From a virus (taxonomy: Duplodnaviria > Caudoviricetes), in IMG/VR virus record IMGVR_UViG_2747842453_000002, positions 32,001 through 96,000 of that record: a stretch of DNA of 64,000 nt; one strand, given 5' to 3'. The notes under the pieces are model-generated. The model was not told the origin of the DNA and made no database searches. It was given only the letters and a program-made list of their open reading frames with translations. The first letter of the stretch is position 1. Each line of letters begins with the position of its first letter. This document shows, piece after piece, positions 1-64,000 of this stretch. The position numbers were made by a program, and so were the translations under genes.

Positions 1-2
1 GA

Positions 3-758
3 CAACCCTTATACATAGGAATGAGAGCAACAGGCGATGTTCGTTTTCATGGCTATATTGCAGATTTTCGTTTTGTAAAAGGCCAAGCGTTGTATAATTC
101 CAACTTCGTTCCAAATTCATTACCTGCAACGTCTACTGGAATGGATATTCATCTAAAAGGTACTGAATCTTCTATAATAGATAAAACTCAAAATAAAACT
201 ATTCTCACTCTAGAAGGCAATACTACTGGTTCAACTACTCAAGTTAAGTTTGCAAATAGTAAGTCAATTTATGTTGATGGCAGTGGTGATAATGTAACTA
301 TCACAGATTTAGAAATGGGATCAGCAGATTTGACATTTGAATTATGGATGTATCAAGATGTTGCACAGAGTGCTTCTTATAGAGGTATATTAAGTGCAAG
401 TTCCTATACAGATAATAATCCATTTACTTTATATACACACAATTCAACATTACAGCTTTGGTTGAATCAAATGGATCCAAGTCCCAGTGCCAGTGGTCCA
501 TTTACTGCATTTACTTGGCATCATGTGGCAATAGTAAGAAATTCTGGCACATGGACTTTATATATTGATGGGATATCTGTTGGTACATCTACAACCGGTG
601 GAACTTATAACTTTACAAATACAATAGATTTTTTACTTGGTCAAAGGACTGGTGGATCATATGACTGGAAAGGTTATCTTCAAGATGTTAGATTCACAAA
701 AGGTGTAGCAAGATATACCGCTAACTTTACACCACCTACTAGTTCACTCAAAGGTTAA
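3..758 (+). CDS. Tail-associated protein with LamG/concanavalin-like domains, 5'-partial
   Basis: Frame is open from position 3. LamG motifs FELWMY, WHHVAIVR, WTLYIDG and GYLQDVRFTKGVARYTANFTPP. Confidence 0.8.
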   Translation, partial: QPLYIGMRATGDVRFHGYIADFRFVKGQALYNSNFVPNSLPATSTGMDIHLKGTESSIIDKTQNKTILTLEGNTTGSTTQVKFANSKSIYVDGSGDNVTITDLEMGSADLTFELWMYQDVAQSASYRGILSASSYTDNNPFTLYTHNSTLQLWLNQMDPSPSASGPFTAFTWHHVAIVRNSGTWTLYIDGISVGTSTTGGTYNFTNTIDFLLGQRTGGSYDWKGYLQDVRFTKGVARYTANFTPPTSSLKG

Positions 759-780
759 ATTTTTATATATATTAAAACTA

Positions 781-807
781 AAAAAGCGTTCAAAGAACGC
801 TTTTTTT
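781..807 (+). terminator. Intrinsic terminator
   Basis: AAAAAGCGTTC-AAA-GAACGCTTTTTTT directly after the stop codon. Confidence 0.85.
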
Positions 808-856
808 ATTGTTGCAGTAATTAATATATATACATATATAAGATTAAACATGATTT

Positions 857-864
857 GATAAATA
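857..864 (+). promoter_or_regulatory. Putative late promoter GATAAATA
   Basis: Variant of the T4 late promoter TATAAATA, recurring in intergenic gaps upstream of structural genes. Confidence 0.65.
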
Positions 865-902
865 CTTGTAACATTATAAAGTATACTTTAGGAGAATTAT
901 AA

Positions 903-1490
903 ATGGCATATGCTGTACAATTTAGACGTGGTACTACCGCAAACCACGCATCCTTCACGGGTGAGGCTGGTGAAGTAACTGTAAACACAACTACAAATGA
1001 ACTAGTAGTACATGATGGTACTACTGTTGGTGGGCATACAGTTGGCGGCGTATCGACTGATCCTTCATTTCAATCACTAACTGTTGTTGGTGACTTAGAC
1101 GTATCAGGTGCTACTAAACTAGCAGAAATACATGAAAATGTAACTACTAATATTAGTACAACTGGGACACTATTATTTGATGCTACTACACAAGGTGTTT
1201 TATTTGCTACTGTAGAACAAACTGCTGACAGAGAAATTAATTTTACAAATGTAAATTCAAGTCTTGCAGTTGGCGAAAGTTTCACTGCAGTAATACTATT
1301 GACACAGGGGACAACAGCGTACTATGTGAATGCATATAAAATTGATGATACAGTATGTACGCCAAAATGGTCTGGCGGTTCAGCACCAACAGAAGGAAAT
1401 GCAGATAGCATTGATACATACTCTTTTACAATTATCAAAACTGCTGATGCAACTTTCACTGTAATGGCAAGTCTCACACAATTTGCATAA
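903..1490 (+). CDS. Tail fibre protein with Mtd/hyaluronidase-type N-terminal domain
   Basis: N-terminus VQFRRGTTANHASFTGEAGEVTVNT..HDGTTVGGH; C-terminus KWSGGSAPT..DTYSF; GGAG RBS. Confidence 0.75.
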   Translation: MAYAVQFRRGTTANHASFTGEAGEVTVNTTTNELVVHDGTTVGGHTVGGVSTDPSFQSLTVVGDLDVSGATKLAEIHENVTTNISTTGTLLFDATTQGVLFATVEQTADREINFTNVNSSLAVGESFTAVILLTQGTTAYYVNAYKIDDTVCTPKWSGGSAPTEGNADSIDTYSFTIIKTADATFTVMASLTQFA

Positions 1491-1518
1491 AATTTAATAA
1501 TTCAATCGGAGATTTGAA

Positions 1519-1770
1519 ATGCCAAATAACTACAAAGGGCTGAATATATCAGGATTAAAATCAACAACTAAATTATCAAGAGTTCAAGTTGAACCAACTA
1601 TTGATTTTGTTGAGATTACAGATCGTGGATTACTTGATGAACCAATTGCAAAACTAAGAACAGCCGGTGCCGGTCATCAAAAAAGATCAAATGCAAGTCC
1701 AAAGTCTGCAATTGGTACATCTATTGATATGGGTGAATTATGGGAACCGGCATCAATCTATGATTATGGA
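1519..1770 (+). repeat. Direct repeat copy 1 (copy 2 at ~2787-3038)
   Basis: First 112 nt differ at one position, followed by a ~26-nt divergent patch and then ~100 nt near-identical. Confidence 0.95.
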
Positions 1771-2769
1771 GAAGTTGAAGAGGGTGCTTTCGCAGTAACA
1801 GAAGACGCTGTTTGGAGTGCTAGACGCAAATTAATGAACCCACCTCCTCCGCCGACAACACCATGGGTAAATAGAGATGATTGGAATGGTGGAACTACCA
1901 GTTACTATAGTGTTCCAACTGGTGATGGTACTTATGGTGCTCATGCTGGTATTCCTAGGGGTAATCAGAGATCAGTAACTTTTAACTCTGACGGTTCAAT
2001 TGGCTATATTATCGGACAAAGTTATATGAATGCATATAATTTATCAGTACCGTATGATCTTGATGCGTCTACAAGAACCAATAGTTATAGTTCATTTACT
2101 GTTACAAATGGATCAGGTAATGTTTCAGCATTAGAGGTGGTTGATAATGGTAACAGAGTTTTAAGAGGTTGGTATGATAGTGTGGCACTTTTTAATTTAC
2201 ATGAAAAAGACGTATTTACCTCGCCGTCTGCGTCTTCAACAGGTTTTCATATGGGTACGCTTACAACTAATCCAAGTTATTATAATTTTAATAATAGTGT
2301 GATGAGTTGGAACATTTCAGGAGATGGAACAAAACTAACTGCATTTATTCTTTGTTCATACTTATCTTACGATTCTGGTACTGATACATGGACCAGATAT
2401 CAAAGTGGTAGCACATACAATACTGGTGTAATTGTTTTCGATTTAACATCTGCATGGGATTTATCTACCGCCACATACTTTTCTTATGGCAATGTTAGTA
2501 ACAATTGGAATCAAACCAGACCTAAGGGGTTCATGGCTCCAGATGGCTTAACTATATGGCTACAGGGTCAAGGCCAAATAAAAATCTATTCATTAGCAAC
2601 TGCATTTGATATGTCATCAACTAGAACATTATTGAGCCAAGCAAATCACTCTAAGCAATTCACTGACACTACATTGACAGTGAGCCCAGATGGTAGATAT
2701 GCATATAGTACTCCAGACCAACCATCGAATGGTAACAGACTAGATATGACAGATTTCGGCGCACCATAA
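1519..2769 (+). CDS. Putative tail/receptor-binding protein: shared N-terminal module, Pro linker, beta-propeller-like C-terminus
   Basis: N-terminal ~105 aa paralogous to 2787..3884; PPPPP linker; repeats such as LTSAWDLSTA and LATAFDMSS. Confidence 0.65.
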   Translation: MPNNYKGLNISGLKSTTKLSRVQVEPTIDFVEITDRGLLDEPIAKLRTAGAGHQKRSNASPKSAIGTSIDMGELWEPASIYDYGEVEEGAFAVTEDAVWSARRKLMNPPPPPTTPWVNRDDWNGGTTSYYSVPTGDGTYGAHAGIPRGNQRSVTFNSDGSIGYIIGQSYMNAYNLSVPYDLDASTRTNSYSSFTVTNGSGNVSALEVVDNGNRVLRGWYDSVALFNLHEKDVFTSPSASSTGFHMGTLTTNPSYYNFNNSVMSWNISGDGTKLTAFILCSYLSYDSGTDTWTRYQSGSTYNTGVIVFDLTSAWDLSTATYFSYGNVSNNWNQTRPKGFMAPDGLTIWLQGQGQIKIYSLATAFDMSSTRTLLSQANHSKQFTDTTLTVSPDGRYAYSTPDQPSNGNRLDMTDFGAP

Positions 2770-2786
2770 TCAATTAGGAGAATACG

Positions 2787-3884
2787 ATGCCAAATAACTA
2801 CAAAGGGTTGAATATATCAGGATTAAAATCAACAACTAAATTATCAAGAGTTCAAGTTGAACCAACTATTGATTTTGTTGAGATTACAGATCGTGGATCA
2901 ATCAGTGAAAATCCTAGTAAATTGAGAACAGCCGGTGCCGGTCATCAAAAAAGATCAAATGCAAGTCCCAAGTCGGCAATTGGTACATCTATTGATATGG
3001 GTGGATTATGGGAACCGGCATCAGAATATGACTATGGTAACGTATCTGCCGATGCTTTTGCAGTCGAAGAAGACTCTGTTTGGATTAAACGAAGAAATTT
3101 ATATTCTGTTACAGCACCAACAGCACCATCTATAGAGTATGATACAACATTACTTATTAAAGGAGTTTTCAATCCACTCAGCGCGAGCCCATATGACAAC
3201 TTTAGCGTATCCACAGCAGATGGAACATTAGATGGCACTGAACGCGGACCGGGCTTGGGGCCAGTGGCTGGCACTTCTTTTGACGCAAATGAGTCACCAT
3301 ATGCTAGTGGCGCTGGGGCAACTTATCATTTGTCAAACCATTATTACAAAATTGGCAGTGATTACTATCCTCGGACCGGTGGTTTCACTGGTGCATTTAC
3401 ATTTGAGATGTGGATAAAATGTGAAGCATTACCACCAACAACTGGTGGGAACATTTTGGGATATGACGGCAACCAAGGCGGCAACAAAATATACATTGGT
3501 AATTCTGGAAATGGTAATAAGCTGTATTTCCATAATTGGCACAACGAACCGAGAGCCTGCGATCTCACAAGACACGACATCGGAGACGGAAATTGGCACC
3601 ATATTGCATGGACAAGAGATGATAATTTGGATAGTAGAGTATTTTATGATGGAGTACAGAAAAACACAAGCCCTACCAACGCGAACACTAACTACTATAA
3701 TCCTATAACTTTTCCTGATGCATCATGGAATGACACAAGACCGTGGCACACCCAATCACATCCGCCATACATACATTGTGCACAAACCAGTGGCTGGACT
3801 ACAGATGTTAGATGGATAAACGGTGGAGCATTGTATACTTCGTCGTTCACACCACCAACCGCACCTCTGACTGCTATTCCATAA
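2787..3884 (+). CDS. Putative tail/receptor-binding protein: shared N-terminal module plus LamG domain
   Basis: FTFEMWIK, WHHIAWTR, VFYDG and TDVRWING..YTSSFTPPTAPL LamG motifs. Confidence 0.75.
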   Translation: MPNNYKGLNISGLKSTTKLSRVQVEPTIDFVEITDRGSISENPSKLRTAGAGHQKRSNASPKSAIGTSIDMGGLWEPASEYDYGNVSADAFAVEEDSVWIKRRNLYSVTAPTAPSIEYDTTLLIKGVFNPLSASPYDNFSVSTADGTLDGTERGPGLGPVAGTSFDANESPYASGAGATYHLSNHYYKIGSDYYPRTGGFTGAFTFEMWIKCEALPPTTGGNILGYDGNQGGNKIYIGNSGNGNKLYFHNWHNEPRACDLTRHDIGDGNWHHIAWTRDDNLDSRVFYDGVQKNTSPTNANTNYYNPITFPDASWNDTRPWHTQSHPPYIHCAQTSGWTTDVRWINGGALYTSSFTPPTAPLTAIP

Positions 3885-3913
3885 AGAATTAGGAAAATTA
3901 CTATTATTAAGTT

Positions 3914-3948
3914 AAAACTCTAGCAATATTACATTGTTAGAGTTTTTT
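3914..3948 (+). terminator. Intrinsic terminator
   Basis: AAAACTCTAGCAAT-loop-ATTGTTAGAGTTTTTT. Confidence 0.7.
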
Positions 3949-3964
3949 ATTATTGATTATAAAA

Positions 3965-3972
3965 GATAAATA
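3965..3972 (+). promoter_or_regulatory. Putative late promoter GATAAATA
   Basis: Intergenic, between the terminator and the 4010 ORF. Confidence 0.65.
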
Positions 3973-4009
3973 CACTTGAGTTATTTAAATACACAGGAAC
4001 TATACTACA

Positions 4010-4999
4010 ATGAGACTATTTGATTTAATAGAAAATGAAAATACAAGGGTAGTTATTATCTATCCGGGAAGGTTTCATCCTTTTCATATTGGACATGGAA
4101 AAGTATTTAAGTATCTAAAACAGAAATTTAAAGGTGCACAAGTTTTTATTGCTAGTTCAGGCAAAACAGATGCGCATAAATCTCCATTTTCATTTGATGA
4201 AAAGAAACGTATGATGATGTTAGCAGGTGTTGATCCAAATTCAATAGTACAAGCAAAAATTCCATATGTTGCAAGTGAAATCACAGATAGATATGATCCT
4301 GATAACACAGTTGTTATATATGCGGTATCGGAAAAAGATATGGCCGAAGATCCAAGATTTGATTTTCCTACATCTGGACTAAAGACTAAAAAGAATGGTG
4401 ATCCAGCACATATTCAATTATGGCGAGGAATTGACAATGCAAAGTCACTAAGACAACATTCTTATATTGTAACAGTTCCTACATTTACCTTTAAAATTAG
4501 AGGCAAAGCAGTGAATAGTGCTACACAGATTCGAAATATGATTTCAACTGCGGACGACACAGCGTTAAATCAAATATTACAAGACTTGTACGGGCGCAGT
4601 GATATTCCAGAAAATGTAATAGAAATGTTTAAAAGAAAACTTGGAAGTTCAACTGTTAGTGAAAATTGGGAAGAAGAAGATTTATATTCAATATTACTTG
4701 AAGCAGAATTGCAGCATCAGATGATCACAGAAGACAAATCTGATGTGGAATCCTTTGATGTTAAAACTGCAAGAGCATTGAATAATTTAAAAGTTAAATA
4801 TCCAGGTGCTGATAATTTATTAGGTGCATTAGTTGCTGATGTAGAAGATTCACAAACAGTAAGCAAGAAAAATGATATACAACATAGTATTGACATTGCA
4901 ACAGTTGAAGACAAAATAGATAACAGTATTGCCAAATTAGAGAAACAAATAAATTCACTAACACAGGAATTGAAAAATCTAAAGACTAGTAGAAAATAA
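4010..4999 (+). CDS. HIGH-superfamily nucleotidyltransferase (cytidylyl/NMN-adenylyltransferase-like) with C-terminal extension
   Basis: PGRFHPFHIGH (HxGH), SPFSFDEK and NSATQIR motifs. Confidence 0.8.
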   Translation: MRLFDLIENENTRVVIIYPGRFHPFHIGHGKVFKYLKQKFKGAQVFIASSGKTDAHKSPFSFDEKKRMMMLAGVDPNSIVQAKIPYVASEITDRYDPDNTVVIYAVSEKDMAEDPRFDFPTSGLKTKKNGDPAHIQLWRGIDNAKSLRQHSYIVTVPTFTFKIRGKAVNSATQIRNMISTADDTALNQILQDLYGRSDIPENVIEMFKRKLGSSTVSENWEEEDLYSILLEAELQHQMITEDKSDVESFDVKTARALNNLKVKYPGADNLLGALVADVEDSQTVSKKNDIQHSIDIATVEDKIDNSIAKLEKQINSLTQELKNLKTSRK

Positions 5000-5018
5000 A
5001 GAATATGTGAGAAGATAG

Positions 5019-6737
5019 ATGAAAATTAATGAATTAGATAAAAATATAGGTGTAACACAACAACAACTAGATTCACTTGAAAATGTTCTAGATCGTGTAT
5101 TTGCAAGTGTAGGCATTGATGTTGAGTTTACAAAACACTTTATAGATCGTGTTAATGATGAACGTAATATTCGTCCTATAACTATCAAAGAACTTGCAAT
5201 GTTATTTAAAAAAGAATTTGTTAAATATGGTAAACCAATTGCACAACTAGGCCCAGATGCTCAAGCAGTAATGAAGGACTTAGAAACTGATATTAATATA
5301 CCATTTGTTCTTAATTGGAATGGCGAAGAATTAGAACTAGTTGCAAAAACTGTAATGCGCAAAAAAGATTTTAAATCATCAAATAAAGAATTTGCAGTTG
5401 AAAGTGATGATATTATGGTAAAAGGAAAAAAATCAGATTTTCCAGACAATTATGATGCTACTAACGACACAACATTTAATGATTTTTCTAAAAAAGAATT
5501 TAAACAGGTCGCTATGAAGGCTATCTCATCTCTTAATAAGCAAGAACAAATGGTAATAAAGGCAAGATTTGGATTAGAACCATTCAATACATCATACACG
5601 CTACAACAAATAGCAGATGCTATGAATTTGAGCAGGACACGTATTCGCCAGATTCAAGACAGAGCATTACGTATACTAAAACATCCGAGCCGCTCAAGAG
5701 GCATGAGAAGTTATCTGAACCAGAGTAAAGAATTCACAGTTGAAAGTGATAACCAATCTGGTGTGTATTCCGATGAAAAGAATAACGTTGAAATTCATTG
5801 GAAACGAATAGATCATCCCAGCGTAGCAAAAGATCATCTAGACATAGAAGCATATCAAAATGGCAAGCGCGTGGATATTAATAATCAACAAGCAGATCAT
5901 TATAGATATTTAATTAATCAGGAAATGAATGAAACTGAAACATTGGGATCTAAAATAAACTTTCCTGGAATGTCTGGCACAACAGTAAATACATCGACCA
6001 CTACTAAAACAAGAGTGCCAACTCCTAAACCAGCTAGAAATAGATTTGACAAAATTGTAAATTGGAGTAAAAGTTTATTCAATTCAGAAGGAATAAATGA
6101 AGATATCGGTTCATTACCTCCATTAGTAGACTTGATTGTTCTTGCTGTACTAGCACAGACTACAGTTGCTGGTATTAAAACAATGTTTAAAGTTGCAGTT
6201 AAAACTGGCAAAGGTCTTAACAAACTTCGTAAACTTACAAAACAAGCAGGTATAGCATTAGATGCCAAGTTATCAGAAAGTGAAATGGTAGAAGATTTTT
6301 TAGCAGATAAGTCTGAACAAGAAAAGAAATTTTGGAATGCAGCATTGGAAGCACTACATAGATTACAAGGATCTAAAGAGTCAAAACAGTCAATTGAAAG
6401 TTATGCGTTTGACATTGCAAGATCATTCAATGGAATGAGTTCAAAAGAATTATTGGCATTGTATAAATTAAAATATGGAATTGATGAGACTTTAGAAGAA
6501 GCAAAACAAAGTAATCCATTAGTAGTATTGGACAAACTTGCAGATAGATCAGACAACAATGCATTTCCTGTCAAGTTTTATGATGATACTGTAATAAAAG
6601 TAACACCCAAAAAAGCAAAGAAATTTATGGATGTATACTATCAAATGGCAGATGAACAACGTGATGTTATCAACAAATATATAAAAACGAAAAAAGGATT
6701 TATGCAGGCTATTAACGATTTTAATATTCCTATATAG
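5019..6737 (+). CDS. Polyvalent, probably head-packaged protein containing a sigma-70 region 4 module
   Basis: MKINEL start; modules separated by hydrophobic-X-E; TLQQIADAMNLSRTRIRQIQDRALRILKHPSRSR resembles RpoD region 4.2. Confidence 0.7.
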   Translation: MKINELDKNIGVTQQQLDSLENVLDRVFASVGIDVEFTKHFIDRVNDERNIRPITIKELAMLFKKEFVKYGKPIAQLGPDAQAVMKDLETDINIPFVLNWNGEELELVAKTVMRKKDFKSSNKEFAVESDDIMVKGKKSDFPDNYDATNDTTFNDFSKKEFKQVAMKAISSLNKQEQMVIKARFGLEPFNTSYTLQQIADAMNLSRTRIRQIQDRALRILKHPSRSRGMRSYLNQSKEFTVESDNQSGVYSDEKNNVEIHWKRIDHPSVAKDHLDIEAYQNGKRVDINNQQADHYRYLINQEMNETETLGSKINFPGMSGTTVNTSTTTKTRVPTPKPARNRFDKIVNWSKSLFNSEGINEDIGSLPPLVDLIVLAVLAQTTVAGIKTMFKVAVKTGKGLNKLRKLTKQAGIALDAKLSESEMVEDFLADKSEQEKKFWNAALEALHRLQGSKESKQSIESYAFDIARSFNGMSSKELLALYKLKYGIDETLEEAKQSNPLVVLDKLADRSDNNAFPVKFYDDTVIKVTPKKAKKFMDVYYQMADEQRDVINKYIKTKKGFMQAINDFNIPI

Positions 6738-6747
6738 TAACTATACC

Positions 6748-8469
6748 ATGAACATAAATGAAATACAATCACCAAAGATAAAAATTACAGACAATACACT
6801 AACGGAATCTGTAAATAAAGTAGTGGCGATTAATGAAGGTTACAAGTTACAACTAGAGCGTGACACTGATATGATGGTGTTACATATTACTGATACGGCA
6901 ACTGGCAAGCGTACAGAAGTTCGTGGTAAGAGTGGCTACGAAACAGGCGGATATGATTCAACAGATAGCTTGCATATTCTACTAGACAAGATAGGCAAAA
7001 GTGCTAATATCAGTGACCTAATGAATGGCGATACTGTTGGCATTAATCCTAAACATCCTAAAGGTGCAAGTGCAAACGCTGCAGCAACTACAGCGTTTAA
7101 TGAATCCTTAAACAACCCATATCCATTTAATCTTACTGGACCAAGTGAGTCACAAGAATTTTCAGCAATTGCAAAAACACCAAATGGTGTGTTAAGAATG
7201 GACTTTGAAACAACTGACTATGATAACTTTGGTATTGACTTTTCAGTTGGCAAGAGCATGGGCAAAACAGATGCAGGTGACGAGTTTAGAGTATTCTCAA
7301 CTGTAGTTGCAATGATGACAAAGTGGATCAAAACAGTTGGTATTGAACACGTAGAAAGTTTTGATTTTGGTGCTAACAAAGGTGAACATGCTAGTGACGG
7401 CAGAGCAAAACTGTATACTAGATTTGCTAAACAACTTGCTAGTAAACTAGGTTGGAAGTTAGAGCAAAGTACCACAAGAGATAATAACACAGCATTCTTT
7501 AGACTAGTTAATCCTAAACCAATACCACGTGAACAAGAGTATTGGGATGCACTAGATGAAGGAGTTGAAGTATCGTTACACGGTGATGCTAAAAAAGGTT
7601 ATGTGTTATCTAAGATTGAAGTATCAGGCGATGAGCGTAATGCTGGTCAAGGTACAAAAGCAATGCAAGACATTGTTGACAGAATGGATAGAGAAGGTGC
7701 TATTATCGCACTAACACCAGACGATGCGTTTGGTGGAAACAAGAATAGATTAATCAAATTCTATAAGCGTTTTGGTTTCGTACCAAACAAAGGTCGTAAC
7801 AAAGATTTTCGTTTTAGAGAAACAATGATCCGTTATCCACAAGGCAACGAAAGTGTTAATGAAGTATCAAAAGAAGAGTTTGATGCTATTCAGAATGGAT
7901 ACGTTGATATTGAGTTTGATAAGAAATGGTGGCCTCTAAACGATGATTATCCACTGGTCAAACATATAGGTAATGCTATTGGTGCAACTAGTTGGACTAG
8001 TTGGGGCAAAGTTGGAGTTCCATGGTCTGAAACAGAAATGATTGGTGGGGGTGGCACATATATGCTTAAAGGAGACTTTGGACATATACTGTTGGATACT
8101 GCAAAGAGTTATCGCCCAGATAAAATCGTAATGTCACAAATATCAACGTCCAAACGAGGCGGTGGCATTGGTGCTAAAGTTATGAATGCAATAAAATCAT
8201 ATTCAGATCAAAACAAATTACCATTAACAATATATAAAGTAACTAATCAGAAGTTTTTTGACAAGTTTGAATGGCTAAAAAAGACAGGTGTTGATACATA
8301 CGAATATAGTGTCAATGAAGTTAAAGAATCTGCTGGTGTTGGTCGTGTCGTAAAAGGTGTTAACACTACTGTTGACGTAGGTGTAGATGAAATCATCAAT
8401 CAAGTCAAAAAGTTTGGCAATGATGTTGATAGAGATGGCAAACCAAAAAAGAATTTAAGAAACAAATGA
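6748..8469 (+). CDS. Polyvalent, probably head-packaged protein with two GNAT-like modules
   Basis: MNINEI start; RNAGQGTKAM..FYKRFGF and KRGGGIGAKVM..FFDKF acetyl-CoA-binding-type motifs; INE/FNE/LDE/VNE linkers. Confidence 0.65.
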   Translation: MNINEIQSPKIKITDNTLTESVNKVVAINEGYKLQLERDTDMMVLHITDTATGKRTEVRGKSGYETGGYDSTDSLHILLDKIGKSANISDLMNGDTVGINPKHPKGASANAAATTAFNESLNNPYPFNLTGPSESQEFSAIAKTPNGVLRMDFETTDYDNFGIDFSVGKSMGKTDAGDEFRVFSTVVAMMTKWIKTVGIEHVESFDFGANKGEHASDGRAKLYTRFAKQLASKLGWKLEQSTTRDNNTAFFRLVNPKPIPREQEYWDALDEGVEVSLHGDAKKGYVLSKIEVSGDERNAGQGTKAMQDIVDRMDREGAIIALTPDDAFGGNKNRLIKFYKRFGFVPNKGRNKDFRFRETMIRYPQGNESVNEVSKEEFDAIQNGYVDIEFDKKWWPLNDDYPLVKHIGNAIGATSWTSWGKVGVPWSETEMIGGGGTYMLKGDFGHILLDTAKSYRPDKIVMSQISTSKRGGGIGAKVMNAIKSYSDQNKLPLTIYKVTNQKFFDKFEWLKKTGVDTYEYSVNEVKESAGVGRVVKGVNTTVDVGVDEIINQVKKFGNDVDRDGKPKKNLRNK

Positions 8470-8503
8470 TGTATAAAATCAACGAACACATAGGAGCAAT
8501 GAA

Positions 8504-8608
8504 ATGCCAATAATGTTACCAACTCGTCCAAGGGATGGAAAAGAAGTAAAAGTAAATAATAAAACATTTCGTTGGAATCAAAGTAAAAACAGATGGGAAA
8601 TGGTATAA
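8504..8608 (+). CDS. 34-aa microprotein, not in ORF track
   Basis: MPIMLPTRPRDGKEVKVNNKTFRWNQSKNRWEMV; AGGAG upstream; fills the intergenic gap. Confidence 0.6.
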   Translation: MPIMLPTRPRDGKEVKVNNKTFRWNQSKNRWEMV

Positions 8609-8636
8609 TTACCATTTATAATTTAGGAGAGTTATA

Positions 8637-11600
8637 ATGCCAATTCTAGGATCATTCGCAAGTGGTGCAATCGGCACGGTCGGACTTGCACAACAAGCAA
8701 TGCTTGCATTTTTAAAAGCATCAACCGCAATATCAGGATCATCATTCGTCCTACAACAACTTATAGGAGGGCCAGATGGCTCGTACATTGCTGGGCGGAA
8801 TAATAGTATTAACGGACAAAGTAGTTTTGCTGCTGATGGTGATTATTTAGTTACTGGGTCGGGTTGGACTAATGAAGTTTTGGTTTGGAACTTATCAGAC
8901 GGTTCGTTACATATGACTATACCAGCCCCATCGCCACCTCCACAGACTAACGGCTATGGTTGGCAAATTGATATACATGGAGATTATTTTATTACAGGTA
9001 ACGGCGGCACCGGCGGTGGCTATACAACCATACATAATGTATCAACCGGGGCTCTAATTACATCATTTACCGGCGCAGCTAGAAATGTTGCAATTGATGA
9101 AAATTATGCAGCGGCGTGTGCCAATGGTGGACCGATTAAAATATTTGAATTGGCAACCAGCACTCTTACAACCTTCCCGGATCCAAATGGCGGATTAGCT
9201 GACTTGATGGATATATCTGGTAATAATTTGATACTTGCGCCAAATAATGGCTCCCTAATAACAGTGCATGATATACCTACTGCTTTATCTAATGGCAATT
9301 TAAATACTACTAGCCTGACAATAAATACAACAGTTAGTTACTTTCAAACATTGATCGCTGGAGGTAATTATTTGGCGTTAGGCAGAACAGGTGCCGGAGA
9401 CCAAAGCATTTTGATTTATGATCTAACTACGGGAACACTACTTCATACTTTGCCCGCACCAGTAGGCGCGAGTGCAGCGTTTGGTAATGCGATAGATATA
9501 AAAGGCAATTATTTAGTTGCGGGACATCGAGGACAGGAACAGTATTCCCCTGCTGCAGTATATGATTTAACAACTGGCATATTATTACAAACGTTCACAG
9601 GCGATGATATTCCCGACACATCTACATGGCAGAATACAGACGTTGATAAGCTATTAGGCACCGCAGTAGCAATCACTGACAGTAAAACCATTATCGGTTC
9701 TAGCAGTGGCGGTGAAAGTGCAAACAATTGGCTTGGTGCGTTTCTTATATACTCTAATCCTGGCCAAGCAGCAATATCTGAAGAAGTATCCTTGGACTGG
9801 AGTAATATTACATTAGAACATACACTAGATAATCCAAATCCATTTGGTACTAGTGAGAATGATCAATTTGGCATGGATATTGCAATGTCTAGTACACATG
9901 CAATTATTGGTACATACGCAGAAGACGATGCTGGCGGTACTAATTCAGGTAAAGCCTATATCTTTGATCTAACAACAGGATTATTACTTCATACATTAGA
10001 TAATCCAAATCCAGTTGGCACAAGTACTGATGATTGGTTTGCATATTCAGTCGCAATATCTGATACATATGCAATAGTTGGTGCTTTTAGAGAAGAGCAT
10101 AATTCAGTAACTGGTGGGAATGCAGGGAAAGCATATATCTATAAGCTATCTGATGGATCATTAATAAAGACATTGATCAACCGGGATACGAATGGCAATC
10201 CGATTGGTGATCTGTTTGGCCACGGAGTTGCAATATCTGATACACATGCGATTGTTAGTGCGTGGGGCGAAGATTGGGGCTCTACGGGCACGGTGTCTGG
10301 TGTTGGGAGCGTTTATATCTATGACATATCACCCGAGGGGATAGTGACAGGGCCTCGTGCGTCAATGATTATAAGCAATCCCTCGGACTATCCGAATGGT
10401 TATTTTGGCTGGGGAGTTGAGATGAATGATAATTATGTAATTGTTACTTCACCCAATGATGAAGTAGGCAAAGCATATATCTTTAATGTATCCGATGGAT
10501 CATTAGTATATACATTAGATAATCCAGGTGGATTTGACGCGGCGTCGAGAAATGATAATTTTGGTGCAACACGAAATTTCTGGCATTCGACAAGTCAGGC
10601 GGCGATATCTGATAATTATGCAATTGTTAGTGCACCATATGAAAATGACGCTGATGGACTTTTTGCCTCGGGCATAGTATATGTTTTTGACATGTCAGAT
10701 GGATCATTAGCACATACACTTTATAATCCAAATCCATTTGGTACTACTCAAGAAGATTATTTTGGCATGTCAGTTGATCTTGATGGTGACTTTGTAATTG
10801 TTGGCGCACCATATGAAGATGATGCAGGTACTAACTACGCAGGCAAGGCCTATATCTTTGATCTAACAGATGGATCATTAGTAAATACAATAGATGATCC
10901 AAATGCCTTTGGTACTACTGATAATGATAGATTTGGCCACGCAGTTGCAATGTCCGATGGGCGTGCTCTTATAAGTGCTAGTAGAGAAGATGATGGCAGT
11001 GGCACTTCTGCAAATTCTTCAGGCAAGGCTTATATCTTTAGTGCACAAACTACAGTAGCAAGTGCACCTGCAGCGGGACCTGCAGACTGGAGTAATGCTA
11101 CATTAGCATATACATTAGATAATCCAAATCCGTATGGTACGAGTCAGAATGATTACTTTGCTAATGTCGCAATATCTAGCACATATGCAATTATAGGTGC
11201 GCAAAATGAAATGCTAAATGAATCGGAGACTTATGGTGGTATAGCCTATATTGTTGACCCATCAGATGGATCATTAGTATATACACTACATAATCCCAAT
11301 CAGGGTACTGGTTCAGAAATTGGGGATATGTTTGGCATTTCGACCGCAATATCTGATACACATGCAATTGTAGGTGCGTATAGCGAAGATGATTCAAATG
11401 GTCTTAATTCAGGTATAGCCTACATTTTTGACTTATCAGATGGATCATTGGCACATACAATAAATAATCCAAATGCGTATGGTACTGCTACGTCGAATGG
11501 CTACTCCAATGATGGATTTGGATATGCAGTGGCAATATCTGATACACACGCAATCGTTGGTGTACCATCTGAAGATGATGCCAATGGCGCTGGGAGTGCA

Positions 11601-13178
11601 TTCAGTGGGAATGATTCGGGTAAAGCCTACATTTTTAACGTATCTGATGGTTCATTATTACATACCTTAGATAATCCAGATGCTTATGGTGACGGTGTAT
11701 ACGATTGGTTTGGCGGGTCAGTAGCAATATCTGATACACACGTAATCGTTGGCGCGCGTGGCGAAGATGATACTGGTGGCGATGGATCAGGTAAAGCATA
11801 TATCTTCAATGTGACTTCAGGTTCTCTAGTTTATACCTTAGATAATCCTAATGCATATAGTACAAGTGCAGGAGATCAATTTGGCCAATCAGTAGCAATA
11901 TCTGATACACATGCAATTGTAGGTGCGTATAACGAAGATGATGCTGGTGGTACAACTTCAGGTAAAGCATATATCTTTGACCTATCAGATGGATCATTAG
12001 CATATACACTACATAATCCAAATCAACATGGTACTAGTCAAAACGATCATTTTGGGTGGACAGTTTCAATATCTGATACACATGCAATTGTAAGTGCAAT
12101 GTTAGAAGAGGATGCTGATGGTAATAGTTCAGGTAAAGTCTACATATACGACTTATCAGATGGATCATTAACAAATACATTAGATAATCCAAATGCTTAT
12201 GGTACTAGTGAGGGTGATAGATTCGGTAGCACAGTGGCAATATCTGGCTCAAATATAATTGTAGGCGCAGTATTTGAAGATGACGCTGGTGGTACAAGTT
12301 CAGGCAAATCCTATATCTTTAGTGCAAGTGCACCTGCAGAAGAATCTACTGGATGGACTATTGATCTTTCTAATGTGACATATGACTCTGAATTTAGTTT
12401 AAACAATCAAATGACAAGTTATGCGACTGGTCAAACCTTAAGCACTGACGGTACAAAGTTATATGTAGTTGGTCAGAATCAATTCGCACCCACGACATGG
12501 ATTACACAGGTGTGGCAATATTCCTTATCCACTGCCTTCGATATCAGTACCGCTTCATATGATAATGTTACCTTTAATCCATCTAGTCAGGATACTAATC
12601 CTATGGGCATAGATTTCAATACTGACGGTACGAAGATGTATTTAGTCGGTACTAATAGTGATTTGGTGCTTCAATATTCTCTCAGTACTCCATGGGATGT
12701 AAGTACCGCTTCATATGACAATGTATCGATTAGTGCACCGGGTACGTTTGGCCTATATTTCAAAGATGATGGCACGAAAATGTATACGACTGGGTTTGAT
12801 GCGAACTTAACAGGCGTGAGATCATTTTCTTTATCAACAGGTTTCGATCTAAGTACTGCCACTGATGATCTCTCAACTTACAGTTCAATTGCCGTCACTG
12901 GAGGAAATCCTTTTGTCGCGGCTTTGAACCCAGATGGCACAAAAATGTATATCCTTGGTAACAGATCAATATACCGTTATTCCTTATCGACAGCTTTTGA
13001 CGTAAGTACAGCCACCTACGATAACGAAAGTATTTCTTTAAGTAATGAGTTCCATTTGATGTATAACATGGAGATATCACGTGATGGCACTAAGATATAT
13101 GCAGTTGGAACCTCGCCTGGGACGGGCCCCACCACTGGTTCTAGTAGAAGCGTAGTGCAATTCGACACAGGTTTATGA
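8637..13178 (+). CDS. Large multi-beta-propeller (FG-GAP-like repeat) virion/tail protein
   Basis: Many repeats TLDNPN..D.FG.SVAISDTHAIVGA..EDD....SGKAYIF; C-terminal LSTAFDISTASY repeats; MPILGSFASG N-terminus. Confidence 0.8.
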   Translation: MPILGSFASGAIGTVGLAQQAMLAFLKASTAISGSSFVLQQLIGGPDGSYIAGRNNSINGQSSFAADGDYLVTGSGWTNEVLVWNLSDGSLHMTIPAPSPPPQTNGYGWQIDIHGDYFITGNGGTGGGYTTIHNVSTGALITSFTGAARNVAIDENYAAACANGGPIKIFELATSTLTTFPDPNGGLADLMDISGNNLILAPNNGSLITVHDIPTALSNGNLNTTSLTINTTVSYFQTLIAGGNYLALGRTGAGDQSILIYDLTTGTLLHTLPAPVGASAAFGNAIDIKGNYLVAGHRGQEQYSPAAVYDLTTGILLQTFTGDDIPDTSTWQNTDVDKLLGTAVAITDSKTIIGSSSGGESANNWLGAFLIYSNPGQAAISEEVSLDWSNITLEHTLDNPNPFGTSENDQFGMDIAMSSTHAIIGTYAEDDAGGTNSGKAYIFDLTTGLLLHTLDNPNPVGTSTDDWFAYSVAISDTYAIVGAFREEHNSVTGGNAGKAYIYKLSDGSLIKTLINRDTNGNPIGDLFGHGVAISDTHAIVSAWGEDWGSTGTVSGVGSVYIYDISPEGIVTGPRASMIISNPSDYPNGYFGWGVEMNDNYVIVTSPNDEVGKAYIFNVSDGSLVYTLDNPGGFDAASRNDNFGATRNFWHSTSQAAISDNYAIVSAPYENDADGLFASGIVYVFDMSDGSLAHTLYNPNPFGTTQEDYFGMSVDLDGDFVIVGAPYEDDAGTNYAGKAYIFDLTDGSLVNTIDDPNAFGTTDNDRFGHAVAMSDGRALISASREDDGSGTSANSSGKAYIFSAQTTVASAPAAGPADWSNATLAYTLDNPNPYGTSQNDYFANVAISSTYAIIGAQNEMLNESETYGGIAYIVDPSDGSLVYTLHNPNQGTGSEIGDMFGISTAISDTHAIVGAYSEDDSNGLNSGIAYIFDLSDGSLAHTINNPNAYGTATSNGYSNDGFGYAVAISDTHAIVGVPSEDDANGAGSAFSGNDSGKAYIFNVSDGSLLHTLDNPDAYGDGVYDWFGGSVAISDTHVIVGARGEDDTGGDGSGKAYIFNVTSGSLVYTLDNPNAYSTSAGDQFGQSVAISDTHAIVGAYNEDDAGGTTSGKAYIFDLSDGSLAYTLHNPNQHGTSQNDHFGWTVSISDTHAIVSAMLEEDADGNSSGKVYIYDLSDGSLTNTLDNPNAYGTSEGDRFGSTVAISGSNIIVGAVFEDDAGGTSSGKSYIFSASAPAEESTGWTIDLSNVTYDSEFSLNNQMTSYATGQTLSTDGTKLYVVGQNQFAPTTWITQVWQYSLSTAFDISTASYDNVTFNPSSQDTNPMGIDFNTDGTKMYLVGTNSDLVLQYSLSTPWDVSTASYDNVSISAPGTFGLYFKDDGTKMYTTGFDANLTGVRSFSLSTGFDLSTATDDLSTYSSIAVTGGNPFVAALNPDGTKMYILGNRSIYRYSLSTAFDVSTATYDNESISLSNEFHLMYNMEISRDGTKIYAVGTSPGTGPTTGSSRSVVQFDTGL

Positions 13179-13193
13179 TAATGTAGCAAGTTA

Positions 13194-13221
13194 AATGGAT
13201 GCGATTTTATTCGCATCCATT
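13194..13221 (+). terminator. Stem-loop, probable terminator
   Basis: AATGGATGCGA-loop-TCGCATCCATT after the 13178 stop; weak U tract. Confidence 0.55.
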
Positions 13222-13234
13222 ATCTGTTTAATTT

Positions 13235-13242
13235 GATAAATA
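13235..13242 (+). promoter_or_regulatory. Putative late promoter GATAAATA
   Basis: Ends 5 nt upstream of the ATG at 13248. Confidence 0.65.
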
Positions 13243-13247
13243 CTATT

Positions 13248-13454
13248 ATGAAAATAAATGAGATCATATCTGAAAACTTTGCCGGAGCATTTGCTAGTGT
13301 TCCCATGGGATTGGGTGCGGGTGATCCAAATGCAAGTGTGTATGCAAAAAAGCCTGCCACTAAAAAGAAAAAGAAATCAAAGATGGGATATAGTGCAGAT
13401 GTAGGCAACCTTGCTTACACAACTCCAGTAAAAAGCCCAATGATTAAACGATAA
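13248..13454 (+). CDS. Small basic putative internal head protein
   Basis: MKINEIISE start matches neighbouring polyvalent proteins; Lys-rich tract. Confidence 0.6.
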   Translation: MKINEIISENFAGAFASVPMGLGAGDPNASVYAKKPATKKKKKSKMGYSADVGNLAYTTPVKSPMIKR

Positions 13455-13465
13455 GGTAGATTAAA

Positions 13466-15295
13466 ATGAAACTGTCACAACTAATTGAATCTTTTGTAAT
13501 CTCTAATGATGAATTCGAAGATTATTTAAATAGAGCAACTGAACAACTAGTATCAGAATTATCATCAGGTAAAAATCCACGTGATGCAGTTCATGATTTA
13601 GCATTAACTTTTGCAGATCAACACAATAAATCTTATGATGCATACCAACGTATGGCAGACTCACTTGAGGCTCGGATGCACACGTTGGAAATGAATAGTC
13701 CCACCGATATGATGAACGGGCCAGAAGATGATATGGGAATGGGCAGTGTTGATGAGCCAGAAATGATGAGTGATCCAATGGGCAACATGGAAATGAATAC
13801 ACCAGCAAGTTCTGAGATGCCAAGTGACAGTGACATGGAAGATTATTCAGCGGTAATGGGCGAAGGTCGTATGAGTGATCAACTTATTGATGATGCTGAA
13901 AACATGACTAAGAAAGAATTTGAGAAGAAACACGGTAAAGAAGCAGCAAGAGATATGTTTGACGAATCTATTAACGAAGATTCAGATGAAGAAAAAGCGC
14001 GCCAACGTGCACTTGCTAAAGCAGATGAACCAGAGCGTGGCGAAGAGAGAAAGAAAGTATCTCTAAAGAAAGCACCATGGGAAGAATCAATAAAAGAAGA
14101 AGAAGAAGAATGCAAATATTGCGGCGGTGATTGCCCTAATGATGAAGAACACGCTTGTGACGGCTACTTGGGCGACATTGATGGACTATATGAAGCACCT
14201 TGGGAAGAGTCAGTAAATGAAAAATACCGTCAGTCAACACAAGCGGAAATTGATGCAGATGAGAAAAAATACCGCAAATCTGCAGGTAAAAAACGTCCAA
14301 GCATATCACCCAAATCTATTGACAAAAATATGTACGATAATATGAAAGGCAAACTGAAAGAAGGTGATAAAGAACAAGTTAAAGTAATCTTTAGAAAATT
14401 CCCCGAGGGCGATGTGATTGCATTGTTCCCAGAAGTTGATCAGGGTCGCGGTCTGATTGGTTCATACATGACAATTGGTCAGCATGGTGACGCAGCAAAG
14501 TCATTGATTACTGACTTAGAACCAGCGTCAAAAGAAGAATATGCAAAACTAGCCGCTGAACTAGAGCGTATTGGTTATGATATTGTTATAGCTGAGTCAG
14601 TTAATGAATTAACTATTGCTGATGTGAAAGCGGCTACAGAAAAAGCAAAAAAGCGCCAAGAAAAAGAAAGAAAAGATACAGGAAAGAGTAGTGTATCTAC
14701 TACTGATCTTGCTTCACGACTTAAAGAAGCAAAAGCAATGGATACAATTCGTAAAATTGCAGATGAAAAAAGTGCAATGAAAGTTAAATTTGATAATGGT
14801 CAAATGATGGTCGATATGTTTACTGCATCTGCAATTAAATCAGTATATGATAACGTAAATGATGCAAATAAAGAAAAACTAGACAACCTAATGAAAACAA
14901 AAGACGGCATGATGAAAGTGGCAAATCTTTCAATGAAAATGCTGAAAGAAGGCAAAATTGGCGATCTTGCAAGTAAAGGCATCGGCGCAGCCAAAAGAGG
15001 CATTAGCGCATTATCTGATAAAAATAAAGATATGAAAAATATGTCTATTGCTAAAAAACAAGATATCGCAAATAAAGGTATGGCAATTTCAAAGAAAGCG
15101 GCAGATGTTACTGGGAAAGTAAGTTCACGTTTACAATCTGTTGGTAAAGTAGCAAAAGGTATAGGATCAGCAATCGCAGCGCAGCCGGAATTTGGTTTAG
15201 GTGGCAGTTCATATTCGGGCAGAAGAGAATCAATCGAATCAATCACAGATAAAATCATGAATGAATCGATCAAAAAGGCAAACAAAGAAAAATAA
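13466..15295 (+). CDS. Polyvalent acidic/basic putative internal head protein
   Basis: MKLSQLIE start; many INE/VNE/LKE/IKE linkers; Cys-rich and other discrete modules. Confidence 0.65.
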   Translation: MKLSQLIESFVISNDEFEDYLNRATEQLVSELSSGKNPRDAVHDLALTFADQHNKSYDAYQRMADSLEARMHTLEMNSPTDMMNGPEDDMGMGSVDEPEMMSDPMGNMEMNTPASSEMPSDSDMEDYSAVMGEGRMSDQLIDDAENMTKKEFEKKHGKEAARDMFDESINEDSDEEKARQRALAKADEPERGEERKKVSLKKAPWEESIKEEEEECKYCGGDCPNDEEHACDGYLGDIDGLYEAPWEESVNEKYRQSTQAEIDADEKKYRKSAGKKRPSISPKSIDKNMYDNMKGKLKEGDKEQVKVIFRKFPEGDVIALFPEVDQGRGLIGSYMTIGQHGDAAKSLITDLEPASKEEYAKLAAELERIGYDIVIAESVNELTIADVKAATEKAKKRQEKERKDTGKSSVSTTDLASRLKEAKAMDTIRKIADEKSAMKVKFDNGQMMVDMFTASAIKSVYDNVNDANKEKLDNLMKTKDGMMKVANLSMKMLKEGKIGDLASKGIGAAKRGISALSDKNKDMKNMSIAKKQDIANKGMAISKKAADVTGKVSSRLQSVGKVAKGIGSAIAAQPEFGLGGSSYSGRRESIESITDKIMNESIKKANKEK

Positions 15296-15299
15296 TCTA

Positions 15300-15328
15300 T
15301 TGACAACCTAACAATACTATGCTATATT
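15300..15328 (+). promoter_or_regulatory. Sigma-70-type promoter
   Basis: TTGACA-17-TATATT with extended TGn. Confidence 0.75.
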
Positions 15329-15358
15329 AAATGGAGTTCTTAGAGAGCTCCATTTTTT
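15329..15358 (+). terminator. Intrinsic terminator closing the late module
   Basis: AAATGGAGTTCT-TAG-AGAGCTCCATTTTTT. Confidence 0.65.
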
Positions 15359-15381
15359 ATATCTAATTAGGAGATTATTAT

Positions 15382-15642
15382 ATGTCACTAGATTCAGTTA
15401 CAAGCGAAGAAAAAGCAAAATTAAAACAATTGGTAGATGAAGGGTGTTCTGTTCTACAGGAAGTTGACGACCTAAAGGGTGGACTGCGCGATACTGTAAA
15501 AGCAATTGCAGAAGAATTAGATATTAAACCTGCAGTACTTAATAAGGCTATTTCACTAGCACATAAAGCAAATCTACAGGGAGCAAAGCAAGACTTTGAA
15601 GATGTAGAGACCGTACTTGAAACTGTGGGACGCACACTATAA
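15382..15642 (+). CDS. Small dsDNA-binding protein (T4 DsbA/GapR-like)
   Basis: 86-aa helical protein (LRDTVKAIAEELDIKPAVLNKAI) directly upstream of the DNA polymerase. Confidence 0.55.
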   Translation: MSLDSVTSEEKAKLKQLVDEGCSVLQEVDDLKGGLRDTVKAIAEELDIKPAVLNKAISLAHKANLQGAKQDFEDVETVLETVGRTL

Positions 15643-18441
15643 ATGAGTTATGTAGATGCATACTACAACAAAGACAAAGATATTGTAAATGTCGTTGAAC
15701 GAAAAGACGGCAAACGTATATATCAAGATTATCCAGCGTGGCGTACATTTTATGTGCGCGATGATAGAGGATCACATACTAGTATTCATGGTGAAAAAGT
15801 TCGTCAGGTAAAGGTAAAACGATTAAAAGACATGCACAAAGAATTGCGTATGAATTCTGATAAAAAAATATATGAGAGTGATATAAAACCTGAGGTTAGA
15901 TGTCTTGCTGAAAACTATCTGAATTTAGATTCACCAAAATTAAATGTTGCATTCTTCGATATTGAAGTTGACTTTGACGCTGATAAAGGATTTGCGCCAC
16001 CTGAAGATCCTTTTATGCCAATTACTGCTATTACAGTACACTTACAATGGTCAAATCAACTTGTTACCTTTGTTATGCCACCAGAGCATATGAGGGATGG
16101 TGAAGGTCTAGTAGAAGCACAGCGTCTATGTGATAAATTTCCAGATACATTTCTATATCTAAGTGAAGCCGACATGTTAAATGACTTCTTAACACTTATA
16201 GATGATGCAGATGTTCTTAGCGGATGGAATAGCGAAGGCTTTGATATTCCGTACACCGTAAATCGTATTGTTCGAGTTTTAAGCAAATCACATACTCGTA
16301 AATTATGCCTCTGGGACCTTCTTCCAAAAGCAAAGACTATCGTTAAGTATGGCAAAGAACAAATTAGTTATGTTTTAAGTGGACGTATTCATCTAGATTA
16401 TCTAGAATTATATCGCAAATATACATACCATGAAATGCATTCATACTCACTTGATGCAATTGGCGAATATGAATTAAGTGAACGAAAAGTTGCATATGAA
16501 GGTACATTGGATCAACTATATAATCAAGATTTTTATAAGTTTATAGAATATAATAGACAAGATGTTGCATTACTTGATAACCTAGATAAAAAACTAAGAT
16601 TCATTGATCTAGCGAATGAAATCGCGCATGACAATACCGTTAATATTCAAACTACAATGGGTGCTGTTGCTGTTACCGAACAGGCAATTATCAATGAAGC
16701 ACATCGTCGAGGTATGGTTGTGCCCGATAGAAAAAAACGTAGTTGGGATGTGGAAGATGAAGATTATGAACCAACACTAGAAGAGGAAGCAGCCGCAGAA
16801 GCACAGAAAGCAGCGGGCGCATTTGTTGCTAATCCTCAGATTGGCGTACAACGATGGGTAGCAGGTATTGATATTAATTCTCTATACCCGAGTATTATTC
16901 GTGCATTGAATATGTCGCCGGAAACCATCACTGCACAACTAAGACAAGATTATACAGAAGAAATGATACAAAATCGTATCAGGTCTGGACGCGGTGGTAA
17001 GAACAAAGGCTATGGTGCAGCACAAGCATGGGAAGATACATTTTCAACAGAAGAATTTAGGTTCTTTAATGAAAAAGATAAAACAACCATAATGAATTTA
17101 GACATGGAGAATGGTGAGGTACATGAAGTTACTGGTGCAGAAGCATTCGATTTAGTATATAATTCAGATTTGCCATGGGCTATAAGTGCGAATGGTACCG
17201 TATTCAAACAAGATATTCAAGGTATTATTCCTAGTCTGTTAGAACGCTGGTATGCTGAACGTAAAGTTCTTCAAAAGAATATGCGTGAAGTTAGAGAAAA
17301 CGGTGGCTCAGATGAAGAAATTGCGTTTTGGGATAAACGACAACTAGTTAAGAAGATTAACTTGAACAGCCTATACGGTGCGATTTTGAATCAAGGCTGT
17401 CGATTTTATGATAAGCGCATCGGACAATCTACTACTCTGTCAGGTCGTTGCATCACAAGACATATGGGTGCAAAGACAAATGAAGTAATCGATGGCACAT
17501 ATGATTATAAAGGCAAATCCGTGATATACGGTGACACAGATTCTATCTATTATTCAATGTATCCATCATATCAAAAAGAGATTGATAGTGGTGAGATTGA
17601 ATGGAATAAAGAAATTGCTCTTACAATGTATGATGAAATCGCCAATCAAGTTAATGCTAGTTTTCCAGATTTTATGAAAGAGTTTTTCAATTGTCCACGC
17701 AACCAAGGCGAAATCATTGCCGCTGGACGTGAGAACTTAGCAACTATGGCTATCTTTATTAAGAAGAAAAGATATGCTATGCTTATCTATGATGATGATG
17801 GTATACGGCGTGATATTGATGGCAAACCTGGCAAAGTAAAAGCAATGGGACTTGACTTGAAACGTAGTGATACTCCTGATTATATGCAAAACTTTCTTAG
17901 TGAATGTCTTGTTAAAGTTCTTACCGGCGGCGAACAAAACGATATTATTACAATGGTTAAAGAATTCAAAAAAGAATTTCGTGAAAAGCCTGGTTGGGAG
18001 AAAGGCACTCCTAAACGTGTTAATAATTTAACTAAGTTTAAAAATGATGTATCAAAATATAAACGTGCACAAAATGCAGATTTTAAATTACGAAGATCAG
18101 AAGACAAACTGGAAAAGCCACGTTTACCCGGACATGTTAGTGCAGCATTGAATTGGAATACTTTGCGTGAAATGAATGGTGATAGATACTCAGTTGAAAT
18201 AACTGATGGTATGAAAACTATTGTATGTAAATTACGTGATAATCCAATGAAAATGACAAGTATTGCATATCCAATTGATGAACCTCGTATTCCACAATGG
18301 TTTCAGGATCTTCCATTTGACCATGATTCTATGGAAATAGCAATTATTGATAAAAAGATTGATAATCTAATTGGTGTTCTAAAGTGGGATCTTAGTGCTG
18401 CAAACACCAGTGAACAATTTGAAAATTTATTTGAGTTTTAA
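15643..18441 (+). CDS. Family B DNA polymerase (gp43-like)
   Basis: Exonuclease motifs FFDIEV, GWNSEGFDIPY and YNRQDV; polymerase motifs DINSLYPS, KINLNSLYG, YGDTDS and KKRY. Confidence 0.97.
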   Translation: MSYVDAYYNKDKDIVNVVERKDGKRIYQDYPAWRTFYVRDDRGSHTSIHGEKVRQVKVKRLKDMHKELRMNSDKKIYESDIKPEVRCLAENYLNLDSPKLNVAFFDIEVDFDADKGFAPPEDPFMPITAITVHLQWSNQLVTFVMPPEHMRDGEGLVEAQRLCDKFPDTFLYLSEADMLNDFLTLIDDADVLSGWNSEGFDIPYTVNRIVRVLSKSHTRKLCLWDLLPKAKTIVKYGKEQISYVLSGRIHLDYLELYRKYTYHEMHSYSLDAIGEYELSERKVAYEGTLDQLYNQDFYKFIEYNRQDVALLDNLDKKLRFIDLANEIAHDNTVNIQTTMGAVAVTEQAIINEAHRRGMVVPDRKKRSWDVEDEDYEPTLEEEAAAEAQKAAGAFVANPQIGVQRWVAGIDINSLYPSIIRALNMSPETITAQLRQDYTEEMIQNRIRSGRGGKNKGYGAAQAWEDTFSTEEFRFFNEKDKTTIMNLDMENGEVHEVTGAEAFDLVYNSDLPWAISANGTVFKQDIQGIIPSLLERWYAERKVLQKNMREVRENGGSDEEIAFWDKRQLVKKINLNSLYGAILNQGCRFYDKRIGQSTTLSGRCITRHMGAKTNEVIDGTYDYKGKSVIYGDTDSIYYSMYPSYQKEIDSGEIEWNKEIALTMYDEIANQVNASFPDFMKEFFNCPRNQGEIIAAGRENLATMAIFIKKKRYAMLIYDDDGIRRDIDGKPGKVKAMGLDLKRSDTPDYMQNFLSECLVKVLTGGEQNDIITMVKEFKKEFREKPGWEKGTPKRVNNLTKFKNDVSKYKRAQNADFKLRRSEDKLEKPRLPGHVSAALNWNTLREMNGDRYSVEITDGMKTIVCKLRDNPMKMTSIAYPIDEPRIPQWFQDLPFDHDSMEIAIIDKKIDNLIGVLKWDLSAANTSEQFENLFEF

Positions 18442-18442
18442 A

Positions 18443-19018
18443 ATGGCTAAAAAGACTTATACAAAACTAGTACAAAATTTAGGCAGAAATGCTGCATCAG
18501 ACGAGTGTTATACACCGCCTGATAGTATAGAACCGCTGTTGAAGTACTTAGACAAGAATGCGACTTACTATGAAGCAACAAGTGGCAAATCAGGTCTTAT
18601 TGTAGAAGGGTTTACCAAATTTGGTTACAATATTGAGCCAAGCAACGGTAAAGATTTCTTTGAATGTGTGCCACGTGATGTACATGACGGAGTAATCACA
18701 AATCCTCCCTACTCCATAAAAGATAAGTTTATCCGGCATTGTTATGATTTGGGCAAACCATTTGCATTATTCTTGCCCGTTGCAAGTTTTCAAGGAGCGG
18801 GAAGAGGCAAAATGTTTATGGAATATGGTATGTCTGCACTAGTTTACAATAATCGTGTTGACTTTACTGGTGGTGGCTCACCACCATTTGGAAACGCCTG
18901 GTTTATACATGGATTTTTACCACCGAATACAATCTATTGGGTTGATAATCCATCTACAGCAAATCCAAGAAAAACAAAAGAACAACAATCATCTCAATTC
19001 GATATTTTATTTGAATAA
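18443..19018 (+). CDS. Phage N6-adenine DNA methyltransferase
   Basis: DECYTP, DFF and ITNPPYS catalytic motif; start moved to the ATG just after the polymerase stop. Confidence 0.75.
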   Translation: MAKKTYTKLVQNLGRNAASDECYTPPDSIEPLLKYLDKNATYYEATSGKSGLIVEGFTKFGYNIEPSNGKDFFECVPRDVHDGVITNPPYSIKDKFIRHCYDLGKPFALFLPVASFQGAGRGKMFMEYGMSALVYNNRVDFTGGGSPPFGNAWFIHGFLPPNTIYWVDNPSTANPRKTKEQQSSQFDILFE

Positions 19019-19023
19019 AACAC

Positions 19024-19052
19024 TTGACATTTATTTCTACCTCTGATATAAA
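19024..19052 (+). promoter_or_regulatory. Sigma-70-type promoter
   Basis: TTGACA-17-TATAAA with TGn. Confidence 0.75.
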
Positions 19053-19090
19053 ACAATCATAGATAGAATCAATACCGAAAGGTTATATAA

Positions 19091-21682
19091 ATGTTTAAGA
19101 ATACACAATGTAATACAATAACAATGGCAAGTACATTGTCAATGTTACTATGTACTACTGCTATTGCTGATACTAGTTCCATGCAATCAGATAGTGATGG
19201 ATTACTACAAAATCAATGGATTAAAACAGGTATTAATCAAGAATCAGGAACATTCGGTAGTGGAGATAGTAATACTCCCGGTGTACTATTCGATCCTACC
19301 GGTACAGGATCATTTAATAATAATTATGACTATCTAACACCAGGTGCACCATTTGATGGTCAAGCACTTATGGTAGACGGTGCAAATTATAAAAATAACA
19401 ACTGGTCAGTGTATTCAACTGATATTGTTGATTCAGATGGACTTTCAGATGGAACTAGTAGCATAACATGGAGTGGCGATGTCAGCCATAATGATTCCAC
19501 TTGGAATGTTAAGAATGTATTTAAACTAGAAGATAACAAATCTTACATTGATGTTACAACAACGGTGACCGCTGGTTCAGATGCAGCATCAGTAAATTAT
19601 GGAAAGTACATCGATCCAGATTCACAAGGTGTGGCAGGCGATACCAGCGCAACTGAAAATGTATTAGGTTATTCTGGTGTTCCAGAGACTAATCTGGTTA
19701 TTAGCGAAGCAAATGTTTCAAAATATGCACTAGGATTATATACAACAGATACTAACGTAACTGCAGGTATTCAATCATGGGCAACAGATGCGGATGCATA
19801 TGATGGTTCAAAATATAAAAATGCGGACGGTGAAGAAGTTCCATATGGAACAGGCGACGATACAATTGGTATTAGTTGGCACTGGACTGATGTTGCAGTA
19901 GGTGATATTCTTTCAATAAACTATGCATACATTTTAGGCGAAACTGTCTTTGATGCCATTGAAGATTCAGAAGACGCTGGCGGTGGTGCTGATAATGATT
20001 GGGTGGTTGAAGATATTGGAACTGCAACAGAAGCCGCAATCGCTGCACCAGCACGTGAGGCGGCAGCGGCAGAAGCCGCAGAAGCAGAAGCAGCGCGGGT
20101 AGCAGCCGCAGAGGCAGAGGCGGCACGTGTAGCAGAGGCAGAGGCAGAGGCAGCACGTATTGCAGCCGCAGACGCAGAGGCGGCACGTGTAGCAGCCGCA
20201 GAAGCAGAAGCAGCGCGGGTAGCAGAGGCAGAGGCAGAAGCAGCGCGGGTAGCAGAAGCAGATGCAGAAGCAGCACGTTTTGCAGCCGCAGAAGCAGAGG
20301 CGGCACGTGTAGCAGCCGTAGAAGCAGCAGAGGCAGCAGAGGCAGCACGTATTGCAGCGGAAGCAGCAGAAGCGGCAGAAGCGGCAGAAGCAGCAGAGGT
20401 GGCACGTGTTGCGGCAGAAGAGGCGGCAGCAGCAGAAGAGGCACGTATTGCAGCAATAGAGGCAGAAGCGGCACGTGTAGCGGCGGCGGAAGAGGCGGCG
20501 GCGGAAGAGGCGGCGGCGGCAGAAGCGGCGCGAGTAGTAGCCGAAAAGGTTGTAGAAGTTGCTGAAGATACGGCTATAATTTCTGAACCAATGGTAATGG
20601 GATTTGGTTTCCAACGTGCTGTTTTTATTGCGCCTTCGATAATAGATACATCTAATGAAACTATTACATCAACAACTGAAACGCAAAGTACCACATTGCC
20701 AGTGCTAACATCTAACATCATAAAGTATGATTCTACAGTTGATAATAACTTGCAAACTATCTCTAAAGAAAATTTCACACTAGTAACAACGCCAATGGAC
20801 GTTATAACAAATTCATTTGTTCGTACTACAGAAACATATGATGATGGTTCAGAGGTAGTAACAGATGGAGATACAACTACAACAACAATCGTGCGAAATG
20901 ATATTGTCAAAACATCTAGTAATATTGAATCAGTTGTTGGTAGAGTTGATCAGGTAGAACAATTGTTAGGCATTGACATTCATAGAAATATGGATATTAA
21001 TAATGGCATCACTGTTACAAAAACAGATCATAAGATGAATAATGGCTATAATGCAGAAACAAATGTGTATAGCGTTGGCATCGAAGACATTGGAAGTAAT
21101 GATAATATATTGTTTGGTGTAGAGTATAATGAAGTTAATACAACTATGACAGGAAGTGATAGTAATGGTAGTATGAAAACCCACGCATATAGAATTGATA
21201 TTGGCAAATCATTTGATAACAATGATACAAAATTAACCACATCATTTAATCATACAACATCCGATATTTCATATTCTAGAACAATTGGCAACTATGCAGC
21301 AGGCGGCGTGACTACCTCAACCGATAATTATGCAAGTCTTATGTTAGAAAAAGAAACTGGCAATGTTCGTCCATTCTTTGGTTACACAATCGGAAATCGA
21401 AAAACTCAAGGTCACACCGAAACTGGTGATGTACTAGCAGTTTTAGATTATACAACTGAAAGTGACACATATAATTATGCAACAGTTGGTGTTAACATTG
21501 ATTATGGTATTATTACTGCAAGTATTCGCAAAGATTTTGATACATATAATACCACCAGCATTGATTTAGATATCAATAAATCGATTGATGATAAAGTTAA
21601 TTTGATTCTAGGAGTTAATCGGAATATATCAAACTATGATACTAGTGATTCCGTAACTGCAGGTTTATCTTGGACTTTCTAA
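19091..21682 (+). CDS. Secreted autotransporter-like outer-membrane protein with Ala/Glu-rich stalk
   Basis: Signal-peptide-like N-terminus (AIA-D); beta-rich passenger region; AEAARV repeats; alternating beta-strand C-terminus ending GLSWTF. Confidence 0.6.
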   Translation: MFKNTQCNTITMASTLSMLLCTTAIADTSSMQSDSDGLLQNQWIKTGINQESGTFGSGDSNTPGVLFDPTGTGSFNNNYDYLTPGAPFDGQALMVDGANYKNNNWSVYSTDIVDSDGLSDGTSSITWSGDVSHNDSTWNVKNVFKLEDNKSYIDVTTTVTAGSDAASVNYGKYIDPDSQGVAGDTSATENVLGYSGVPETNLVISEANVSKYALGLYTTDTNVTAGIQSWATDADAYDGSKYKNADGEEVPYGTGDDTIGISWHWTDVAVGDILSINYAYILGETVFDAIEDSEDAGGGADNDWVVEDIGTATEAAIAAPAREAAAAEAAEAEAARVAAAEAEAARVAEAEAEAARIAAADAEAARVAAAEAEAARVAEAEAEAARVAEADAEAARFAAAEAEAARVAAVEAAEAAEAARIAAEAAEAAEAAEAAEVARVAAEEAAAAEEARIAAIEAEAARVAAAEEAAAEEAAAAEAARVVAEKVVEVAEDTAIISEPMVMGFGFQRAVFIAPSIIDTSNETITSTTETQSTTLPVLTSNIIKYDSTVDNNLQTISKENFTLVTTPMDVITNSFVRTTETYDDGSEVVTDGDTTTTTIVRNDIVKTSSNIESVVGRVDQVEQLLGIDIHRNMDINNGITVTKTDHKMNNGYNAETNVYSVGIEDIGSNDNILFGVEYNEVNTTMTGSDSNGSMKTHAYRIDIGKSFDNNDTKLTTSFNHTTSDISYSRTIGNYAAGGVTTSTDNYASLMLEKETGNVRPFFGYTIGNRKTQGHTETGDVLAVLDYTTESDTYNYATVGVNIDYGIITASIRKDFDTYNTTSIDLDINKSIDDKVNLILGVNRNISNYDTSDSVTAGLSWTF
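20055..20535 (+). repeat. GC-rich coding tandem repeat, ~30-nt unit (AAAEAEAARV)
   Basis: GCAGCCGCAGAAGCAGAAGCAGCGCGGGTA-like units that degenerate toward the 3' end. Confidence 0.9.
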
Positions 21683-21695
21683 GATTATAAAAATA

Positions 21696-21742
21696 CAAAG
21701 TTGTCGATTTATATTGACAACTTTGCTTAATTATGATAATAT
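21696..21742 (+). promoter_or_regulatory. Inverted repeat overlapping a sigma-70 -35 box
   Basis: CAAAGTTGTC..GACAACTTTG; TTGACA at 21714 with TAATAT at 17-nt spacing. Confidence 0.5.
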
Positions 21743-21767
21743 ATAACATATAACATAGGAGAACGCA

Positions 21768-22523
21768 ATGCGTGACATTTTAAAAGATATTGTAAAACAC
21801 ACACATGGTCTTGGTATTATCCAAGCAGTGAAAGTTACAACAGATGATAATTCAACCGTATTAGATGCAATGGATGATGATAGAACTGTTGTGCTACGAG
21901 CAAAAATGCACAATCGGGTAGAAGAATTTGCAGGCAAATTTGGTATGGGACGCTTGGGTGTAACAAGTGGATATCTATCATACGAAAACACAGATGATAG
22001 TGGTAAAAGTTACGGTGCTGATATAAGTGTAGGAACAATGGAACGTAATGGTGAAACTGTTCCATCTGAGTTTAAATTTTCAATGAAGGGTGTATTTGAT
22101 GCTACGTATCGTGTAATTTCGAGTGAACTAGTAGACTCACAAATTAAAACAGCAAACTTCAGAGGGGCTAAATGGGATGTAGAAATTATGCCTTCTTCGA
22201 AGGCCGTTAAAGATTTACAGACATTTGCAGGTATTTTGAGTGCATATGATCCATTATTTACGGTGAAAACTGAAGGAAATGATCTACTGTTTCATATCGG
22301 TGATGCAGCAACAGATAAACTAAGTTTGAAGTTTGCGACAAACGTAGAGGGCACACTAAGTACTGGTTGGAGTTTTCCACTTGCAACAGTTTTAACTATT
22401 TTAAAATTAGGCGATACTTCTACAATGAGCATCAAAATTTCAGATCAGGGGGCAATGGCAATTCATATTGATTCTGGTATGGGATTGTATGAGTATATTC
22501 TACCAGCAAAATCTGGCAACTAA
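21768..22523 (+). CDS. Putative DNA polymerase sliding clamp (gp45-like)
   Basis: 251 aa alpha/beta pattern ending YEYILPA; lies in the replication module near the polymerase. Confidence 0.65.
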   Translation: MRDILKDIVKHTHGLGIIQAVKVTTDDNSTVLDAMDDDRTVVLRAKMHNRVEEFAGKFGMGRLGVTSGYLSYENTDDSGKSYGADISVGTMERNGETVPSEFKFSMKGVFDATYRVISSELVDSQIKTANFRGAKWDVEIMPSSKAVKDLQTFAGILSAYDPLFTVKTEGNDLLFHIGDAATDKLSLKFATNVEGTLSTGWSFPLATVLTILKLGDTSTMSIKISDQGAMAIHIDSGMGLYEYILPAKSGN

Positions 22524-22579
22524 TAGTTGCCAGACATTTCATTATATAATAATATCATAGTATGGAGGATAACTAAAGT

Positions 22580-22759
22580 ATGCATATTGACAAAAAATTA
22601 CAAAGATTAGAACAACTAAAAATCGAACATCGAACACTTGATACCCGTGTAAAAAAAGAGTACAATCTAAGAAATGATGTAGCAGAACTAAAAGTGAAAA
22701 AACTTAGATTGAAGCAAGAAATTTTAGATATTGAAAAGGACCTAAATATCATTGAATAA
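22580..22759 (+). CDS. DUF465/YdcH-like small coiled-coil protein (59 aa, not in ORF track)
   Basis: LKIEHRTLDTRV..LKVKKLRLKQEI; GGAGG RBS. Confidence 0.7.
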   Translation: MHIDKKLQRLEQLKIEHRTLDTRVKKEYNLRNDVAELKVKKLRLKQEILDIEKDLNIIE

Positions 22760-22787
22760 ATTCTAAGTTAATTTAAGAATATTATAC

Positions 22788-23219
22788 CCAGGATCAAAAA
22801 ATGTTACATTCGAAACCAACACTACGCAGCATCTTTGCGATGAACTCTTCAATTATTTCAACAATAATGATTACCTTCAAGTCACTTTTAGTTGCTCACC
22901 AAAACTATCCGTTTCGGGCGAGTCTTGGGATGATTCTATTAAGCCTAACATTGCTTATGAGTATAATATTTTGGATGCTAGTGACGTTTACTTTAAGTTT
23001 GTTGTTTCTGATAGAAACGATGTTGACGAAGTTACTAGGGCTGTTCAGCAATACAGGAATGCCGGGTTGGAATGCCCAGTATATCTTATGCCGATGGGGG
23101 GACGCAGTGAAGAATATTCCCTTAACGTACAGGAAGTGGCGAAACTCTGCATGGCGCAAGGATGAAGATTTGCACCAAGACTCCACATATCTTTATTCGG
23201 AAATGCCTGGGGGACTTGA
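22788..23219 (+). pseudogene. queE: Truncated 7-carboxy-7-deazaguanine synthase remnant
   Basis: One frame reads VTFETN..SCSPKLS..FKFVV..YLMPMGG..G*RFAPRLH..FGNAWG. No start codon or CxxxCxxC half; internal TGA at 23163-23165. Confidence 0.8.
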
Positions 23220-23285
23220 CGAGGTTGCAAAATATAATCGTGGTATTACATCAGATGAACAATTGGAAAATATTAGGAAAAAAAT

Positions 23286-23468
23286 ATGAAAGATCCAAAG
23301 GTAGAAGACATGATTAAGGAACTAAAAACATTGATGAAAGACCTTAATAAATTAAATGTAAAATTGTATAAGCAAGGGGTGTCATATAGGCTAAACGATG
23401 GTTATGATGAAAAAACAGTATCTAAATTTATAGAAATACAACACCTAAAACAAACTGTGGAGTACTAA
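23286..23468 (+). CDS. Hypothetical protein
   Basis: 60-aa ORF, AGGA RBS, co-oriented with neighbours. Confidence 0.55.
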   Translation: MKDPKVEDMIKELKTLMKDLNKLNVKLYKQGVSYRLNDGYDEKTVSKFIEIQHLKQTVEY

Positions 23469-23472
23469 TCTT

Positions 23473-23946
23473 ATGAGTAAAATAAAAGATTGGTTCATAA
23501 CAATTCTTATGGATCAAAAAAGTAAAGAAAAATATCTCATTGAAAAGGCGCCGGATAATGATTCAAAAAAAAGAAAACTTTTAGATTATAATCTAAAACA
23601 TTCTAATATTACACAAGATGAATTTGATAAACAAACGGCAACATTGGATGGTGAGCCGTATATTCGTGTCGTTAATTTAGAAATGGATTCCAAATCGCCA
23701 AGTGCGGGATATTTTGAACTAGACTTTAATGAAAATTTTGTTGAATATCTTGCTGATAGTGGATATGAAGGTGTAGAGCCAGATGAAATAGTTGATAATT
23801 GGTTCAATGATTTGTGTCAAAATATTGTAATGGAAGGATTAGAAGATAGCGATGGCATAACAAAAAGTGTAGATACAAAAAGCAAACAAGGTCTAATCAT
23901 TCAAAAATTAAAAACTGATAATGATGATACAGTAGAATACTCTTGA
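23473..23946 (+). CDS. Hypothetical phage protein
   Basis: 157-aa ORF in operon context. Confidence 0.7.
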   Translation: MSKIKDWFITILMDQKSKEKYLIEKAPDNDSKKRKLLDYNLKHSNITQDEFDKQTATLDGEPYIRVVNLEMDSKSPSAGYFELDFNENFVEYLADSGYEGVEPDEIVDNWFNDLCQNIVMEGLEDSDGITKSVDTKSKQGLIIQKLKTDNDDTVEYS

Positions 23947-23971
23947 CATTCACAATAAAATCATCTATGAT
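23943..23971 (+). promoter_or_regulatory. Sigma-70-type promoter
   Basis: TTGACA-17-TATGAT. Confidence 0.75.
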
Positions 23972-23999
23972 AGAATCATATTCATAAACAGAGGTAATA

Positions 24000-25001
24000 A
24001 TGGCTACTTTCATTCTAGTTGATAGTCTCAACATGTATCATCGTGCAAAGCATGTGACACATCGTGGTGCTGATATCGACACTAAAATTGGCATGTCTTT
24101 TCACATTATGATGTCCAGTGTGAAGATGTGCTATAATATGTTTAATGCAGATCATGCAGTTTTTTGTTTAGAAGGACGCAGTTGGCGTAAGGACTTCTAT
24201 ACACCATATAAAGCACAGCGTAGAGCCGCACAGATGGCAAAAAGTGAACGTGAACAAGAAGAAGATGCTATCATGTTTGGTGCATATGATAATATGATAA
24301 AGTTCTTAGATGAACGCACCAATTGTACATTGTTACAAAATCCAGAAGCAGAAGCAGATGATATGATTGCGCTGTTTATTGAATCGCATCCAAATGATCA
24401 TCATGTTATTATCAGTAGTGATAGCGATTATCAACAGTTAATTTGTGATAACGTGACAATCTACGATGGTGTACAAAATCGTATTATTACACCAGATGGA
24501 TTCTTCAAAGATGATAAGAAACGTACACCCATTAAAGATAAAAAAACCAAAGAAGTATTATCTCCACCTGACCCCGAGTGGTTGCTTTTTGAAAAGTGTA
24601 TTCGTGGCGATACAAGTGATAATATATTCAGTGCTTATCCTGGTTGTCGCAAGAAAGGCACTAAGAACAAAGTAGGCATGATTGAAGCATATGAAGATCG
24701 TAATACAGGTGGCTTCAATTGGAATAACTTTATGCTACAGCGTTGGACAGATCATAATGGCGAAGAACATACAGTACGTGATATGTATGAACGTAATAAA
24801 AAGTTGATTGATCTTACTGCGCAGCCACAAGATTTAAAGATAAAGTTTATTGAAACTATCGCTGATCGCAGTATTCCTAAGAACAAAGCAGGTGTTGGCG
24901 TAAACTTTCTTCGCTGGTGCGGCGAATGGGACTTACAAAATCTAGCAAAAGCACCAGATGAAATGGCTGCTATCTTAAATAAAGGTTATCCACATGCTTA
25001 G
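24000..25001 (+). CDS. rnh: T4-type RNase H / 5'-3' flap exonuclease
   Basis: ILVD, WRKDFY..YKAQR, EADD, SSDSDY and GDTSDNI motifs. Confidence 0.9.
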   Translation: MATFILVDSLNMYHRAKHVTHRGADIDTKIGMSFHIMMSSVKMCYNMFNADHAVFCLEGRSWRKDFYTPYKAQRRAAQMAKSEREQEEDAIMFGAYDNMIKFLDERTNCTLLQNPEAEADDMIALFIESHPNDHHVIISSDSDYQQLICDNVTIYDGVQNRIITPDGFFKDDKKRTPIKDKKTKEVLSPPDPEWLLFEKCIRGDTSDNIFSAYPGCRKKGTKNKVGMIEAYEDRNTGGFNWNNFMLQRWTDHNGEEHTVRDMYERNKKLIDLTAQPQDLKIKFIETIADRSIPKNKAGVGVNFLRWCGEWDLQNLAKAPDEMAAILNKGYPHA

Positions 25002-25710
25002 ATTCATCTTTGATGTAGATGGCACACTAACTCCAAGTAGATGTGCTATTGATCCAAAGTTTTTAAGATTTATGTTGAGATTTGTAAAAGACAATTCTGT
25101 ATACTTAGCAACAGGAAGTGATGCGCCAAAGACTATTGAGCAAATAGGAAAAGAATTATTTAATTCTGTAACACGTTCTTATAACTGTAATGGTAATTCT
25201 GTATGGGAGAAAGGTGTAAATATACATAATAATCCATGGAAGATAAAAGTACCAGCACATCAAACATTACGATACTGGTTAGAAAATACAAAATTTCCAC
25301 ATCTTACCGGCACTCATATTGAAGAACGCCCGGGCATGGTTAACTTCTCAATTGTGGGACGGGGTGCTAATACTGAACAACGTGCAGAGTATGTAAAGTG
25401 GGACAAAGAATATAATGAACGTGAAAACATGGCATTGTATATTAATTACAACAATGATGAATTTAAAGATGTAACTGCCACGGTAGGTGGAGAGACTGGT
25501 ATTGATATAGGTCCCACGGGCTCTGATAAGAGCCAGATACTTACAGACTTCAATAAAAATGATACAATTGTATTCTTTGGAGATGGCATCTTTGATGGCG
25601 GAAATGATTACACACTAGCACAGACAATTAAGAAAAAAGGTGTAGGTAGAACCCACAAAGTATCCAAGTGGGAAGAAACATATGAGATTTTAAAGAATGT
25701 ATACAGTTGA
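24994..25710 (+). CDS. HAD-IIB hydrolase, phosphomannomutase (PMM)-like
   Basis: FDVDGTLTPSR, ERPGMVNFSIVGR, GGETGIDI and FFGD..GGNDY motifs. Confidence 0.8.
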   Translation: MLRFIFDVDGTLTPSRCAIDPKFLRFMLRFVKDNSVYLATGSDAPKTIEQIGKELFNSVTRSYNCNGNSVWEKGVNIHNNPWKIKVPAHQTLRYWLENTKFPHLTGTHIEERPGMVNFSIVGRGANTEQRAEYVKWDKEYNERENMALYINYNNDEFKDVTATVGGETGIDIGPTGSDKSQILTDFNKNDTIVFFGDGIFDGGNDYTLAQTIKKKGVGRTHKVSKWEETYEILKNVYS

Positions 25711-26203
25711 AATAGTAACAGATAAATTTTGGATAATTGAAGATACTGGAATAAAACTTGGTATTATAAGAAAAGTAAAATCGGGTGACTATGAAATAAT
25801 TATGCAAGATACAAATGATATTGAAATCTTGTCATTCAATAATCTTGTCAAAAAATTTGGAAGTAAAATTCTAGAATCTCGCCAAGTTAAAAAAATTGAA
25901 AGTGTAGGCAAAGACAGTGGATATTCAATTGATGAAGTTGAAGGGTATCCATGTAAACATCGTGCATTCAATATAGAAACGATAGAATTAAAAGGTAAAC
26001 AAATTCCAACATATACAAAGAGTATCACAAGTAAAGTACGTTATGCAGCAGGATACTATGGAGTAAGATTTCCAAGTGATTGGAGATGGTTTTATGGTGG
26101 CAAACTTGATACATTAAATTCATGTAACTTTATAGGACCATATAAAACAAAATCTGAAATGCAAACAGAGACACTTATGGCAAATAAACGGGAAGTAGTA
26201 TAA
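25697..26203 (+). CDS. Hypothetical phage protein
   Basis: 168-aa ORF overlapping the upstream stop. Confidence 0.7.
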   Translation: MYTVEIVTDKFWIIEDTGIKLGIIRKVKSGDYEIIMQDTNDIEILSFNNLVKKFGSKILESRQVKKIESVGKDSGYSIDEVEGYPCKHRAFNIETIELKGKQIPTYTKSITSKVRYAAGYYGVRFPSDWRWFYGGKLDTLNSCNFIGPYKTKSEMQTETLMANKREVV

Positions 26204-26205
26204 AT

Positions 26206-26394
26206 ATGTCGTATACACAAATAAAAAGTTTTCTTATTTCGGTTAATAAATCTGCAGTTAGAAAAGATCCATATATTCGTATAAGTATGGAAGATGCAGT
26301 TAAATTACAAACAGAATTATCTCTACTTCTTATGGAATTAAAAGATACAAACACAACACCAAAAACAGTCACATTTGACGGGGGAAAATTTTAA
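26206..26394 (+). CDS. Hypothetical protein
   Basis: 62-aa ORF; TATAAATA overlaps the start; ends FDGGKF. Confidence 0.6.
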   Translation: MSYTQIKSFLISVNKSAVRKDPYIRISMEDAVKLQTELSLLLMELKDTNTTPKTVTFDGGKF

Positions 26395-26696
26395 TGCCAG
26401 ATTTTAACGCAGTTATGATTATAGGACACTTTGTTGTTTCTATATTTCAAATTCCACTAGGACAACCACTATATCAATTTATGCCATTTCCAAGTATGGA
26501 TAGATGCCAAGAATATGTACAATATGCAGTAACACAACCAGCAGGATTCACTATGGATCTAGAATATAAAATGTATAAGACAGCACAATGTGTTACAAAA
26601 GAAGAATTTCAAAGACAAATGGAATTGTATAATAAACAAAATGTAGCACCATCAACTCCAGAATTACCAGAAGAAAATAAGGATGGATGGAAATAA
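26394..26696 (+). CDS. Hypothetical protein, possibly exported
   Basis: Hydrophobic N-terminus, two Cys; TAATG translational coupling. Confidence 0.6.
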   Translation: MPDFNAVMIIGHFVVSIFQIPLGQPLYQFMPFPSMDRCQEYVQYAVTQPAGFTMDLEYKMYKTAQCVTKEEFQRQMELYNKQNVAPSTPELPEENKDGWK

Positions 26697-26733
26697 GATA
26701 AATATACTATAATACCAATAAGGAATATAGTAT

Positions 26734-27606
26734 ATGAAATATCTAAGTAAAGCACGTGAAGTCGCAATCTTAACAATAAAATCAACTTGGATATATAAAC
26801 AACTTATAAAACTTGTATCAAAACCTATGTATCTATTGCTAATTGTTGTAGTTATAGTGCTAGGTGGGTTGCACTTAAAAAACTATGTGAATTCATATAT
26901 AGCAGAATTTAAAAGACTAAATGATGCAGATGTGCAGGCAGAAAAACTAAAAGCAGAAGAAGAAAAGCATTTAGATTTTGTTAAGATAGATGATTTCTTA
27001 TACACATTAACTGGCAGTGTTGGTGATGGCGACTGTGACCGTATCGTTCCCAATATGCCAATGGACTTTACTGTTATTCTAGAAAGCCCAGGTGGCAATC
27101 TAGCAGAAGGATCTTGTATTGCAGCACACTTTAAATTAAGAAATGTTGTGACAGTTGTGCGTGATACACCAGTAATGAATGAAAACGGTAAAATTATATA
27201 CTCTCCAGGTAAAGTTGGAGATGAATTAGATATAGACCATCTAAAAAATAAAACAGTATGCGCAAGTGCATGTGGTCTTATGTTTTTAGGCGGAGATAGA
27301 AGATATCTTATAGGTGATGTTTGGTTCGGTATTCACGGACCAGGTACACCAGAACAATTTATTAGTAGAATGCCTGCTAGACAAGCAGAATCTGGGGCAT
27401 ATCGTACTGCTAGTAATCTCTTGGGATTATTAGAAGAACTTGGGGTTGACGATCCAGAAGTTCGTAAATTGTTTATACAAATCCCAAATCAAACTATGTA
27501 TTGGTTGAAACCAACTGACTTCAAAGCGAAGTCAGGACTAGTTTCTTTGGCAACAAATTATGTAAATTTTTGGGGTTTGACTACTGCAACACTTAATCCA
27601 GTATAA
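26734..27606 (+). CDS. Membrane-anchored ClpP/crotonase-fold periplasmic protein (COG3904-like)
   Basis: N-terminal TM helix; LESPGG, CASACGLMFLGG.RR and GIHGP motifs; GATAAATA at 26697. Confidence 0.65.
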   Translation: MKYLSKAREVAILTIKSTWIYKQLIKLVSKPMYLLLIVVVIVLGGLHLKNYVNSYIAEFKRLNDADVQAEKLKAEEEKHLDFVKIDDFLYTLTGSVGDGDCDRIVPNMPMDFTVILESPGGNLAEGSCIAAHFKLRNVVTVVRDTPVMNENGKIIYSPGKVGDELDIDHLKNKTVCASACGLMFLGGDRRYLIGDVWFGIHGPGTPEQFISRMPARQAESGAYRTASNLLGLLEELGVDDPEVRKLFIQIPNQTMYWLKPTDFKAKSGLVSLATNYVNFWGLTTATLNPV

Positions 27607-27637
27607 GGATAAGGTTGCCAAATAGGAGGACTACAAA

Positions 27638-28675
27638 ATGCTAAAGAGTTTCTTTTGGACTCCATCGCAATTTCTATATGCTTGGCTAATGCTTGCTTGG
27701 CTGTTATTCATTGGATGGTATAATGTTCAAATTCTAGTTTATTATAACGCATGGAACCGAGAGTTTTATGATGCTATACAAACACTACAAGAGGCAAGAT
27801 TTTGGGAACTATTCTGGAGTTTTAATCCAGTTAGACTATGGGAGTTTATCACGTTCAGTATGGACGAAACAACCACTGTTCCTAGTTTCTTAGAAATACT
27901 TCTTATCTATGTACCAATGGCAACGTATGCCACATGGCAAACACAACGATTTACATTCCGTTGGAGAGAAGCAAATACACATTACTATCTAAAGCGGTGG
28001 GAATCTTCTACAGCAAAGATTGAAGGTGGTTCACAGCGTATTCAAGAGGATCTAATGATCTTTGGTAAAACCCTACAATCACTATTCACTGGTTTTGTCA
28101 ATAAGATTTTCATTCTTGCTGCATTCTTACCTGTATTATGGACATTAAGTGAAGGTCTACCCGTTTGGAATGGTCAAATTATTCCTGGCTTTCTAGTTTG
28201 GGCTGCACTTATAATGAGTATAGGTGGAACACTATTATCATTCTTGCTAGGTATTAAACTTCCAGGTTTGGAATATAAAAACCAAGTAGTAGAAGCAAAG
28301 TTTCGTAAAAAACTTGTTCATAGTGAAGATGATTTTAAAGAACGATTATCAGAAGACTTGTTCCCAATGTTTGCATCCATCAAACGTAACTACTATCGCC
28401 TATTCAACTACTATATGGGCTTTGGTATATGGCAAACTGGATTTTCATTACTAGCAGGTAATGTTGCTATTGTAATATTAGCACCAAGTTATTTTGCACA
28501 GTTGATTACATTTGGTGTTCTTATTCAGGTGCTAAATGCATTTGGCAGAGTAGAAGGTGCACTAACATTCTTTATCGATAGATGGACAACGATTGTTGAT
28601 TTCCAATCTGTAATTAAACGATTAAGAGAGTTTAATAAAGTTCTTGATGAAGCAGATAATAACGCTACGTCCTAA
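27638..28675 (+). CDS. SbmA/BacA-family inner-membrane peptide transporter
   Basis: NAWNREFYD, FRWR, IEGGSQRIQED, LPGLEYKNQVVEAKFRKKLV and KRLREF motifs; multiple TM helices. Confidence 0.85.
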   Translation: MLKSFFWTPSQFLYAWLMLAWLLFIGWYNVQILVYYNAWNREFYDAIQTLQEARFWELFWSFNPVRLWEFITFSMDETTTVPSFLEILLIYVPMATYATWQTQRFTFRWREANTHYYLKRWESSTAKIEGGSQRIQEDLMIFGKTLQSLFTGFVNKIFILAAFLPVLWTLSEGLPVWNGQIIPGFLVWAALIMSIGGTLLSFLLGIKLPGLEYKNQVVEAKFRKKLVHSEDDFKERLSEDLFPMFASIKRNYYRLFNYYMGFGIWQTGFSLLAGNVAIVILAPSYFAQLITFGVLIQVLNAFGRVEGALTFFIDRWTTIVDFQSVIKRLREFNKVLDEADNNATS

Positions 28676-28700
28676 TAGCACAGTGTCAATATATCACATT

Positions 28701-28728
28701 AAAAAGCGTCTAAATTGGACGCTTTTTT
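28701..28728 (+). terminator. Intrinsic terminator
   Basis: AAAAAGCGTC-loop-GACGCTTTTTT. Confidence 0.8.
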
Positions 28729-28794
28729 ACATTATATCGGTACATAATTGTTAAATTTAGATAAATATGTTTAACAATCAAGGAATAAAATAAT

Positions 28795-29085
28795 ATGGCT
28801 AGACCTAAACCAAATATAATACTAGAGTACACTAATGCAAAGACGTATAGAAGTGAACAAGTACTACAGGCAGATGCAATATTTGCAGTATTCTATAAAG
28901 GAAAAGCAATAAATTTACGAAGCCTTAATAGTCTTGTAAATTTTCCTGGTCCTAAATATAAAAAAGTATCATTTTCTAATTCTGGACACGCATTCAATCT
29001 AGCAGAGAAACTAAATGATTTGTTCAAATGTGATGATTTTGAAGTTTTTAAATTGTCAGAAGGAGAAAAGTTATATCCAAAATAA
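28795..29085 (+). CDS. Hypothetical phage protein
   Basis: 96-aa ORF; GATAAATA at 28760. Confidence 0.7.
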   Translation: MARPKPNIILEYTNAKTYRSEQVLQADAIFAVFYKGKAINLRSLNSLVNFPGPKYKKVSFSNSGHAFNLAEKLNDLFKCDDFEVFKLSEGEKLYPK

Positions 29086-29095
29086 CTTATATAAA

Positions 29096-29461
29096 ATGAC
29101 AAAAAATGAACTAATAGAATATTTGAATAAAAATACATCTGGTAAAAAAGCAGGAAGAAAAGAATTTAGAATTAATGATATTTTTATTAGTTCATCAAAT
29201 CAAACCCAAAACTTTAGACTCACTGGTCTCGGCAAAGGTACAATGTCTAAATACTTTCAAAAATATGAATTAATTTTATATTCATCGTCTAAACTAGAGA
29301 CAGGATCACAAATAATAGAGTTAGATAAGTATATGAAAACGCCATACTATCTTAAAAATGGCAAACTTACTATTTTTGAAGAAACTCTTGCAGCAGAATT
29401 TGTGCTATTAAGCTGCGATTTTGATCTATGGATACAAAACAAAAAATTTGCACAATTATAA
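29096..29461 (+). CDS. Hypothetical protein
   Basis: ORF with start adjusted to a non-overlapping ATG. Confidence 0.6.
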   Translation: MTKNELIEYLNKNTSGKKAGRKEFRINDIFISSSNQTQNFRLTGLGKGTMSKYFQKYELILYSSSKLETGSQIIELDKYMKTPYYLKNGKLTIFEETLAAEFVLLSCDFDLWIQNKKFAQL

Positions 29462-29480
29462 ATTTCATGTAAAATAACTC

Positions 29481-29509
29481 TTGACTTCCATAACGAATCA
29501 CTCTATATA
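29481..29509 (+). promoter_or_regulatory. Early promoter with spacer CGAATC
   Basis: TTGACT-N7-CGAATC-N4-TATATA. Confidence 0.75.
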
Positions 29510-29540
29510 TAATGTATAAGTTGGTCAAAAGGATAAGAAC

Positions 29541-29780
29541 ATGTCTACCGGTATTAATAACTTTATGAACGCAATATATAACGCTATTGGCACAGAGGTT
29601 AGTGGTTATTATAAAAATACTCCTTTTCTTGGCAAAATTATCTCTACACGTACAAAGTACGGCAATGATATCCAAGTGACTGTAGAGGATGATGATGGTC
29701 GCTGGTTTCTTATTGATGCAACCGAACTTCTAAATGGTGATACTAGTGTCTATACCAATCTTCATGTTTATTTAAAATAA
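29541..29780 (+). CDS. Small early hypothetical protein
   Basis: Own promoter and AGGA RBS. Confidence 0.65.
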   Translation: MSTGINNFMNAIYNAIGTEVSGYYKNTPFLGKIISTRTKYGNDIQVTVEDDDGRWFLIDATELLNGDTSVYTNLHVYLK

Positions 29781-29793
29781 TTCAAGAAAGTTG

Positions 29794-29822
29794 TTGACAA
29801 TAGAAACGAATCGCTATATAAA
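29794..29822 (+). promoter_or_regulatory. Early promoter with spacer CGAATC
   Basis: TTGACA-N7-CGAATC-N4-TATAAA. Confidence 0.8.
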
Positions 29823-29853
29823 GAATACATAGACAGTAATAAAGGGATATGAT

Positions 29854-30162
29854 ATGTTTGTTGTCAAAACACAAATTCTGGAAAATTATGGTGCACATTC
29901 AGCCGATGGCAAATTTTCAAATGGCAATGCTTACTGGAAAATGAAGGGCGGCAATGAATATATTGTGAACGATGTAGAACGTCCACAAGATGCTATGGCA
30001 TTTATTGCTGCAAAATATATGGTAAATGATCTGTATTGCAAAGAATTTCCGTTAGAAGCAATTACATGGAAAGAATGGCAGAACGAGTTAATGGATGTGG
30101 ACGAAGGTTATCGTGCTTTTCTAGTAGAAAATGCAATTCCAGTATCACCTCTCCAGTCTTAA
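29854..30162 (+). CDS. Small early hypothetical protein
   Basis: Own promoter; ENYGAH..YWKMKGG motif. Confidence 0.7.
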   Translation: MFVVKTQILENYGAHSADGKFSNGNAYWKMKGGNEYIVNDVERPQDAMAFIAAKYMVNDLYCKEFPLEAITWKEWQNELMDVDEGYRAFLVENAIPVSPLQS

Positions 30163-30169
30163 AAAGTTC

Positions 30170-30198
30170 TTGACAGTGTAATCCAACTACGCTATACT
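30170..30198 (+). promoter_or_regulatory. Sigma-70-type promoter
   Basis: TTGACA-17-TATACT; no CGAATC in the spacer. Confidence 0.75.
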
Positions 30199-30214
30199 AT
30201 AATAGTAATAAACA

Positions 30215-30421
30215 ATGAAAGAGAATCAAATGAACGTAAATTTTACAAAAATAACTGATATCGAATTTGAAGGTATCGATATGGCAGACTATCCTAAGTT
30301 CTGTGATGCGTATATTGAATCTGCTGTTATCGATGGCGTTGAAGCTACCGAAAAACAACTTGACGTAATCAACGCAGACTATTCGTTTGTCTACGAAAAA
30401 CTACAAGAGTGGTTATACTAA
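30215..30421 (+). CDS. Small early hypothetical protein
   Basis: 68-aa ORF (start may be 30230); GIDMADYPKFCDAYI. Confidence 0.65.
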   Translation: MKENQMNVNFTKITDIEFEGIDMADYPKFCDAYIESAVIDGVEATEKQLDVINADYSFVYEKLQEWLY

Positions 30422-30425
30422 AAAC

Positions 30426-30454
30426 TTGACAAATATTTCGAATCACGCTATAGT
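30426..30454 (+). promoter_or_regulatory. Early promoter with spacer CGAATC
   Basis: TTGACA-N7-CGAATC-N4-TATAGT. Confidence 0.8.
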
Positions 30455-30482
30455 ATATAAGTAATCAAAAAAGGAATACAAT

Positions 30483-31613
30483 ATGTCTGCAACTGTTTCA
30501 ACACATGATATGGATGTTCGTCTAGTTCGCCCAAGCGATATTCGTGAAGAAGTTAACTATGCAATGAATCGTAAGCGCCCTGTCTTTATTTGGGGACCTC
30601 CTGGTATTGGCAAATCTGAAATTGTAAGTTCTATTACGCAAGAACGCTCAGGCTATATGATTGATATGCGTCTTGCACTTATGGAGCCCACTGATTTGCG
30701 TGGTATTCCTGTTCCAAATATTGAGACTGGGCTTATGGAATGGTTGCCACCTGCTGATCTCCCTACTCAAGAACTTGCTGACCAATTTGATTGTGTTGTT
30801 TTATTCTTAGACGAAATGAACCAAGCACCGCAATCAGTACAGGCTGCAGCATATCAATTAATTCTTAATCGCCGCTTAGGGAATTATCATCTTCCCGACA
30901 ATGTTCTTATTGTTGCTGCTGGTAATCGGGAGAGCGACCGTGGTGTTGCGTATCGTATGCCTAGCGCACTTGCCAATCGCTTTGTTCACTTAGAAATGAC
31001 TACAGATTTCGAAGATTGGCAAGTTTGGGCATTACTTAACAATATGAATCCAGAAGTTATAGGCTATGTTACTGCTAATAAAATGGATCTAATGAACTTT
31101 GATCCTCGTACTGCTTCACGTGCATTTGCTACTCCTCGTTCATGGACTTTTGTTTCACAAATGCTTCCACAACCTGGCGAAGAAATTAGCACAAGCCGAT
31201 TGCATGATTTGATTGCTGGCACAGTAGGTGATGGCATTGCTACTAAGTTTATGGCTCACCGTGCACTAACAGGTAAACTTCCTAATCCAACTGATATCTT
31301 AAATGGAACAGTTACCACACTTTCACCTGAAGCGCGTGAAATCTCTGCTATGTTCTCACTAACTGCATCGCTATGCTACGAACTTAAAGATTTTCTAGAC
31401 CGCAATGGTAAAGAAAAAATGGAAGAGTTATATAAAATGGCTGATAATTTTTTCAACTTTATGATGGATAACTTTGAAACTGAAATGACTGTACTTGGTG
31501 GTCGCACCGCATTGAAAGTTTATAAACTGCCACTTGAGCCTCGCAAAGTTCCTTGCATTGAAAAGTTTTTCAAAAAATATGGCAAACTAATCATTGATGC
31601 ACACAATGCTTAA
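30483..31613 (+). CDS. MoxR-like AAA+ ATPase
   Basis: Walker A GPPGIGKS, Walker B LFLDE, AAGN and ALANRF. Confidence 0.9.
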   Translation: MSATVSTHDMDVRLVRPSDIREEVNYAMNRKRPVFIWGPPGIGKSEIVSSITQERSGYMIDMRLALMEPTDLRGIPVPNIETGLMEWLPPADLPTQELADQFDCVVLFLDEMNQAPQSVQAAAYQLILNRRLGNYHLPDNVLIVAAGNRESDRGVAYRMPSALANRFVHLEMTTDFEDWQVWALLNNMNPEVIGYVTANKMDLMNFDPRTASRAFATPRSWTFVSQMLPQPGEEISTSRLHDLIAGTVGDGIATKFMAHRALTGKLPNPTDILNGTVTTLSPEAREISAMFSLTASLCYELKDFLDRNGKEKMEELYKMADNFFNFMMDNFETEMTVLGGRTALKVYKLPLEPRKVPCIEKFFKKYGKLIIDAHNA

Positions 31614-31618
31614 AAATA

Positions 31619-31644
31619 AAAAGTGATCTTCGGATCACTTTTTT
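31619..31644 (+). terminator. Intrinsic terminator with cUUCGg tetraloop
   Basis: AAAAGTGATC-TTCG-GATCACTTTTTT. Confidence 0.9.
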
Positions 31645-31645
31645 C

Positions 31646-31675
31646 TTGACATATTATAAATACCTGTGATATGTT
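31646..31675 (+). promoter_or_regulatory. Sigma-70-type promoter
   Basis: TTGACA-18-TATGTT; TATAAATA lies inside the spacer. Confidence 0.55.
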
Positions 31676-31706
31676 ATTAAAGTAATCAGACACAAGGACG
31701 AATCAC

Positions 31707-33053
31707 ATGCGTATCGAACCAGAAAAAATTACAACTGAAGATGATTTTAATTCAGTGTTTGATGATTTACTTAAAGAAAATGGTATTGAAGTTGACGAAA
31801 ATTCAGAAGAACCAGTGGTATTTGAATACACCGACCTAGAAGTCAAAGAAATGATTGTATCTGGTCGTGTTCGTATGCTAATTAAGCATCCATTCTTCGG
31901 CACTCTTGCGACTCGTTTAAAACTAGTAGAAGCAGAATGGTGTCCAACCGCCGCGGTAGATGGTAAGCACTTCTATTATAACTCGGATTTCTTCCGTACA
32001 ATGACACCAGAGGAAATTGACTTTATTGTCGGCCATGAGGTTTTTCATTGTGTGTACGACCATTGTGGCATCGGTAGTCGCTTAATGGATTTTGCAGATA
32101 ATGAACGTAATGCAAAGTTGTGGAATATTGCTGCTGATTACAAAGTCAATCAGGCAACAGTAGAAGCAAAAATTGGCACAATGCCAAAGCAAGCTCTGTA
32201 TGATCGCAAGTATTACAAATCATATACTGAAGAAATCTATCGTGACCTATTAACGCAACAAGAAGATGGCAAAGATTTCAGTGATACCGATACACTTGAT
32301 GAACATATGTTTGGTGATGGTGATGGTGATGGTGAAGGTAGTGGCAATGGTGAAAATGATCCTACAGGTCGTAAGGCTCCTATAAAAATTTCAAAAGAAG
32401 AAGCCAAAGAGATTAAAGACCAAATGAAACAGGCTGTATTACAGGCTGCACAAGCATCTGGTGCTGGCAATCTTCCTGGTGATGTTAAACGTATCATTCA
32501 AGATATGACTGAACCTAAGATGGACTGGCGTGAATATTTGAACTTGAGTATTCAAAGTTCACAAAAATCTGATTTTACATGGATGCGCCAATCACGTAAA
32601 TCTCGTAGTATGGGTATTTACTTACCAGGCATGGACAATGAAGTTATGGTTGATGCTGCTATTGGTATTGATGTTTCAGGTTCTATATCCAAAGATATGA
32701 TACGTAACTTCTTAGGTGAAGTCTACGGTATTATGCAGCAGTTTCAAGATTTTCGTTTAAAGATTTGGACATTTGATACCCGAGTATACGAAGAATCTTT
32801 TAAAGAATTTACTCCTATGAACGCAGATGAAATTCATGAGTATGAAGTTATTGGTTGTGGTGGAACTGATTTTGTTTGTAATTGGGACTTTATGGAAGAA
32901 AATCAAATTGAACCTGATAAATTTATCATGTTCACTGATGGCATGCCATTTGGCAGTTGGGGTAACTCGGCATATTGTGACACTCTATTTGTTATACATG
33001 GTTCAAAAAATATTGTTCCTCCGTTTGGCGAATACACTTATTATCAAGACTAA
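31707..33053 (+). CDS. Metallopeptidase + vWA domain protein (DUF2201-like), MoxR partner
   Basis: HEVFH (HExxH), DVSGS MIDAS, GGTDF and FTDG motifs. Confidence 0.85.
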   Translation: MRIEPEKITTEDDFNSVFDDLLKENGIEVDENSEEPVVFEYTDLEVKEMIVSGRVRMLIKHPFFGTLATRLKLVEAEWCPTAAVDGKHFYYNSDFFRTMTPEEIDFIVGHEVFHCVYDHCGIGSRLMDFADNERNAKLWNIAADYKVNQATVEAKIGTMPKQALYDRKYYKSYTEEIYRDLLTQQEDGKDFSDTDTLDEHMFGDGDGDGEGSGNGENDPTGRKAPIKISKEEAKEIKDQMKQAVLQAAQASGAGNLPGDVKRIIQDMTEPKMDWREYLNLSIQSSQKSDFTWMRQSRKSRSMGIYLPGMDNEVMVDAAIGIDVSGSISKDMIRNFLGEVYGIMQQFQDFRLKIWTFDTRVYEESFKEFTPMNADEIHEYEVIGCGGTDFVCNWDFMEENQIEPDKFIMFTDGMPFGSWGNSAYCDTLFVIHGSKNIVPPFGEYTYYQD

Positions 33054-33061
33054 ATATCATT

Positions 33062-33601
33062 ATGACAAACGATACACTGTTATTAAATACTGATGGTTCA
33101 CCATTAAGTATAACACCACTTTCAACCTTATCATGGCAAGAAAGCATTAAACTAATCTGGCTAGATAAAGTTAATGTTCTTGAATGGCATGAATGGCAGG
33201 TACATTCTGTTAATCATAGTATGCATGTCCCAAGTGTTATAACAGTTAAAGAATATATGCCATACTCTGGAACAATTAACTTTACTCGTAATAATGTTTT
33301 TATAAGAGATAAGTACATGTGCCAATATTGTTTAAAGAAATTTGTAAAATCGGATTTGACTTTAGACCATGTACTTCCAAAATCAAAAGGTGGCAAAACA
33401 AGTTGGCATAATATCGTAAGTGCATGTAAAAAATGCAATCATAGTAAAGGCAATAATCCAAACATTGTTCCTAGAGTTATGCCAGATAAGCCGACCTTTT
33501 ATAAGATGTTTGGTAGTAAAAACTTTATATTAAATATAAAACATGAAATGTGGAAAAAATATTTAGATTGGCCAGATGAATATATTAATATGGTGGCATA
33601 A
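33062..33601 (+). CDS. HNH endonuclease
   Basis: RDKYMCQYC, TLDHVLPKSKGG and NIVSACKKCN. Confidence 0.9.
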   Translation: MTNDTLLLNTDGSPLSITPLSTLSWQESIKLIWLDKVNVLEWHEWQVHSVNHSMHVPSVITVKEYMPYSGTINFTRNNVFIRDKYMCQYCLKKFVKSDLTLDHVLPKSKGGKTSWHNIVSACKKCNHSKGNNPNIVPRVMPDKPTFYKMFGSKNFILNIKHEMWKKYLDWPDEYINMVA

Positions 33602-33607
33602 AACTAC

Positions 33608-33664
33608 TTGACTCTAAACTATTAATATAGTATAATGGTGATATGAATAAGAGTTTATTCATAT
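33608..33664 (+). promoter_or_regulatory. Sigma-70 promoter followed by an inverted repeat at the start site
   Basis: TTGACT-17-TATAAT, then ATATGAATAA-GAGT-TTATTCATAT. Confidence 0.7.
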
Positions 33665-33699
33665 TATATAATATAAATTGACAAAATAGGAGAAACCCA

Positions 33700-33954
33700 A
33701 TGTCAGAAGAAACTCAAGAAGCAGTACAAGATGCACCTGCAGTAGAAACACCAAGTGTTACGGTGAATGATCTTGTGAATGTATATGCTATCATTGATTT
33801 AGCATCGAAACGTGGTGCGTTTCAAGCAGGCGAACTATCAGCAGTTGGCAATACTGCAAATAGAGTAAAAGCATTTGTAGATCATGTTCAGGCTCAAAAT
33901 GCAAGTGCCGAAGTAGAAGCAACAGATGGTGCTGCTGAATCAGCGGAATCGTAA
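33700..33954 (+). CDS. Hypothetical phage protein
   Basis: AGGAG RBS; IIDLASKRGAF motif. Confidence 0.75.
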   Translation: MSEETQEAVQDAPAVETPSVTVNDLVNVYAIIDLASKRGAFQAGELSAVGNTANRVKAFVDHVQAQNASAEVEATDGAAESAES

Positions 33955-33955
33955 T

Positions 33956-34591
33956 ATGGCTAAAGCACCTTTTATTAAACATGTAGGAAGACATTCTGGT
34001 ACAGGTCAGCGTATAAGTGTTGTGTTTATGCAATTACCAGATGATATCAATAATGCTCTAGTTGTGTACAGTGACTCATTACCAGATCGATACCATGATG
34101 CATATATGGAAGCAATCGAATCTAATGAGGGCCAAAATACTAATAATCTATATGAAGTTCTATCTCGTAAAGTATTCTTTCATGGTAAAACTATGCTTGA
34201 TACATTGCATAAAGAAGGGCATTTAAAGAAGGTGCCAACTGAACAGATTATTATGACACCAAATACACAAACTAATGTTCCATTAAATGAAATTAATGAT
34301 GCAATGAATGCGGACGATACTGCAGTATCCGAACCAGTAAACACAGAATCAAAATCAAGAATTGATTCAAACGTGGAATCATCAAAACAAGATGAAAATA
34401 AACAAATTGCACAAAATTTGATGGTACAAGCAAATTTGTTGGAGTCAGATGCTATGGCAAAAAGACAGGAAGCATATAAATATGATCCGAGTCTGAAACC
34501 AAAAGAAGCCAAGTCTAAAGTCCGCGTAACAACTGGAACATCAGCCGATGCTCCAAAAAAGCGTGGTAGACCAAAAAAGTCTGTAACTTAA
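33956..34591 (+). CDS. Hypothetical protein with C-terminal AT-hook-like motif
   Basis: KKRGRPKK at the C-terminus. Confidence 0.7.
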   Translation: MAKAPFIKHVGRHSGTGQRISVVFMQLPDDINNALVVYSDSLPDRYHDAYMEAIESNEGQNTNNLYEVLSRKVFFHGKTMLDTLHKEGHLKKVPTEQIIMTPNTQTNVPLNEINDAMNADDTAVSEPVNTESKSRIDSNVESSKQDENKQIAQNLMVQANLLESDAMAKRQEAYKYDPSLKPKEAKSKVRVTTGTSADAPKKRGRPKKSVT

Positions 34592-34866
34592 TGACAAGTA
34601 AGCGTAGTAACATATTAAGTAGAATTGAACAAGAACGTGACCGACAATACAATTTGGCGGGTAGCGAATATGATGCGAAAAACTCTCCAAATGATTGGAT
34701 TGCAATAGCATCATATTATCTTACTCAAGAAACAAAACGTGCTACTATGCTTACTCCACCTAATTCTACTGAATTTGAACGAGAACTAATCAAAGCAGCG
34801 GCCGTAATTGTTGCATCACTTGAACATATTGAAGTAATGAAAGAGCAAGGACACCTCAGTGATTAA
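34591..34866 (+). CDS. Possible MazG-like all-alpha NTP pyrophosphatase
   Basis: ERDRQ..DW..ELIKAAAVIVA pattern. Confidence 0.45.
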   Translation: MTSKRSNILSRIEQERDRQYNLAGSEYDAKNSPNDWIAIASYYLTQETKRATMLTPPNSTEFERELIKAAAVIVASLEHIEVMKEQGHLSD

Positions 34867-34880
34867 AGAGAGAACACGTA

Positions 34881-35189
34881 GTGGAATTTGATAGAGAAAA
34901 AGAATTTGACCGTATTATAGAAGAAATAACACCAATAAGTATTCCTACTAGTTTCATTAGAGGAATTTCTGTTGTAATGAGAAATGGATCAACTGTTGAA
35001 CTAAATGGAGATGATCTACTAAGTACCTTACCACTTAGTGGAGATTTTAGTTGGTCAGATATTGCTGCAAATTTTGAAGCAATTGAAGATGTAGAAATTC
35101 TAATAGATGTTCCAGGTCTAAGACAAAGTGTAGTAGATAGTGTTAAAAATATTTTAAAAGAACATTTCGATACGTATAAGGATACATAA
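34881..35189 (+). CDS. Hypothetical protein
   Basis: GTG start with GAGAG upstream; abuts thyA. Confidence 0.65.
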   Translation: MEFDREKEFDRIIEEITPISIPTSFIRGISVVMRNGSTVELNGDDLLSTLPLSGDFSWSDIAANFEAIEDVEILIDVPGLRQSVVDSVKNILKEHFDTYKDT

Positions 35190-36059
35190 ATGTCAAATTA
35201 TGCAGAAGATGAATACTTAGACCTGTTACATCACATATTGGAAAAAGGTGAACATCGCAAAAATGAAAGAACAGGAGTAGGTACACGCTCTATATTCATG
35301 TGTACAAATCGTTATGATCTTAATAACGGATTTCCATTACTTACTACAAAGCGAGTACCATTTAAATCAGTACTAAGTGAATTACTATGGTTCCTGGAAG
35401 GTTCACAGAATGAAAGACGGCTTGCTGAAATTCATTATGGTAAACCACGTAGTGAACTAATAGGAAAGAAAACTATTTGGACTGCGAATGCTGATACACA
35501 AGGCGTAGCATTGGGACATTATAATAGTGAAACAAATAAAGATTTGGGCCCAGTATATGGAGTACAGTGGCGAAACTGGAATAACAAAGACCAGATTGCC
35601 ACGCTAATCAATTCAATTAAAAATAATCCACAATCTCGTAGACATATTCTAAATGCATGGAATGTAGGAGACTTAGATAAAATGGCATTACCACCATGTC
35701 ATGTTATGTCACAGTTTTATGTGAGTAATGAAGGTAAACTAAGTTGCAGTTTATATCAACGTAGTGCTGACATATTTTTAGGTGTACCTTTTAACATTGC
35801 AAGTTATTCATTACTCACGCACATGATTGCACATATTTGTAAATTTGATGTGGGTGAATTTATACATGTAATTGGTGATGGACATATATATGAAAACCAT
35901 ATAGATGCGGCCAGGACGCAACTGGCGAGGACACCAGTGCCATTCCCTAAACTTATTATAAATCGTAACGTTTCGCATATAGATGATTTTAAAATGGAAG
36001 ATTTTGATATTAAAGATTATAGTCCAGGCGATACCATCAAAGCACCAATGGCAGTATAA
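35190..36059 (+). CDS. thyA: Thymidylate synthase
   Basis: RTGVGT, ELLWFL, GPVYGVQWR, MALPPCH, YQRSADIFLGVPFNIASY and HIYENH. Confidence 0.97.
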   Translation: MSNYAEDEYLDLLHHILEKGEHRKNERTGVGTRSIFMCTNRYDLNNGFPLLTTKRVPFKSVLSELLWFLEGSQNERRLAEIHYGKPRSELIGKKTIWTANADTQGVALGHYNSETNKDLGPVYGVQWRNWNNKDQIATLINSIKNNPQSRRHILNAWNVGDLDKMALPPCHVMSQFYVSNEGKLSCSLYQRSADIFLGVPFNIASYSLLTHMIAHICKFDVGEFIHVIGDGHIYENHIDAARTQLARTPVPFPKLIINRNVSHIDDFKMEDFDIKDYSPGDTIKAPMAV

Positions 36060-36062
36060 AAG

Positions 36063-36088
36063 AAAAGCACCTATTAGGTGCTTTTTTT
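36063..36088. terminator. Bidirectional terminator between convergent modules
   Basis: AAAAGCACCT-ATT-AGGTGCTTTTTTT. Confidence 0.85.
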
Positions 36089-36133
36089 AAGTTCTGTCAT
36101 ATTGTTAGTTCGTTTTAAATCTTCACTCATAAT

Positions 36134-37090
36134 CTATAAGTCCTCGTTAATAAATGTATCACGCTTCATCTGTTTACATACTTGCATACAACGAGGCACA
36201 GGATTATCACTATCCCAACTATTAACTATACCTTGCCATACATCGCTACTTATAGCATCTTCAACACTTACATTATTCAAGTTAATTGAATTTTTATAAT
36301 CAGTATCTCTAAGTAATGTCTCATAACTATCTTTGGTATTACCACTTACGCCATACTCCAATGTCTTTGCATTTAGATGACAACAAGGAATAACATCACC
36401 TGTATGGTTTATAAAAATTCGTTTTTGATTTCCATACTTACAACTTACATAAGGAATTTCTTGTGCAGTATCAATCTTCTCTGTATTTGCTGCTTTTATA
36501 TTTCCAGTAGTGTCTTTACGATGACTAATAATAGTTTTGAAGTTTTTAAACCCCTCATTCGTGGCTTTGCTTTTGGCTTCCTCCAACTGATGTTCGTTAT
36601 GTTCGAACACGATAAACTGCCATACACTTTTGCCACCTGCTGCATTGAAAGCTCGATAGTTTTGTTCGACTTTTTTGAAATTACTACCCTGACGATATAC
36701 TTCACTTAGTTCATCACTGCCGTCAATTCCCCAAGTAACATTATGGCTACTTGGTAAAATACTTGCTAACTCAGTCCACCAGTTAGTAGTTCGCAAACTA
36801 CCGTTCGTTGCAATATTGATGTGTGTATTCCAATCAGCAAAATGGCGTATAATATCAAAGAACTGTGGATGACTTGTTGGTTCGTCTATACTGCCACAAA
36901 AGTTTACAATTTTAATACTAGGAAATAATTCTTTTTTAAATTTTTCACGTATAGTTTCTATTGTAAGATATTCTTTATTGATAAGATCATCAGCGTGTTT
37001 AGATATAACTCGCAAACAACCTTTGCACTCAATATTACAAAAACTAGTAAGTTCTATATCTAACCATTCTATTGTATCCATATTCCACAT
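36134..37090 (-). CDS. Radical SAM protein with C-terminal Twitch/SPASM-like domain
   Basis: CNIECKGC, TNGS and GDVIPCC motifs. Confidence 0.88.
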   Translation of the reverse strand: MWNMDTIEWLDIELTSFCNIECKGCLRVISKHADDLINKEYLTIETIREKFKKELFPSIKIVNFCGSIDEPTSHPQFFDIIRHFADWNTHINIATNGSLRTTNWWTELASILPSSHNVTWGIDGSDELSEVYRQGSNFKKVEQNYRAFNAAGGKSVWQFIVFEHNEHQLEEAKSKATNEGFKNFKTIISHRKDTTGNIKAANTEKIDTAQEIPYVSCKYGNQKRIFINHTGDVIPCCHLNAKTLEYGVSGNTKDSYETLLRDTDYKNSINLNNVSVEDAISSDVWQGIVNSWDSDNPVPRCMQVCKQMKRDTFINEDL

Positions 37091-37155
37091 ATTATTATTC
37101 TCCTCGCATTGAATTATTTTTTAGATGGTAACTCAATGTCACGTAATTATCAGTT

Positions 37156-38412
37156 TTATACCTCATGCCAATATTTCCTGAATTCTGGATAAACATCTAA
37201 TATATTAGTTTCGTGGTGTTGATCTTGTGCATTAGCATATTCAATAAAGTCATCCCAATAATGATACCAATCCTCACCATTCATATAATTAATTACGTTA
37301 TCTCCAAATTTCTTCCATCTCTCAAATGATCTGTTTACAAATTTTTGTGAGTGATTATAAGATTGCATCCATTCTCTATCTCCATTAATCAATTCATCCC
37401 AATCATTTGTTACTTTCTCTTTTAATGCCGGTGGTAACAATTTAGGATTTAATGGACGAGGAAACTGAACAATACTTGTGTGATAATCAACTCCCATTGA
37501 ATAGTAATACTTGGCGATTTCAGTTGCTCTCGTAATATTTAATAAATTGGCTGTCATTGTTGCACTTAGTTGAATGTTGCTTAACTGTAGTGCTTTTTTT
37601 ATATTATCTTCTGCTATTGATAAATTGCCTCGAACTCTAACGTATTCATATATTTCAGGATAGGCATCCAAACTAACTCGTATACTAACACGCTTAAAAT
37701 GCTTCCACAAATCTAGTATACTTTTTCCCTTATATTCTAGTGTACTAAAATTACTATTATATTGTAATGTAATATGGTTTGCTTCAGGTAAAATACGCTC
37801 TAAAAAATCATAATGCTTATCATGGAACAAAGGTTCCCCGCCTGTAATCATCAATTCAGTAAGGTTCGGACTAAGTGAAACCACTTCATCAATTATCTCT
37901 TGTGTTAGACTAACATGCTTTTCAAGTTCCCTGTATGTTCCAACTTTTTTCATTTGTCCCATTAATATCGGATCTCGTTTCGCCTTCTGTTCCCATATGC
38001 TACTATATGTAGGAGAACAATGTCTACACATCAAATTACAGATATTATCAAAACGTATTTCAATACTTTGTAAATTTTTAATTGGGTAACTACCATCTTC
38101 TTCGATATTGTTAATAATATTATTACTATCAACATCAGGATACATTTCAGCCGCATTTTGACGTAAACTTTTCGCACCGCTACGTTCTAAATCCCAACAA
38201 CTTATACAACCTTTATGTTGAACTCCATTTACCAATTCGGTTCGCACTTTACGTAACTGTTCGCCATTCCAAGTATCTGTAAGTGTATCTGTTAGAAAAT
38301 CTCCAACCTTATCTGGATATCTCCAACACGCACTCAACTTACCTTCATTTTTAATGTTAATATGATGGAAAGGCATTATGCAAAATGTATCACTCTTATT
38401 CTTATCTTCCAT
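37156..38412 (-). CDS. Radical SAM protein with N-terminal Twitch/SPASM-like domain
   Basis: FCIMPF..CISC; CNLMCRHC; GGEP. Confidence 0.9.
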   Translation of the reverse strand: MEDKNKSDTFCIMPFHHINIKNEGKLSACWRYPDKVGDFLTDTLTDTWNGEQLRKVRTELVNGVQHKGCISCWDLERSGAKSLRQNAAEMYPDVDSNNIINNIEEDGSYPIKNLQSIEIRFDNICNLMCRHCSPTYSSIWEQKAKRDPILMGQMKKVGTYRELEKHVSLTQEIIDEVVSLSPNLTELMITGGEPLFHDKHYDFLERILPEANHITLQYNSNFSTLEYKGKSILDLWKHFKRVSIRVSLDAYPEIYEYVRVRGNLSIAEDNIKKALQLSNIQLSATMTANLLNITRATEIAKYYYSMGVDYHTSIVQFPRPLNPKLLPPALKEKVTNDWDELINGDREWMQSYNHSQKFVNRSFERWKKFGDNVINYMNGEDWYHYWDDFIEYANAQDQHHETNILDVYPEFRKYWHEV

Positions 38413-39822
38413 TTATATATCCTTAAATATGTCTTTCATCTCTGTAAAGGTAGAACTAAAACTATTGTTACGCTGCCTATCACATAGACTTAAATATTCT
38501 TTTAACTCTGGAAGTCTAATGCTCCAGTCTTCACTTTCCATAAATTGTACCATACCTTGAAGACGCTTTATTCCGTATTCTGCGTCGATAAAATTTTCTT
38601 GTGTTACATTGTCCTTATGCCAACTTGGGATACCTAGTTCCCAATTCGCTTCCCACCATGGATAAAACTCTTCATACTTTTTACGTACTTCTGCTTTAAA
38701 CCAGTCTGGTAATACTTTAACATTAAGATGTGCTGGGTGATAAACAAAGTGATAATTAATTCCGCCAGCGCCGAATGGCCACATATTAATTTTACTAAAA
38801 CCTTGTTCCAGTTTCCATTTAATGAAATCTGGAATATAATATATGTTCAAAGCCTGCACTGCACATGCAACAGTTACTTCTACATTGTCACTCGTTTGCT
38901 TGTCTAATATATGAAATACTTCTTTCTGTCTGCTCCATTCACTAGGATAGCGAATGTAATCATTCATATCTTCAATACTATCAACACTATAATGAAAGCG
39001 TACTAATTTAAATTCTTTCCATAGATCAAATAAATCATCTCTCCACTCTACACCATTTGAGTTATAGCGTAGTTCAAGGTCCTTTGCGTAACCCATTTTG
39101 ATAGCGTGTTCAAGTATTTCGTAGTGTTCTTCAATAATAAGACTTTCGCCACCTGCAAAATATATCTGTTGCATACTAGGCATCTGATCGTAAAACTGTT
39201 CCCAAAATTTTGGATTCTGCTTATGCCAATTATAACTACTTCTATTAGTACTACCTTTGTCAGCCCATTGCATTGTCTCCTTTAGAGATTCGTTTTTTAC
39301 CTCTGGAAAAATCTTTTTATAATCTTTAATCCAGCCACTACTATCGTGTGGACTACACATTACACATGCTAATTGACACTTAGTACCAAATCTTAAATCA
39401 ATATATGCTAACTGTGGAGGAACGCCGCCGTCAGCAGATGTGTTTTCAATAAGTTCATCAACATTGACACGTTGGCTCCAATAATTTGTTTCCCACATAC
39501 GTTTACTATTATGTCCGGATGCCTCTTCCTTGTAACACTTCATGCAACTAGGTGGCTTTTCACCATTAAGCATTTGTAGCCGTACATTCTTCATGTAATT
39601 AGAATTCCACGCAGTTTCAAAGTCACTAACATTTAGATTGTTTGGTTTACCATCATCTGTTTTAAGAATTCCTACTTGTCCGCCATGAACTTTGTCATTA
39701 GTTGGTCCAACTGAACTCGCATTTGCAGTACAACATACTCGCATACTGCCATCGGGACGGGTGCTAAGATGTACCCATGGCAACAGACAAAAAGTCTCGC
39801 TTGGATATTTTTTTTCAGACAT
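38413..39822 (-). CDS. Radical SAM protein with N-terminal Twitch/SPASM-like domain
   Basis: FCLLPW..VCC..CMKC; CQLACVMC; GGES. Confidence 0.9.
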   Translation of the reverse strand: MSEKKYPSETFCLLPWVHLSTRPDGSMRVCCTANASSVGPTNDKVHGGQVGILKTDDGKPNNLNVSDFETAWNSNYMKNVRLQMLNGEKPPSCMKCYKEEASGHNSKRMWETNYWSQRVNVDELIENTSADGGVPPQLAYIDLRFGTKCQLACVMCSPHDSSGWIKDYKKIFPEVKNESLKETMQWADKGSTNRSSYNWHKQNPKFWEQFYDQMPSMQQIYFAGGESLIIEEHYEILEHAIKMGYAKDLELRYNSNGVEWRDDLFDLWKEFKLVRFHYSVDSIEDMNDYIRYPSEWSRQKEVFHILDKQTSDNVEVTVACAVQALNIYYIPDFIKWKLEQGFSKINMWPFGAGGINYHFVYHPAHLNVKVLPDWFKAEVRKKYEEFYPWWEANWELGIPSWHKDNVTQENFIDAEYGIKRLQGMVQFMESEDWSIRLPELKEYLSLCDRQRNNSFSSTFTEMKDIFKDI

Positions 39823-39848
39823 TTGGTGTTTACTCCGTTATTATACGT

Positions 39849-39877
39849 ATTATACTAATATTTTAAGTGATTGTCAA
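39849..39877 (-). promoter_or_regulatory. Perfect consensus sigma-70 promoter
   Basis: Minus strand TTGACA-17-TATAAT upstream of 39822. Confidence 0.8.
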
Positions 39878-39961
39878 CATATTAATTATTAATTATTTCT
39901 CTATGTGCCCACGCACGTTCCTGCCACTGCCAACAAGTATACTATTTTTATATCTTCGTAG

Positions 39962-40642
39962 TTATACATGCCAGTTTACATACTCGTCCTGTGGCGGTTT
40001 TGGTTCGACTGCCCACTTATTACCCTGTTCCTTAGATTCTGCTGGTACCATTTGTTGTGTGTGAAGATTATAGGTTTCGTCAACGTTTGTGCTGGCGACA
40101 CCTACACCAACCACTAACTGTACTTCATCGGGATAGTCTAAACCAAGTGCAGGTAAAATAGTAGTATCCCATCCACTGTATTCAAAATCCAAACAACGAC
40201 AAAATCCACACTGTAACCCTCTGGCTGCGGCACTGTAAATTAGCATATGACTTGCTAATCCTATTTCCATTGCACTCAAACTCAGATATAGTAAATCTTG
40301 ATTTCTTTCACTATAGTCATATGTCAGAGGTGAAGGAATTCTTCCAGTGAATACAACGAGCCAATTAGCCAGTGTTTGTGAGTTATAATGTTTTGTTTCA
40401 GGATTATGTCTATCCACTGCCATTTCATAAAATTCATTGCGCAACGCAGTATCGCTCCAATCAAGTATATGCATTCCAAAGTGTACTTGGTTCTGTTTAC
40501 ACGGCGTCCTGCGATGAATTTCGTCCACTATTTCTTGCATTGTTTCCTGTGTAACTGACGCATCTAAATTCCAATTACTTGTTTGCATTCTTAGATCAGT
40601 TAACTCTTGCCATGCTTGTAATTTTGTATTTGTTTCACTCAT
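39962..40642 (-). CDS. Nitroreductase-fold protein
   Basis: PCKQN, YNSQTLA and EIGLAS..AAARGLQCGFCRC pattern. Confidence 0.55.
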   Translation of the reverse strand: MSETNTKLQAWQELTDLRMQTSNWNLDASVTQETMQEIVDEIHRRTPCKQNQVHFGMHILDWSDTALRNEFYEMAVDRHNPETKHYNSQTLANWLVVFTGRIPSPLTYDYSERNQDLLYLSLSAMEIGLASHMLIYSAAARGLQCGFCRCLDFEYSGWDTTILPALGLDYPDEVQLVVGVGVASTNVDETYNLHTQQMVPAESKEQGNKWAVEPKPPQDEYVNWHV

Positions 40643-41729
40643 TTTTACTCTCCATAATATGTTCATCTATCTTAAATTTTGCAATTGGTTTTGTTTCTTG
40701 AACTTTCTTACTACACGTACTTGCACATTTAACCATCTTACTTCCGCAACTTGTACCATATTCTGAATCGAAACTTCCTACTAAATCTTTTTTATAAAAT
40801 GGATGATTTAATATTTCATCAACACTATGTAAATCTAATCGATTCCAATCAGGTGAACTATATTCACTATACATGGTTTTACTTACCTGATGCCAATGTG
40901 TGTTGTGACCACCGAATTCAGTATTTCTAATAAAACAGCAAGGCCACAGGCGTGCATTGAAATCAATAAAATACATTTTTTGTCTTTGAAAGAAACAGTC
41001 AATTGGATCGTTTTCAACACTTTTCTTTGATATAAAAAACTTATCAAGATCATCTGGGCTTGAATTATTATATTGTTTATCTTCAGCCTGAATTCGCCGT
41101 ATGTCTTCTATTTCCCAATTATTCTCGGATATCATACTACGGTCTAACCTATGTATGAAATGCTTAAATCCCATCTGCTTACTTTTCTCACTTGCTTCTT
41201 CAACTTGATGTTTATTCCATGGGAATACCAAATACTGCCAGCCAGCATCTCCACCTGCCTGAATGAAAGATTCTGCATTTTGCATAATTCGATCAAAATT
41301 AGTTCTCTGTCTATATATATGATTGGTATCTTGTAAACCATCTATACTAAATTTCAATTGGTGCCTGTCAAACTGTTGTAGTATCTCAGCAGTTTCAGCC
41401 CAATAACTGGGATTTCTAGTACTACCATTAGTATGTATCCAAACTTTTTTTATTCCACATTTTAATGCTAACCTAAGAATATCATTAAATTGGGGATGCA
41501 TGAAAGGATCATCAACTGTTCCGCAAAAGTCCAAATCTGTAACTGTCTCAAACTCATTTAAGAATTTTTCAATCACATCTAGTTGTAGAATCTTTTTATC
41601 TGGAATAGTTGGCATCTTACCATTAAAATTTAGATGATTAGTACGTGCACAGCCGAAGCACAGTGCATTGCACATACTACTAATCTCTAGTTGTAATCGT
41701 GTAGGCTCCGGTAGATACATCTGCGTCAA
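40635..41729 (-). CDS. Radical SAM protein with C-terminal Twitch-like domain
   Basis: CNALCFGC, HTNGS, FSIDG and LWPCC (start may be 41720). Confidence 0.88.
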   Translation of the reverse strand: MTQMYLPEPTRLQLEISSMCNALCFGCARTNHLNFNGKMPTIPDKKILQLDVIEKFLNEFETVTDLDFCGTVDDPFMHPQFNDILRLALKCGIKKVWIHTNGSTRNPSYWAETAEILQQFDRHQLKFSIDGLQDTNHIYRQRTNFDRIMQNAESFIQAGGDAGWQYLVFPWNKHQVEEASEKSKQMGFKHFIHRLDRSMISENNWEIEDIRRIQAEDKQYNNSSPDDLDKFFISKKSVENDPIDCFFQRQKMYFIDFNARLWPCCFIRNTEFGGHNTHWHQVSKTMYSEYSSPDWNRLDLHSVDEILNHPFYKKDLVGSFDSEYGTSCGSKMVKCASTCSKKVQETKPIAKFKIDEHIMESKNE

Positions 41730-42711
41730 TGTACTTATCTCCTTTTTTTATATTTTTAATCTTAGTTGTTTGTAAATCAGTCAAACATCCACATAAGTCC
41801 CACTTACATTTTACTGGCAGTAATGGAATACTGTATTCTTTATCACTTATATTACCATATTTTAAGTTCTTAAAACACTGGCTGCCAGGTTTGATCCACC
41901 CATTATGTTGAACTACTAGTGTTTCAATCCCCATATTACAATACCAATCTTTCCAATCATTTAGTTGTGGTAATAGTATTTCATTTTCTATACTTTTAAC
42001 TATTACTGGTTCTTCTCCGTCTTTTCTCCACTGCATTTTGCTTTGATTTTTTAGATTTGGGGATCCGTTTAATCTCTGCAGAGAATTCATTGTTGCTAAT
42101 TGTATATCTGTATAAGGTTGTAATTCATGCTTCCGTATTGATATTCTGACAGGCTTATATTGTAAACTAACACCAGGTATTAAATTATCATACAAATATT
42201 TATATGTGTCAACACACCCATCAAATTGCGCAATATCCATCATAACATGCAACGATATATTTATACCTGATTTTTGGACTTGATTAAATTTTTCAACAAT
42301 CTTTTCTTTTTTGGTTTGTCCCTCATGTATACTTACAATAAGTAAATCGAATAGATGCGCTTTATCTGTCCACCATTTTGTACTACGTGTGCCGTTAGTT
42401 AATAATCGGATTATATTATTTTCATTTATATTTTTAATATATTCACAAACTTTCGTCACCTCAGGCCATAGTGCAGGTTCACCGCCATGAAAATTAAAAA
42501 ACATTATTTTGTTTTGAGGGACACATATGTTTTCCCATACAAAATCAATGAACCTAATGCAATTATCAAAATCATGCCAGGGAACTCCGCCGTCCCAACA
42601 TGCTGGATCACAGTAAGAGCATTGGAAATTACAAGTGTTTCCTGCTGCCCAATCAATAATTATTGCATTTTCTTTTACAGGTTCAAAATAATCATATTCA
42701 TATTTTGTCAT
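41680..42711 (-). CDS. Radical SAM protein
   Basis: CNFQCSYC, GGEP, TNG; Cys-rich C-terminus. Confidence 0.88.
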   Translation of the reverse strand: MTKYEYDYFEPVKENAIIIDWAAGNTCNFQCSYCDPACWDGGVPWHDFDNCIRFIDFVWENICVPQNKIMFFNFHGGEPALWPEVTKVCEYIKNINENNIIRLLTNGTRSTKWWTDKAHLFDLLIVSIHEGQTKKEKIVEKFNQVQKSGINISLHVMMDIAQFDGCVDTYKYLYDNLIPGVSLQYKPVRISIRKHELQPYTDIQLATMNSLQRLNGSPNLKNQSKMQWRKDGEEPVIVKSIENEILLPQLNDWKDWYCNMGIETLVVQHNGWIKPGSQCFKNLKYGNISDKEYSIPLLPVKCKWDLCGCLTDLQTTKIKNIKKGDKYIDADVSTGAYTITTRD

Positions 42712-43802
42712 CGAAATTGCTCCTTGAACGGATCAAACTCAGTTCCGCATTTCATTGCGCATACTCCCAGTTTACCATCACTTATGCTAGTTTTATCCCA
42801 ACTATCGGTAATACTAGTTAAGAGATTACCAGACATTGCATCTTCTATGCTAATTTCAATAACATTAATTCCGTCTTTTCCGCCAGCAGCATCTATATGA
42901 TCCCATATCTGTTCTACACGATAATCTTTATGCCACCACTTATACATACGACCCGCAGTCCAACAGCATGGCATCAATAGGCCTTCTGCTGTTATAAAGA
43001 TTTCATTCTTTTCAACTGCCTTACACGATATATTACATTTGTCATAATATTCACGCATACTACCATATGATTTTTCTATTTCTTTTTGCTTTAATAGAGC
43101 AATATTTTGGTTGTCAGTACTTTTAGGTTTAGCGATTACCGCAGTCTTTTCTCCATTGCGGTTTTGTGCCTGGTGTGTATCTTTAGACGTTTCTCCACTT
43201 GCAACTATAAATCTCCCAGATTTTTTCTTTTGAAACTTTTCACATCCCCATTCAATTGCAAGTGTTTCTGCTTCTGCAACCTGATGTTCATTGTGTTGGA
43301 ATATCAGGAAGTCCCATCTTGCTCTACCACCAGCAGAGATGAATGCTTTCATATTACGTTCTACATTATCCCAAACAACATTTTGTCTGTAAAGATGATT
43401 TGTATCACGAAGACCATCAACACTAAAGATTACTGCACCTTTATTATTGATAACTCCAGCCAATTCTTCCCACCATTCTGTATTCTTTGCACCAGCATTT
43501 GTGTTCATACTTAGCCACATTGTTGGATTATGTTCTCTAAAGTATTTAAATACTTCTAATGTATCTTTAGCAACAATAGGATCACCAAGATTACCACACA
43601 TATACATCGCATCTAATTGTCCAATAAACTCTGGAGAGAATATCTTTTTACAATCGTCTATTGATAGTTCTGCATTTGTAATATGTCTATTATCAACACC
43701 GCCATTTTCATTTCGGTCACACATAGGACACGCTGCTTGACAACGTTGCGTTATTTCTAAATGAACTTGTTTTATGTTATCGTATCTATACAAGTCTACC
43801 AA
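42708..43802 (-). CDS. Radical SAM protein with C-terminal Twitch-like domain
   Basis: CQAACPMC, CGNLGDP, FSVDG and LMPCC. Confidence 0.9.
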   Translation of the reverse strand: MVDLYRYDNIKQVHLEITQRCQAACPMCDRNENGGVDNRHITNAELSIDDCKKIFSPEFIGQLDAMYMCGNLGDPIVAKDTLEVFKYFREHNPTMWLSMNTNAGAKNTEWWEELAGVINNKGAVIFSVDGLRDTNHLYRQNVVWDNVERNMKAFISAGGRARWDFLIFQHNEHQVAEAETLAIEWGCEKFQKKKSGRFIVASGETSKDTHQAQNRNGEKTAVIAKPKSTDNQNIALLKQKEIEKSYGSMREYYDKCNISCKAVEKNEIFITAEGLLMPCCWTAGRMYKWWHKDYRVEQIWDHIDAAGGKDGINVIEISIEDAMSGNLLTSITDSWDKTSISDGKLGVCAMKCGTEFDPFKEQFR

Positions 43803-43840
43803 ATCCCCTTATAGTCATCTTGACTGTTTTTAAATAACAT

Positions 43841-44752
43841 CTACTTATATCCAATTAGCATAAATCTCGTATACTTATCAAGTTCTAATTCGCCACTATA
43901 TAATATATTTTGCATAGGCGCCGTTACTGCAAACTCTTCTATACTTCCAACACAATTAACGTGTTCTTCAATTTCATAATAATCATTACTTTGTAAAATT
44001 ACTATCTTTCCCTGAGGGATCTTAGTATACCATTCAGAAAAGTTTTGTATATGTTCACAACTTGTATTTATGATTGTATCTGGTATATCATCTTGTTCGC
44101 AGGCAGTGCCGTCTGATCTATGTGTTGTATAAGTTTCACTAGCAAAATTTATATCAAAAATATCTTTAGTTGATGCTTTAAATTGCCATTCATTTACTAC
44201 CCAGGGTTTATTAAAAACTTCAGCAATTTTAGCGCATGATGGATCAATATCGAAAGACCTAACTTTATCCACTTTAATGTTACTCTCAAATAACATTGTA
44301 GCAAGTGTAGCATACCACCCGGCACATAGAAATACTGTACCTAAATCTAAGTTTAATTTCTTTAATTCTTTTACAATCCAAAGTTTGCTTTTCAATTGTC
44401 CTCTACTAAAACAATCATTCCATATTTTTGTATCATTTACGAAAAAATTTTTAAACGCTGCTGTAAACTGTGTGTCTACATAGCGTTCTAGTATAGGCCA
44501 TAACTTCCAAGTATTATCCTCTAAGACTAGTCTGCGCAAATCCTCATCATTGACTAAACGAAATAGACTATGCAAATTTTGTTCTAATACTGCTTTACGT
44601 AATTCTTCAATATCTCCCAAGACATTATTAGGCATCAGTCTAAAAATACTGCTGATATCTTGATCAATGTACGCTCTACGCAAGTCTGCTAACTTGGTGT
44701 TTGTAGGATACAATAATTCAAATCTGTCTAATAATTCAAATGTAGGAAGCAT
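43841..44752 (-). CDS. SAM-dependent methyltransferase-like protein
   Basis: LCAGWY, SFDID and INTSCEH Rossmann-like motifs. Confidence 0.55.
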   Translation of the reverse strand: MLPTFELLDRFELLYPTNTKLADLRRAYIDQDISSIFRLMPNNVLGDIEELRKAVLEQNLHSLFRLVNDEDLRRLVLEDNTWKLWPILERYVDTQFTAAFKNFFVNDTKIWNDCFSRGQLKSKLWIVKELKKLNLDLGTVFLCAGWYATLATMLFESNIKVDKVRSFDIDPSCAKIAEVFNKPWVVNEWQFKASTKDIFDINFASETYTTHRSDGTACEQDDIPDTIINTSCEHIQNFSEWYTKIPQGKIVILQSNDYYEIEEHVNCVGSIEEFAVTAPMQNILYSGELELDKYTRFMLIGYK

Positions 44753-45718
44753 TTACTTAATACCAATTTTCATAAAATAATTTACATTATTAATTCGTAA
44801 TACACCACTGTATATCTCTTCAGTTAATATAAATTTACGATTGAACGCTACAGAACTTTTAAATGGTCTAGGAACATCTCCATCTCTTCCTACCAGTACC
44901 ACATGCCGGGTCGTAGGAACCATTTTCCACCATGATTCATAATCGTCCAAGTAACTTATATTATGATTAATTATTAATCCTGGAACTTCATTAAATGGAT
45001 CACTAGTAGTACCATCAGGTAATATTGCTGAAAACGCATTAGTTTCATAGTTTAAATTATAAATATCCTGGGTGGTTGCCTTAAATTTCCAATTATTTAA
45101 TAATTCGTCTTGCATCATATAGTCTGCGATAAACTGACCTGTACCATTTATATCAAATGATCTAATATTTTCAAATTTCAATTTAGTGTCTAATATTGAT
45201 GCTGCTAGTAATCCAATTTCACCTCCTAAAATATATATAGTACCGAGATATTTATTATTATAAGAATTAACCATTGATGAAGTTATCCAGGAAATAATTT
45301 TTCCATTTTCGGCAGTTGAGAATTCACCGATATCAAAGTTTGGAAAATTATATAGAACGTCTTTCAATCGATCTAAGATTTTAGAATCACCATTACCAGT
45401 ATCTATGTTTGAATAATAAGACATAAAATTCATAGCAGATACATAATTTCCTAACTGCTGTGGAATGTTTTCATTGCCAAATGTATTATGCATAAGAGTA
45501 TAATTATATGTTTCTAATTTAGGAAGTTCAAAATCATGTGCAATTTCTTCTACTACTGAAAAAAATGATGAATCATCGACTTCTTCATTTTCATCTTCAA
45601 TTAATAAAGATGAATTGGATCCTGTTGCAATTTGATTATACAAGTCTTCATTACTTTCAATAGTTTTTTCTTTTCGCCTAGAACGTTTTGTTACTGAAAT
45701 ATCACTCATAGTATTCAT
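44753..45718 (-). CDS. Divergent paralog of the adjacent methyltransferase-like protein
   Basis: LGTIYILGG, RSFDIN and WKFKATTQDI match the neighbouring gene. Confidence 0.55.
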   Translation of the reverse strand: MNTMSDISVTKRSRRKEKTIESNEDLYNQIATGSNSSLLIEDENEEVDDSSFFSVVEEIAHDFELPKLETYNYTLMHNTFGNENIPQQLGNYVSAMNFMSYYSNIDTGNGDSKILDRLKDVLYNFPNFDIGEFSTAENGKIISWITSSMVNSYNNKYLGTIYILGGEIGLLAASILDTKLKFENIRSFDINGTGQFIADYMMQDELLNNWKFKATTQDIYNLNYETNAFSAILPDGTTSDPFNEVPGLIINHNISYLDDYESWWKMVPTTRHVVLVGRDGDVPRPFKSSVAFNRKFILTEEIYSGVLRINNVNYFMKIGIK

Positions 45719-46811
45719 TAAACCTTTCTTTTAACCATGTAAAATCATTTATCATATTTAAATTTTCTTGATTATCTTTATTATTTAATCCGTATTCTCT
45801 GCCCGCTATTGCACCGTCATGTGCATATTCACCATATAGTTTAGAGTTGCTAATGGTTGAATCACACCAAACATTCAGACGTTTCTCTGTATCACTGTCT
45901 ATCTGTTCTTTAATAATCTTACTACTCAATTTTGTACATTCTCTGAACGCACTCTTCCATGTATTAAAAGCATCAGTATTAAACATTGTAATATTTGAAA
46001 CTTCTGGCATCAATTTGAAACTATCTGAAATGCTAGTTGTGAAATCTATATTCCATTTTGTGGCATTTCTCAATAAATCTGTAGGAAGTAATTTTACACC
46101 TCCATAACCATATTCCAAGTCATTAATAGGATTACGTGAATGCCAAACATGTACAGTTTCTTCATCCCATCTTGGTGCAAAATAATCAAATTTAAACTCT
46201 GGAGTTATTATAGCATCAGCATCTACCACATAAAACATACTTGTTTCCGCTAATTCAGCCGCCTTTTTATGTGCTTCAAATATTCCTTTAACACCATCAA
46301 TTCGCTTGGCATGTGGAAATCTCTTCAGAAGGTTATTATAATTATCATCTGCAAAAATTTCTTTATAACTAATATAAACAATATCATATAACAAATCTTC
46401 CATGTCATATGTAAATATATATTCATTATGTTCTTTATATTTGCCTTTTAGTCTATATAAGGCAGACTCGATGTCAGAAGTATTGTGTGTCCTATGTAGT
46501 AATTTAATACCATCTAACGTATCATTTCTCCACAATCTCATATCATTATTCCATAAATGAGGTATCTGATTATCCCACTTATCAGGTTTAAAATTCCAGT
46601 CAAAGGCAGGATCTATTACAATATCAGGATCAATGATCCAATAATATTCTGTATTCGCCAACATAGAAATCTTAGAATATACATACTCTAAATCATATGG
46701 CTCGCTCAATCTTATCAATTTGACATGAGGCATTCGATTCCTCACCATTTTAAATCTGTCAATATCATTAATTGACAGCTCCTGAGTCATGAAAAAACAA
46801 TCGTATGGCAT
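45702..46811 (-). CDS. Glycosyltransferase-like protein with two GT-A-like repeats
   Basis: YWIIDPD and FYVVDAD DxD motifs; YGYGGVKL; WKSAFREC. Confidence 0.65.
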   Translation of the reverse strand: MPYDCFFMTQELSINDIDRFKMVRNRMPHVKLIRLSEPYDLEYVYSKISMLANTEYYWIIDPDIVIDPAFDWNFKPDKWDNQIPHLWNNDMRLWRNDTLDGIKLLHRTHNTSDIESALYRLKGKYKEHNEYIFTYDMEDLLYDIVYISYKEIFADDNYNNLLKRFPHAKRIDGVKGIFEAHKKAAELAETSMFYVVDADAIITPEFKFDYFAPRWDEETVHVWHSRNPINDLEYGYGGVKLLPTDLLRNATKWNIDFTTSISDSFKLMPEVSNITMFNTDAFNTWKSAFRECTKLSSKIIKEQIDSDTEKRLNVWCDSTISNSKLYGEYAHDGAIAGREYGLNNKDNQENLNMINDFTWLKERFNEYYE

Positions 46812-46846
46812 CTATATCCTTATTCAGTTATATTAATATTATCATA

Positions 46847-48379
46847 TTAATCATCCGATGTCAAGACTTTAATGTCGTGGCATCTCTCAAACTCATATAC
46901 ATCATTTAAATCATTGACAATTGGTTGACCTTTAATATTTAATGATGTATTCACAAGCATAGGACAACCAGTCTTTTCTTTAAACTTAGACAACAATGTA
47001 TATAACCCTGGATGCTGTTCATTGTTAACGGTCTGTACCCGTGAGGTCCCGTCTGCGTGTATGATTGCAGGGAAATCAAGCGGATACTTACACTTAGCAA
47101 CAAATTGCATATAAGGTGAACTATTAATGTTTTCTGGCATAATGAAGTAATCGTGTACATCTTCTTCTAGTATCATAGGTGCGAATGGTCTAAACTTTTG
47201 CCTACGTTTGATTTCATTCATTCTGTCCTTAATTGTATCTCCGCGTGGATCAGCAGTTAGAGTACGATTACCTAATGCACGTGGACCAAACTCTGCACGA
47301 CCATTTGCAATGCCAATAATGTCACCATTAAGTAATGCATCTAATGCTTTCTCTACTGGATAACTACCTTCTATATTATGTCCTAGATAAGGAGTTTCCC
47401 ATTTAATTCTTGCATCGAAGAATTTTTGTGAAGCGCCGATACAACTACCAGCATCACCTGGATTTGGCATTATCCAAATATTTTTAAATCGTTCGGTTAT
47501 TAAACTATTCGCACTACAATTAAGAGCACACCCACCCATCAATACTAAGTTAGTACTGAATGCCATCTTTTTAATATCATCTATAATTACAGATAACATT
47601 TGTGTGTATATTTCTTGTGTCGCTGCAGCAATATCATAATGATCTTGTTCAGTTATTAATTCAGGTAAAAAATCTTTACACCCACGATGCAGATTCTTTT
47701 TTAGGTTGACCACATGGTAAAATTTACTACTATGATCATTTAATACTATTCCAAATTCATCATACATATGTTGAATTATAGTTTTATTATTAACTTCTCT
47801 ATTAATATCGCCATACGCTGCCATACCCATAAGAATATATTCATCTTCCTGCGGTTTTAATCCTAGTCTATCAGTCATTGCACTATAGAATAATCCGACA
47901 CTGGCTGGATATGCTTGTGAATAATATTGCACAAGATTATCATTTTTGCCACGCCATATGCTTAATGTTTCCAATTCACCTATGCTATCTATCACGAGAA
48001 TAGCCGCATCATTGAATGGACTTGTAAAATATCCACTTGCAGCATGTGTATAATGGTGTGATTGATATACTATAGGAATATCTTTTAATTGTTCAAAGTT
48101 TTTTAAATAATTACCTGGCAATTCTTTTAAATCAAATGCAAGTGAATATTGTCCTGCAATCAACTGTCTCCATTTTTTAATAAGTGGCTTCTCATACCAC
48201 GCTATTACATCAGGCTTACCATATGATAAGGCTTCTTGAATTATTTCTGCATTCAAGTTAGGGTCATTTTTTATTTTAGAATAGCGTTCACTATGACTGG
48301 CAAAAAGAATTTTACCATCACAAATGACGCTGACCGCAGCATCATGGTTTAACGCACCTGATATTCCTAGTATAATCAT
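46847..48379 (-). CDS. Carbamoyltransferase (NodU/CmcH/TobZ family)
   Basis: HDAA, SHHYTHAA, GGCALN, PGDAG, EFGPRALGNR, FRPFAP and NTSLN. Confidence 0.93.
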   Translation of the reverse strand: MIILGISGALNHDAAVSVICDGKILFASHSERYSKIKNDPNLNAEIIQEALSYGKPDVIAWYEKPLIKKWRQLIAGQYSLAFDLKELPGNYLKNFEQLKDIPIVYQSHHYTHAASGYFTSPFNDAAILVIDSIGELETLSIWRGKNDNLVQYYSQAYPASVGLFYSAMTDRLGLKPQEDEYILMGMAAYGDINREVNNKTIIQHMYDEFGIVLNDHSSKFYHVVNLKKNLHRGCKDFLPELITEQDHYDIAAATQEIYTQMLSVIIDDIKKMAFSTNLVLMGGCALNCSANSLITERFKNIWIMPNPGDAGSCIGASQKFFDARIKWETPYLGHNIEGSYPVEKALDALLNGDIIGIANGRAEFGPRALGNRTLTADPRGDTIKDRMNEIKRRQKFRPFAPMILEEDVHDYFIMPENINSSPYMQFVAKCKYPLDFPAIIHADGTSRVQTVNNEQHPGLYTLLSKFKEKTGCPMLVNTSLNIKGQPIVNDLNDVYEFERCHDIKVLTSDD

Positions 48380-48489
48380 TTGTAAATAAATGGATCACGC
48401 TTACGAAGTTCTTCTAGTCGTTTTTTTAATTTCTTTTTATCTTTATATCGTGTATACGGATATATTATTATTTGCCATATTTTTTTCAT
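48376..48489 (-). CDS. 37-aa basic microprotein, not in ORF track
   Basis: MKKIWQIIIYPYTRYKDKKKLKKRLEELRKRDPFIYK; ATGA overlap with the carbamoyltransferase start. Confidence 0.7.
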   Translation of the reverse strand: MKKIWQIIIYPYTRYKDKKKLKKRLEELRKRDPFIYK

Positions 48490-48491
48490 TT

Positions 48492-48782
48492 TTAAAATAT
48501 TCCCATATTTACCAGTGTTATTAATATTATTACAGTAAAAACTTTTACTATGAACATTTTACCTATACCTTTTCCGGTATCTTTAACTGCTGGTCGCCAA
48601 GTTTCCCATCTGCCTATTTTTTTCCATTCTTCTTTAGATGTCCATAACCCGCCCACATGTTTGAGCCACTGTTTGAACGTTTTGTCATCGTGCTTCTTAC
48701 GTTCAGTATGCCAGGCATCTAATATTTCAAAAATATTCTTAATTCCCATATTATCATTCTCAATTAACGTAATGTATTTCAA
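48492..48782 (-). CDS. Hypothetical membrane protein
   Basis: C-terminal hydrophobic helix; true start may be downstream (MGIKNI). Confidence 0.55.
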   Translation of the reverse strand: MKYITLIENDNMGIKNIFEILDAWHTERKKHDDKTFKQWLKHVGGLWTSKEEWKKIGRWETWRPAVKDTGKGIGKMFIVKVFTVIILITLVNMGIF

Positions 48783-49032
48783 ACCATCCTAGCATAACTT
48801 TGCCATCTTCCGGAGTAGCGTTAAACCATTCTCCCTTAACTCTTTTGTGTGCATATTCCTTATGTAATGTTTTTTCTAAATTTCTAACTTCTTTTTCTTC
48901 TACTAAGATAGTATCAATTAGTTGAAGTTTGTTAGGATTTCCTGTTTGTAATGTCTTCAATCTTTTTTCTGGATTATTACTGAAACCAAACTTACATAAA
49001 TCTTTTCCATCAGATATGCAATATATATACAT
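48760..49032 (-). CDS. T5orf172/GIY-YIG-family protein
   Basis: YIYCI..KFGFS.NPEKRL..LQTGNP..LH..GEWF. Confidence 0.8.
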   Translation of the reverse strand: MYIYCISDGKDLCKFGFSNNPEKRLKTLQTGNPNKLQLIDTILVEEKEVRNLEKTLHKEYAHKRVKGEWFNATPEDGKVMLGWFEIHYVN

Positions 49033-49763
49033 TATCCATTGCCTTCACGTGTTCGTTTAATATCATCGAATATAATGTTAGCCCAATCTTTATGTGCTAT
49101 CTCATTAGGATGTAGAAATTTTTCATCGCCCTCTATATTATAATATAGTTCTTTATCATACATGTAAGTAAAAAATGTTTGTTCCTCATAAAGATGCTGC
49201 ATATCAATTTGTTTCATAACATTCTCCATCTCATATGTAGTACATATTTCAGAAAATCTGGTGGGATCAATAAGATTAGGTGTTAGATTTAAAGAATTAA
49301 ATAGCACATATTCTAGTTCTGCATTTTTTAAAAAGTTCTGCAGTGTAATAACATTAATAAGATATTGGTGAAAGTCGTATACAGGTGACCAGAAATGTTT
49401 CATATATAATGCATTCAGTTTCTTCAAATCATCATTTGTACTAGCATCTAGTCTTATATTACCATGATATTCAATTGCAGGTATATTGTGTATCAATAAG
49501 TTTTTATCTTCAATAAAATGTTCTTTTCTATTTGGAGTTGTTAATCCAATTGCAACAAACGGACGTTCACCATTAGCAAGCATATCACTTATTGTTTTAA
49601 TTGCTGTACGAACAATATAGAAATTAGAAACGCCTCTATCTGCCTCGGTTTGTGTTTGTTTTCTATCAAATCCTAATAGTTCCGCTAATTCATACGGCCA
49701 AGCATTTTCTTTATTTGCTAGTCCAGTGCCGTATGTAAAACTACATCCATTTGCATATAACAT
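49032..49763 (-). CDS. SGNH-hydrolase-like protein
   Basis: ANGCSFTYG and HPNEIAH; GATAAATA on the minus strand at 49797-49804. Confidence 0.65.
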   Translation of the reverse strand: MLYANGCSFTYGTGLANKENAWPYELAELLGFDRKQTQTEADRGVSNFYIVRTAIKTISDMLANGERPFVAIGLTTPNRKEHFIEDKNLLIHNIPAIEYHGNIRLDASTNDDLKKLNALYMKHFWSPVYDFHQYLINVITLQNFLKNAELEYVLFNSLNLTPNLIDPTRFSEICTTYEMENVMKQIDMQHLYEEQTFFTYMYDKELYYNIEGDEKFLHPNEIAHKDWANIIFDDIKRTREGNG

Positions 49764-49816
49764 ATTTAATATATCCTTTTTTATTATATTCGTAGTTATT
49801 TATCTTGAGAAAAGGG

Positions 49817-49845
49817 TTGACATTATAGACGAATCACTTTATAAA
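49817..49845 (+). promoter_or_regulatory. Early promoter with spacer CGAATC
   Basis: TTGACA-N7-CGAATC-N4-TATAAA. Confidence 0.8.
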
Positions 49846-49873
49846 GAATGTATAAGTTAGATAGGAAATAGTC

Positions 49874-50071
49874 ATGCATAAGAAAAACAGTTATTTCTTC
49901 GAAACAAAAGAAGAGGCTCTTTCGTATATTGAAGGTTTCAATACAAAAGAAACTGGGCGGCCAGATCGTGACACTCACATTCGTGGCCCATTCGTACACG
50001 ATAGCGGGCATGATGTTAGCGATCCCAATCGTCAAGTTGGGTTTGTAGTACACGTAGAAAAATACAGTTAA
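49874..50071 (+). CDS. Small early hypothetical protein
   Basis: Downstream of the promoter; AGGA RBS. Confidence 0.6.
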   Translation: MHKKNSYFFETKEEALSYIEGFNTKETGRPDRDTHIRGPFVHDSGHDVSDPNRQVGFVVHVEKYS

Positions 50072-50081
50072 GGAGAATATT

Positions 50082-50234
50082 ATGTGGTCAGTAACAGCAA
50101 AAAACTTTGGTGAAAATGCAGATAGTTTTCACGTCAGTGGCTTAACATATGATAATGCACGGGCATTGCACTCTAGTCTTAGTAATAGTGGCGAATGGGC
50201 TCAAGTTCGTAGTTATGAAGTAGTTACCAAGTAG
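50082..50234 (+). CDS. 50-aa early hypothetical protein, not in ORF track
   Basis: AAGGAG RBS; MWSVTAKNFG..YEVVTK. Confidence 0.6.
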   Translation: MWSVTAKNFGENADSFHVSGLTYDNARALHSSLSNSGEWAQVRSYEVVTK

Positions 50235-50281
50235 AAAAACTAGTCTGAATTCGAACCAAAAACATAACGAGATGAACTGAT

Positions 50282-51052
50282 ATGAACATTATGAATGCAC
50301 ACGACTTCGTAGATACCACACGTAATATCGATTTCGTAAATGAAAAACTTTACGGAAAACAGTCTATATCAAAAGTTCAGTTAGTTGCTCTTGCTATCAT
50401 GGCACAAAAGATTAACGGCGAATACGTTAAACGTGGCGGCAAGTCTGACTTTGTTGATATCTATGATCCCGAACTTGATGAAACGTTTCAACGCTTCGCA
50501 AAAGTTAAAGAAGCGAACCGCAATGTCATGGAAATTTTGGCAGAGAACAATTCTCTTATCACTATGGATGTCATGATAGAAGCACACGACATGATTAAAG
50601 GTCTCGAAATGGATTTTATGTTCAAAGTTCTCGGTGATAATATGAACGATTTTGAAACCAGTATACATGAATTTCTAGCAGAGAATGATGATAATCTCAA
50701 TGTTCGCTATCACATTGGTGTTGTTGCTTACATTCCAGAATATGTAAAACGTGATGCTAATAAAAAGAAATTAGAAGAACGTTCAGTTGGTTCTGAATAC
50801 ATTGGAAGTGAAGGCGATAAAGTTACCATAGACATTGAGATTATTTCTAAACGTCAGGCAACTGCTTGGGCCGGATGGAATGTTAATGCTATAACACCAG
50901 ACGGTAATCGTGTTTCATTCTTTACTACAAAAGATGAATTATCAGAAATGACAGGTGTTTTTAGTATTACTGCAAAAGTCAAAGATTGTAGCACAGTTTG
51001 GGGCAATTCAGATATCAAGGAGACCAGGTTGAATTATGTAAAAATATTATAA
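50282..51052 (+). CDS. Hypothetical protein with possible C-terminal OB-fold
   Basis: SEYIGSEGDKV..ITAKVK..ETRLNYVK. Confidence 0.65.
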   Translation: MNIMNAHDFVDTTRNIDFVNEKLYGKQSISKVQLVALAIMAQKINGEYVKRGGKSDFVDIYDPELDETFQRFAKVKEANRNVMEILAENNSLITMDVMIEAHDMIKGLEMDFMFKVLGDNMNDFETSIHEFLAENDDNLNVRYHIGVVAYIPEYVKRDANKKKLEERSVGSEYIGSEGDKVTIDIEIISKRQATAWAGWNVNAITPDGNRVSFFTTKDELSEMTGVFSITAKVKDCSTVWGNSDIKETRLNYVKIL

Positions 51053-51265
51053 GTAATATATCCATACTAATCCAGGTATTATAATAAAAAACTGTGGTAA
51101 AAAATTTAGTATAAGTGCTTTCTCATTTTGTTTCCAGCCTACATATATCCAACCAGATGCACCCAACATCTGTAGAAAACTATTCCATGGTGTCCATCCT
51201 TGCACGTGAAATAGCATTGCGGCAAGTATTATGATTGCACTGCCATATTTAATATAAGTAATCAA
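51047..51265 (-). CDS. Small multi-pass membrane protein
   Basis: Three hydrophobic segments in 72 aa. Confidence 0.6.
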   Translation of the reverse strand: MITYIKYGSAIIILAAMLFHVQGWTPWNSFLQMLGASGWIYVGWKQNEKALILNFLPQFFIIIPGLVWIYYL

Positions 51266-51266
51266 T

Positions 51267-51899
51267 CTATAACGCGCCTCTTTTACTACTTGCTAGTTTT
51301 ATTAAATCATCTAGTTCAGTGTATTCTATATAATTCATATACTTCTTATTCTTGTCCTGAACAAGTATTTTTTCTATTTCTGCTATATTAATATTCTTTG
51401 GTATGTGTAATTGTTGTTCAATACTATTTACATATTTTATACCATAAAGATATAATAATTCTTGACTTACAAATATATGTTTCTTATCCATGAAAAAATC
51501 TAATTGTTCTAAAAATCTAGGAGTAGTGTGGTGACCACGAACTCTAGTTTGTTGATGTTCTAATATATTACGGTCTCTACCAATAATCATATAAGTTACA
51601 GTATCAAATTTCTGTGTCGCATAATGGTGAAAGTTTTTAAAATCTGGTATCTTTGTTTCGCCATCAAATATATATGGTGCGCCCATACTGGTGTAATAAT
51701 AGTCGTGTGTTGTGGTATCAAAGTCTAGTAATAGTTCTGCATTTTCCCAACAATCTGCAAAGGGTTCCATGTCATGACCTTCCCAATATTTATGTTGTAG
51801 TGTTTTCCAAGCAAAAACGTTTTTATTACTACCAAATATCTTTGCATACAAATGATTACCACTGCCTTGTGGTCCTACTGCTATGACTAGTTGCTTCAT
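51267..51899 (-). CDS. P-loop/sulfotransferase-like protein
   Basis: AVGPQGSGN N-terminal loop; IIGRD. Confidence 0.45.
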   Translation of the reverse strand: MKQLVIAVGPQGSGNHLYAKIFGSNKNVFAWKTLQHKYWEGHDMEPFADCWENAELLLDFDTTTHDYYYTSMGAPYIFDGETKIPDFKNFHHYATQKFDTVTYMIIGRDRNILEHQQTRVRGHHTTPRFLEQLDFFMDKKHIFVSQELLYLYGIKYVNSIEQQLHIPKNINIAEIEKILVQDKNKKYMNYIEYTELDDLIKLASSKRGAL

Positions 51900-52567
51900 A
51901 CATCTATCTTTAAGTCGTATGTACTGAATAATCTATGCATTTCTGGGGTTGCTACACCCGTGACTAATAATGTAGAACGTGGGGTGCGTCCTGCATTTGC
52001 AGTACAATGAGGAGAGTTAAACCAATCAAAACTGTAAATCTCCCCGGCACGATATCCTGTATGAACAACATTACCATATTGTAAAAAGTGTCCAGGTTCC
52101 CAATCACCTAACATAATCATAAAACGATAAACTGTTGTAGGCTCTTTTTTATTCCATTTTTCTAATTTGTCTACATGTAAGTTCCATACTTGACCCGGCA
52201 TTTGTACATGGACTCGGCGTTGTACATCTCTATCATCACCTGGTAATAGATGTAATGCATCAGTCATTGATTGAAATATTGGTTCTATCTGATAATCTAA
52301 CTTAGTTAGTACCAAATCGGCAGGAGCACCAGTCTGTATCAAGTCTAATTCTTCTGCTTCAATATCTTCGCTACCGTTCGGACTGTCAATTGGATTACGT
52401 GTTCTCCAAGTAATGTCATTACTTTTTGCAATAGTACGTTCTAATGCTTCTTGCCAATCACCTTCAAATTTGCCGATATATCGCATGCCATCGTATGCTG
52501 GATCATGCTTAAATGGATCATAATGATAATTGTTTCTTGGCGATGTTTTTTCCCAATTGCTTTGCAT
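51896..52567 (-). CDS. 2OG-Fe(II) oxygenase/cupin-like protein
   Basis: HxD (LHVD), distal H (PHCTAN) and a downstream R. Confidence 0.6.
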   Translation of the reverse strand: MQSNWEKTSPRNNYHYDPFKHDPAYDGMRYIGKFEGDWQEALERTIAKSNDITWRTRNPIDSPNGSEDIEAEELDLIQTGAPADLVLTKLDYQIEPIFQSMTDALHLLPGDDRDVQRRVHVQMPGQVWNLHVDKLEKWNKKEPTTVYRFMIMLGDWEPGHFLQYGNVVHTGYRAGEIYSFDWFNSPHCTANAGRTPRSTLLVTGVATPEMHRLFSTYDLKIDV

Positions 52568-52585
52568 TACTTTCTCCTTGTAAAT

Positions 52586-52610
52586 TAGTGGAGGGAATAT
52601 CCCTCCACTA
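52586..52610. terminator. Perfect 11-bp inverted repeat (terminator or mRNA stabiliser after tctC-like gene)
   Basis: TAGTGGAGGGA-ATA-TCCCTCCACTA. Confidence 0.6.
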
Positions 52611-52623
52611 CGTTTATTTATTT

Positions 52624-53688
52624 TTATTCTGTAGGAAATAAGTTTTCTTTCAATACTGAATTCAGACCCAGTGCTTCTTTATTAAAACGAACTAGGGTAC
52701 GTAATGCATCTTCTGTGATAAATGTCATCAACGTATCACGCATCTGATTGCCACGCTCACCGATGAACCATTCATACTTACCATTCTTTGCTTCAATCGC
52801 AGCCATTGATTCTGGATCATTAGTCATTTTATTCATAGCAACAACTAAACGGTCACGCAACTCTGGGTTACCTTTGTTTACCCAAATTGCTTTCTGTAGA
52901 CCATCACGAAATGACTTAACTAATACGTATGCATTATAGAACTCACCTGATGGTTCAACACCATAACGTTCTTTAAACTGAATTTCAAATTGTGCACCTG
53001 GAAAGTTCGGGTCGTCAATATGCTTGCCTGTTGTAGGATCTAATAAACCGTGGTGAAACCATAGTTCTGCATTTTCATCTGGTGCAATATGTTTTTGATA
53101 AGTTGCCGGATTTTCACGTGAACCTGTTAAGTCGCCACGCTTAAATGCTAAACGTCTTTCGCCACCTGACATACCTTGTACCCAAGTTACGTTTTCACCG
53201 AAACATTCAATATATTCATCAAGTGATTTATCTGGTCCACAAATCATCATTGCGATTGCAAATGCTTCTGGAACAGCACCTGACGTACCAGCAAACACTG
53301 GTTTATCCATATCTGCGCCTTTAACTTTACCCATAATAATGTTCAAGTTCATAAGACCGATTGAGTCATACTCTGCATAATCGTAGTCCACATTCTCTTG
53401 TAGAAATGATACACCATTGCCACCATGTGTCACAACAATTGTATTTTCATCAAATCTTAGTTCATTATGGAATTTATTGATACCTGGAATATCTCGGGCG
53501 CCTGGAATATTTCGAATTGTAATACGCTCACCCAAATGTTTCTCTAGTTCTTTCATAATGATCTCAGTCCATACAGTGGTACCACCGCCAGGTTTTTGAG
53601 GGTTAACGACTGTAATATCCGCCGATACAGTTGATGCTAATAGCATTGTTCCTGCAATTGCACTAACAATAATATTTTTAATTTTCAT
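52624..53688 (-). CDS. TctC/Bug-like periplasmic substrate-binding protein
   Basis: Signal peptide; PQKPGGGT, NIPGA and GGERRLAFKRGD; adjacent to a TctA gene. Confidence 0.7.
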   Translation of the reverse strand: MKIKNIIVSAIAGTMLLASTVSADITVVNPQKPGGGTTVWTEIIMKELEKHLGERITIRNIPGARDIPGINKFHNELRFDENTIVVTHGGNGVSFLQENVDYDYAEYDSIGLMNLNIIMGKVKGADMDKPVFAGTSGAVPEAFAIAMMICGPDKSLDEYIECFGENVTWVQGMSGGERRLAFKRGDLTGSRENPATYQKHIAPDENAELWFHHGLLDPTTGKHIDDPNFPGAQFEIQFKERYGVEPSGEFYNAYVLVKSFRDGLQKAIWVNKGNPELRDRLVVAMNKMTNDPESMAAIEAKNGKYEWFIGERGNQMRDTLMTFITEDALRTLVRFNKEALGLNSVLKENLFPTE

Positions 53689-53723
53689 CTTTTTTTCTCC
53701 TATAATTTTTAGATGATCGTTTT

Positions 53724-55217
53724 TTATACAAAATCAATTTTTGCTTTGTTGAAAAATAAGCCCCAAATTGCTGCAACTACTGTCAATGAGATAAACACTG
53801 CAGGCATTGGTCTGAATAATAATTCTTCCCATCCATAGCCAAATGATGTAAACTGAACATAAGTTGTTTCTAATCTGTAACTTAAAATAAATCCAATCAA
53901 GAAACTCACCCGACTAAATTTAAAATACTTCATGCCTAATCCTAACATCATACAAATTGCCAACATAATATAATCGTCGATATAACCTGTATATTGTGTG
54001 CTACTCCATATCAATGAAGCGAGAATAGGCCAAAAATAATATTTAAATGGAATACTTGTAATATAAACCGCATATTTGATAAATGCATATGAAATAGGTA
54101 ATATAATCATAAGACTCCACAAGTAACTGCTTAATAAAACATCAAAGAAACGCTGGTCTTCTAGTACACTAGGTGTGCCTAATTCTAGTCCAACATACAT
54201 TAATAGTCCCATTACGATAACTTCAAACGGTGCTCCTGGTATTCCGAACAATACAGTTGGAACATACGATGTTGCTTTTTGTGCATTATTCGCACCTTCA
54301 CAACCTATAACGCCTCTAACATGTCCTTTGCCAACTGGTATTTCATCGTCTTCTGTGCCTTTTTTTGAAACTGCAACTGTTTGGCTGTAAGCAAACCAGT
54401 CTGCTATATTTCCACCTATACCTGGAACAAGTCCAACAAATCCACCGATAAGACCGCCACGCAATCCATCCCATTTCCATTTCCAAGTATCTTTGATGCC
54501 TTCTATTAACTGACCTTTAATAACTTGATTAGTTAATGTAATTTTTTGTGCTTTCATTCTGTATGCACTTAATAGTTCTGGGAACGCCAAAAGTCCAGCC
54601 ATTACAGGAATAATTTGTACTCCTGCTCCTAGATACTCCCAATCAAATGTCCATCTGTCTGCGGCTGTTTGGGGATCCATACCAATACGTCCAACAAGAA
54701 TGCCAAGTATAAGTGCAATCAAACCTCTGAACCAGTACTTACTAGAAACAAAAATAACACATGTCATAGCAAATATCAAGAACGAAAACATTTCTGCGGT
54801 ACCAAAATATAGTACAATTTTTGTATACCATGGCAAGAATAAGAATACTGCAAGTCCCCATATAAGACCATTAAGCCATGATGTTGAAATTGCAGCACTC
54901 AATGCCCTTGCTGCTTCGCCCCTACGTGACATTGGAAATCCATCTACCATAGTTGCAGCGGCACCACCGGCACCTGGTATGTTCATTACGATTCCACAGA
55001 AACTATCACCTATACTACTCGTAACAACAACTGCTGTTGTGAATACAACTAGCATATATGGATCTTGAAAATATGTCACGAATGAGTAAATAGCAATTAG
55101 ACCGGTTGTTGCTCCGGCAACAGGAATCAAGCCCACGAAAAATCCGTAAGCGACACCTGCCATTAGTATGAGAAAATATTGGGCGTGCTCCCCCAAGAAC
55201 TGTAGGATTACATCCAT
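53724..55217 (-). CDS. tctA: Tripartite tricarboxylate transporter large permease
   Basis: GLIPVAG, NIPG..AATMVDGFPM, GLVPGIGG and EGANNA..PTVLFGIPG; many TM helices. Confidence 0.88.
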   Translation of the reverse strand: MDVILQFLGEHAQYFLILMAGVAYGFFVGLIPVAGATTGLIAIYSFVTYFQDPYMLVVFTTAVVVTSSIGDSFCGIVMNIPGAGGAAATMVDGFPMSRRGEAARALSAAISTSWLNGLIWGLAVFLFLPWYTKIVLYFGTAEMFSFLIFAMTCVIFVSSKYWFRGLIALILGILVGRIGMDPQTAADRWTFDWEYLGAGVQIIPVMAGLLAFPELLSAYRMKAQKITLTNQVIKGQLIEGIKDTWKWKWDGLRGGLIGGFVGLVPGIGGNIADWFAYSQTVAVSKKGTEDDEIPVGKGHVRGVIGCEGANNAQKATSYVPTVLFGIPGAPFEVIVMGLLMYVGLELGTPSVLEDQRFFDVLLSSYLWSLMIILPISYAFIKYAVYITSIPFKYYFWPILASLIWSSTQYTGYIDDYIMLAICMMLGLGMKYFKFSRVSFLIGFILSYRLETTYVQFTSFGYGWEELLFRPMPAVFISLTVVAAIWGLFFNKAKIDFV

Positions 55218-55334
55218 AGTCTTATCCTTTAAAATTGTTTTTATTAGATTTAAGACATGCTGTTGTAACTCTACAATACATGATAATAATACGAATCCGT
55301 ATTACTTTTATTTATCTTTTATATACGTATATAA

Positions 55335-56012
55335 TTATTTTTTACGTAATACGAAATAAAATCTATCGTTATCGTCTTGGCGCAATGTTAAGACATCACA
55401 GTTAAGATATTTTGCAGCATTAGATATAAAAATAGGATCCCAGTCATAAAAGTTAATCCATTTAGCCTCTGGTTTATCATGTTGTATGCCTGGATTAACT
55501 CTGAAATATAAGAAACCACCAGTTCTAACTATTTCTACTACACTTTCAAGTTCTTTCAATATCTTATCACTACTACCGAAATTAATACTACCTAAACAAA
55601 TAGCAACATCATATTTTTGATCTGTCTTGTAATCCAGTGTATGAATATTAATATCCGCTCTATCATTATATGGATCAATACCAACTAAGTTTTTAATCTT
55701 TCCTTTAAACTCATTATATCCACATCCAATATCAATGACATGTTCTGGACTCATACTATTGACTTCATCAATAATTGCAAGACCACTATACTTAAACTTC
55801 TTTGTTTCAGGTTGCCAAACTTTACTAAAATAATTACATAATACTTCTCTGTCAATCTGTTCTGATAATGCATAAATTTCTGTATCTTCAATTTGCGACA
55901 GTTCTATGTTGAACACGCCATTAATTACCTGACAAAATGTATGTGTATCTAGACGCAATCGAGGATTACTTTTTAAAATTCTATCTAATTCAGTTAATAT
56001 TTTAAAGTTCAT
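55335..56012 (-). CDS. Class I SAM-dependent methyltransferase
   Basis: VIDIGCG, GIDP and CLGSINF. Confidence 0.75.
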   Translation of the reverse strand: MNFKILTELDRILKSNPRLRLDTHTFCQVINGVFNIELSQIEDTEIYALSEQIDREVLCNYFSKVWQPETKKFKYSGLAIIDEVNSMSPEHVIDIGCGYNEFKGKIKNLVGIDPYNDRADINIHTLDYKTDQKYDVAICLGSINFGSSDKILKELESVVEIVRTGGFLYFRVNPGIQHDKPEAKWINFYDWDPIFISNAAKYLNCDVLTLRQDDNDRFYFVLRKK

Positions 56013-56555
56013 TTAATTGTTCAAACCATTTATATATGTTGTCACGAATATATCACTATGCTCTACGTGTTGATTCCATTGTAACATATGTTTCTGTGCA
56101 AAGTCAAGTATTAATTTATTCTGTTGTTTAATTTCTTTCTTCATGCCGTCAACATCAACATACCATTCATAGTTAGGATAAGTTATATTAAACCCACCTG
56201 CTTCTAGCCACCACTTTAAACTCGCATCATTTGGTCTGTATACTAATTGTATATCAGCATGTGGATATTGTTCGATTATCTGATCAAAATAATAGGGCCA
56301 TTCGTGACTCATTAATAACTTAATACCTGTACTATTAAACGGTGCTAATAAGTTTTCTATACTAAGATCCACCGGAAACTCCATTCCTGTACCAAAGTAA
56401 CTCTCACAGTGACCAGAAAAATCATTATGTTTATAAACTCTGTGAGGTGCTCTATCACTAGTGTCATATTTAGGATCTTGTTTTATCTCTCTGGCAATGC
56501 CACTCCACCGAGATCCAGGTACACCTGTAAAGAATATTAGTTTTGAATCATTCAT
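56013..56555 (-). CDS. P-loop/sulfotransferase-like protein
   Basis: FFTGVPGSRWS, MSH and LVYR pattern. Confidence 0.45.
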   Translation of the reverse strand: MNDSKLIFFTGVPGSRWSGIAREIKQDPKYDTSDRAPHRVYKHNDFSGHCESYFGTGMEFPVDLSIENLLAPFNSTGIKLLMSHEWPYYFDQIIEQYPHADIQLVYRPNDASLKWWLEAGGFNITYPNYEWYVDVDGMKKEIKQQNKLILDFAQKHMLQWNQHVEHSDIFVTTYINGLNN

Positions 56556-57163
56556 TTAATTATCACTCTAACAACACCAAAAAACGGATCACGATGCACT
56601 GTATTATGATATACAATTTCTACATCTTGATCAATAGTTCTGTTATTTAGTTTAGCAAGATACCAGTATAATTGATCATTTGCTAGATGTGTGTATATTT
56701 CTTCTCGGGTGGTTTCTTTTTGTCCATGCCAAAAGTATTCTACATCACCATATTGTTTCCAGGTTTCAATTTTTTTCCATTCATCAATGGGCTGATTTTC
56801 ATTGAAACTTATCCACATTTTATCACACTTGGATAGTGCACGTTCTAGATTTTCATGTATGTTTCCAAAATGCAAACTGTTCACAGCGATTCCATAATTA
56901 AATTTTTGCAAGTCTTCAAATGCTTTATCATCTATATATGCAAATGTATCTGCTTCCAGTGTTCGATCTACACCATATATATTAGGATAAAATAATTTTA
57001 AATTATTTTCACCACATCCAATATCTAAGATATTATTATCGCAACTTTCAATGAAGTTATATAAACTTGTATTCATAAAGTATGGCATATAATCACCACG
57101 ACGGCTAGTATATTGAAGTTGTCTTATATAAAACTGCCAAGTATCGTCATAATGCTTTATCAT
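56552..57163 (-). CDS. Class I SAM-dependent methyltransferase
   Basis: ILDIGCG, GVD and NSLHF; start adjusted. Confidence 0.7.
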   Translation of the reverse strand: MIKHYDDTWQFYIRQLQYTSRRGDYMPYFMNTSLYNFIESCDNNILDIGCGENNLKLFYPNIYGVDRTLEADTFAYIDDKAFEDLQKFNYGIAVNSLHFGNIHENLERALSKCDKMWISFNENQPIDEWKKIETWKQYGDVEYFWHGQKETTREEIYTHLANDQLYWYLAKLNNRTIDQDVEIVYHNTVHRDPFFGVVRVIIK

Positions 57164-57179
57164 TGTGTTCTTTCTTTTC

Positions 57180-58271
57180 TTAAAAAATAATACCATCTTC
57201 AGATTCAATTGATATAATATCCCAATTATCACCCAAATAATGCGTTTCCGACATACGACTCACCGTTTCAATATTATTATTGACAATATTCGTTGGTTGC
57301 ATACTTTTAATAGTAGTTAAAAATTCTTGATTTACGACTTTTCCTATCTGGTAGTTATTGAATATGTTTCTGTTTTGTAACTCAAAATGTTCAATCCAAT
57401 GATTAAATCCAGTACTATTATAGAGATAATTATAATTATCATTATAGTCTATTTCAAATGTTCCATCAATTATCATCATATTACTAATATCCCAAGCAGT
57501 AGGATCATCAAATTGAAAATATGCAGTTAGATAATCTTTTCCTAAAATCTTTTTAAGAGCATACACGTTATATTCAGAACCTTGAAATGCAAATTGTGAG
57601 AAGTCTGGTTGCACCATTTCTTCATAAAATTTCTCATGCCATCCGCCATCTACCGTTTTGCCATCAATATCAAATACTAAACAACCATTGTTTCTATCAA
57701 GTTCATTTGCTCTGGAAGAACGTAGATATGCAGATTCGTAAAAATGTATATATGAATTTATTTTCTCTAACGCATTAAAAAATTCATCATTTTTATCATC
57801 CGATAATTGATAAAAATCTTCAAGTGTTGGATGATTTAGAATAAAATCAGATATTTCATAATGTGTTACTCCATTTTTCTTCATATCGAAGATATCTTTT
57901 TGTAACTTTTTACTTAAATACGGAGTTTTATATTTCGTAATCATGCTTGTTGTAAATCCACGATGTAAATAATTAGTCGTTTCCCATGACATACCAATGT
58001 AAGCATACCCTATCCATTTTCTGCCTGAAATTTTTTCTATGGTACGTATTGCTGTATTGATTTGGTCAACGATCATCTTAGCATGTTCAGTATAATTGGG
58101 AGAATGGTCACCTTGCTGTAACAATATTGCATGGTCTCTTGTCCATCTGGCAATATGCCGATTATTAATAAAAGCACGATACCAAGAGTCCACAAATTCA
58201 TTTTGTAGAAGTTCAATTTTAACAGACAAATGATTTTTAAATTTTATGTTAATCCACTTTGGTGTTGTCAT
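57180..58271 (-). CDS. Hypothetical protein
   Basis: 363-aa ORF translationally coupled to the upstream gene. Confidence 0.7.
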   Translation of the reverse strand: MTTPKWINIKFKNHLSVKIELLQNEFVDSWYRAFINNRHIARWTRDHAILLQQGDHSPNYTEHAKMIVDQINTAIRTIEKISGRKWIGYAYIGMSWETTNYLHRGFTTSMITKYKTPYLSKKLQKDIFDMKKNGVTHYEISDFILNHPTLEDFYQLSDDKNDEFFNALEKINSYIHFYESAYLRSSRANELDRNNGCLVFDIDGKTVDGGWHEKFYEEMVQPDFSQFAFQGSEYNVYALKKILGKDYLTAYFQFDDPTAWDISNMMIIDGTFEIDYNDNYNYLYNSTGFNHWIEHFELQNRNIFNNYQIGKVVNQEFLTTIKSMQPTNIVNNNIETVSRMSETHYLGDNWDIISIESEDGIIF

Positions 58272-60310
58272 TTTTTTACGATTCCATTAAAATCATTTAT
58301 ATTACATTCCAATGTATATACTTGTGTATCAAAACTCATATCTTGCCGACGCACTTCATCGTTTAATACTCTTGGATCCTCTCTAGTAGTTTCATGTTTA
58401 AATCTATGCTCAACTTTAAAAGTAAGTTGTTCATTTTCATCAACCCGCATATTAATAGTTCCCCAATATGGACTTACAATAAATCCTCCAAACTCGGACA
58501 GGTCGTCATCTAAATCATGATGCATATTTAATTCAAATGCACCATATGTTTTATATAGAATCCAAGCAAATGGCAAATATTCATTTGCTAAACTTGCACT
58601 AAATTGTAATTTCTCAGTGTCGCCGCTGAAATAGTCAAATGATTGTCCAGTTTCTTGTGGAACATAATCTACAAAATCATCATTGGTTAATTGTTTAAAA
58701 TCAAAAAATTGTGTTAGACCAGGTCGATACTGTGCATTTTTTACTGTTCCATCTGCGATATTCACAGCAAGATATAACCAAATCTGCATAAACTTTAATC
58801 TAATAAATCTATGTAAAATAGTATTAGCATAATCTTCTGTATACCAATTACTCATAAATGTATTATCCCATGGTTTGTCTATCCATTGTAATTTATAATC
58901 TGCCCAATTAACATTCAGGTCACTAAATGGCGCATCTCCGCATGTCATTCCAGGACTAATTGCAAACATCCATTTTCTTGTGTTATGTAAAACATGTAAA
59001 CTATGCAGAAATTCGGCTGGACCTTCAGTAGGAAATCCTACAACCCAGTTAACGTGATTCTTCATACCAACTTTAGCACCATCACGTAGATTATTTTCAA
59101 TTTCCCAAACTTTTACCTTTTTCTTCATATCGTCTAAAACTTTTTCACTGCCACTTTCGACTCCGAAACTTAGACTCATACATCCACTATCAGCAATCTT
59201 CTGAAATAGTTCTAAATCCATCCGTCCATCACAACGTGCGTAACTATTCCACCTGATATCAAGTTTTTTATCTACAATCATGTTTACGAGATTTTTGAAT
59301 TCTTTAAATGCACCATTCGCAAGACTGTCTACAAACCAGAACCGACGAGTACCATATGTATCTATTTGATATTGCATTTCATCAATGACACGATCACTTG
59401 TTCTAAATCTATATTTCCAAAACCAGGTTTCAGCACAGAAACTGCACTTAGCAACACAGCCTCTGCTAGTCTCAATACTTGCTCCTTCCGGATGTTGATA
59501 TAGATTTAAGTCATAATCACTGTAATCTGGAAATGGCAATTGATTTAAATCTAGTTTACTCTGAAAACCACCAAATGTAACCATCTCTTTATTCATTGGA
59601 AGTTCTTTATAGTTTTCTAATAATGTTAATAGTTCTTGTTCACCTTCGCCCGTAACACGATAATCAATAATTCCGGATTTAAAATCAAGTGTTGAATAAA
59701 TTAGATCCTCAAACCAATCATTAAACGCTTCTGGTCCACCTACTACAATCTTAGTTGATGGACTGCGTTCTTTAATTTTTTCAATCATGTACATTGTACT
59801 CAACAGGTTGGTCAAGTATACACTAAATCCAACTATGTCATCGCCTTGTTCAATAATTCTATCAATGCATTCATCTAATTTAGGTTTAATAATTGGAAAA
59901 ACTTCATCATCATAAACAGGGCGCTCCCATGCGAAATAATACCTACTTTCCCAATAATCTTTATCATGATTTTCTTTACAATAATGATAGCACTCAACGT
60001 TTAAGTCATAGACATTGACACGATATCCATAATGTCTAAGTAAACCACTGAGTCTTGCAATATTATATGGAGGAAAAATAATTCCCCATGCTGGTGCAAT
60101 AATCATGGAAATTCCATCATTACTTTCATATGGGTTTACTTCAGTGTAATAATTATATCCTCGTGGGTGTACTTTATTTTGTACTACTGGTATTCTTTCA
60201 GTATCACCCAGATGACTTTCAGCATGATCTATTCGATCTTGCTCAATAAGTTTTTTAATAACCTCATCACGATCTTCGCTTTCAAAGATTATATCTTTAT
60301 TTTTAGCCAT
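58268..60310 (-). CDS. B12-binding (class B) radical SAM protein
   Basis: VGFS, VVGGP, GEGE, TSRGCVAKCSFC, GVESGS and VGFPTE. Confidence 0.9.
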   Translation of the reverse strand: MAKNKDIIFESEDRDEVIKKLIEQDRIDHAESHLGDTERIPVVQNKVHPRGYNYYTEVNPYESNDGISMIIAPAWGIIFPPYNIARLSGLLRHYGYRVNVYDLNVECYHYCKENHDKDYWESRYYFAWERPVYDDEVFPIIKPKLDECIDRIIEQGDDIVGFSVYLTNLLSTMYMIEKIKERSPSTKIVVGGPEAFNDWFEDLIYSTLDFKSGIIDYRVTGEGEQELLTLLENYKELPMNKEMVTFGGFQSKLDLNQLPFPDYSDYDLNLYQHPEGASIETSRGCVAKCSFCAETWFWKYRFRTSDRVIDEMQYQIDTYGTRRFWFVDSLANGAFKEFKNLVNMIVDKKLDIRWNSYARCDGRMDLELFQKIADSGCMSLSFGVESGSEKVLDDMKKKVKVWEIENNLRDGAKVGMKNHVNWVVGFPTEGPAEFLHSLHVLHNTRKWMFAISPGMTCGDAPFSDLNVNWADYKLQWIDKPWDNTFMSNWYTEDYANTILHRFIRLKFMQIWLYLAVNIADGTVKNAQYRPGLTQFFDFKQLTNDDFVDYVPQETGQSFDYFSGDTEKLQFSASLANEYLPFAWILYKTYGAFELNMHHDLDDDLSEFGGFIVSPYWGTINMRVDENEQLTFKVEHRFKHETTREDPRVLNDEVRRQDMSFDTQVYTLECNINDFNGIVKK

Positions 60311-61533
60311 TGGTCTCTATACTCCGCTAATTTAGGATGTACCAATCCTATATCTTGATTACGTATCTGATCATATTTAACTGTTCGTTTTGCCCAGTTA
60401 AGTCTACGGGCATCTAGGTCATCAAATTTACTCCGAAGTCTGAATACCGTTGCATCCATTCTGCATTGTGTTTTTCTATACTCAGGTAGGGTTTCAACTC
60501 GCTGTTCGATCTGATCAGCAATTTTCATTCTATCATCGTGTGGAATTATGTCTATGCTCATATCTTCTGGCCAATTCACATGATTAAAAACTAATATATT
60601 ATTGCTATGTTCTTCATGTTCTTTCCAAAAGTCAATAATATTAGGTAAATCAAAAACATTATAGGCTTGAACTGTACTCAATATATTTACTGTGCTTACA
60701 CTACTAATATTCCTGTACATATGATAATTAGTTTCAATAGTATTCCACTCGCTCGGATGACGTATATAATCATTTGTATATCCTATGCCATCAATGCTAT
60801 ATTGAATATCAACACTATCAAACTTTTCTAACCAGTTAATTACTTTACCTTTTCCTCTGGTACCATTGGTTGTTATATCTAAATGTAAATGTGTATTACC
60901 AGAATCAACGCACCATTTAAGAAATTTAATAACACCAGGCATGAATAATGGTTCGCCGCCTGCCAACTTTATGGTTTTTATATGAGGAATAAGTGCTTGT
61001 AAACTTTCATACATAGTTGGATTATTAATCCACTCTTGTAATTCAAACCAACTTTCGCCAGTTACTTCTTCTAATTCTGGATGCTTTTTGTGTTCATCTG
61101 CAAACGTACTACTAACTGCAACAAAGCACATTCTACATCCTAGATTACAAAATCTACCAGGACGCAAATCTAACCACAATGGTTTTTCTGTTGTATTACC
61201 AGTCTCTACTGAAATATCCCAATCATGCGTTGGCGCTTTAAAGTAATTATTATGTGCCCATCTATCACTGCCGCCTCCTTTTTCATCTAATGCATAGCAC
61301 ATATGACATGCCTTAATTGGTTTTCCATCAATCATATCTTGTCTAATTTTTTGATATGCAGGACTATTCCAAATTTCTTCAAATGTTTTATCAGTTAAAT
61401 CTTCAAATAAACTTTCTCTCCAGTCGGCAACACAGCATAATTTTGCAGCGTTATCTGTACTCAAATGCATATGCGTAAATGGCAGCACACAAAAGTGTTT
61501 ATTATCTTTTACCTGTTGTTGCCAATTTGACAT
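60289..61533 (-). CDS. Radical SAM protein with N-terminal Twitch/SPASM-like domain
   Basis: FCVLPF..LCC..CHMC; CNLGCRMC; GGEP; TTNG. Confidence 0.9.
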   Translation of the reverse strand: MSNWQQQVKDNKHFCVLPFTHMHLSTDNAAKLCCVADWRESLFEDLTDKTFEEIWNSPAYQKIRQDMIDGKPIKACHMCYALDEKGGGSDRWAHNNYFKAPTHDWDISVETGNTTEKPLWLDLRPGRFCNLGCRMCFVAVSSTFADEHKKHPELEEVTGESWFELQEWINNPTMYESLQALIPHIKTIKLAGGEPLFMPGVIKFLKWCVDSGNTHLHLDITTNGTRGKGKVINWLEKFDSVDIQYSIDGIGYTNDYIRHPSEWNTIETNYHMYRNISSVSTVNILSTVQAYNVFDLPNIIDFWKEHEEHSNNILVFNHVNWPEDMSIDIIPHDDRMKIADQIEQRVETLPEYRKTQCRMDATVFRLRSKFDDLDARRLNWAKRTVKYDQIRNQDIGLVHPKLAEYRDQWLKIKI

Positions 61534-63181
61534 CTTTTTTCCTCATTTCCTTAGCAGTACAAAACTGAACCATTTTATATATATCTTCCAAACTTTCTTT
61601 CCAATTTTCTTTTCTTATTTCATCTAATTTCTTTCCTGAAGCGAAAAATGTTTTCCATTGTGATGGGTCATCTTCTACTGAATTCATATGTGTTAATACT
61701 GCTTCAAGACGGGTCTCTGTAAGACTTAACCATGCGTTATCATCCGGCCATTTCTTTCTAATATCAACATAAAATTTACGATAACGATTTGTGATATATG
61801 ATTTCATTGATTTAGGAATATTTTGAGTGTTTAAATAATCTGGTCCATATAAGTTATGAACAATGATATTACTATCGATGGTATTCCAGTTTTGTTCACG
61901 CATCCACCATTGCATATCTAACAAATGTAACACATTCATAATACTGACTGTCATTGTTACGCTTGCTTTAAGATTTGTAAATTCATTATTGTCAATACGT
62001 TTCATATTCTTATAAGCAGTATTCCATTTTCCAGGATATCTGATATACTCAAAATGTTCATATATACCATCAATGCTCATTCCCAAATTAACTTCCTTAA
62101 ATTTCTTCCACTGTTTAAATATAGCACCTGGTACACCAGCCATATTAGTATTGTAGTCTAAAATTAAATCTTTGGCATATCCATTATCTATCGTATACTG
62201 CAGTAACTCTCTATGTGTATGATTTATAGTAGGTTCTCCGCCAGTAAAATAAAATCTTTTTATATTTGAAATTTCATTTTTTATATTTGAAACTAAGTCA
62301 GTTTTGTCAAACCATTCAAATGGAGAATCTTTAACAATTGCAGAACCGTTTTCATCTGTTTCAATAGTAACATCTCCTATTCCACGATTAAAAAATGTAT
62401 TCTTACCTGTAAACTTCTCCCAATCTTTATACCATAAATTACTATCTGTTGGTCCACAACTACGGCATGCTAAGTTACACTTATTACCAAATCTTAGATC
62501 CCAATGTTCAATAGGAAAATCTTCATGATTTATAGAACCATCTTCTGCAGTATTCAAAATTGCATTATCAAAAGTTTGATTAAATGCTTGATTGGTCCAA
62601 GTTCGTCTACTACCGATACCATTATCTTCCTCATCCCAACATAACTTGCATATCTCCGAACGTTGCCCACTAAGCATTTCTTTTCTTAACTTTTTCCATG
62701 CTGTGGAATTTCTATGTTCCGATATGTTATCAGTTGTCGTAAGCGCAGTGCCGTCATCTTTAAAGACAGTGCCATATGCCTCTTCACCATCAAAGCCTTG
62801 ATTATTAATCATCTGACAACACATTCTGACTGTGCCATTTGCATTTGTACTAACATGATTCCATGGCACTGCACAGAATGACTTTCTTCTTCCATCATCT
62901 TTCTTCGCAATCATCACTGATCGCATAGCATGTAGTTCATCTACAGTGTAATCAAATTTAACCGATATAGATTTAATCAATTTGTCATCTATATGTGTGG
63001 CAATTAATGTTCCTAAAACAACTGACTTATCTAAATCATGTTCAACAACGCTCTCTAACACATCCTTGGGACACTCTGGATCTTGAACCATATCAATTCT
63101 CTGTTCAGATGTTCTAAATACTGACAAGTCAAATTTATTATCAGTATCAATTTCCTCATATTTTAATCCATCATCATTCAT
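61502..63181 (-). CDS. Radical SAM protein with N-terminal extension and Twitch/SPASM-like domain
   Basis: FCAVPW..MCC..CKLC; CNLACRSC; TGGEP. Confidence 0.9.
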   Translation of the reverse strand: MNDDGLKYEEIDTDNKFDLSVFRTSEQRIDMVQDPECPKDVLESVVEHDLDKSVVLGTLIATHIDDKLIKSISVKFDYTVDELHAMRSVMIAKKDDGRRKSFCAVPWNHVSTNANGTVRMCCQMINNQGFDGEEAYGTVFKDDGTALTTTDNISEHRNSTAWKKLRKEMLSGQRSEICKLCWDEEDNGIGSRRTWTNQAFNQTFDNAILNTAEDGSINHEDFPIEHWDLRFGNKCNLACRSCGPTDSNLWYKDWEKFTGKNTFFNRGIGDVTIETDENGSAIVKDSPFEWFDKTDLVSNIKNEISNIKRFYFTGGEPTINHTHRELLQYTIDNGYAKDLILDYNTNMAGVPGAIFKQWKKFKEVNLGMSIDGIYEHFEYIRYPGKWNTAYKNMKRIDNNEFTNLKASVTMTVSIMNVLHLLDMQWWMREQNWNTIDSNIIVHNLYGPDYLNTQNIPKSMKSYITNRYRKFYVDIRKKWPDDNAWLSLTETRLEAVLTHMNSVEDDPSQWKTFFASGKKLDEIRKENWKESLEDIYKMVQFCTAKEMRKKDVKLATTGKR

Positions 63182-63929
63182 TTGGCTGTCCTAATTTATT
63201 ATTATTTTCTATCCAACGATTCGTTATGCCAATCGCTTTATCAGTGTCCAATTTTGGTACTATTTTTTTTATTTTTTGCCAGAATATGGTAGAATCTTTA
63301 TCTAAGTTATCAGAATCAACAACATGTAAATTCTTAAAAGTTCTTACATACTTTGGTAAAAAAGTTATGTATGTATTTATTAAAGATTCTTTATGGTCTT
63401 CTTTAAGGACATTTATGTCACTGGTGTGCTTCAATCGTATGTTTTTATTTTTAACAATCGATGAGTGATGTGTGTCATATGAAACAGGATTTTTATAATT
63501 ATTAGATTCTAACAAATCATTTAATAGTGCATAAAGTTCATGTCTCCAAACCCAATCAAATTTTTTTGTTTCATCTATCATAAATTGTTGTTGTTTTTCT
63601 GACAGTGTAGTAGAAATTGTTGAGTTTATAAAATCAACAGTAATAGGACAATCTACTTTTACCGCTAACTTTTTTATCGCTAGATCGGCAAAATAGTCTA
63701 TTGAATCTTTTTTAGGAAATGCTAAGTCAATATAAATTATCGTAATATCTGGTAAATATCTTTTATAAAATTCTATAGAATTATTGCTTGGATGGTCTTT
63801 TACAATAATTCGTTTTTTAATAGAAACGAAATCACCCTTGTATCTTGTTTCAATACCATTCTCAAATTTAGTTATATCTTCTACTAAATCCATATATCGT
63901 AACGCACATATTGAATGATATTGATTCAC
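63174..63929 (-). CDS. Hypothetical protein
   Basis: 251-aa ORF with GTG start, coupled to the downstream radical SAM gene. Confidence 0.6.
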   Translation of the reverse strand: MNQYHSICALRYMDLVEDITKFENGIETRYKGDFVSIKKRIIVKDHPSNNSIEFYKRYLPDITIIYIDLAFPKKDSIDYFADLAIKKLAVKVDCPITVDFINSTISTTLSEKQQQFMIDETKKFDWVWRHELYALLNDLLESNNYKNPVSYDTHHSSIVKNKNIRLKHTSDINVLKEDHKESLINTYITFLPKYVRTFKNLHVVDSDNLDKDSTIFWQKIKKIVPKLDTDKAIGITNRWIENNNKLGQPNE

Positions 63930-64000
63930 ATTTTTATTTACCCACGTGTATATGTCTTCAAATTGATCACAGCATGTACTAAGTGTATGAGCAATGTGTT

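Follow-up and report, generated by a model that had tools for sequence, protein, structure and literature searches.

The question raised by this locus is why a subset of the host-type promoters of a giant, uncultured marine phage should carry one short word at one fixed place in the spacer, and what reads it there. GcrA and CcrM constitute the textbook epigenetic cell-cycle switch of the Alphaproteobacteria, and the original prediction held that the phage exploits it. A pattern search of the window, the whole 64,000-nt stretch analyzed here, returned exact matches to TTGACW-N7-CGAATC at 29481, 29794, 30426 and 49817, all on the + strand, where 0.03 would be expected by chance and 0 of 100 shuffles gave four. 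The four promoters read TTGAC(A/T)-N7-CGAATC(A/G)-N3-TATA at a fixed position, exactly as had been claimed, and in their alignment, where the spacer is 17 bp long, the consensus extends to TTGAC(A/T)-N7-CGAATC(A/G)C-N2-TATA, with a ribosome-binding site and an ATG 25-35 nt further on. The signal is positional, because CGAATC alone occurs no more often than chance predicts (15 copies in the window against 18 expected). A search for further copies, suggested at the outset, found two more in the part of the record that precedes the window (positions 13500 and 15702 of the record), for a total of six box promoters in the full record (120,762 bp); on the opposite strand the boxes read TGATTCG five times and CGATTCG once, in agreement with the predicted YGATTCG. 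The box is present in about a quarter of this phage's host-type promoters. The genome as a whole has no GANTC signature, since the 290 GANTC sites in the record are close to expectation and indicate neither avoidance nor excess.

The first box promoter (29481..29509; -35 TTGACT at 29481-29486, box CGAATCA at 29494-29500, -10 TATATA at 29504-29509) and the second (29794..29822; -35 TTGACA at 29794-29799, box CGAATCG at 29807-29813, -10 TATAAA at 29817-29822) precede + strand ORFs of 79 aa (29541..29780) and 102 aa (29854..30162), neither with a family match. The third (30426..30454; -35 TTGACA at 30426-30431, box CGAATCA at 30439-30445, -10 TATAGT at 30449-30454) lies ahead of a MoxR-like AAA+ ATPase of 376 aa (30483..31613, + strand; PHROG 1297, E 3.6e-97). 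The fourth (49817..49845; -35 TTGACA at 49817-49822, box CGAATCA at 49830-49836, -10 TATAAA at 49840-49845) opens a + strand islet of three genes (49874..51052; 65, 50 and 256 aa, with no assigned function) surrounded by a block of - strand genes. Judged from the promoter type and the small downstream genes without known function, these are probably early promoters. The other sigma70-like promoters of the window were said to lack the motif, and the spacers at nine such sites indeed hold no similar word (+ strand 15300, 19024, 21714, 23943, 30170, 31646 and 33608; - strand 39877 and 46864). One of these comparators (30170..30198, + strand, TTGACA-N17-TATACT) lies between the second and third box promoters. 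Another with a box-free spacer (31646..31706, + strand, TTGACA-N18-TATGTT) has CGAATCAC at 31699-31706, about +17 to +24 of its predicted start and just 5' of the ATG of a DUF2201/VWA gene.

The box promoters are a real and distinct class, and one that is common to a family of marine jumbo phages whose contigs each carry 6 to 23 exact copies. Five relatives (G001-G005) carry 15, 6, 23, 17 and 13 copies, on a single strand throughout, and reversed-pattern controls in the same contigs gave 0. Box and non-box sigma70 promoters occur side by side as two discrete classes. In an alignment of 79 box sites, only the seven bases C-GAATC-A are informative, and the flanks carry <0.5 bit; the base before the GAATC core is C in 71 of the 79 and the base after it is A in 72. 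In all but 3 of the 79 sites the first base is C or A and the last is A or G, so that the complementary strand reads YGATTCK. The word at this spot is nearly always GAATC, with GATTC seen once and GACTC and GAGTC never. Its center lies 7 nt 5' of the -10 hexamer in 62 sites and is off by ≤1 nt in 18 more, and in promoters with a 16-bp spacer it is the distance to the -10 that is kept, not the distance to the -35. If the predicted start is taken 6-8 nt past the hexamer, the box is centered at about -19 to -21. The -35 is TTGACA in 67 of 75 box promoters or else TTGACT, the spacer is 16-18 bp, and the -10 is TATAnn. GAATC does not form a second signal close to start codons, where it is not enriched (13 of 1103 genes).

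These properties closely resemble those of promoters that depend on GcrA and CcrM. The highest-ranking published GcrA motif is TGATTCG, within a broader YGAKTCK (Haakonsen 2015, PMC4647560); this is the exact reverse complement of CGAATCA (7/7), and the phage variants fall inside YGAKTCK. GcrA boxes in Caulobacter promoters cluster in the spacer, centered at -20 ± 1 (Wu 2023, PMC9976885), and the positions accepted for a GcrA-dependent promoter are a box center at -20 ± 1, -30 ± 2 or +5 to +30 from the start. The phage promoters likewise combine sigma70-type -35 and -10 elements with a GANTC in YGAKTCK flanks. The scaffold used for cryo-EM of GcrA-RNAP, from Caulobacter crescentus PcsM (Haakonsen 2015, PMC4647560; Wu 2023, PMC9976885), reads TTGACA-N6-CGAATC-N5-TATAAT on the non-template strand. 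PcsM and the phage promoters are alike in having sigma70 hexamers, one box per promoter with TGATTCG-type flanks in the spacer at about -20 (for the phage, of a predicted start), and CGAATC on the non-template strand; the phage box has the same orientation and is 1 bp nearer the -10. They differ in that the phage boxes sit on DNA of about 35% G+C, are GAATC exclusively and accompany a consensus -35, and in that methylation and the role of GcrA in the phage are predictions. The claim that the word is a site preferred by GcrA is upheld for motif (PMC4647560), predicted position and PcsM orientation. Counting against a GcrA reading, the phage boxes use GAATC only, though GcrA accepts GAGTC-type sites as well.

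We favor, with a probability of roughly 0.55, the interpretation that the box promoters are host sigma70-dependent, probably early promoters whose spacers carry a docking site for GcrA, the sigma70 cofactor of Alphaproteobacteria that recognizes GANTC bearing m6A. GAATC on the phage DNA would be methylated by host CcrM, and the methylated CGAATCA would be bound, on the face opposite polymerase, by GcrA carried on RNAP via sigma70 domain 2. GcrA would then aid open-complex formation at promoters where the -10 is deliberately imperfect. The key T at -7 is found in 20-31% of box promoters versus 78% of non-box promoters, a statistic that, like the site counts, overstates the number of independent events because promoter cassettes are kin by descent. 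That most box promoters lack this T suggests dependence on an activator that aids promoter opening.

Such a mechanism presupposes an alphaproteobacterial host, and three indirect clues point to one. The DNA polymerase is closest to those of the rhizobial jumbo phages Phosso of Sinorhizobium (48.7% identity) and Atu_ph07 of Agrobacterium (45.3%), with all others at ≤42.4%. An identical promoter layout is present in the cultured phage CRP-6 of the Roseobacter RCA lineage, at only one clear site (position 918), and in six CRP-6-like IMG/VR contigs. A fiber segment of G001 shares 49.5% identity with the tail fiber of CRP-6 (E 1e-110), far above its similarity to other cultured phages. Protein-based clues are nevertheless mixed, because the MoxR ATPase is closest to that of Pseudomonas phage PA5oct. 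Two further approaches were uninformative: the packaged Sigma70_r4 module is 33-42% identical to sigma factor genes from five phyla, and the fiber protein of the phage itself has only generic repeats, as found in cyanophages and in phages of Alteromonas and Methylophilales. Of 301 alphaproteobacterial genomes sampled, 195 have GcrA, some of them 0.9-1.4 Mb in size; the tally takes in the unpublished genomes G048 and G241.

The original prediction allowed for GcrA of either host or phage origin, and its second half found no support in a search for homologs. Phage-encoded GcrA (PF07750) was not found in six contigs, namely this record (G000) and the five relatives, of which one is 92% complete. 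The PF01555 family is absent from G000-G002, and the PF01555 methyltransferase of G003-G005 is not a CcrM/HinfI ortholog. CcrM and M.HinfI are marked by a loop-45 signature (N120-P123-N124-F125-G127-R129-N132) and a conserved C-terminal segment of 80 residues (PMC7672430). The 288-aa enzyme of G004 and G005 lacks the signature when aligned to 6pbd and has no matching C-terminal segment, and the enzyme of the relatives scores 96 bits against the NCBIfam CcrM model, below the cut-off of 830.

A rival possibility is that the box is read by an activator of the phage's own, acting as a monomer in the manner of T4 MotA; these would then be middle-class promoters, turned on by a phage protein made early, and the GcrA-motif match would be a coincidence. 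T4-type phages provide the precedent of a monomer reading a short asymmetric box, and T4 middle promoters, like the present class, are a second class served by host polymerase with such a box, possibly monomer-read; here too there are two discrete sigma70 classes side by side, with weaker -10 hexamers in the box class. In T4, however, the MotA box takes the place of the -35, at about -30, and works with phage-encoded MotA and AsiA, whereas the phage class has a box at about -20, an intact -35 in which TTGACA is fully retained, and no MotA or AsiA homolog (PF09114, PF09010) in G000, G001, G003, G004 or G005, one of these 92% complete, in a search that found T4 at 3e-63 as a positive control. 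CRP-6-type roseophages and the jumbo family have a handful of proteins in common, none an evident regulator, and an exact 7/7 TGATTCG at the GcrA position and orientation is improbable as coincidence. We therefore regard a MotA-like activator as unlikely. A host factor is favored because no GcrA, MotA or AsiA was found in the phages and because the identical layout recurs in the unrelated CRP-6 group. The phage, on this evidence from sequence comparison, probably borrows GcrA from its host.

A host component could also act without methylation, the box being an intrinsic spacer element read by a non-alphaproteobacterial holoenzyme or by an unrelated cofactor. Spacer sequence can modulate sigma70 promoters, and a pattern scan of 185,579 GTDB genomes, one per bacterial or archaeal species, gave only scattered single matches, 20 in unrelated taxa at about the level of chance, and so did not identify a host; a Rickettsiales MAG contig among them has no protein in common with the phage. 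Against this idea, the word is identical to a known cofactor site, and the sole cultured phages linked to the pattern all infect Rhodobacteraceae. We know of no conserved spacer word of this kind for any holoenzyme, and we consider such an element quite improbable. We give little credence to the box as an operator, at which a phage or host repressor bound between -35 and -10 would silence a subset of early promoters: spacer operators are common and only a subset of promoters has the box, but a 7-bp asymmetric word without a second half-site would be atypical of repressors, which are usually dimeric, and the poorer -10 of the box promoters fits activation rather than repression.

The box promoters also move as cassettes. 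Within one genome they have long flanks in common, including the first transcribed bases, and close relatives swap cassettes. The box is kept in only 17 of 37 distinct regions upstream of the ATPase ortholog, and close relatives (ATPase 92-97% identical) have a box-free promoter cassette in its place; a given gene can thus do without the box, which also counts against the GcrA reading. T4-type phages have comparable mobile cassettes, PeSLs, that comprise an early promoter and a stem-loop. The likeness, drawn from promoter sequence, is that early promoters are nearly identical, keep the sequence downstream of them and are exchanged between related genomes. It covers the spread of the cassettes, but not the conservation of a 7-bp word whose flanks vary and which unrelated phages share. 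That the word is a functionless passenger of such duplicated, recombining cassettes, as their common flanks and exchange would allow, is scarcely credible given that information falls to near zero on either side of the 7-mer, that the word is fixed across phages at about 50% protein identity, that an unrelated phage family has it too, between other flanks, and that cassettes with identical downstream sequence but no box exist.

Returning to GcrA, a broader proposal is that marine jumbo phages and, independently, Roseobacter phages have a class of promoters that cannot work without host GcrA, combining the best site, the optimal position and a -10 without T at -7, such that early infection is gated by methylation of the incoming genome and by host cell-cycle stage. 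We offer this tentatively, as a possibility with the odds somewhat against it. If true, it would amount to an epigenetic checkpoint in phage infection, with host DNA methylation read by phages as a regulatory input and not merely met as a restriction problem; it would explain the two promoter classes of abundant ocean jumbo phages and make a 7-bp promoter word a sequence-only predictor of alphaproteobacterial hosts for uncultured phages. Our literature search found no published report of phage promoters built around GcrA/CcrM. Cultured CRP-6 and its RCA-lineage Roseobacter host provide a direct experimental entry.

Among cultured phages, promoter BLAST gave no match, and two unclassified pattern matches (L097 and L047) have no informative cultured relatives. 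Counting against the GcrA reading, the box class is absent from six further roseophages and from nine cultured alphaproteobacterial phages (Phosso, Atu_ph07, Cr30, phiCbK, HTVC008M, phiM12, SIO1, RcapNL and RDJL Phi 1). The looser pattern TTGAC-N8-10-GANTC is in mild excess in phiCbK (9 versus 1 in the control) and phiM12 (7 versus 1).

The four promoters of the original prediction, each carrying a CGAATC word (the box) in the -35/-10 spacer, were all found where it had placed them, with -35 elements at window positions 29481, 29794, 30426 and 49817 on the + strand. TTGACW-N7-CGAATC thus occurs four times in the window, always on that strand, against 0.03 expected, and CGAATC on its own is present at chance frequency. 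The sites align as TTGAC(A/T)-N7-CGAATC(A/G)C-N2-TATAnn; the spacer is 17 bp long, and a ribosome-binding site and an ATG come next. Because the spacers of ∼17 further sigma70-type promoters with a gene downstream are unrelated to the box, as had also been claimed, the sigma70-type promoters fall into two discrete classes. Two more copies lie elsewhere in the record, both upstream of the window, and the observation is extended well beyond it. Five large relatives (G001-G005) contain 15, 6, 23, 17 and 13 copies of TTGAC-N8-CGAATC, on one strand only within each, and a reversed-pattern control gave 0 copies in the same five. Box promoters make up 6/23 of the promoters with a gene downstream in the record, 25/74 in G001, 25/55 in G003 and 19/34 in G004. 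An exact-pattern scan of IMG/VR returned at least 118 loci; among the 118 matches listed, protein content assigns 101 to the same jumbo family and six to relatives of the cultured Roseobacter phage CRP-6, with 11 unclassified. A literature search found no published description of such a phage promoter class.

The box is tied to the -10 element. In TTGACW-anchored promoters the GAATC centre lies 7 nt upstream of the first -10 base in 62 cases and within 1 nt of that position in 18, and GATTC, GACTC and GAGTC are practically absent from this spot (GATTC once). A G001 subclass with a 16-bp spacer, TTGACA-N6-CGAATCAT-GC-TATATT, keeps the spacing to the -10 but not that to the -35. Across 79 GAATC-aligned sites the core is mostly preceded by C (71 sites; A in 7) and followed by A (72 sites; G in 5), while the second base after GAATC is only weakly biased and the rest of the spacer carries <0.5 bit, which makes the 7-mer CGAATCA the conserved unit. 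The same alignment has a conserved GTA 7-9 nt downstream of the -10, which probably marks the start region. The predicted first transcribed bases are kept across many putatively early promoters, box or non-box, as GTATAAGTT, GTAATCA or GTAACAAGAGAG (window 29510-29530, 49846-49860, and relatives).

GcrA, a sigma70 cofactor, binds its short, asymmetric site as a monomer and grips domain 2 of sigma70, which recognises the -10; a constant distance between box and -10 fits this behaviour. The best reading, at a probability of roughly 0.55, is that these promoters would be built for the host GcrA-RNA polymerase-sigma70 holoenzyme on CcrM-methylated DNA. CGAATCA is the exact reverse complement of TGATTCG, the methylated site that GcrA prefers according to Haakonsen et al. 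(more broadly YGAKTCK; PMC4647560), and the variants found in the phages fit YGATTCK. GcrA boxes on the upstream side have their centre in the spacer, at -20 ± 1 or -30 ± 2 (PMC9976885); the phage box would be centred at -19 to -21, assuming a predicted start 6-8 nt past the -10. In the cryo-EM scaffold of Wu et al., derived from the Caulobacter GcrA promoter PcsM, the non-template strand has TTGACA-CCCGGG-CGAATC-CCTGC-TATAAT (PMC9976885); the phage word has the identical strand orientation, but sits 1 bp closer to the -10. An extra CGAATCAC at window 31699-31706, immediately before the ATG of a DUF2201/VWA gene, lies ∼+17 to +24 from the predicted start of the box-free promoter 31646, inside the interval (+5 to +30) where GcrA boxes downstream of the start have been described (PMC9976885); it could be chance.

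The -10 elements of the two classes also differ. T is the final base in 21 of 79 box promoters aligned on the box, versus 78% of 111 non-box promoters. A promoter parse gave 20% for box promoters, or 31% once eight 16-bp-spacer -10s of G001, parsed as TATTAA instead of TATATT, were corrected. The Fisher p of 2e-15 overstates independence, as cassettes share descent. Common box-promoter hexamers are TATAAA, TATACA and TATAAC; a further caveat is that in ATPase-orthologue promoters of remoter relatives, boxes occur alongside TACAAT or TATTAT. The rarity of the final T suggests that box promoters need help opening, which would agree with the reported role of GcrA in open-complex formation and with its contacts near -7 to -4 (PMC9976885).

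The main rival, that a MotA-kind phage activator outside the known families reads the box, we consider unlikely. MotA and AsiA, the T4 middle-promoter factors, were not found in the five phage contigs searched (the record, G001 and G003-G005), and T4 as positive control scored 3e-63. CRP-6 has the identical 29-bp layout at position 918, TTGACG-N7-CGAATCAC-TC-TATACA, and CRP-6-like contigs share it with different flanks (three TTGAC-N8-CGAATC in 15 kb of contig L077); a shared host factor would be the simpler reading. The GcrA reading, for its part, would place the reader in the host: the phage-encoded GcrA entertained originally is missing from the record and the five relatives. Nor did a phage CcrM emerge. 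PF01555 methyltransferases are present in G003-G005, and CcrM is the top match of the 288-aa G004/G005 enzyme among solved structures, but in the alignment to CcrM this enzyme lacks the loop-45 signature and C-terminal segment common to CcrM and M.HinfI. Given these results, a protein that reads the box or methylates GANTC would need to be supplied by the host. Separately, a 354-aa ORF upstream of the window (L002:1567-2631, record 15768-16832), directly behind the box promoter at record position 15702, may be an N6-adenine methyltransferase; it has NPPY at residue 78 and matches PHROG 3689 'DNA methyltransferase' (E 0.0025) and, below cut-off, the family of Eco57I methylases (E 3.8e-4), both weakly, and no PDB sequence.

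Promoter 30426 precedes a 376-aa MoxR-ATPase gene (window 30483-31613, +). Among 37 distinct upstream regions of its orthologues, 17 retain [C/A/T]GAATC[A/G] at a distance of 6-9 nt upstream of the -10, 7 nt in most, and others have decayed words such as CGAATTG, CGAATAT and CGATTTC. In the closest relatives (L228-L234, compared with window 30170-31613; ATPase 92-97% identical) the gene is driven by a copy of the box-free cassette at window 30170, which indicates promoter-cassette swapping. By this retention, decay and replacement, the box is a modular, exchangeable promoter feature and not one that particular genes always need.

The record (120,762 bp, of which the window is bases 32001-96000; G+C 34.7%, CheckV completeness ∼30%) encodes a family-B DNA polymerase that, among cultured phages, comes closest to those of Sinorhizobium phage Phosso (48.7%) and Agrobacterium phage Atu_ph07 (45.3%), followed at ∼42% by RaK2-like jumbo phages of Xanthomonas, Yersinia, Cronobacter and Escherichia. 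It shares 61/112 proteins (mean identity 54%) with G001, a 342-kb contig that is 92% complete, and on these grounds represents part of the genome of a jumbo phage not yet in culture.

An alphaproteobacterial host, implied by the original prediction, stands as a candidate, with evidence on both sides. In its favour are the polymerase ranking, the CRP-6 link (host RCA-lineage strain FZCC0042; PMC6918029), the G001 fibre and the prevalence of GcrA, found in 195/301 sampled alphaproteobacterial genomes, small ones included, an outcome independent of the unpublished G048 and G241 in that tally. Residues 369-792 of the 1209-aa G001 fibre (L227:194-3823) are 49.5% identical to the putative CRP-6 tail fibre (36678-38522; E 1e-110), all other cultured phages scoring ≤130 bits, and this module is a host-range clue for the jumbo family. 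Against it, or neutral, the MoxR-ATPase is nearest that of Pseudomonas phage PA5oct, and the box class is missing from nine cultured alphaproteobacterial phages and six further roseophages. A scan of a GTDB set with one genome per bacterial or archaeal species gave matches at chance level. The record's own fibre protein has generic repeats only. Sigma70 region 4 (PF04545, E 6e-14), present at residues 168-222 of a 572-aa modular protein (window 5019-6737, +), is uninformative as to host: sigma factor genes from five bacterial phyla match it at only 33-42% identity.

The cultured roseophage RDJL Phi 1 (L205-L208) has a single GANTC in 62.7 kb at 58% G+C, as if the CcrM/HinfI site were strongly avoided there. 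In the record, AGCT reaches only 0.23 of its expected count, a strong depletion, GGCC and CGCG stand at ∼0.5, several 6-bp palindromes are missing, and GATCC/GGATC is 1.7-fold enriched. Window 36134-48379 (-) holds a large biosynthetic/tailoring island with at least six radical SAM genes and a Nol-like carbamoyltransferase.
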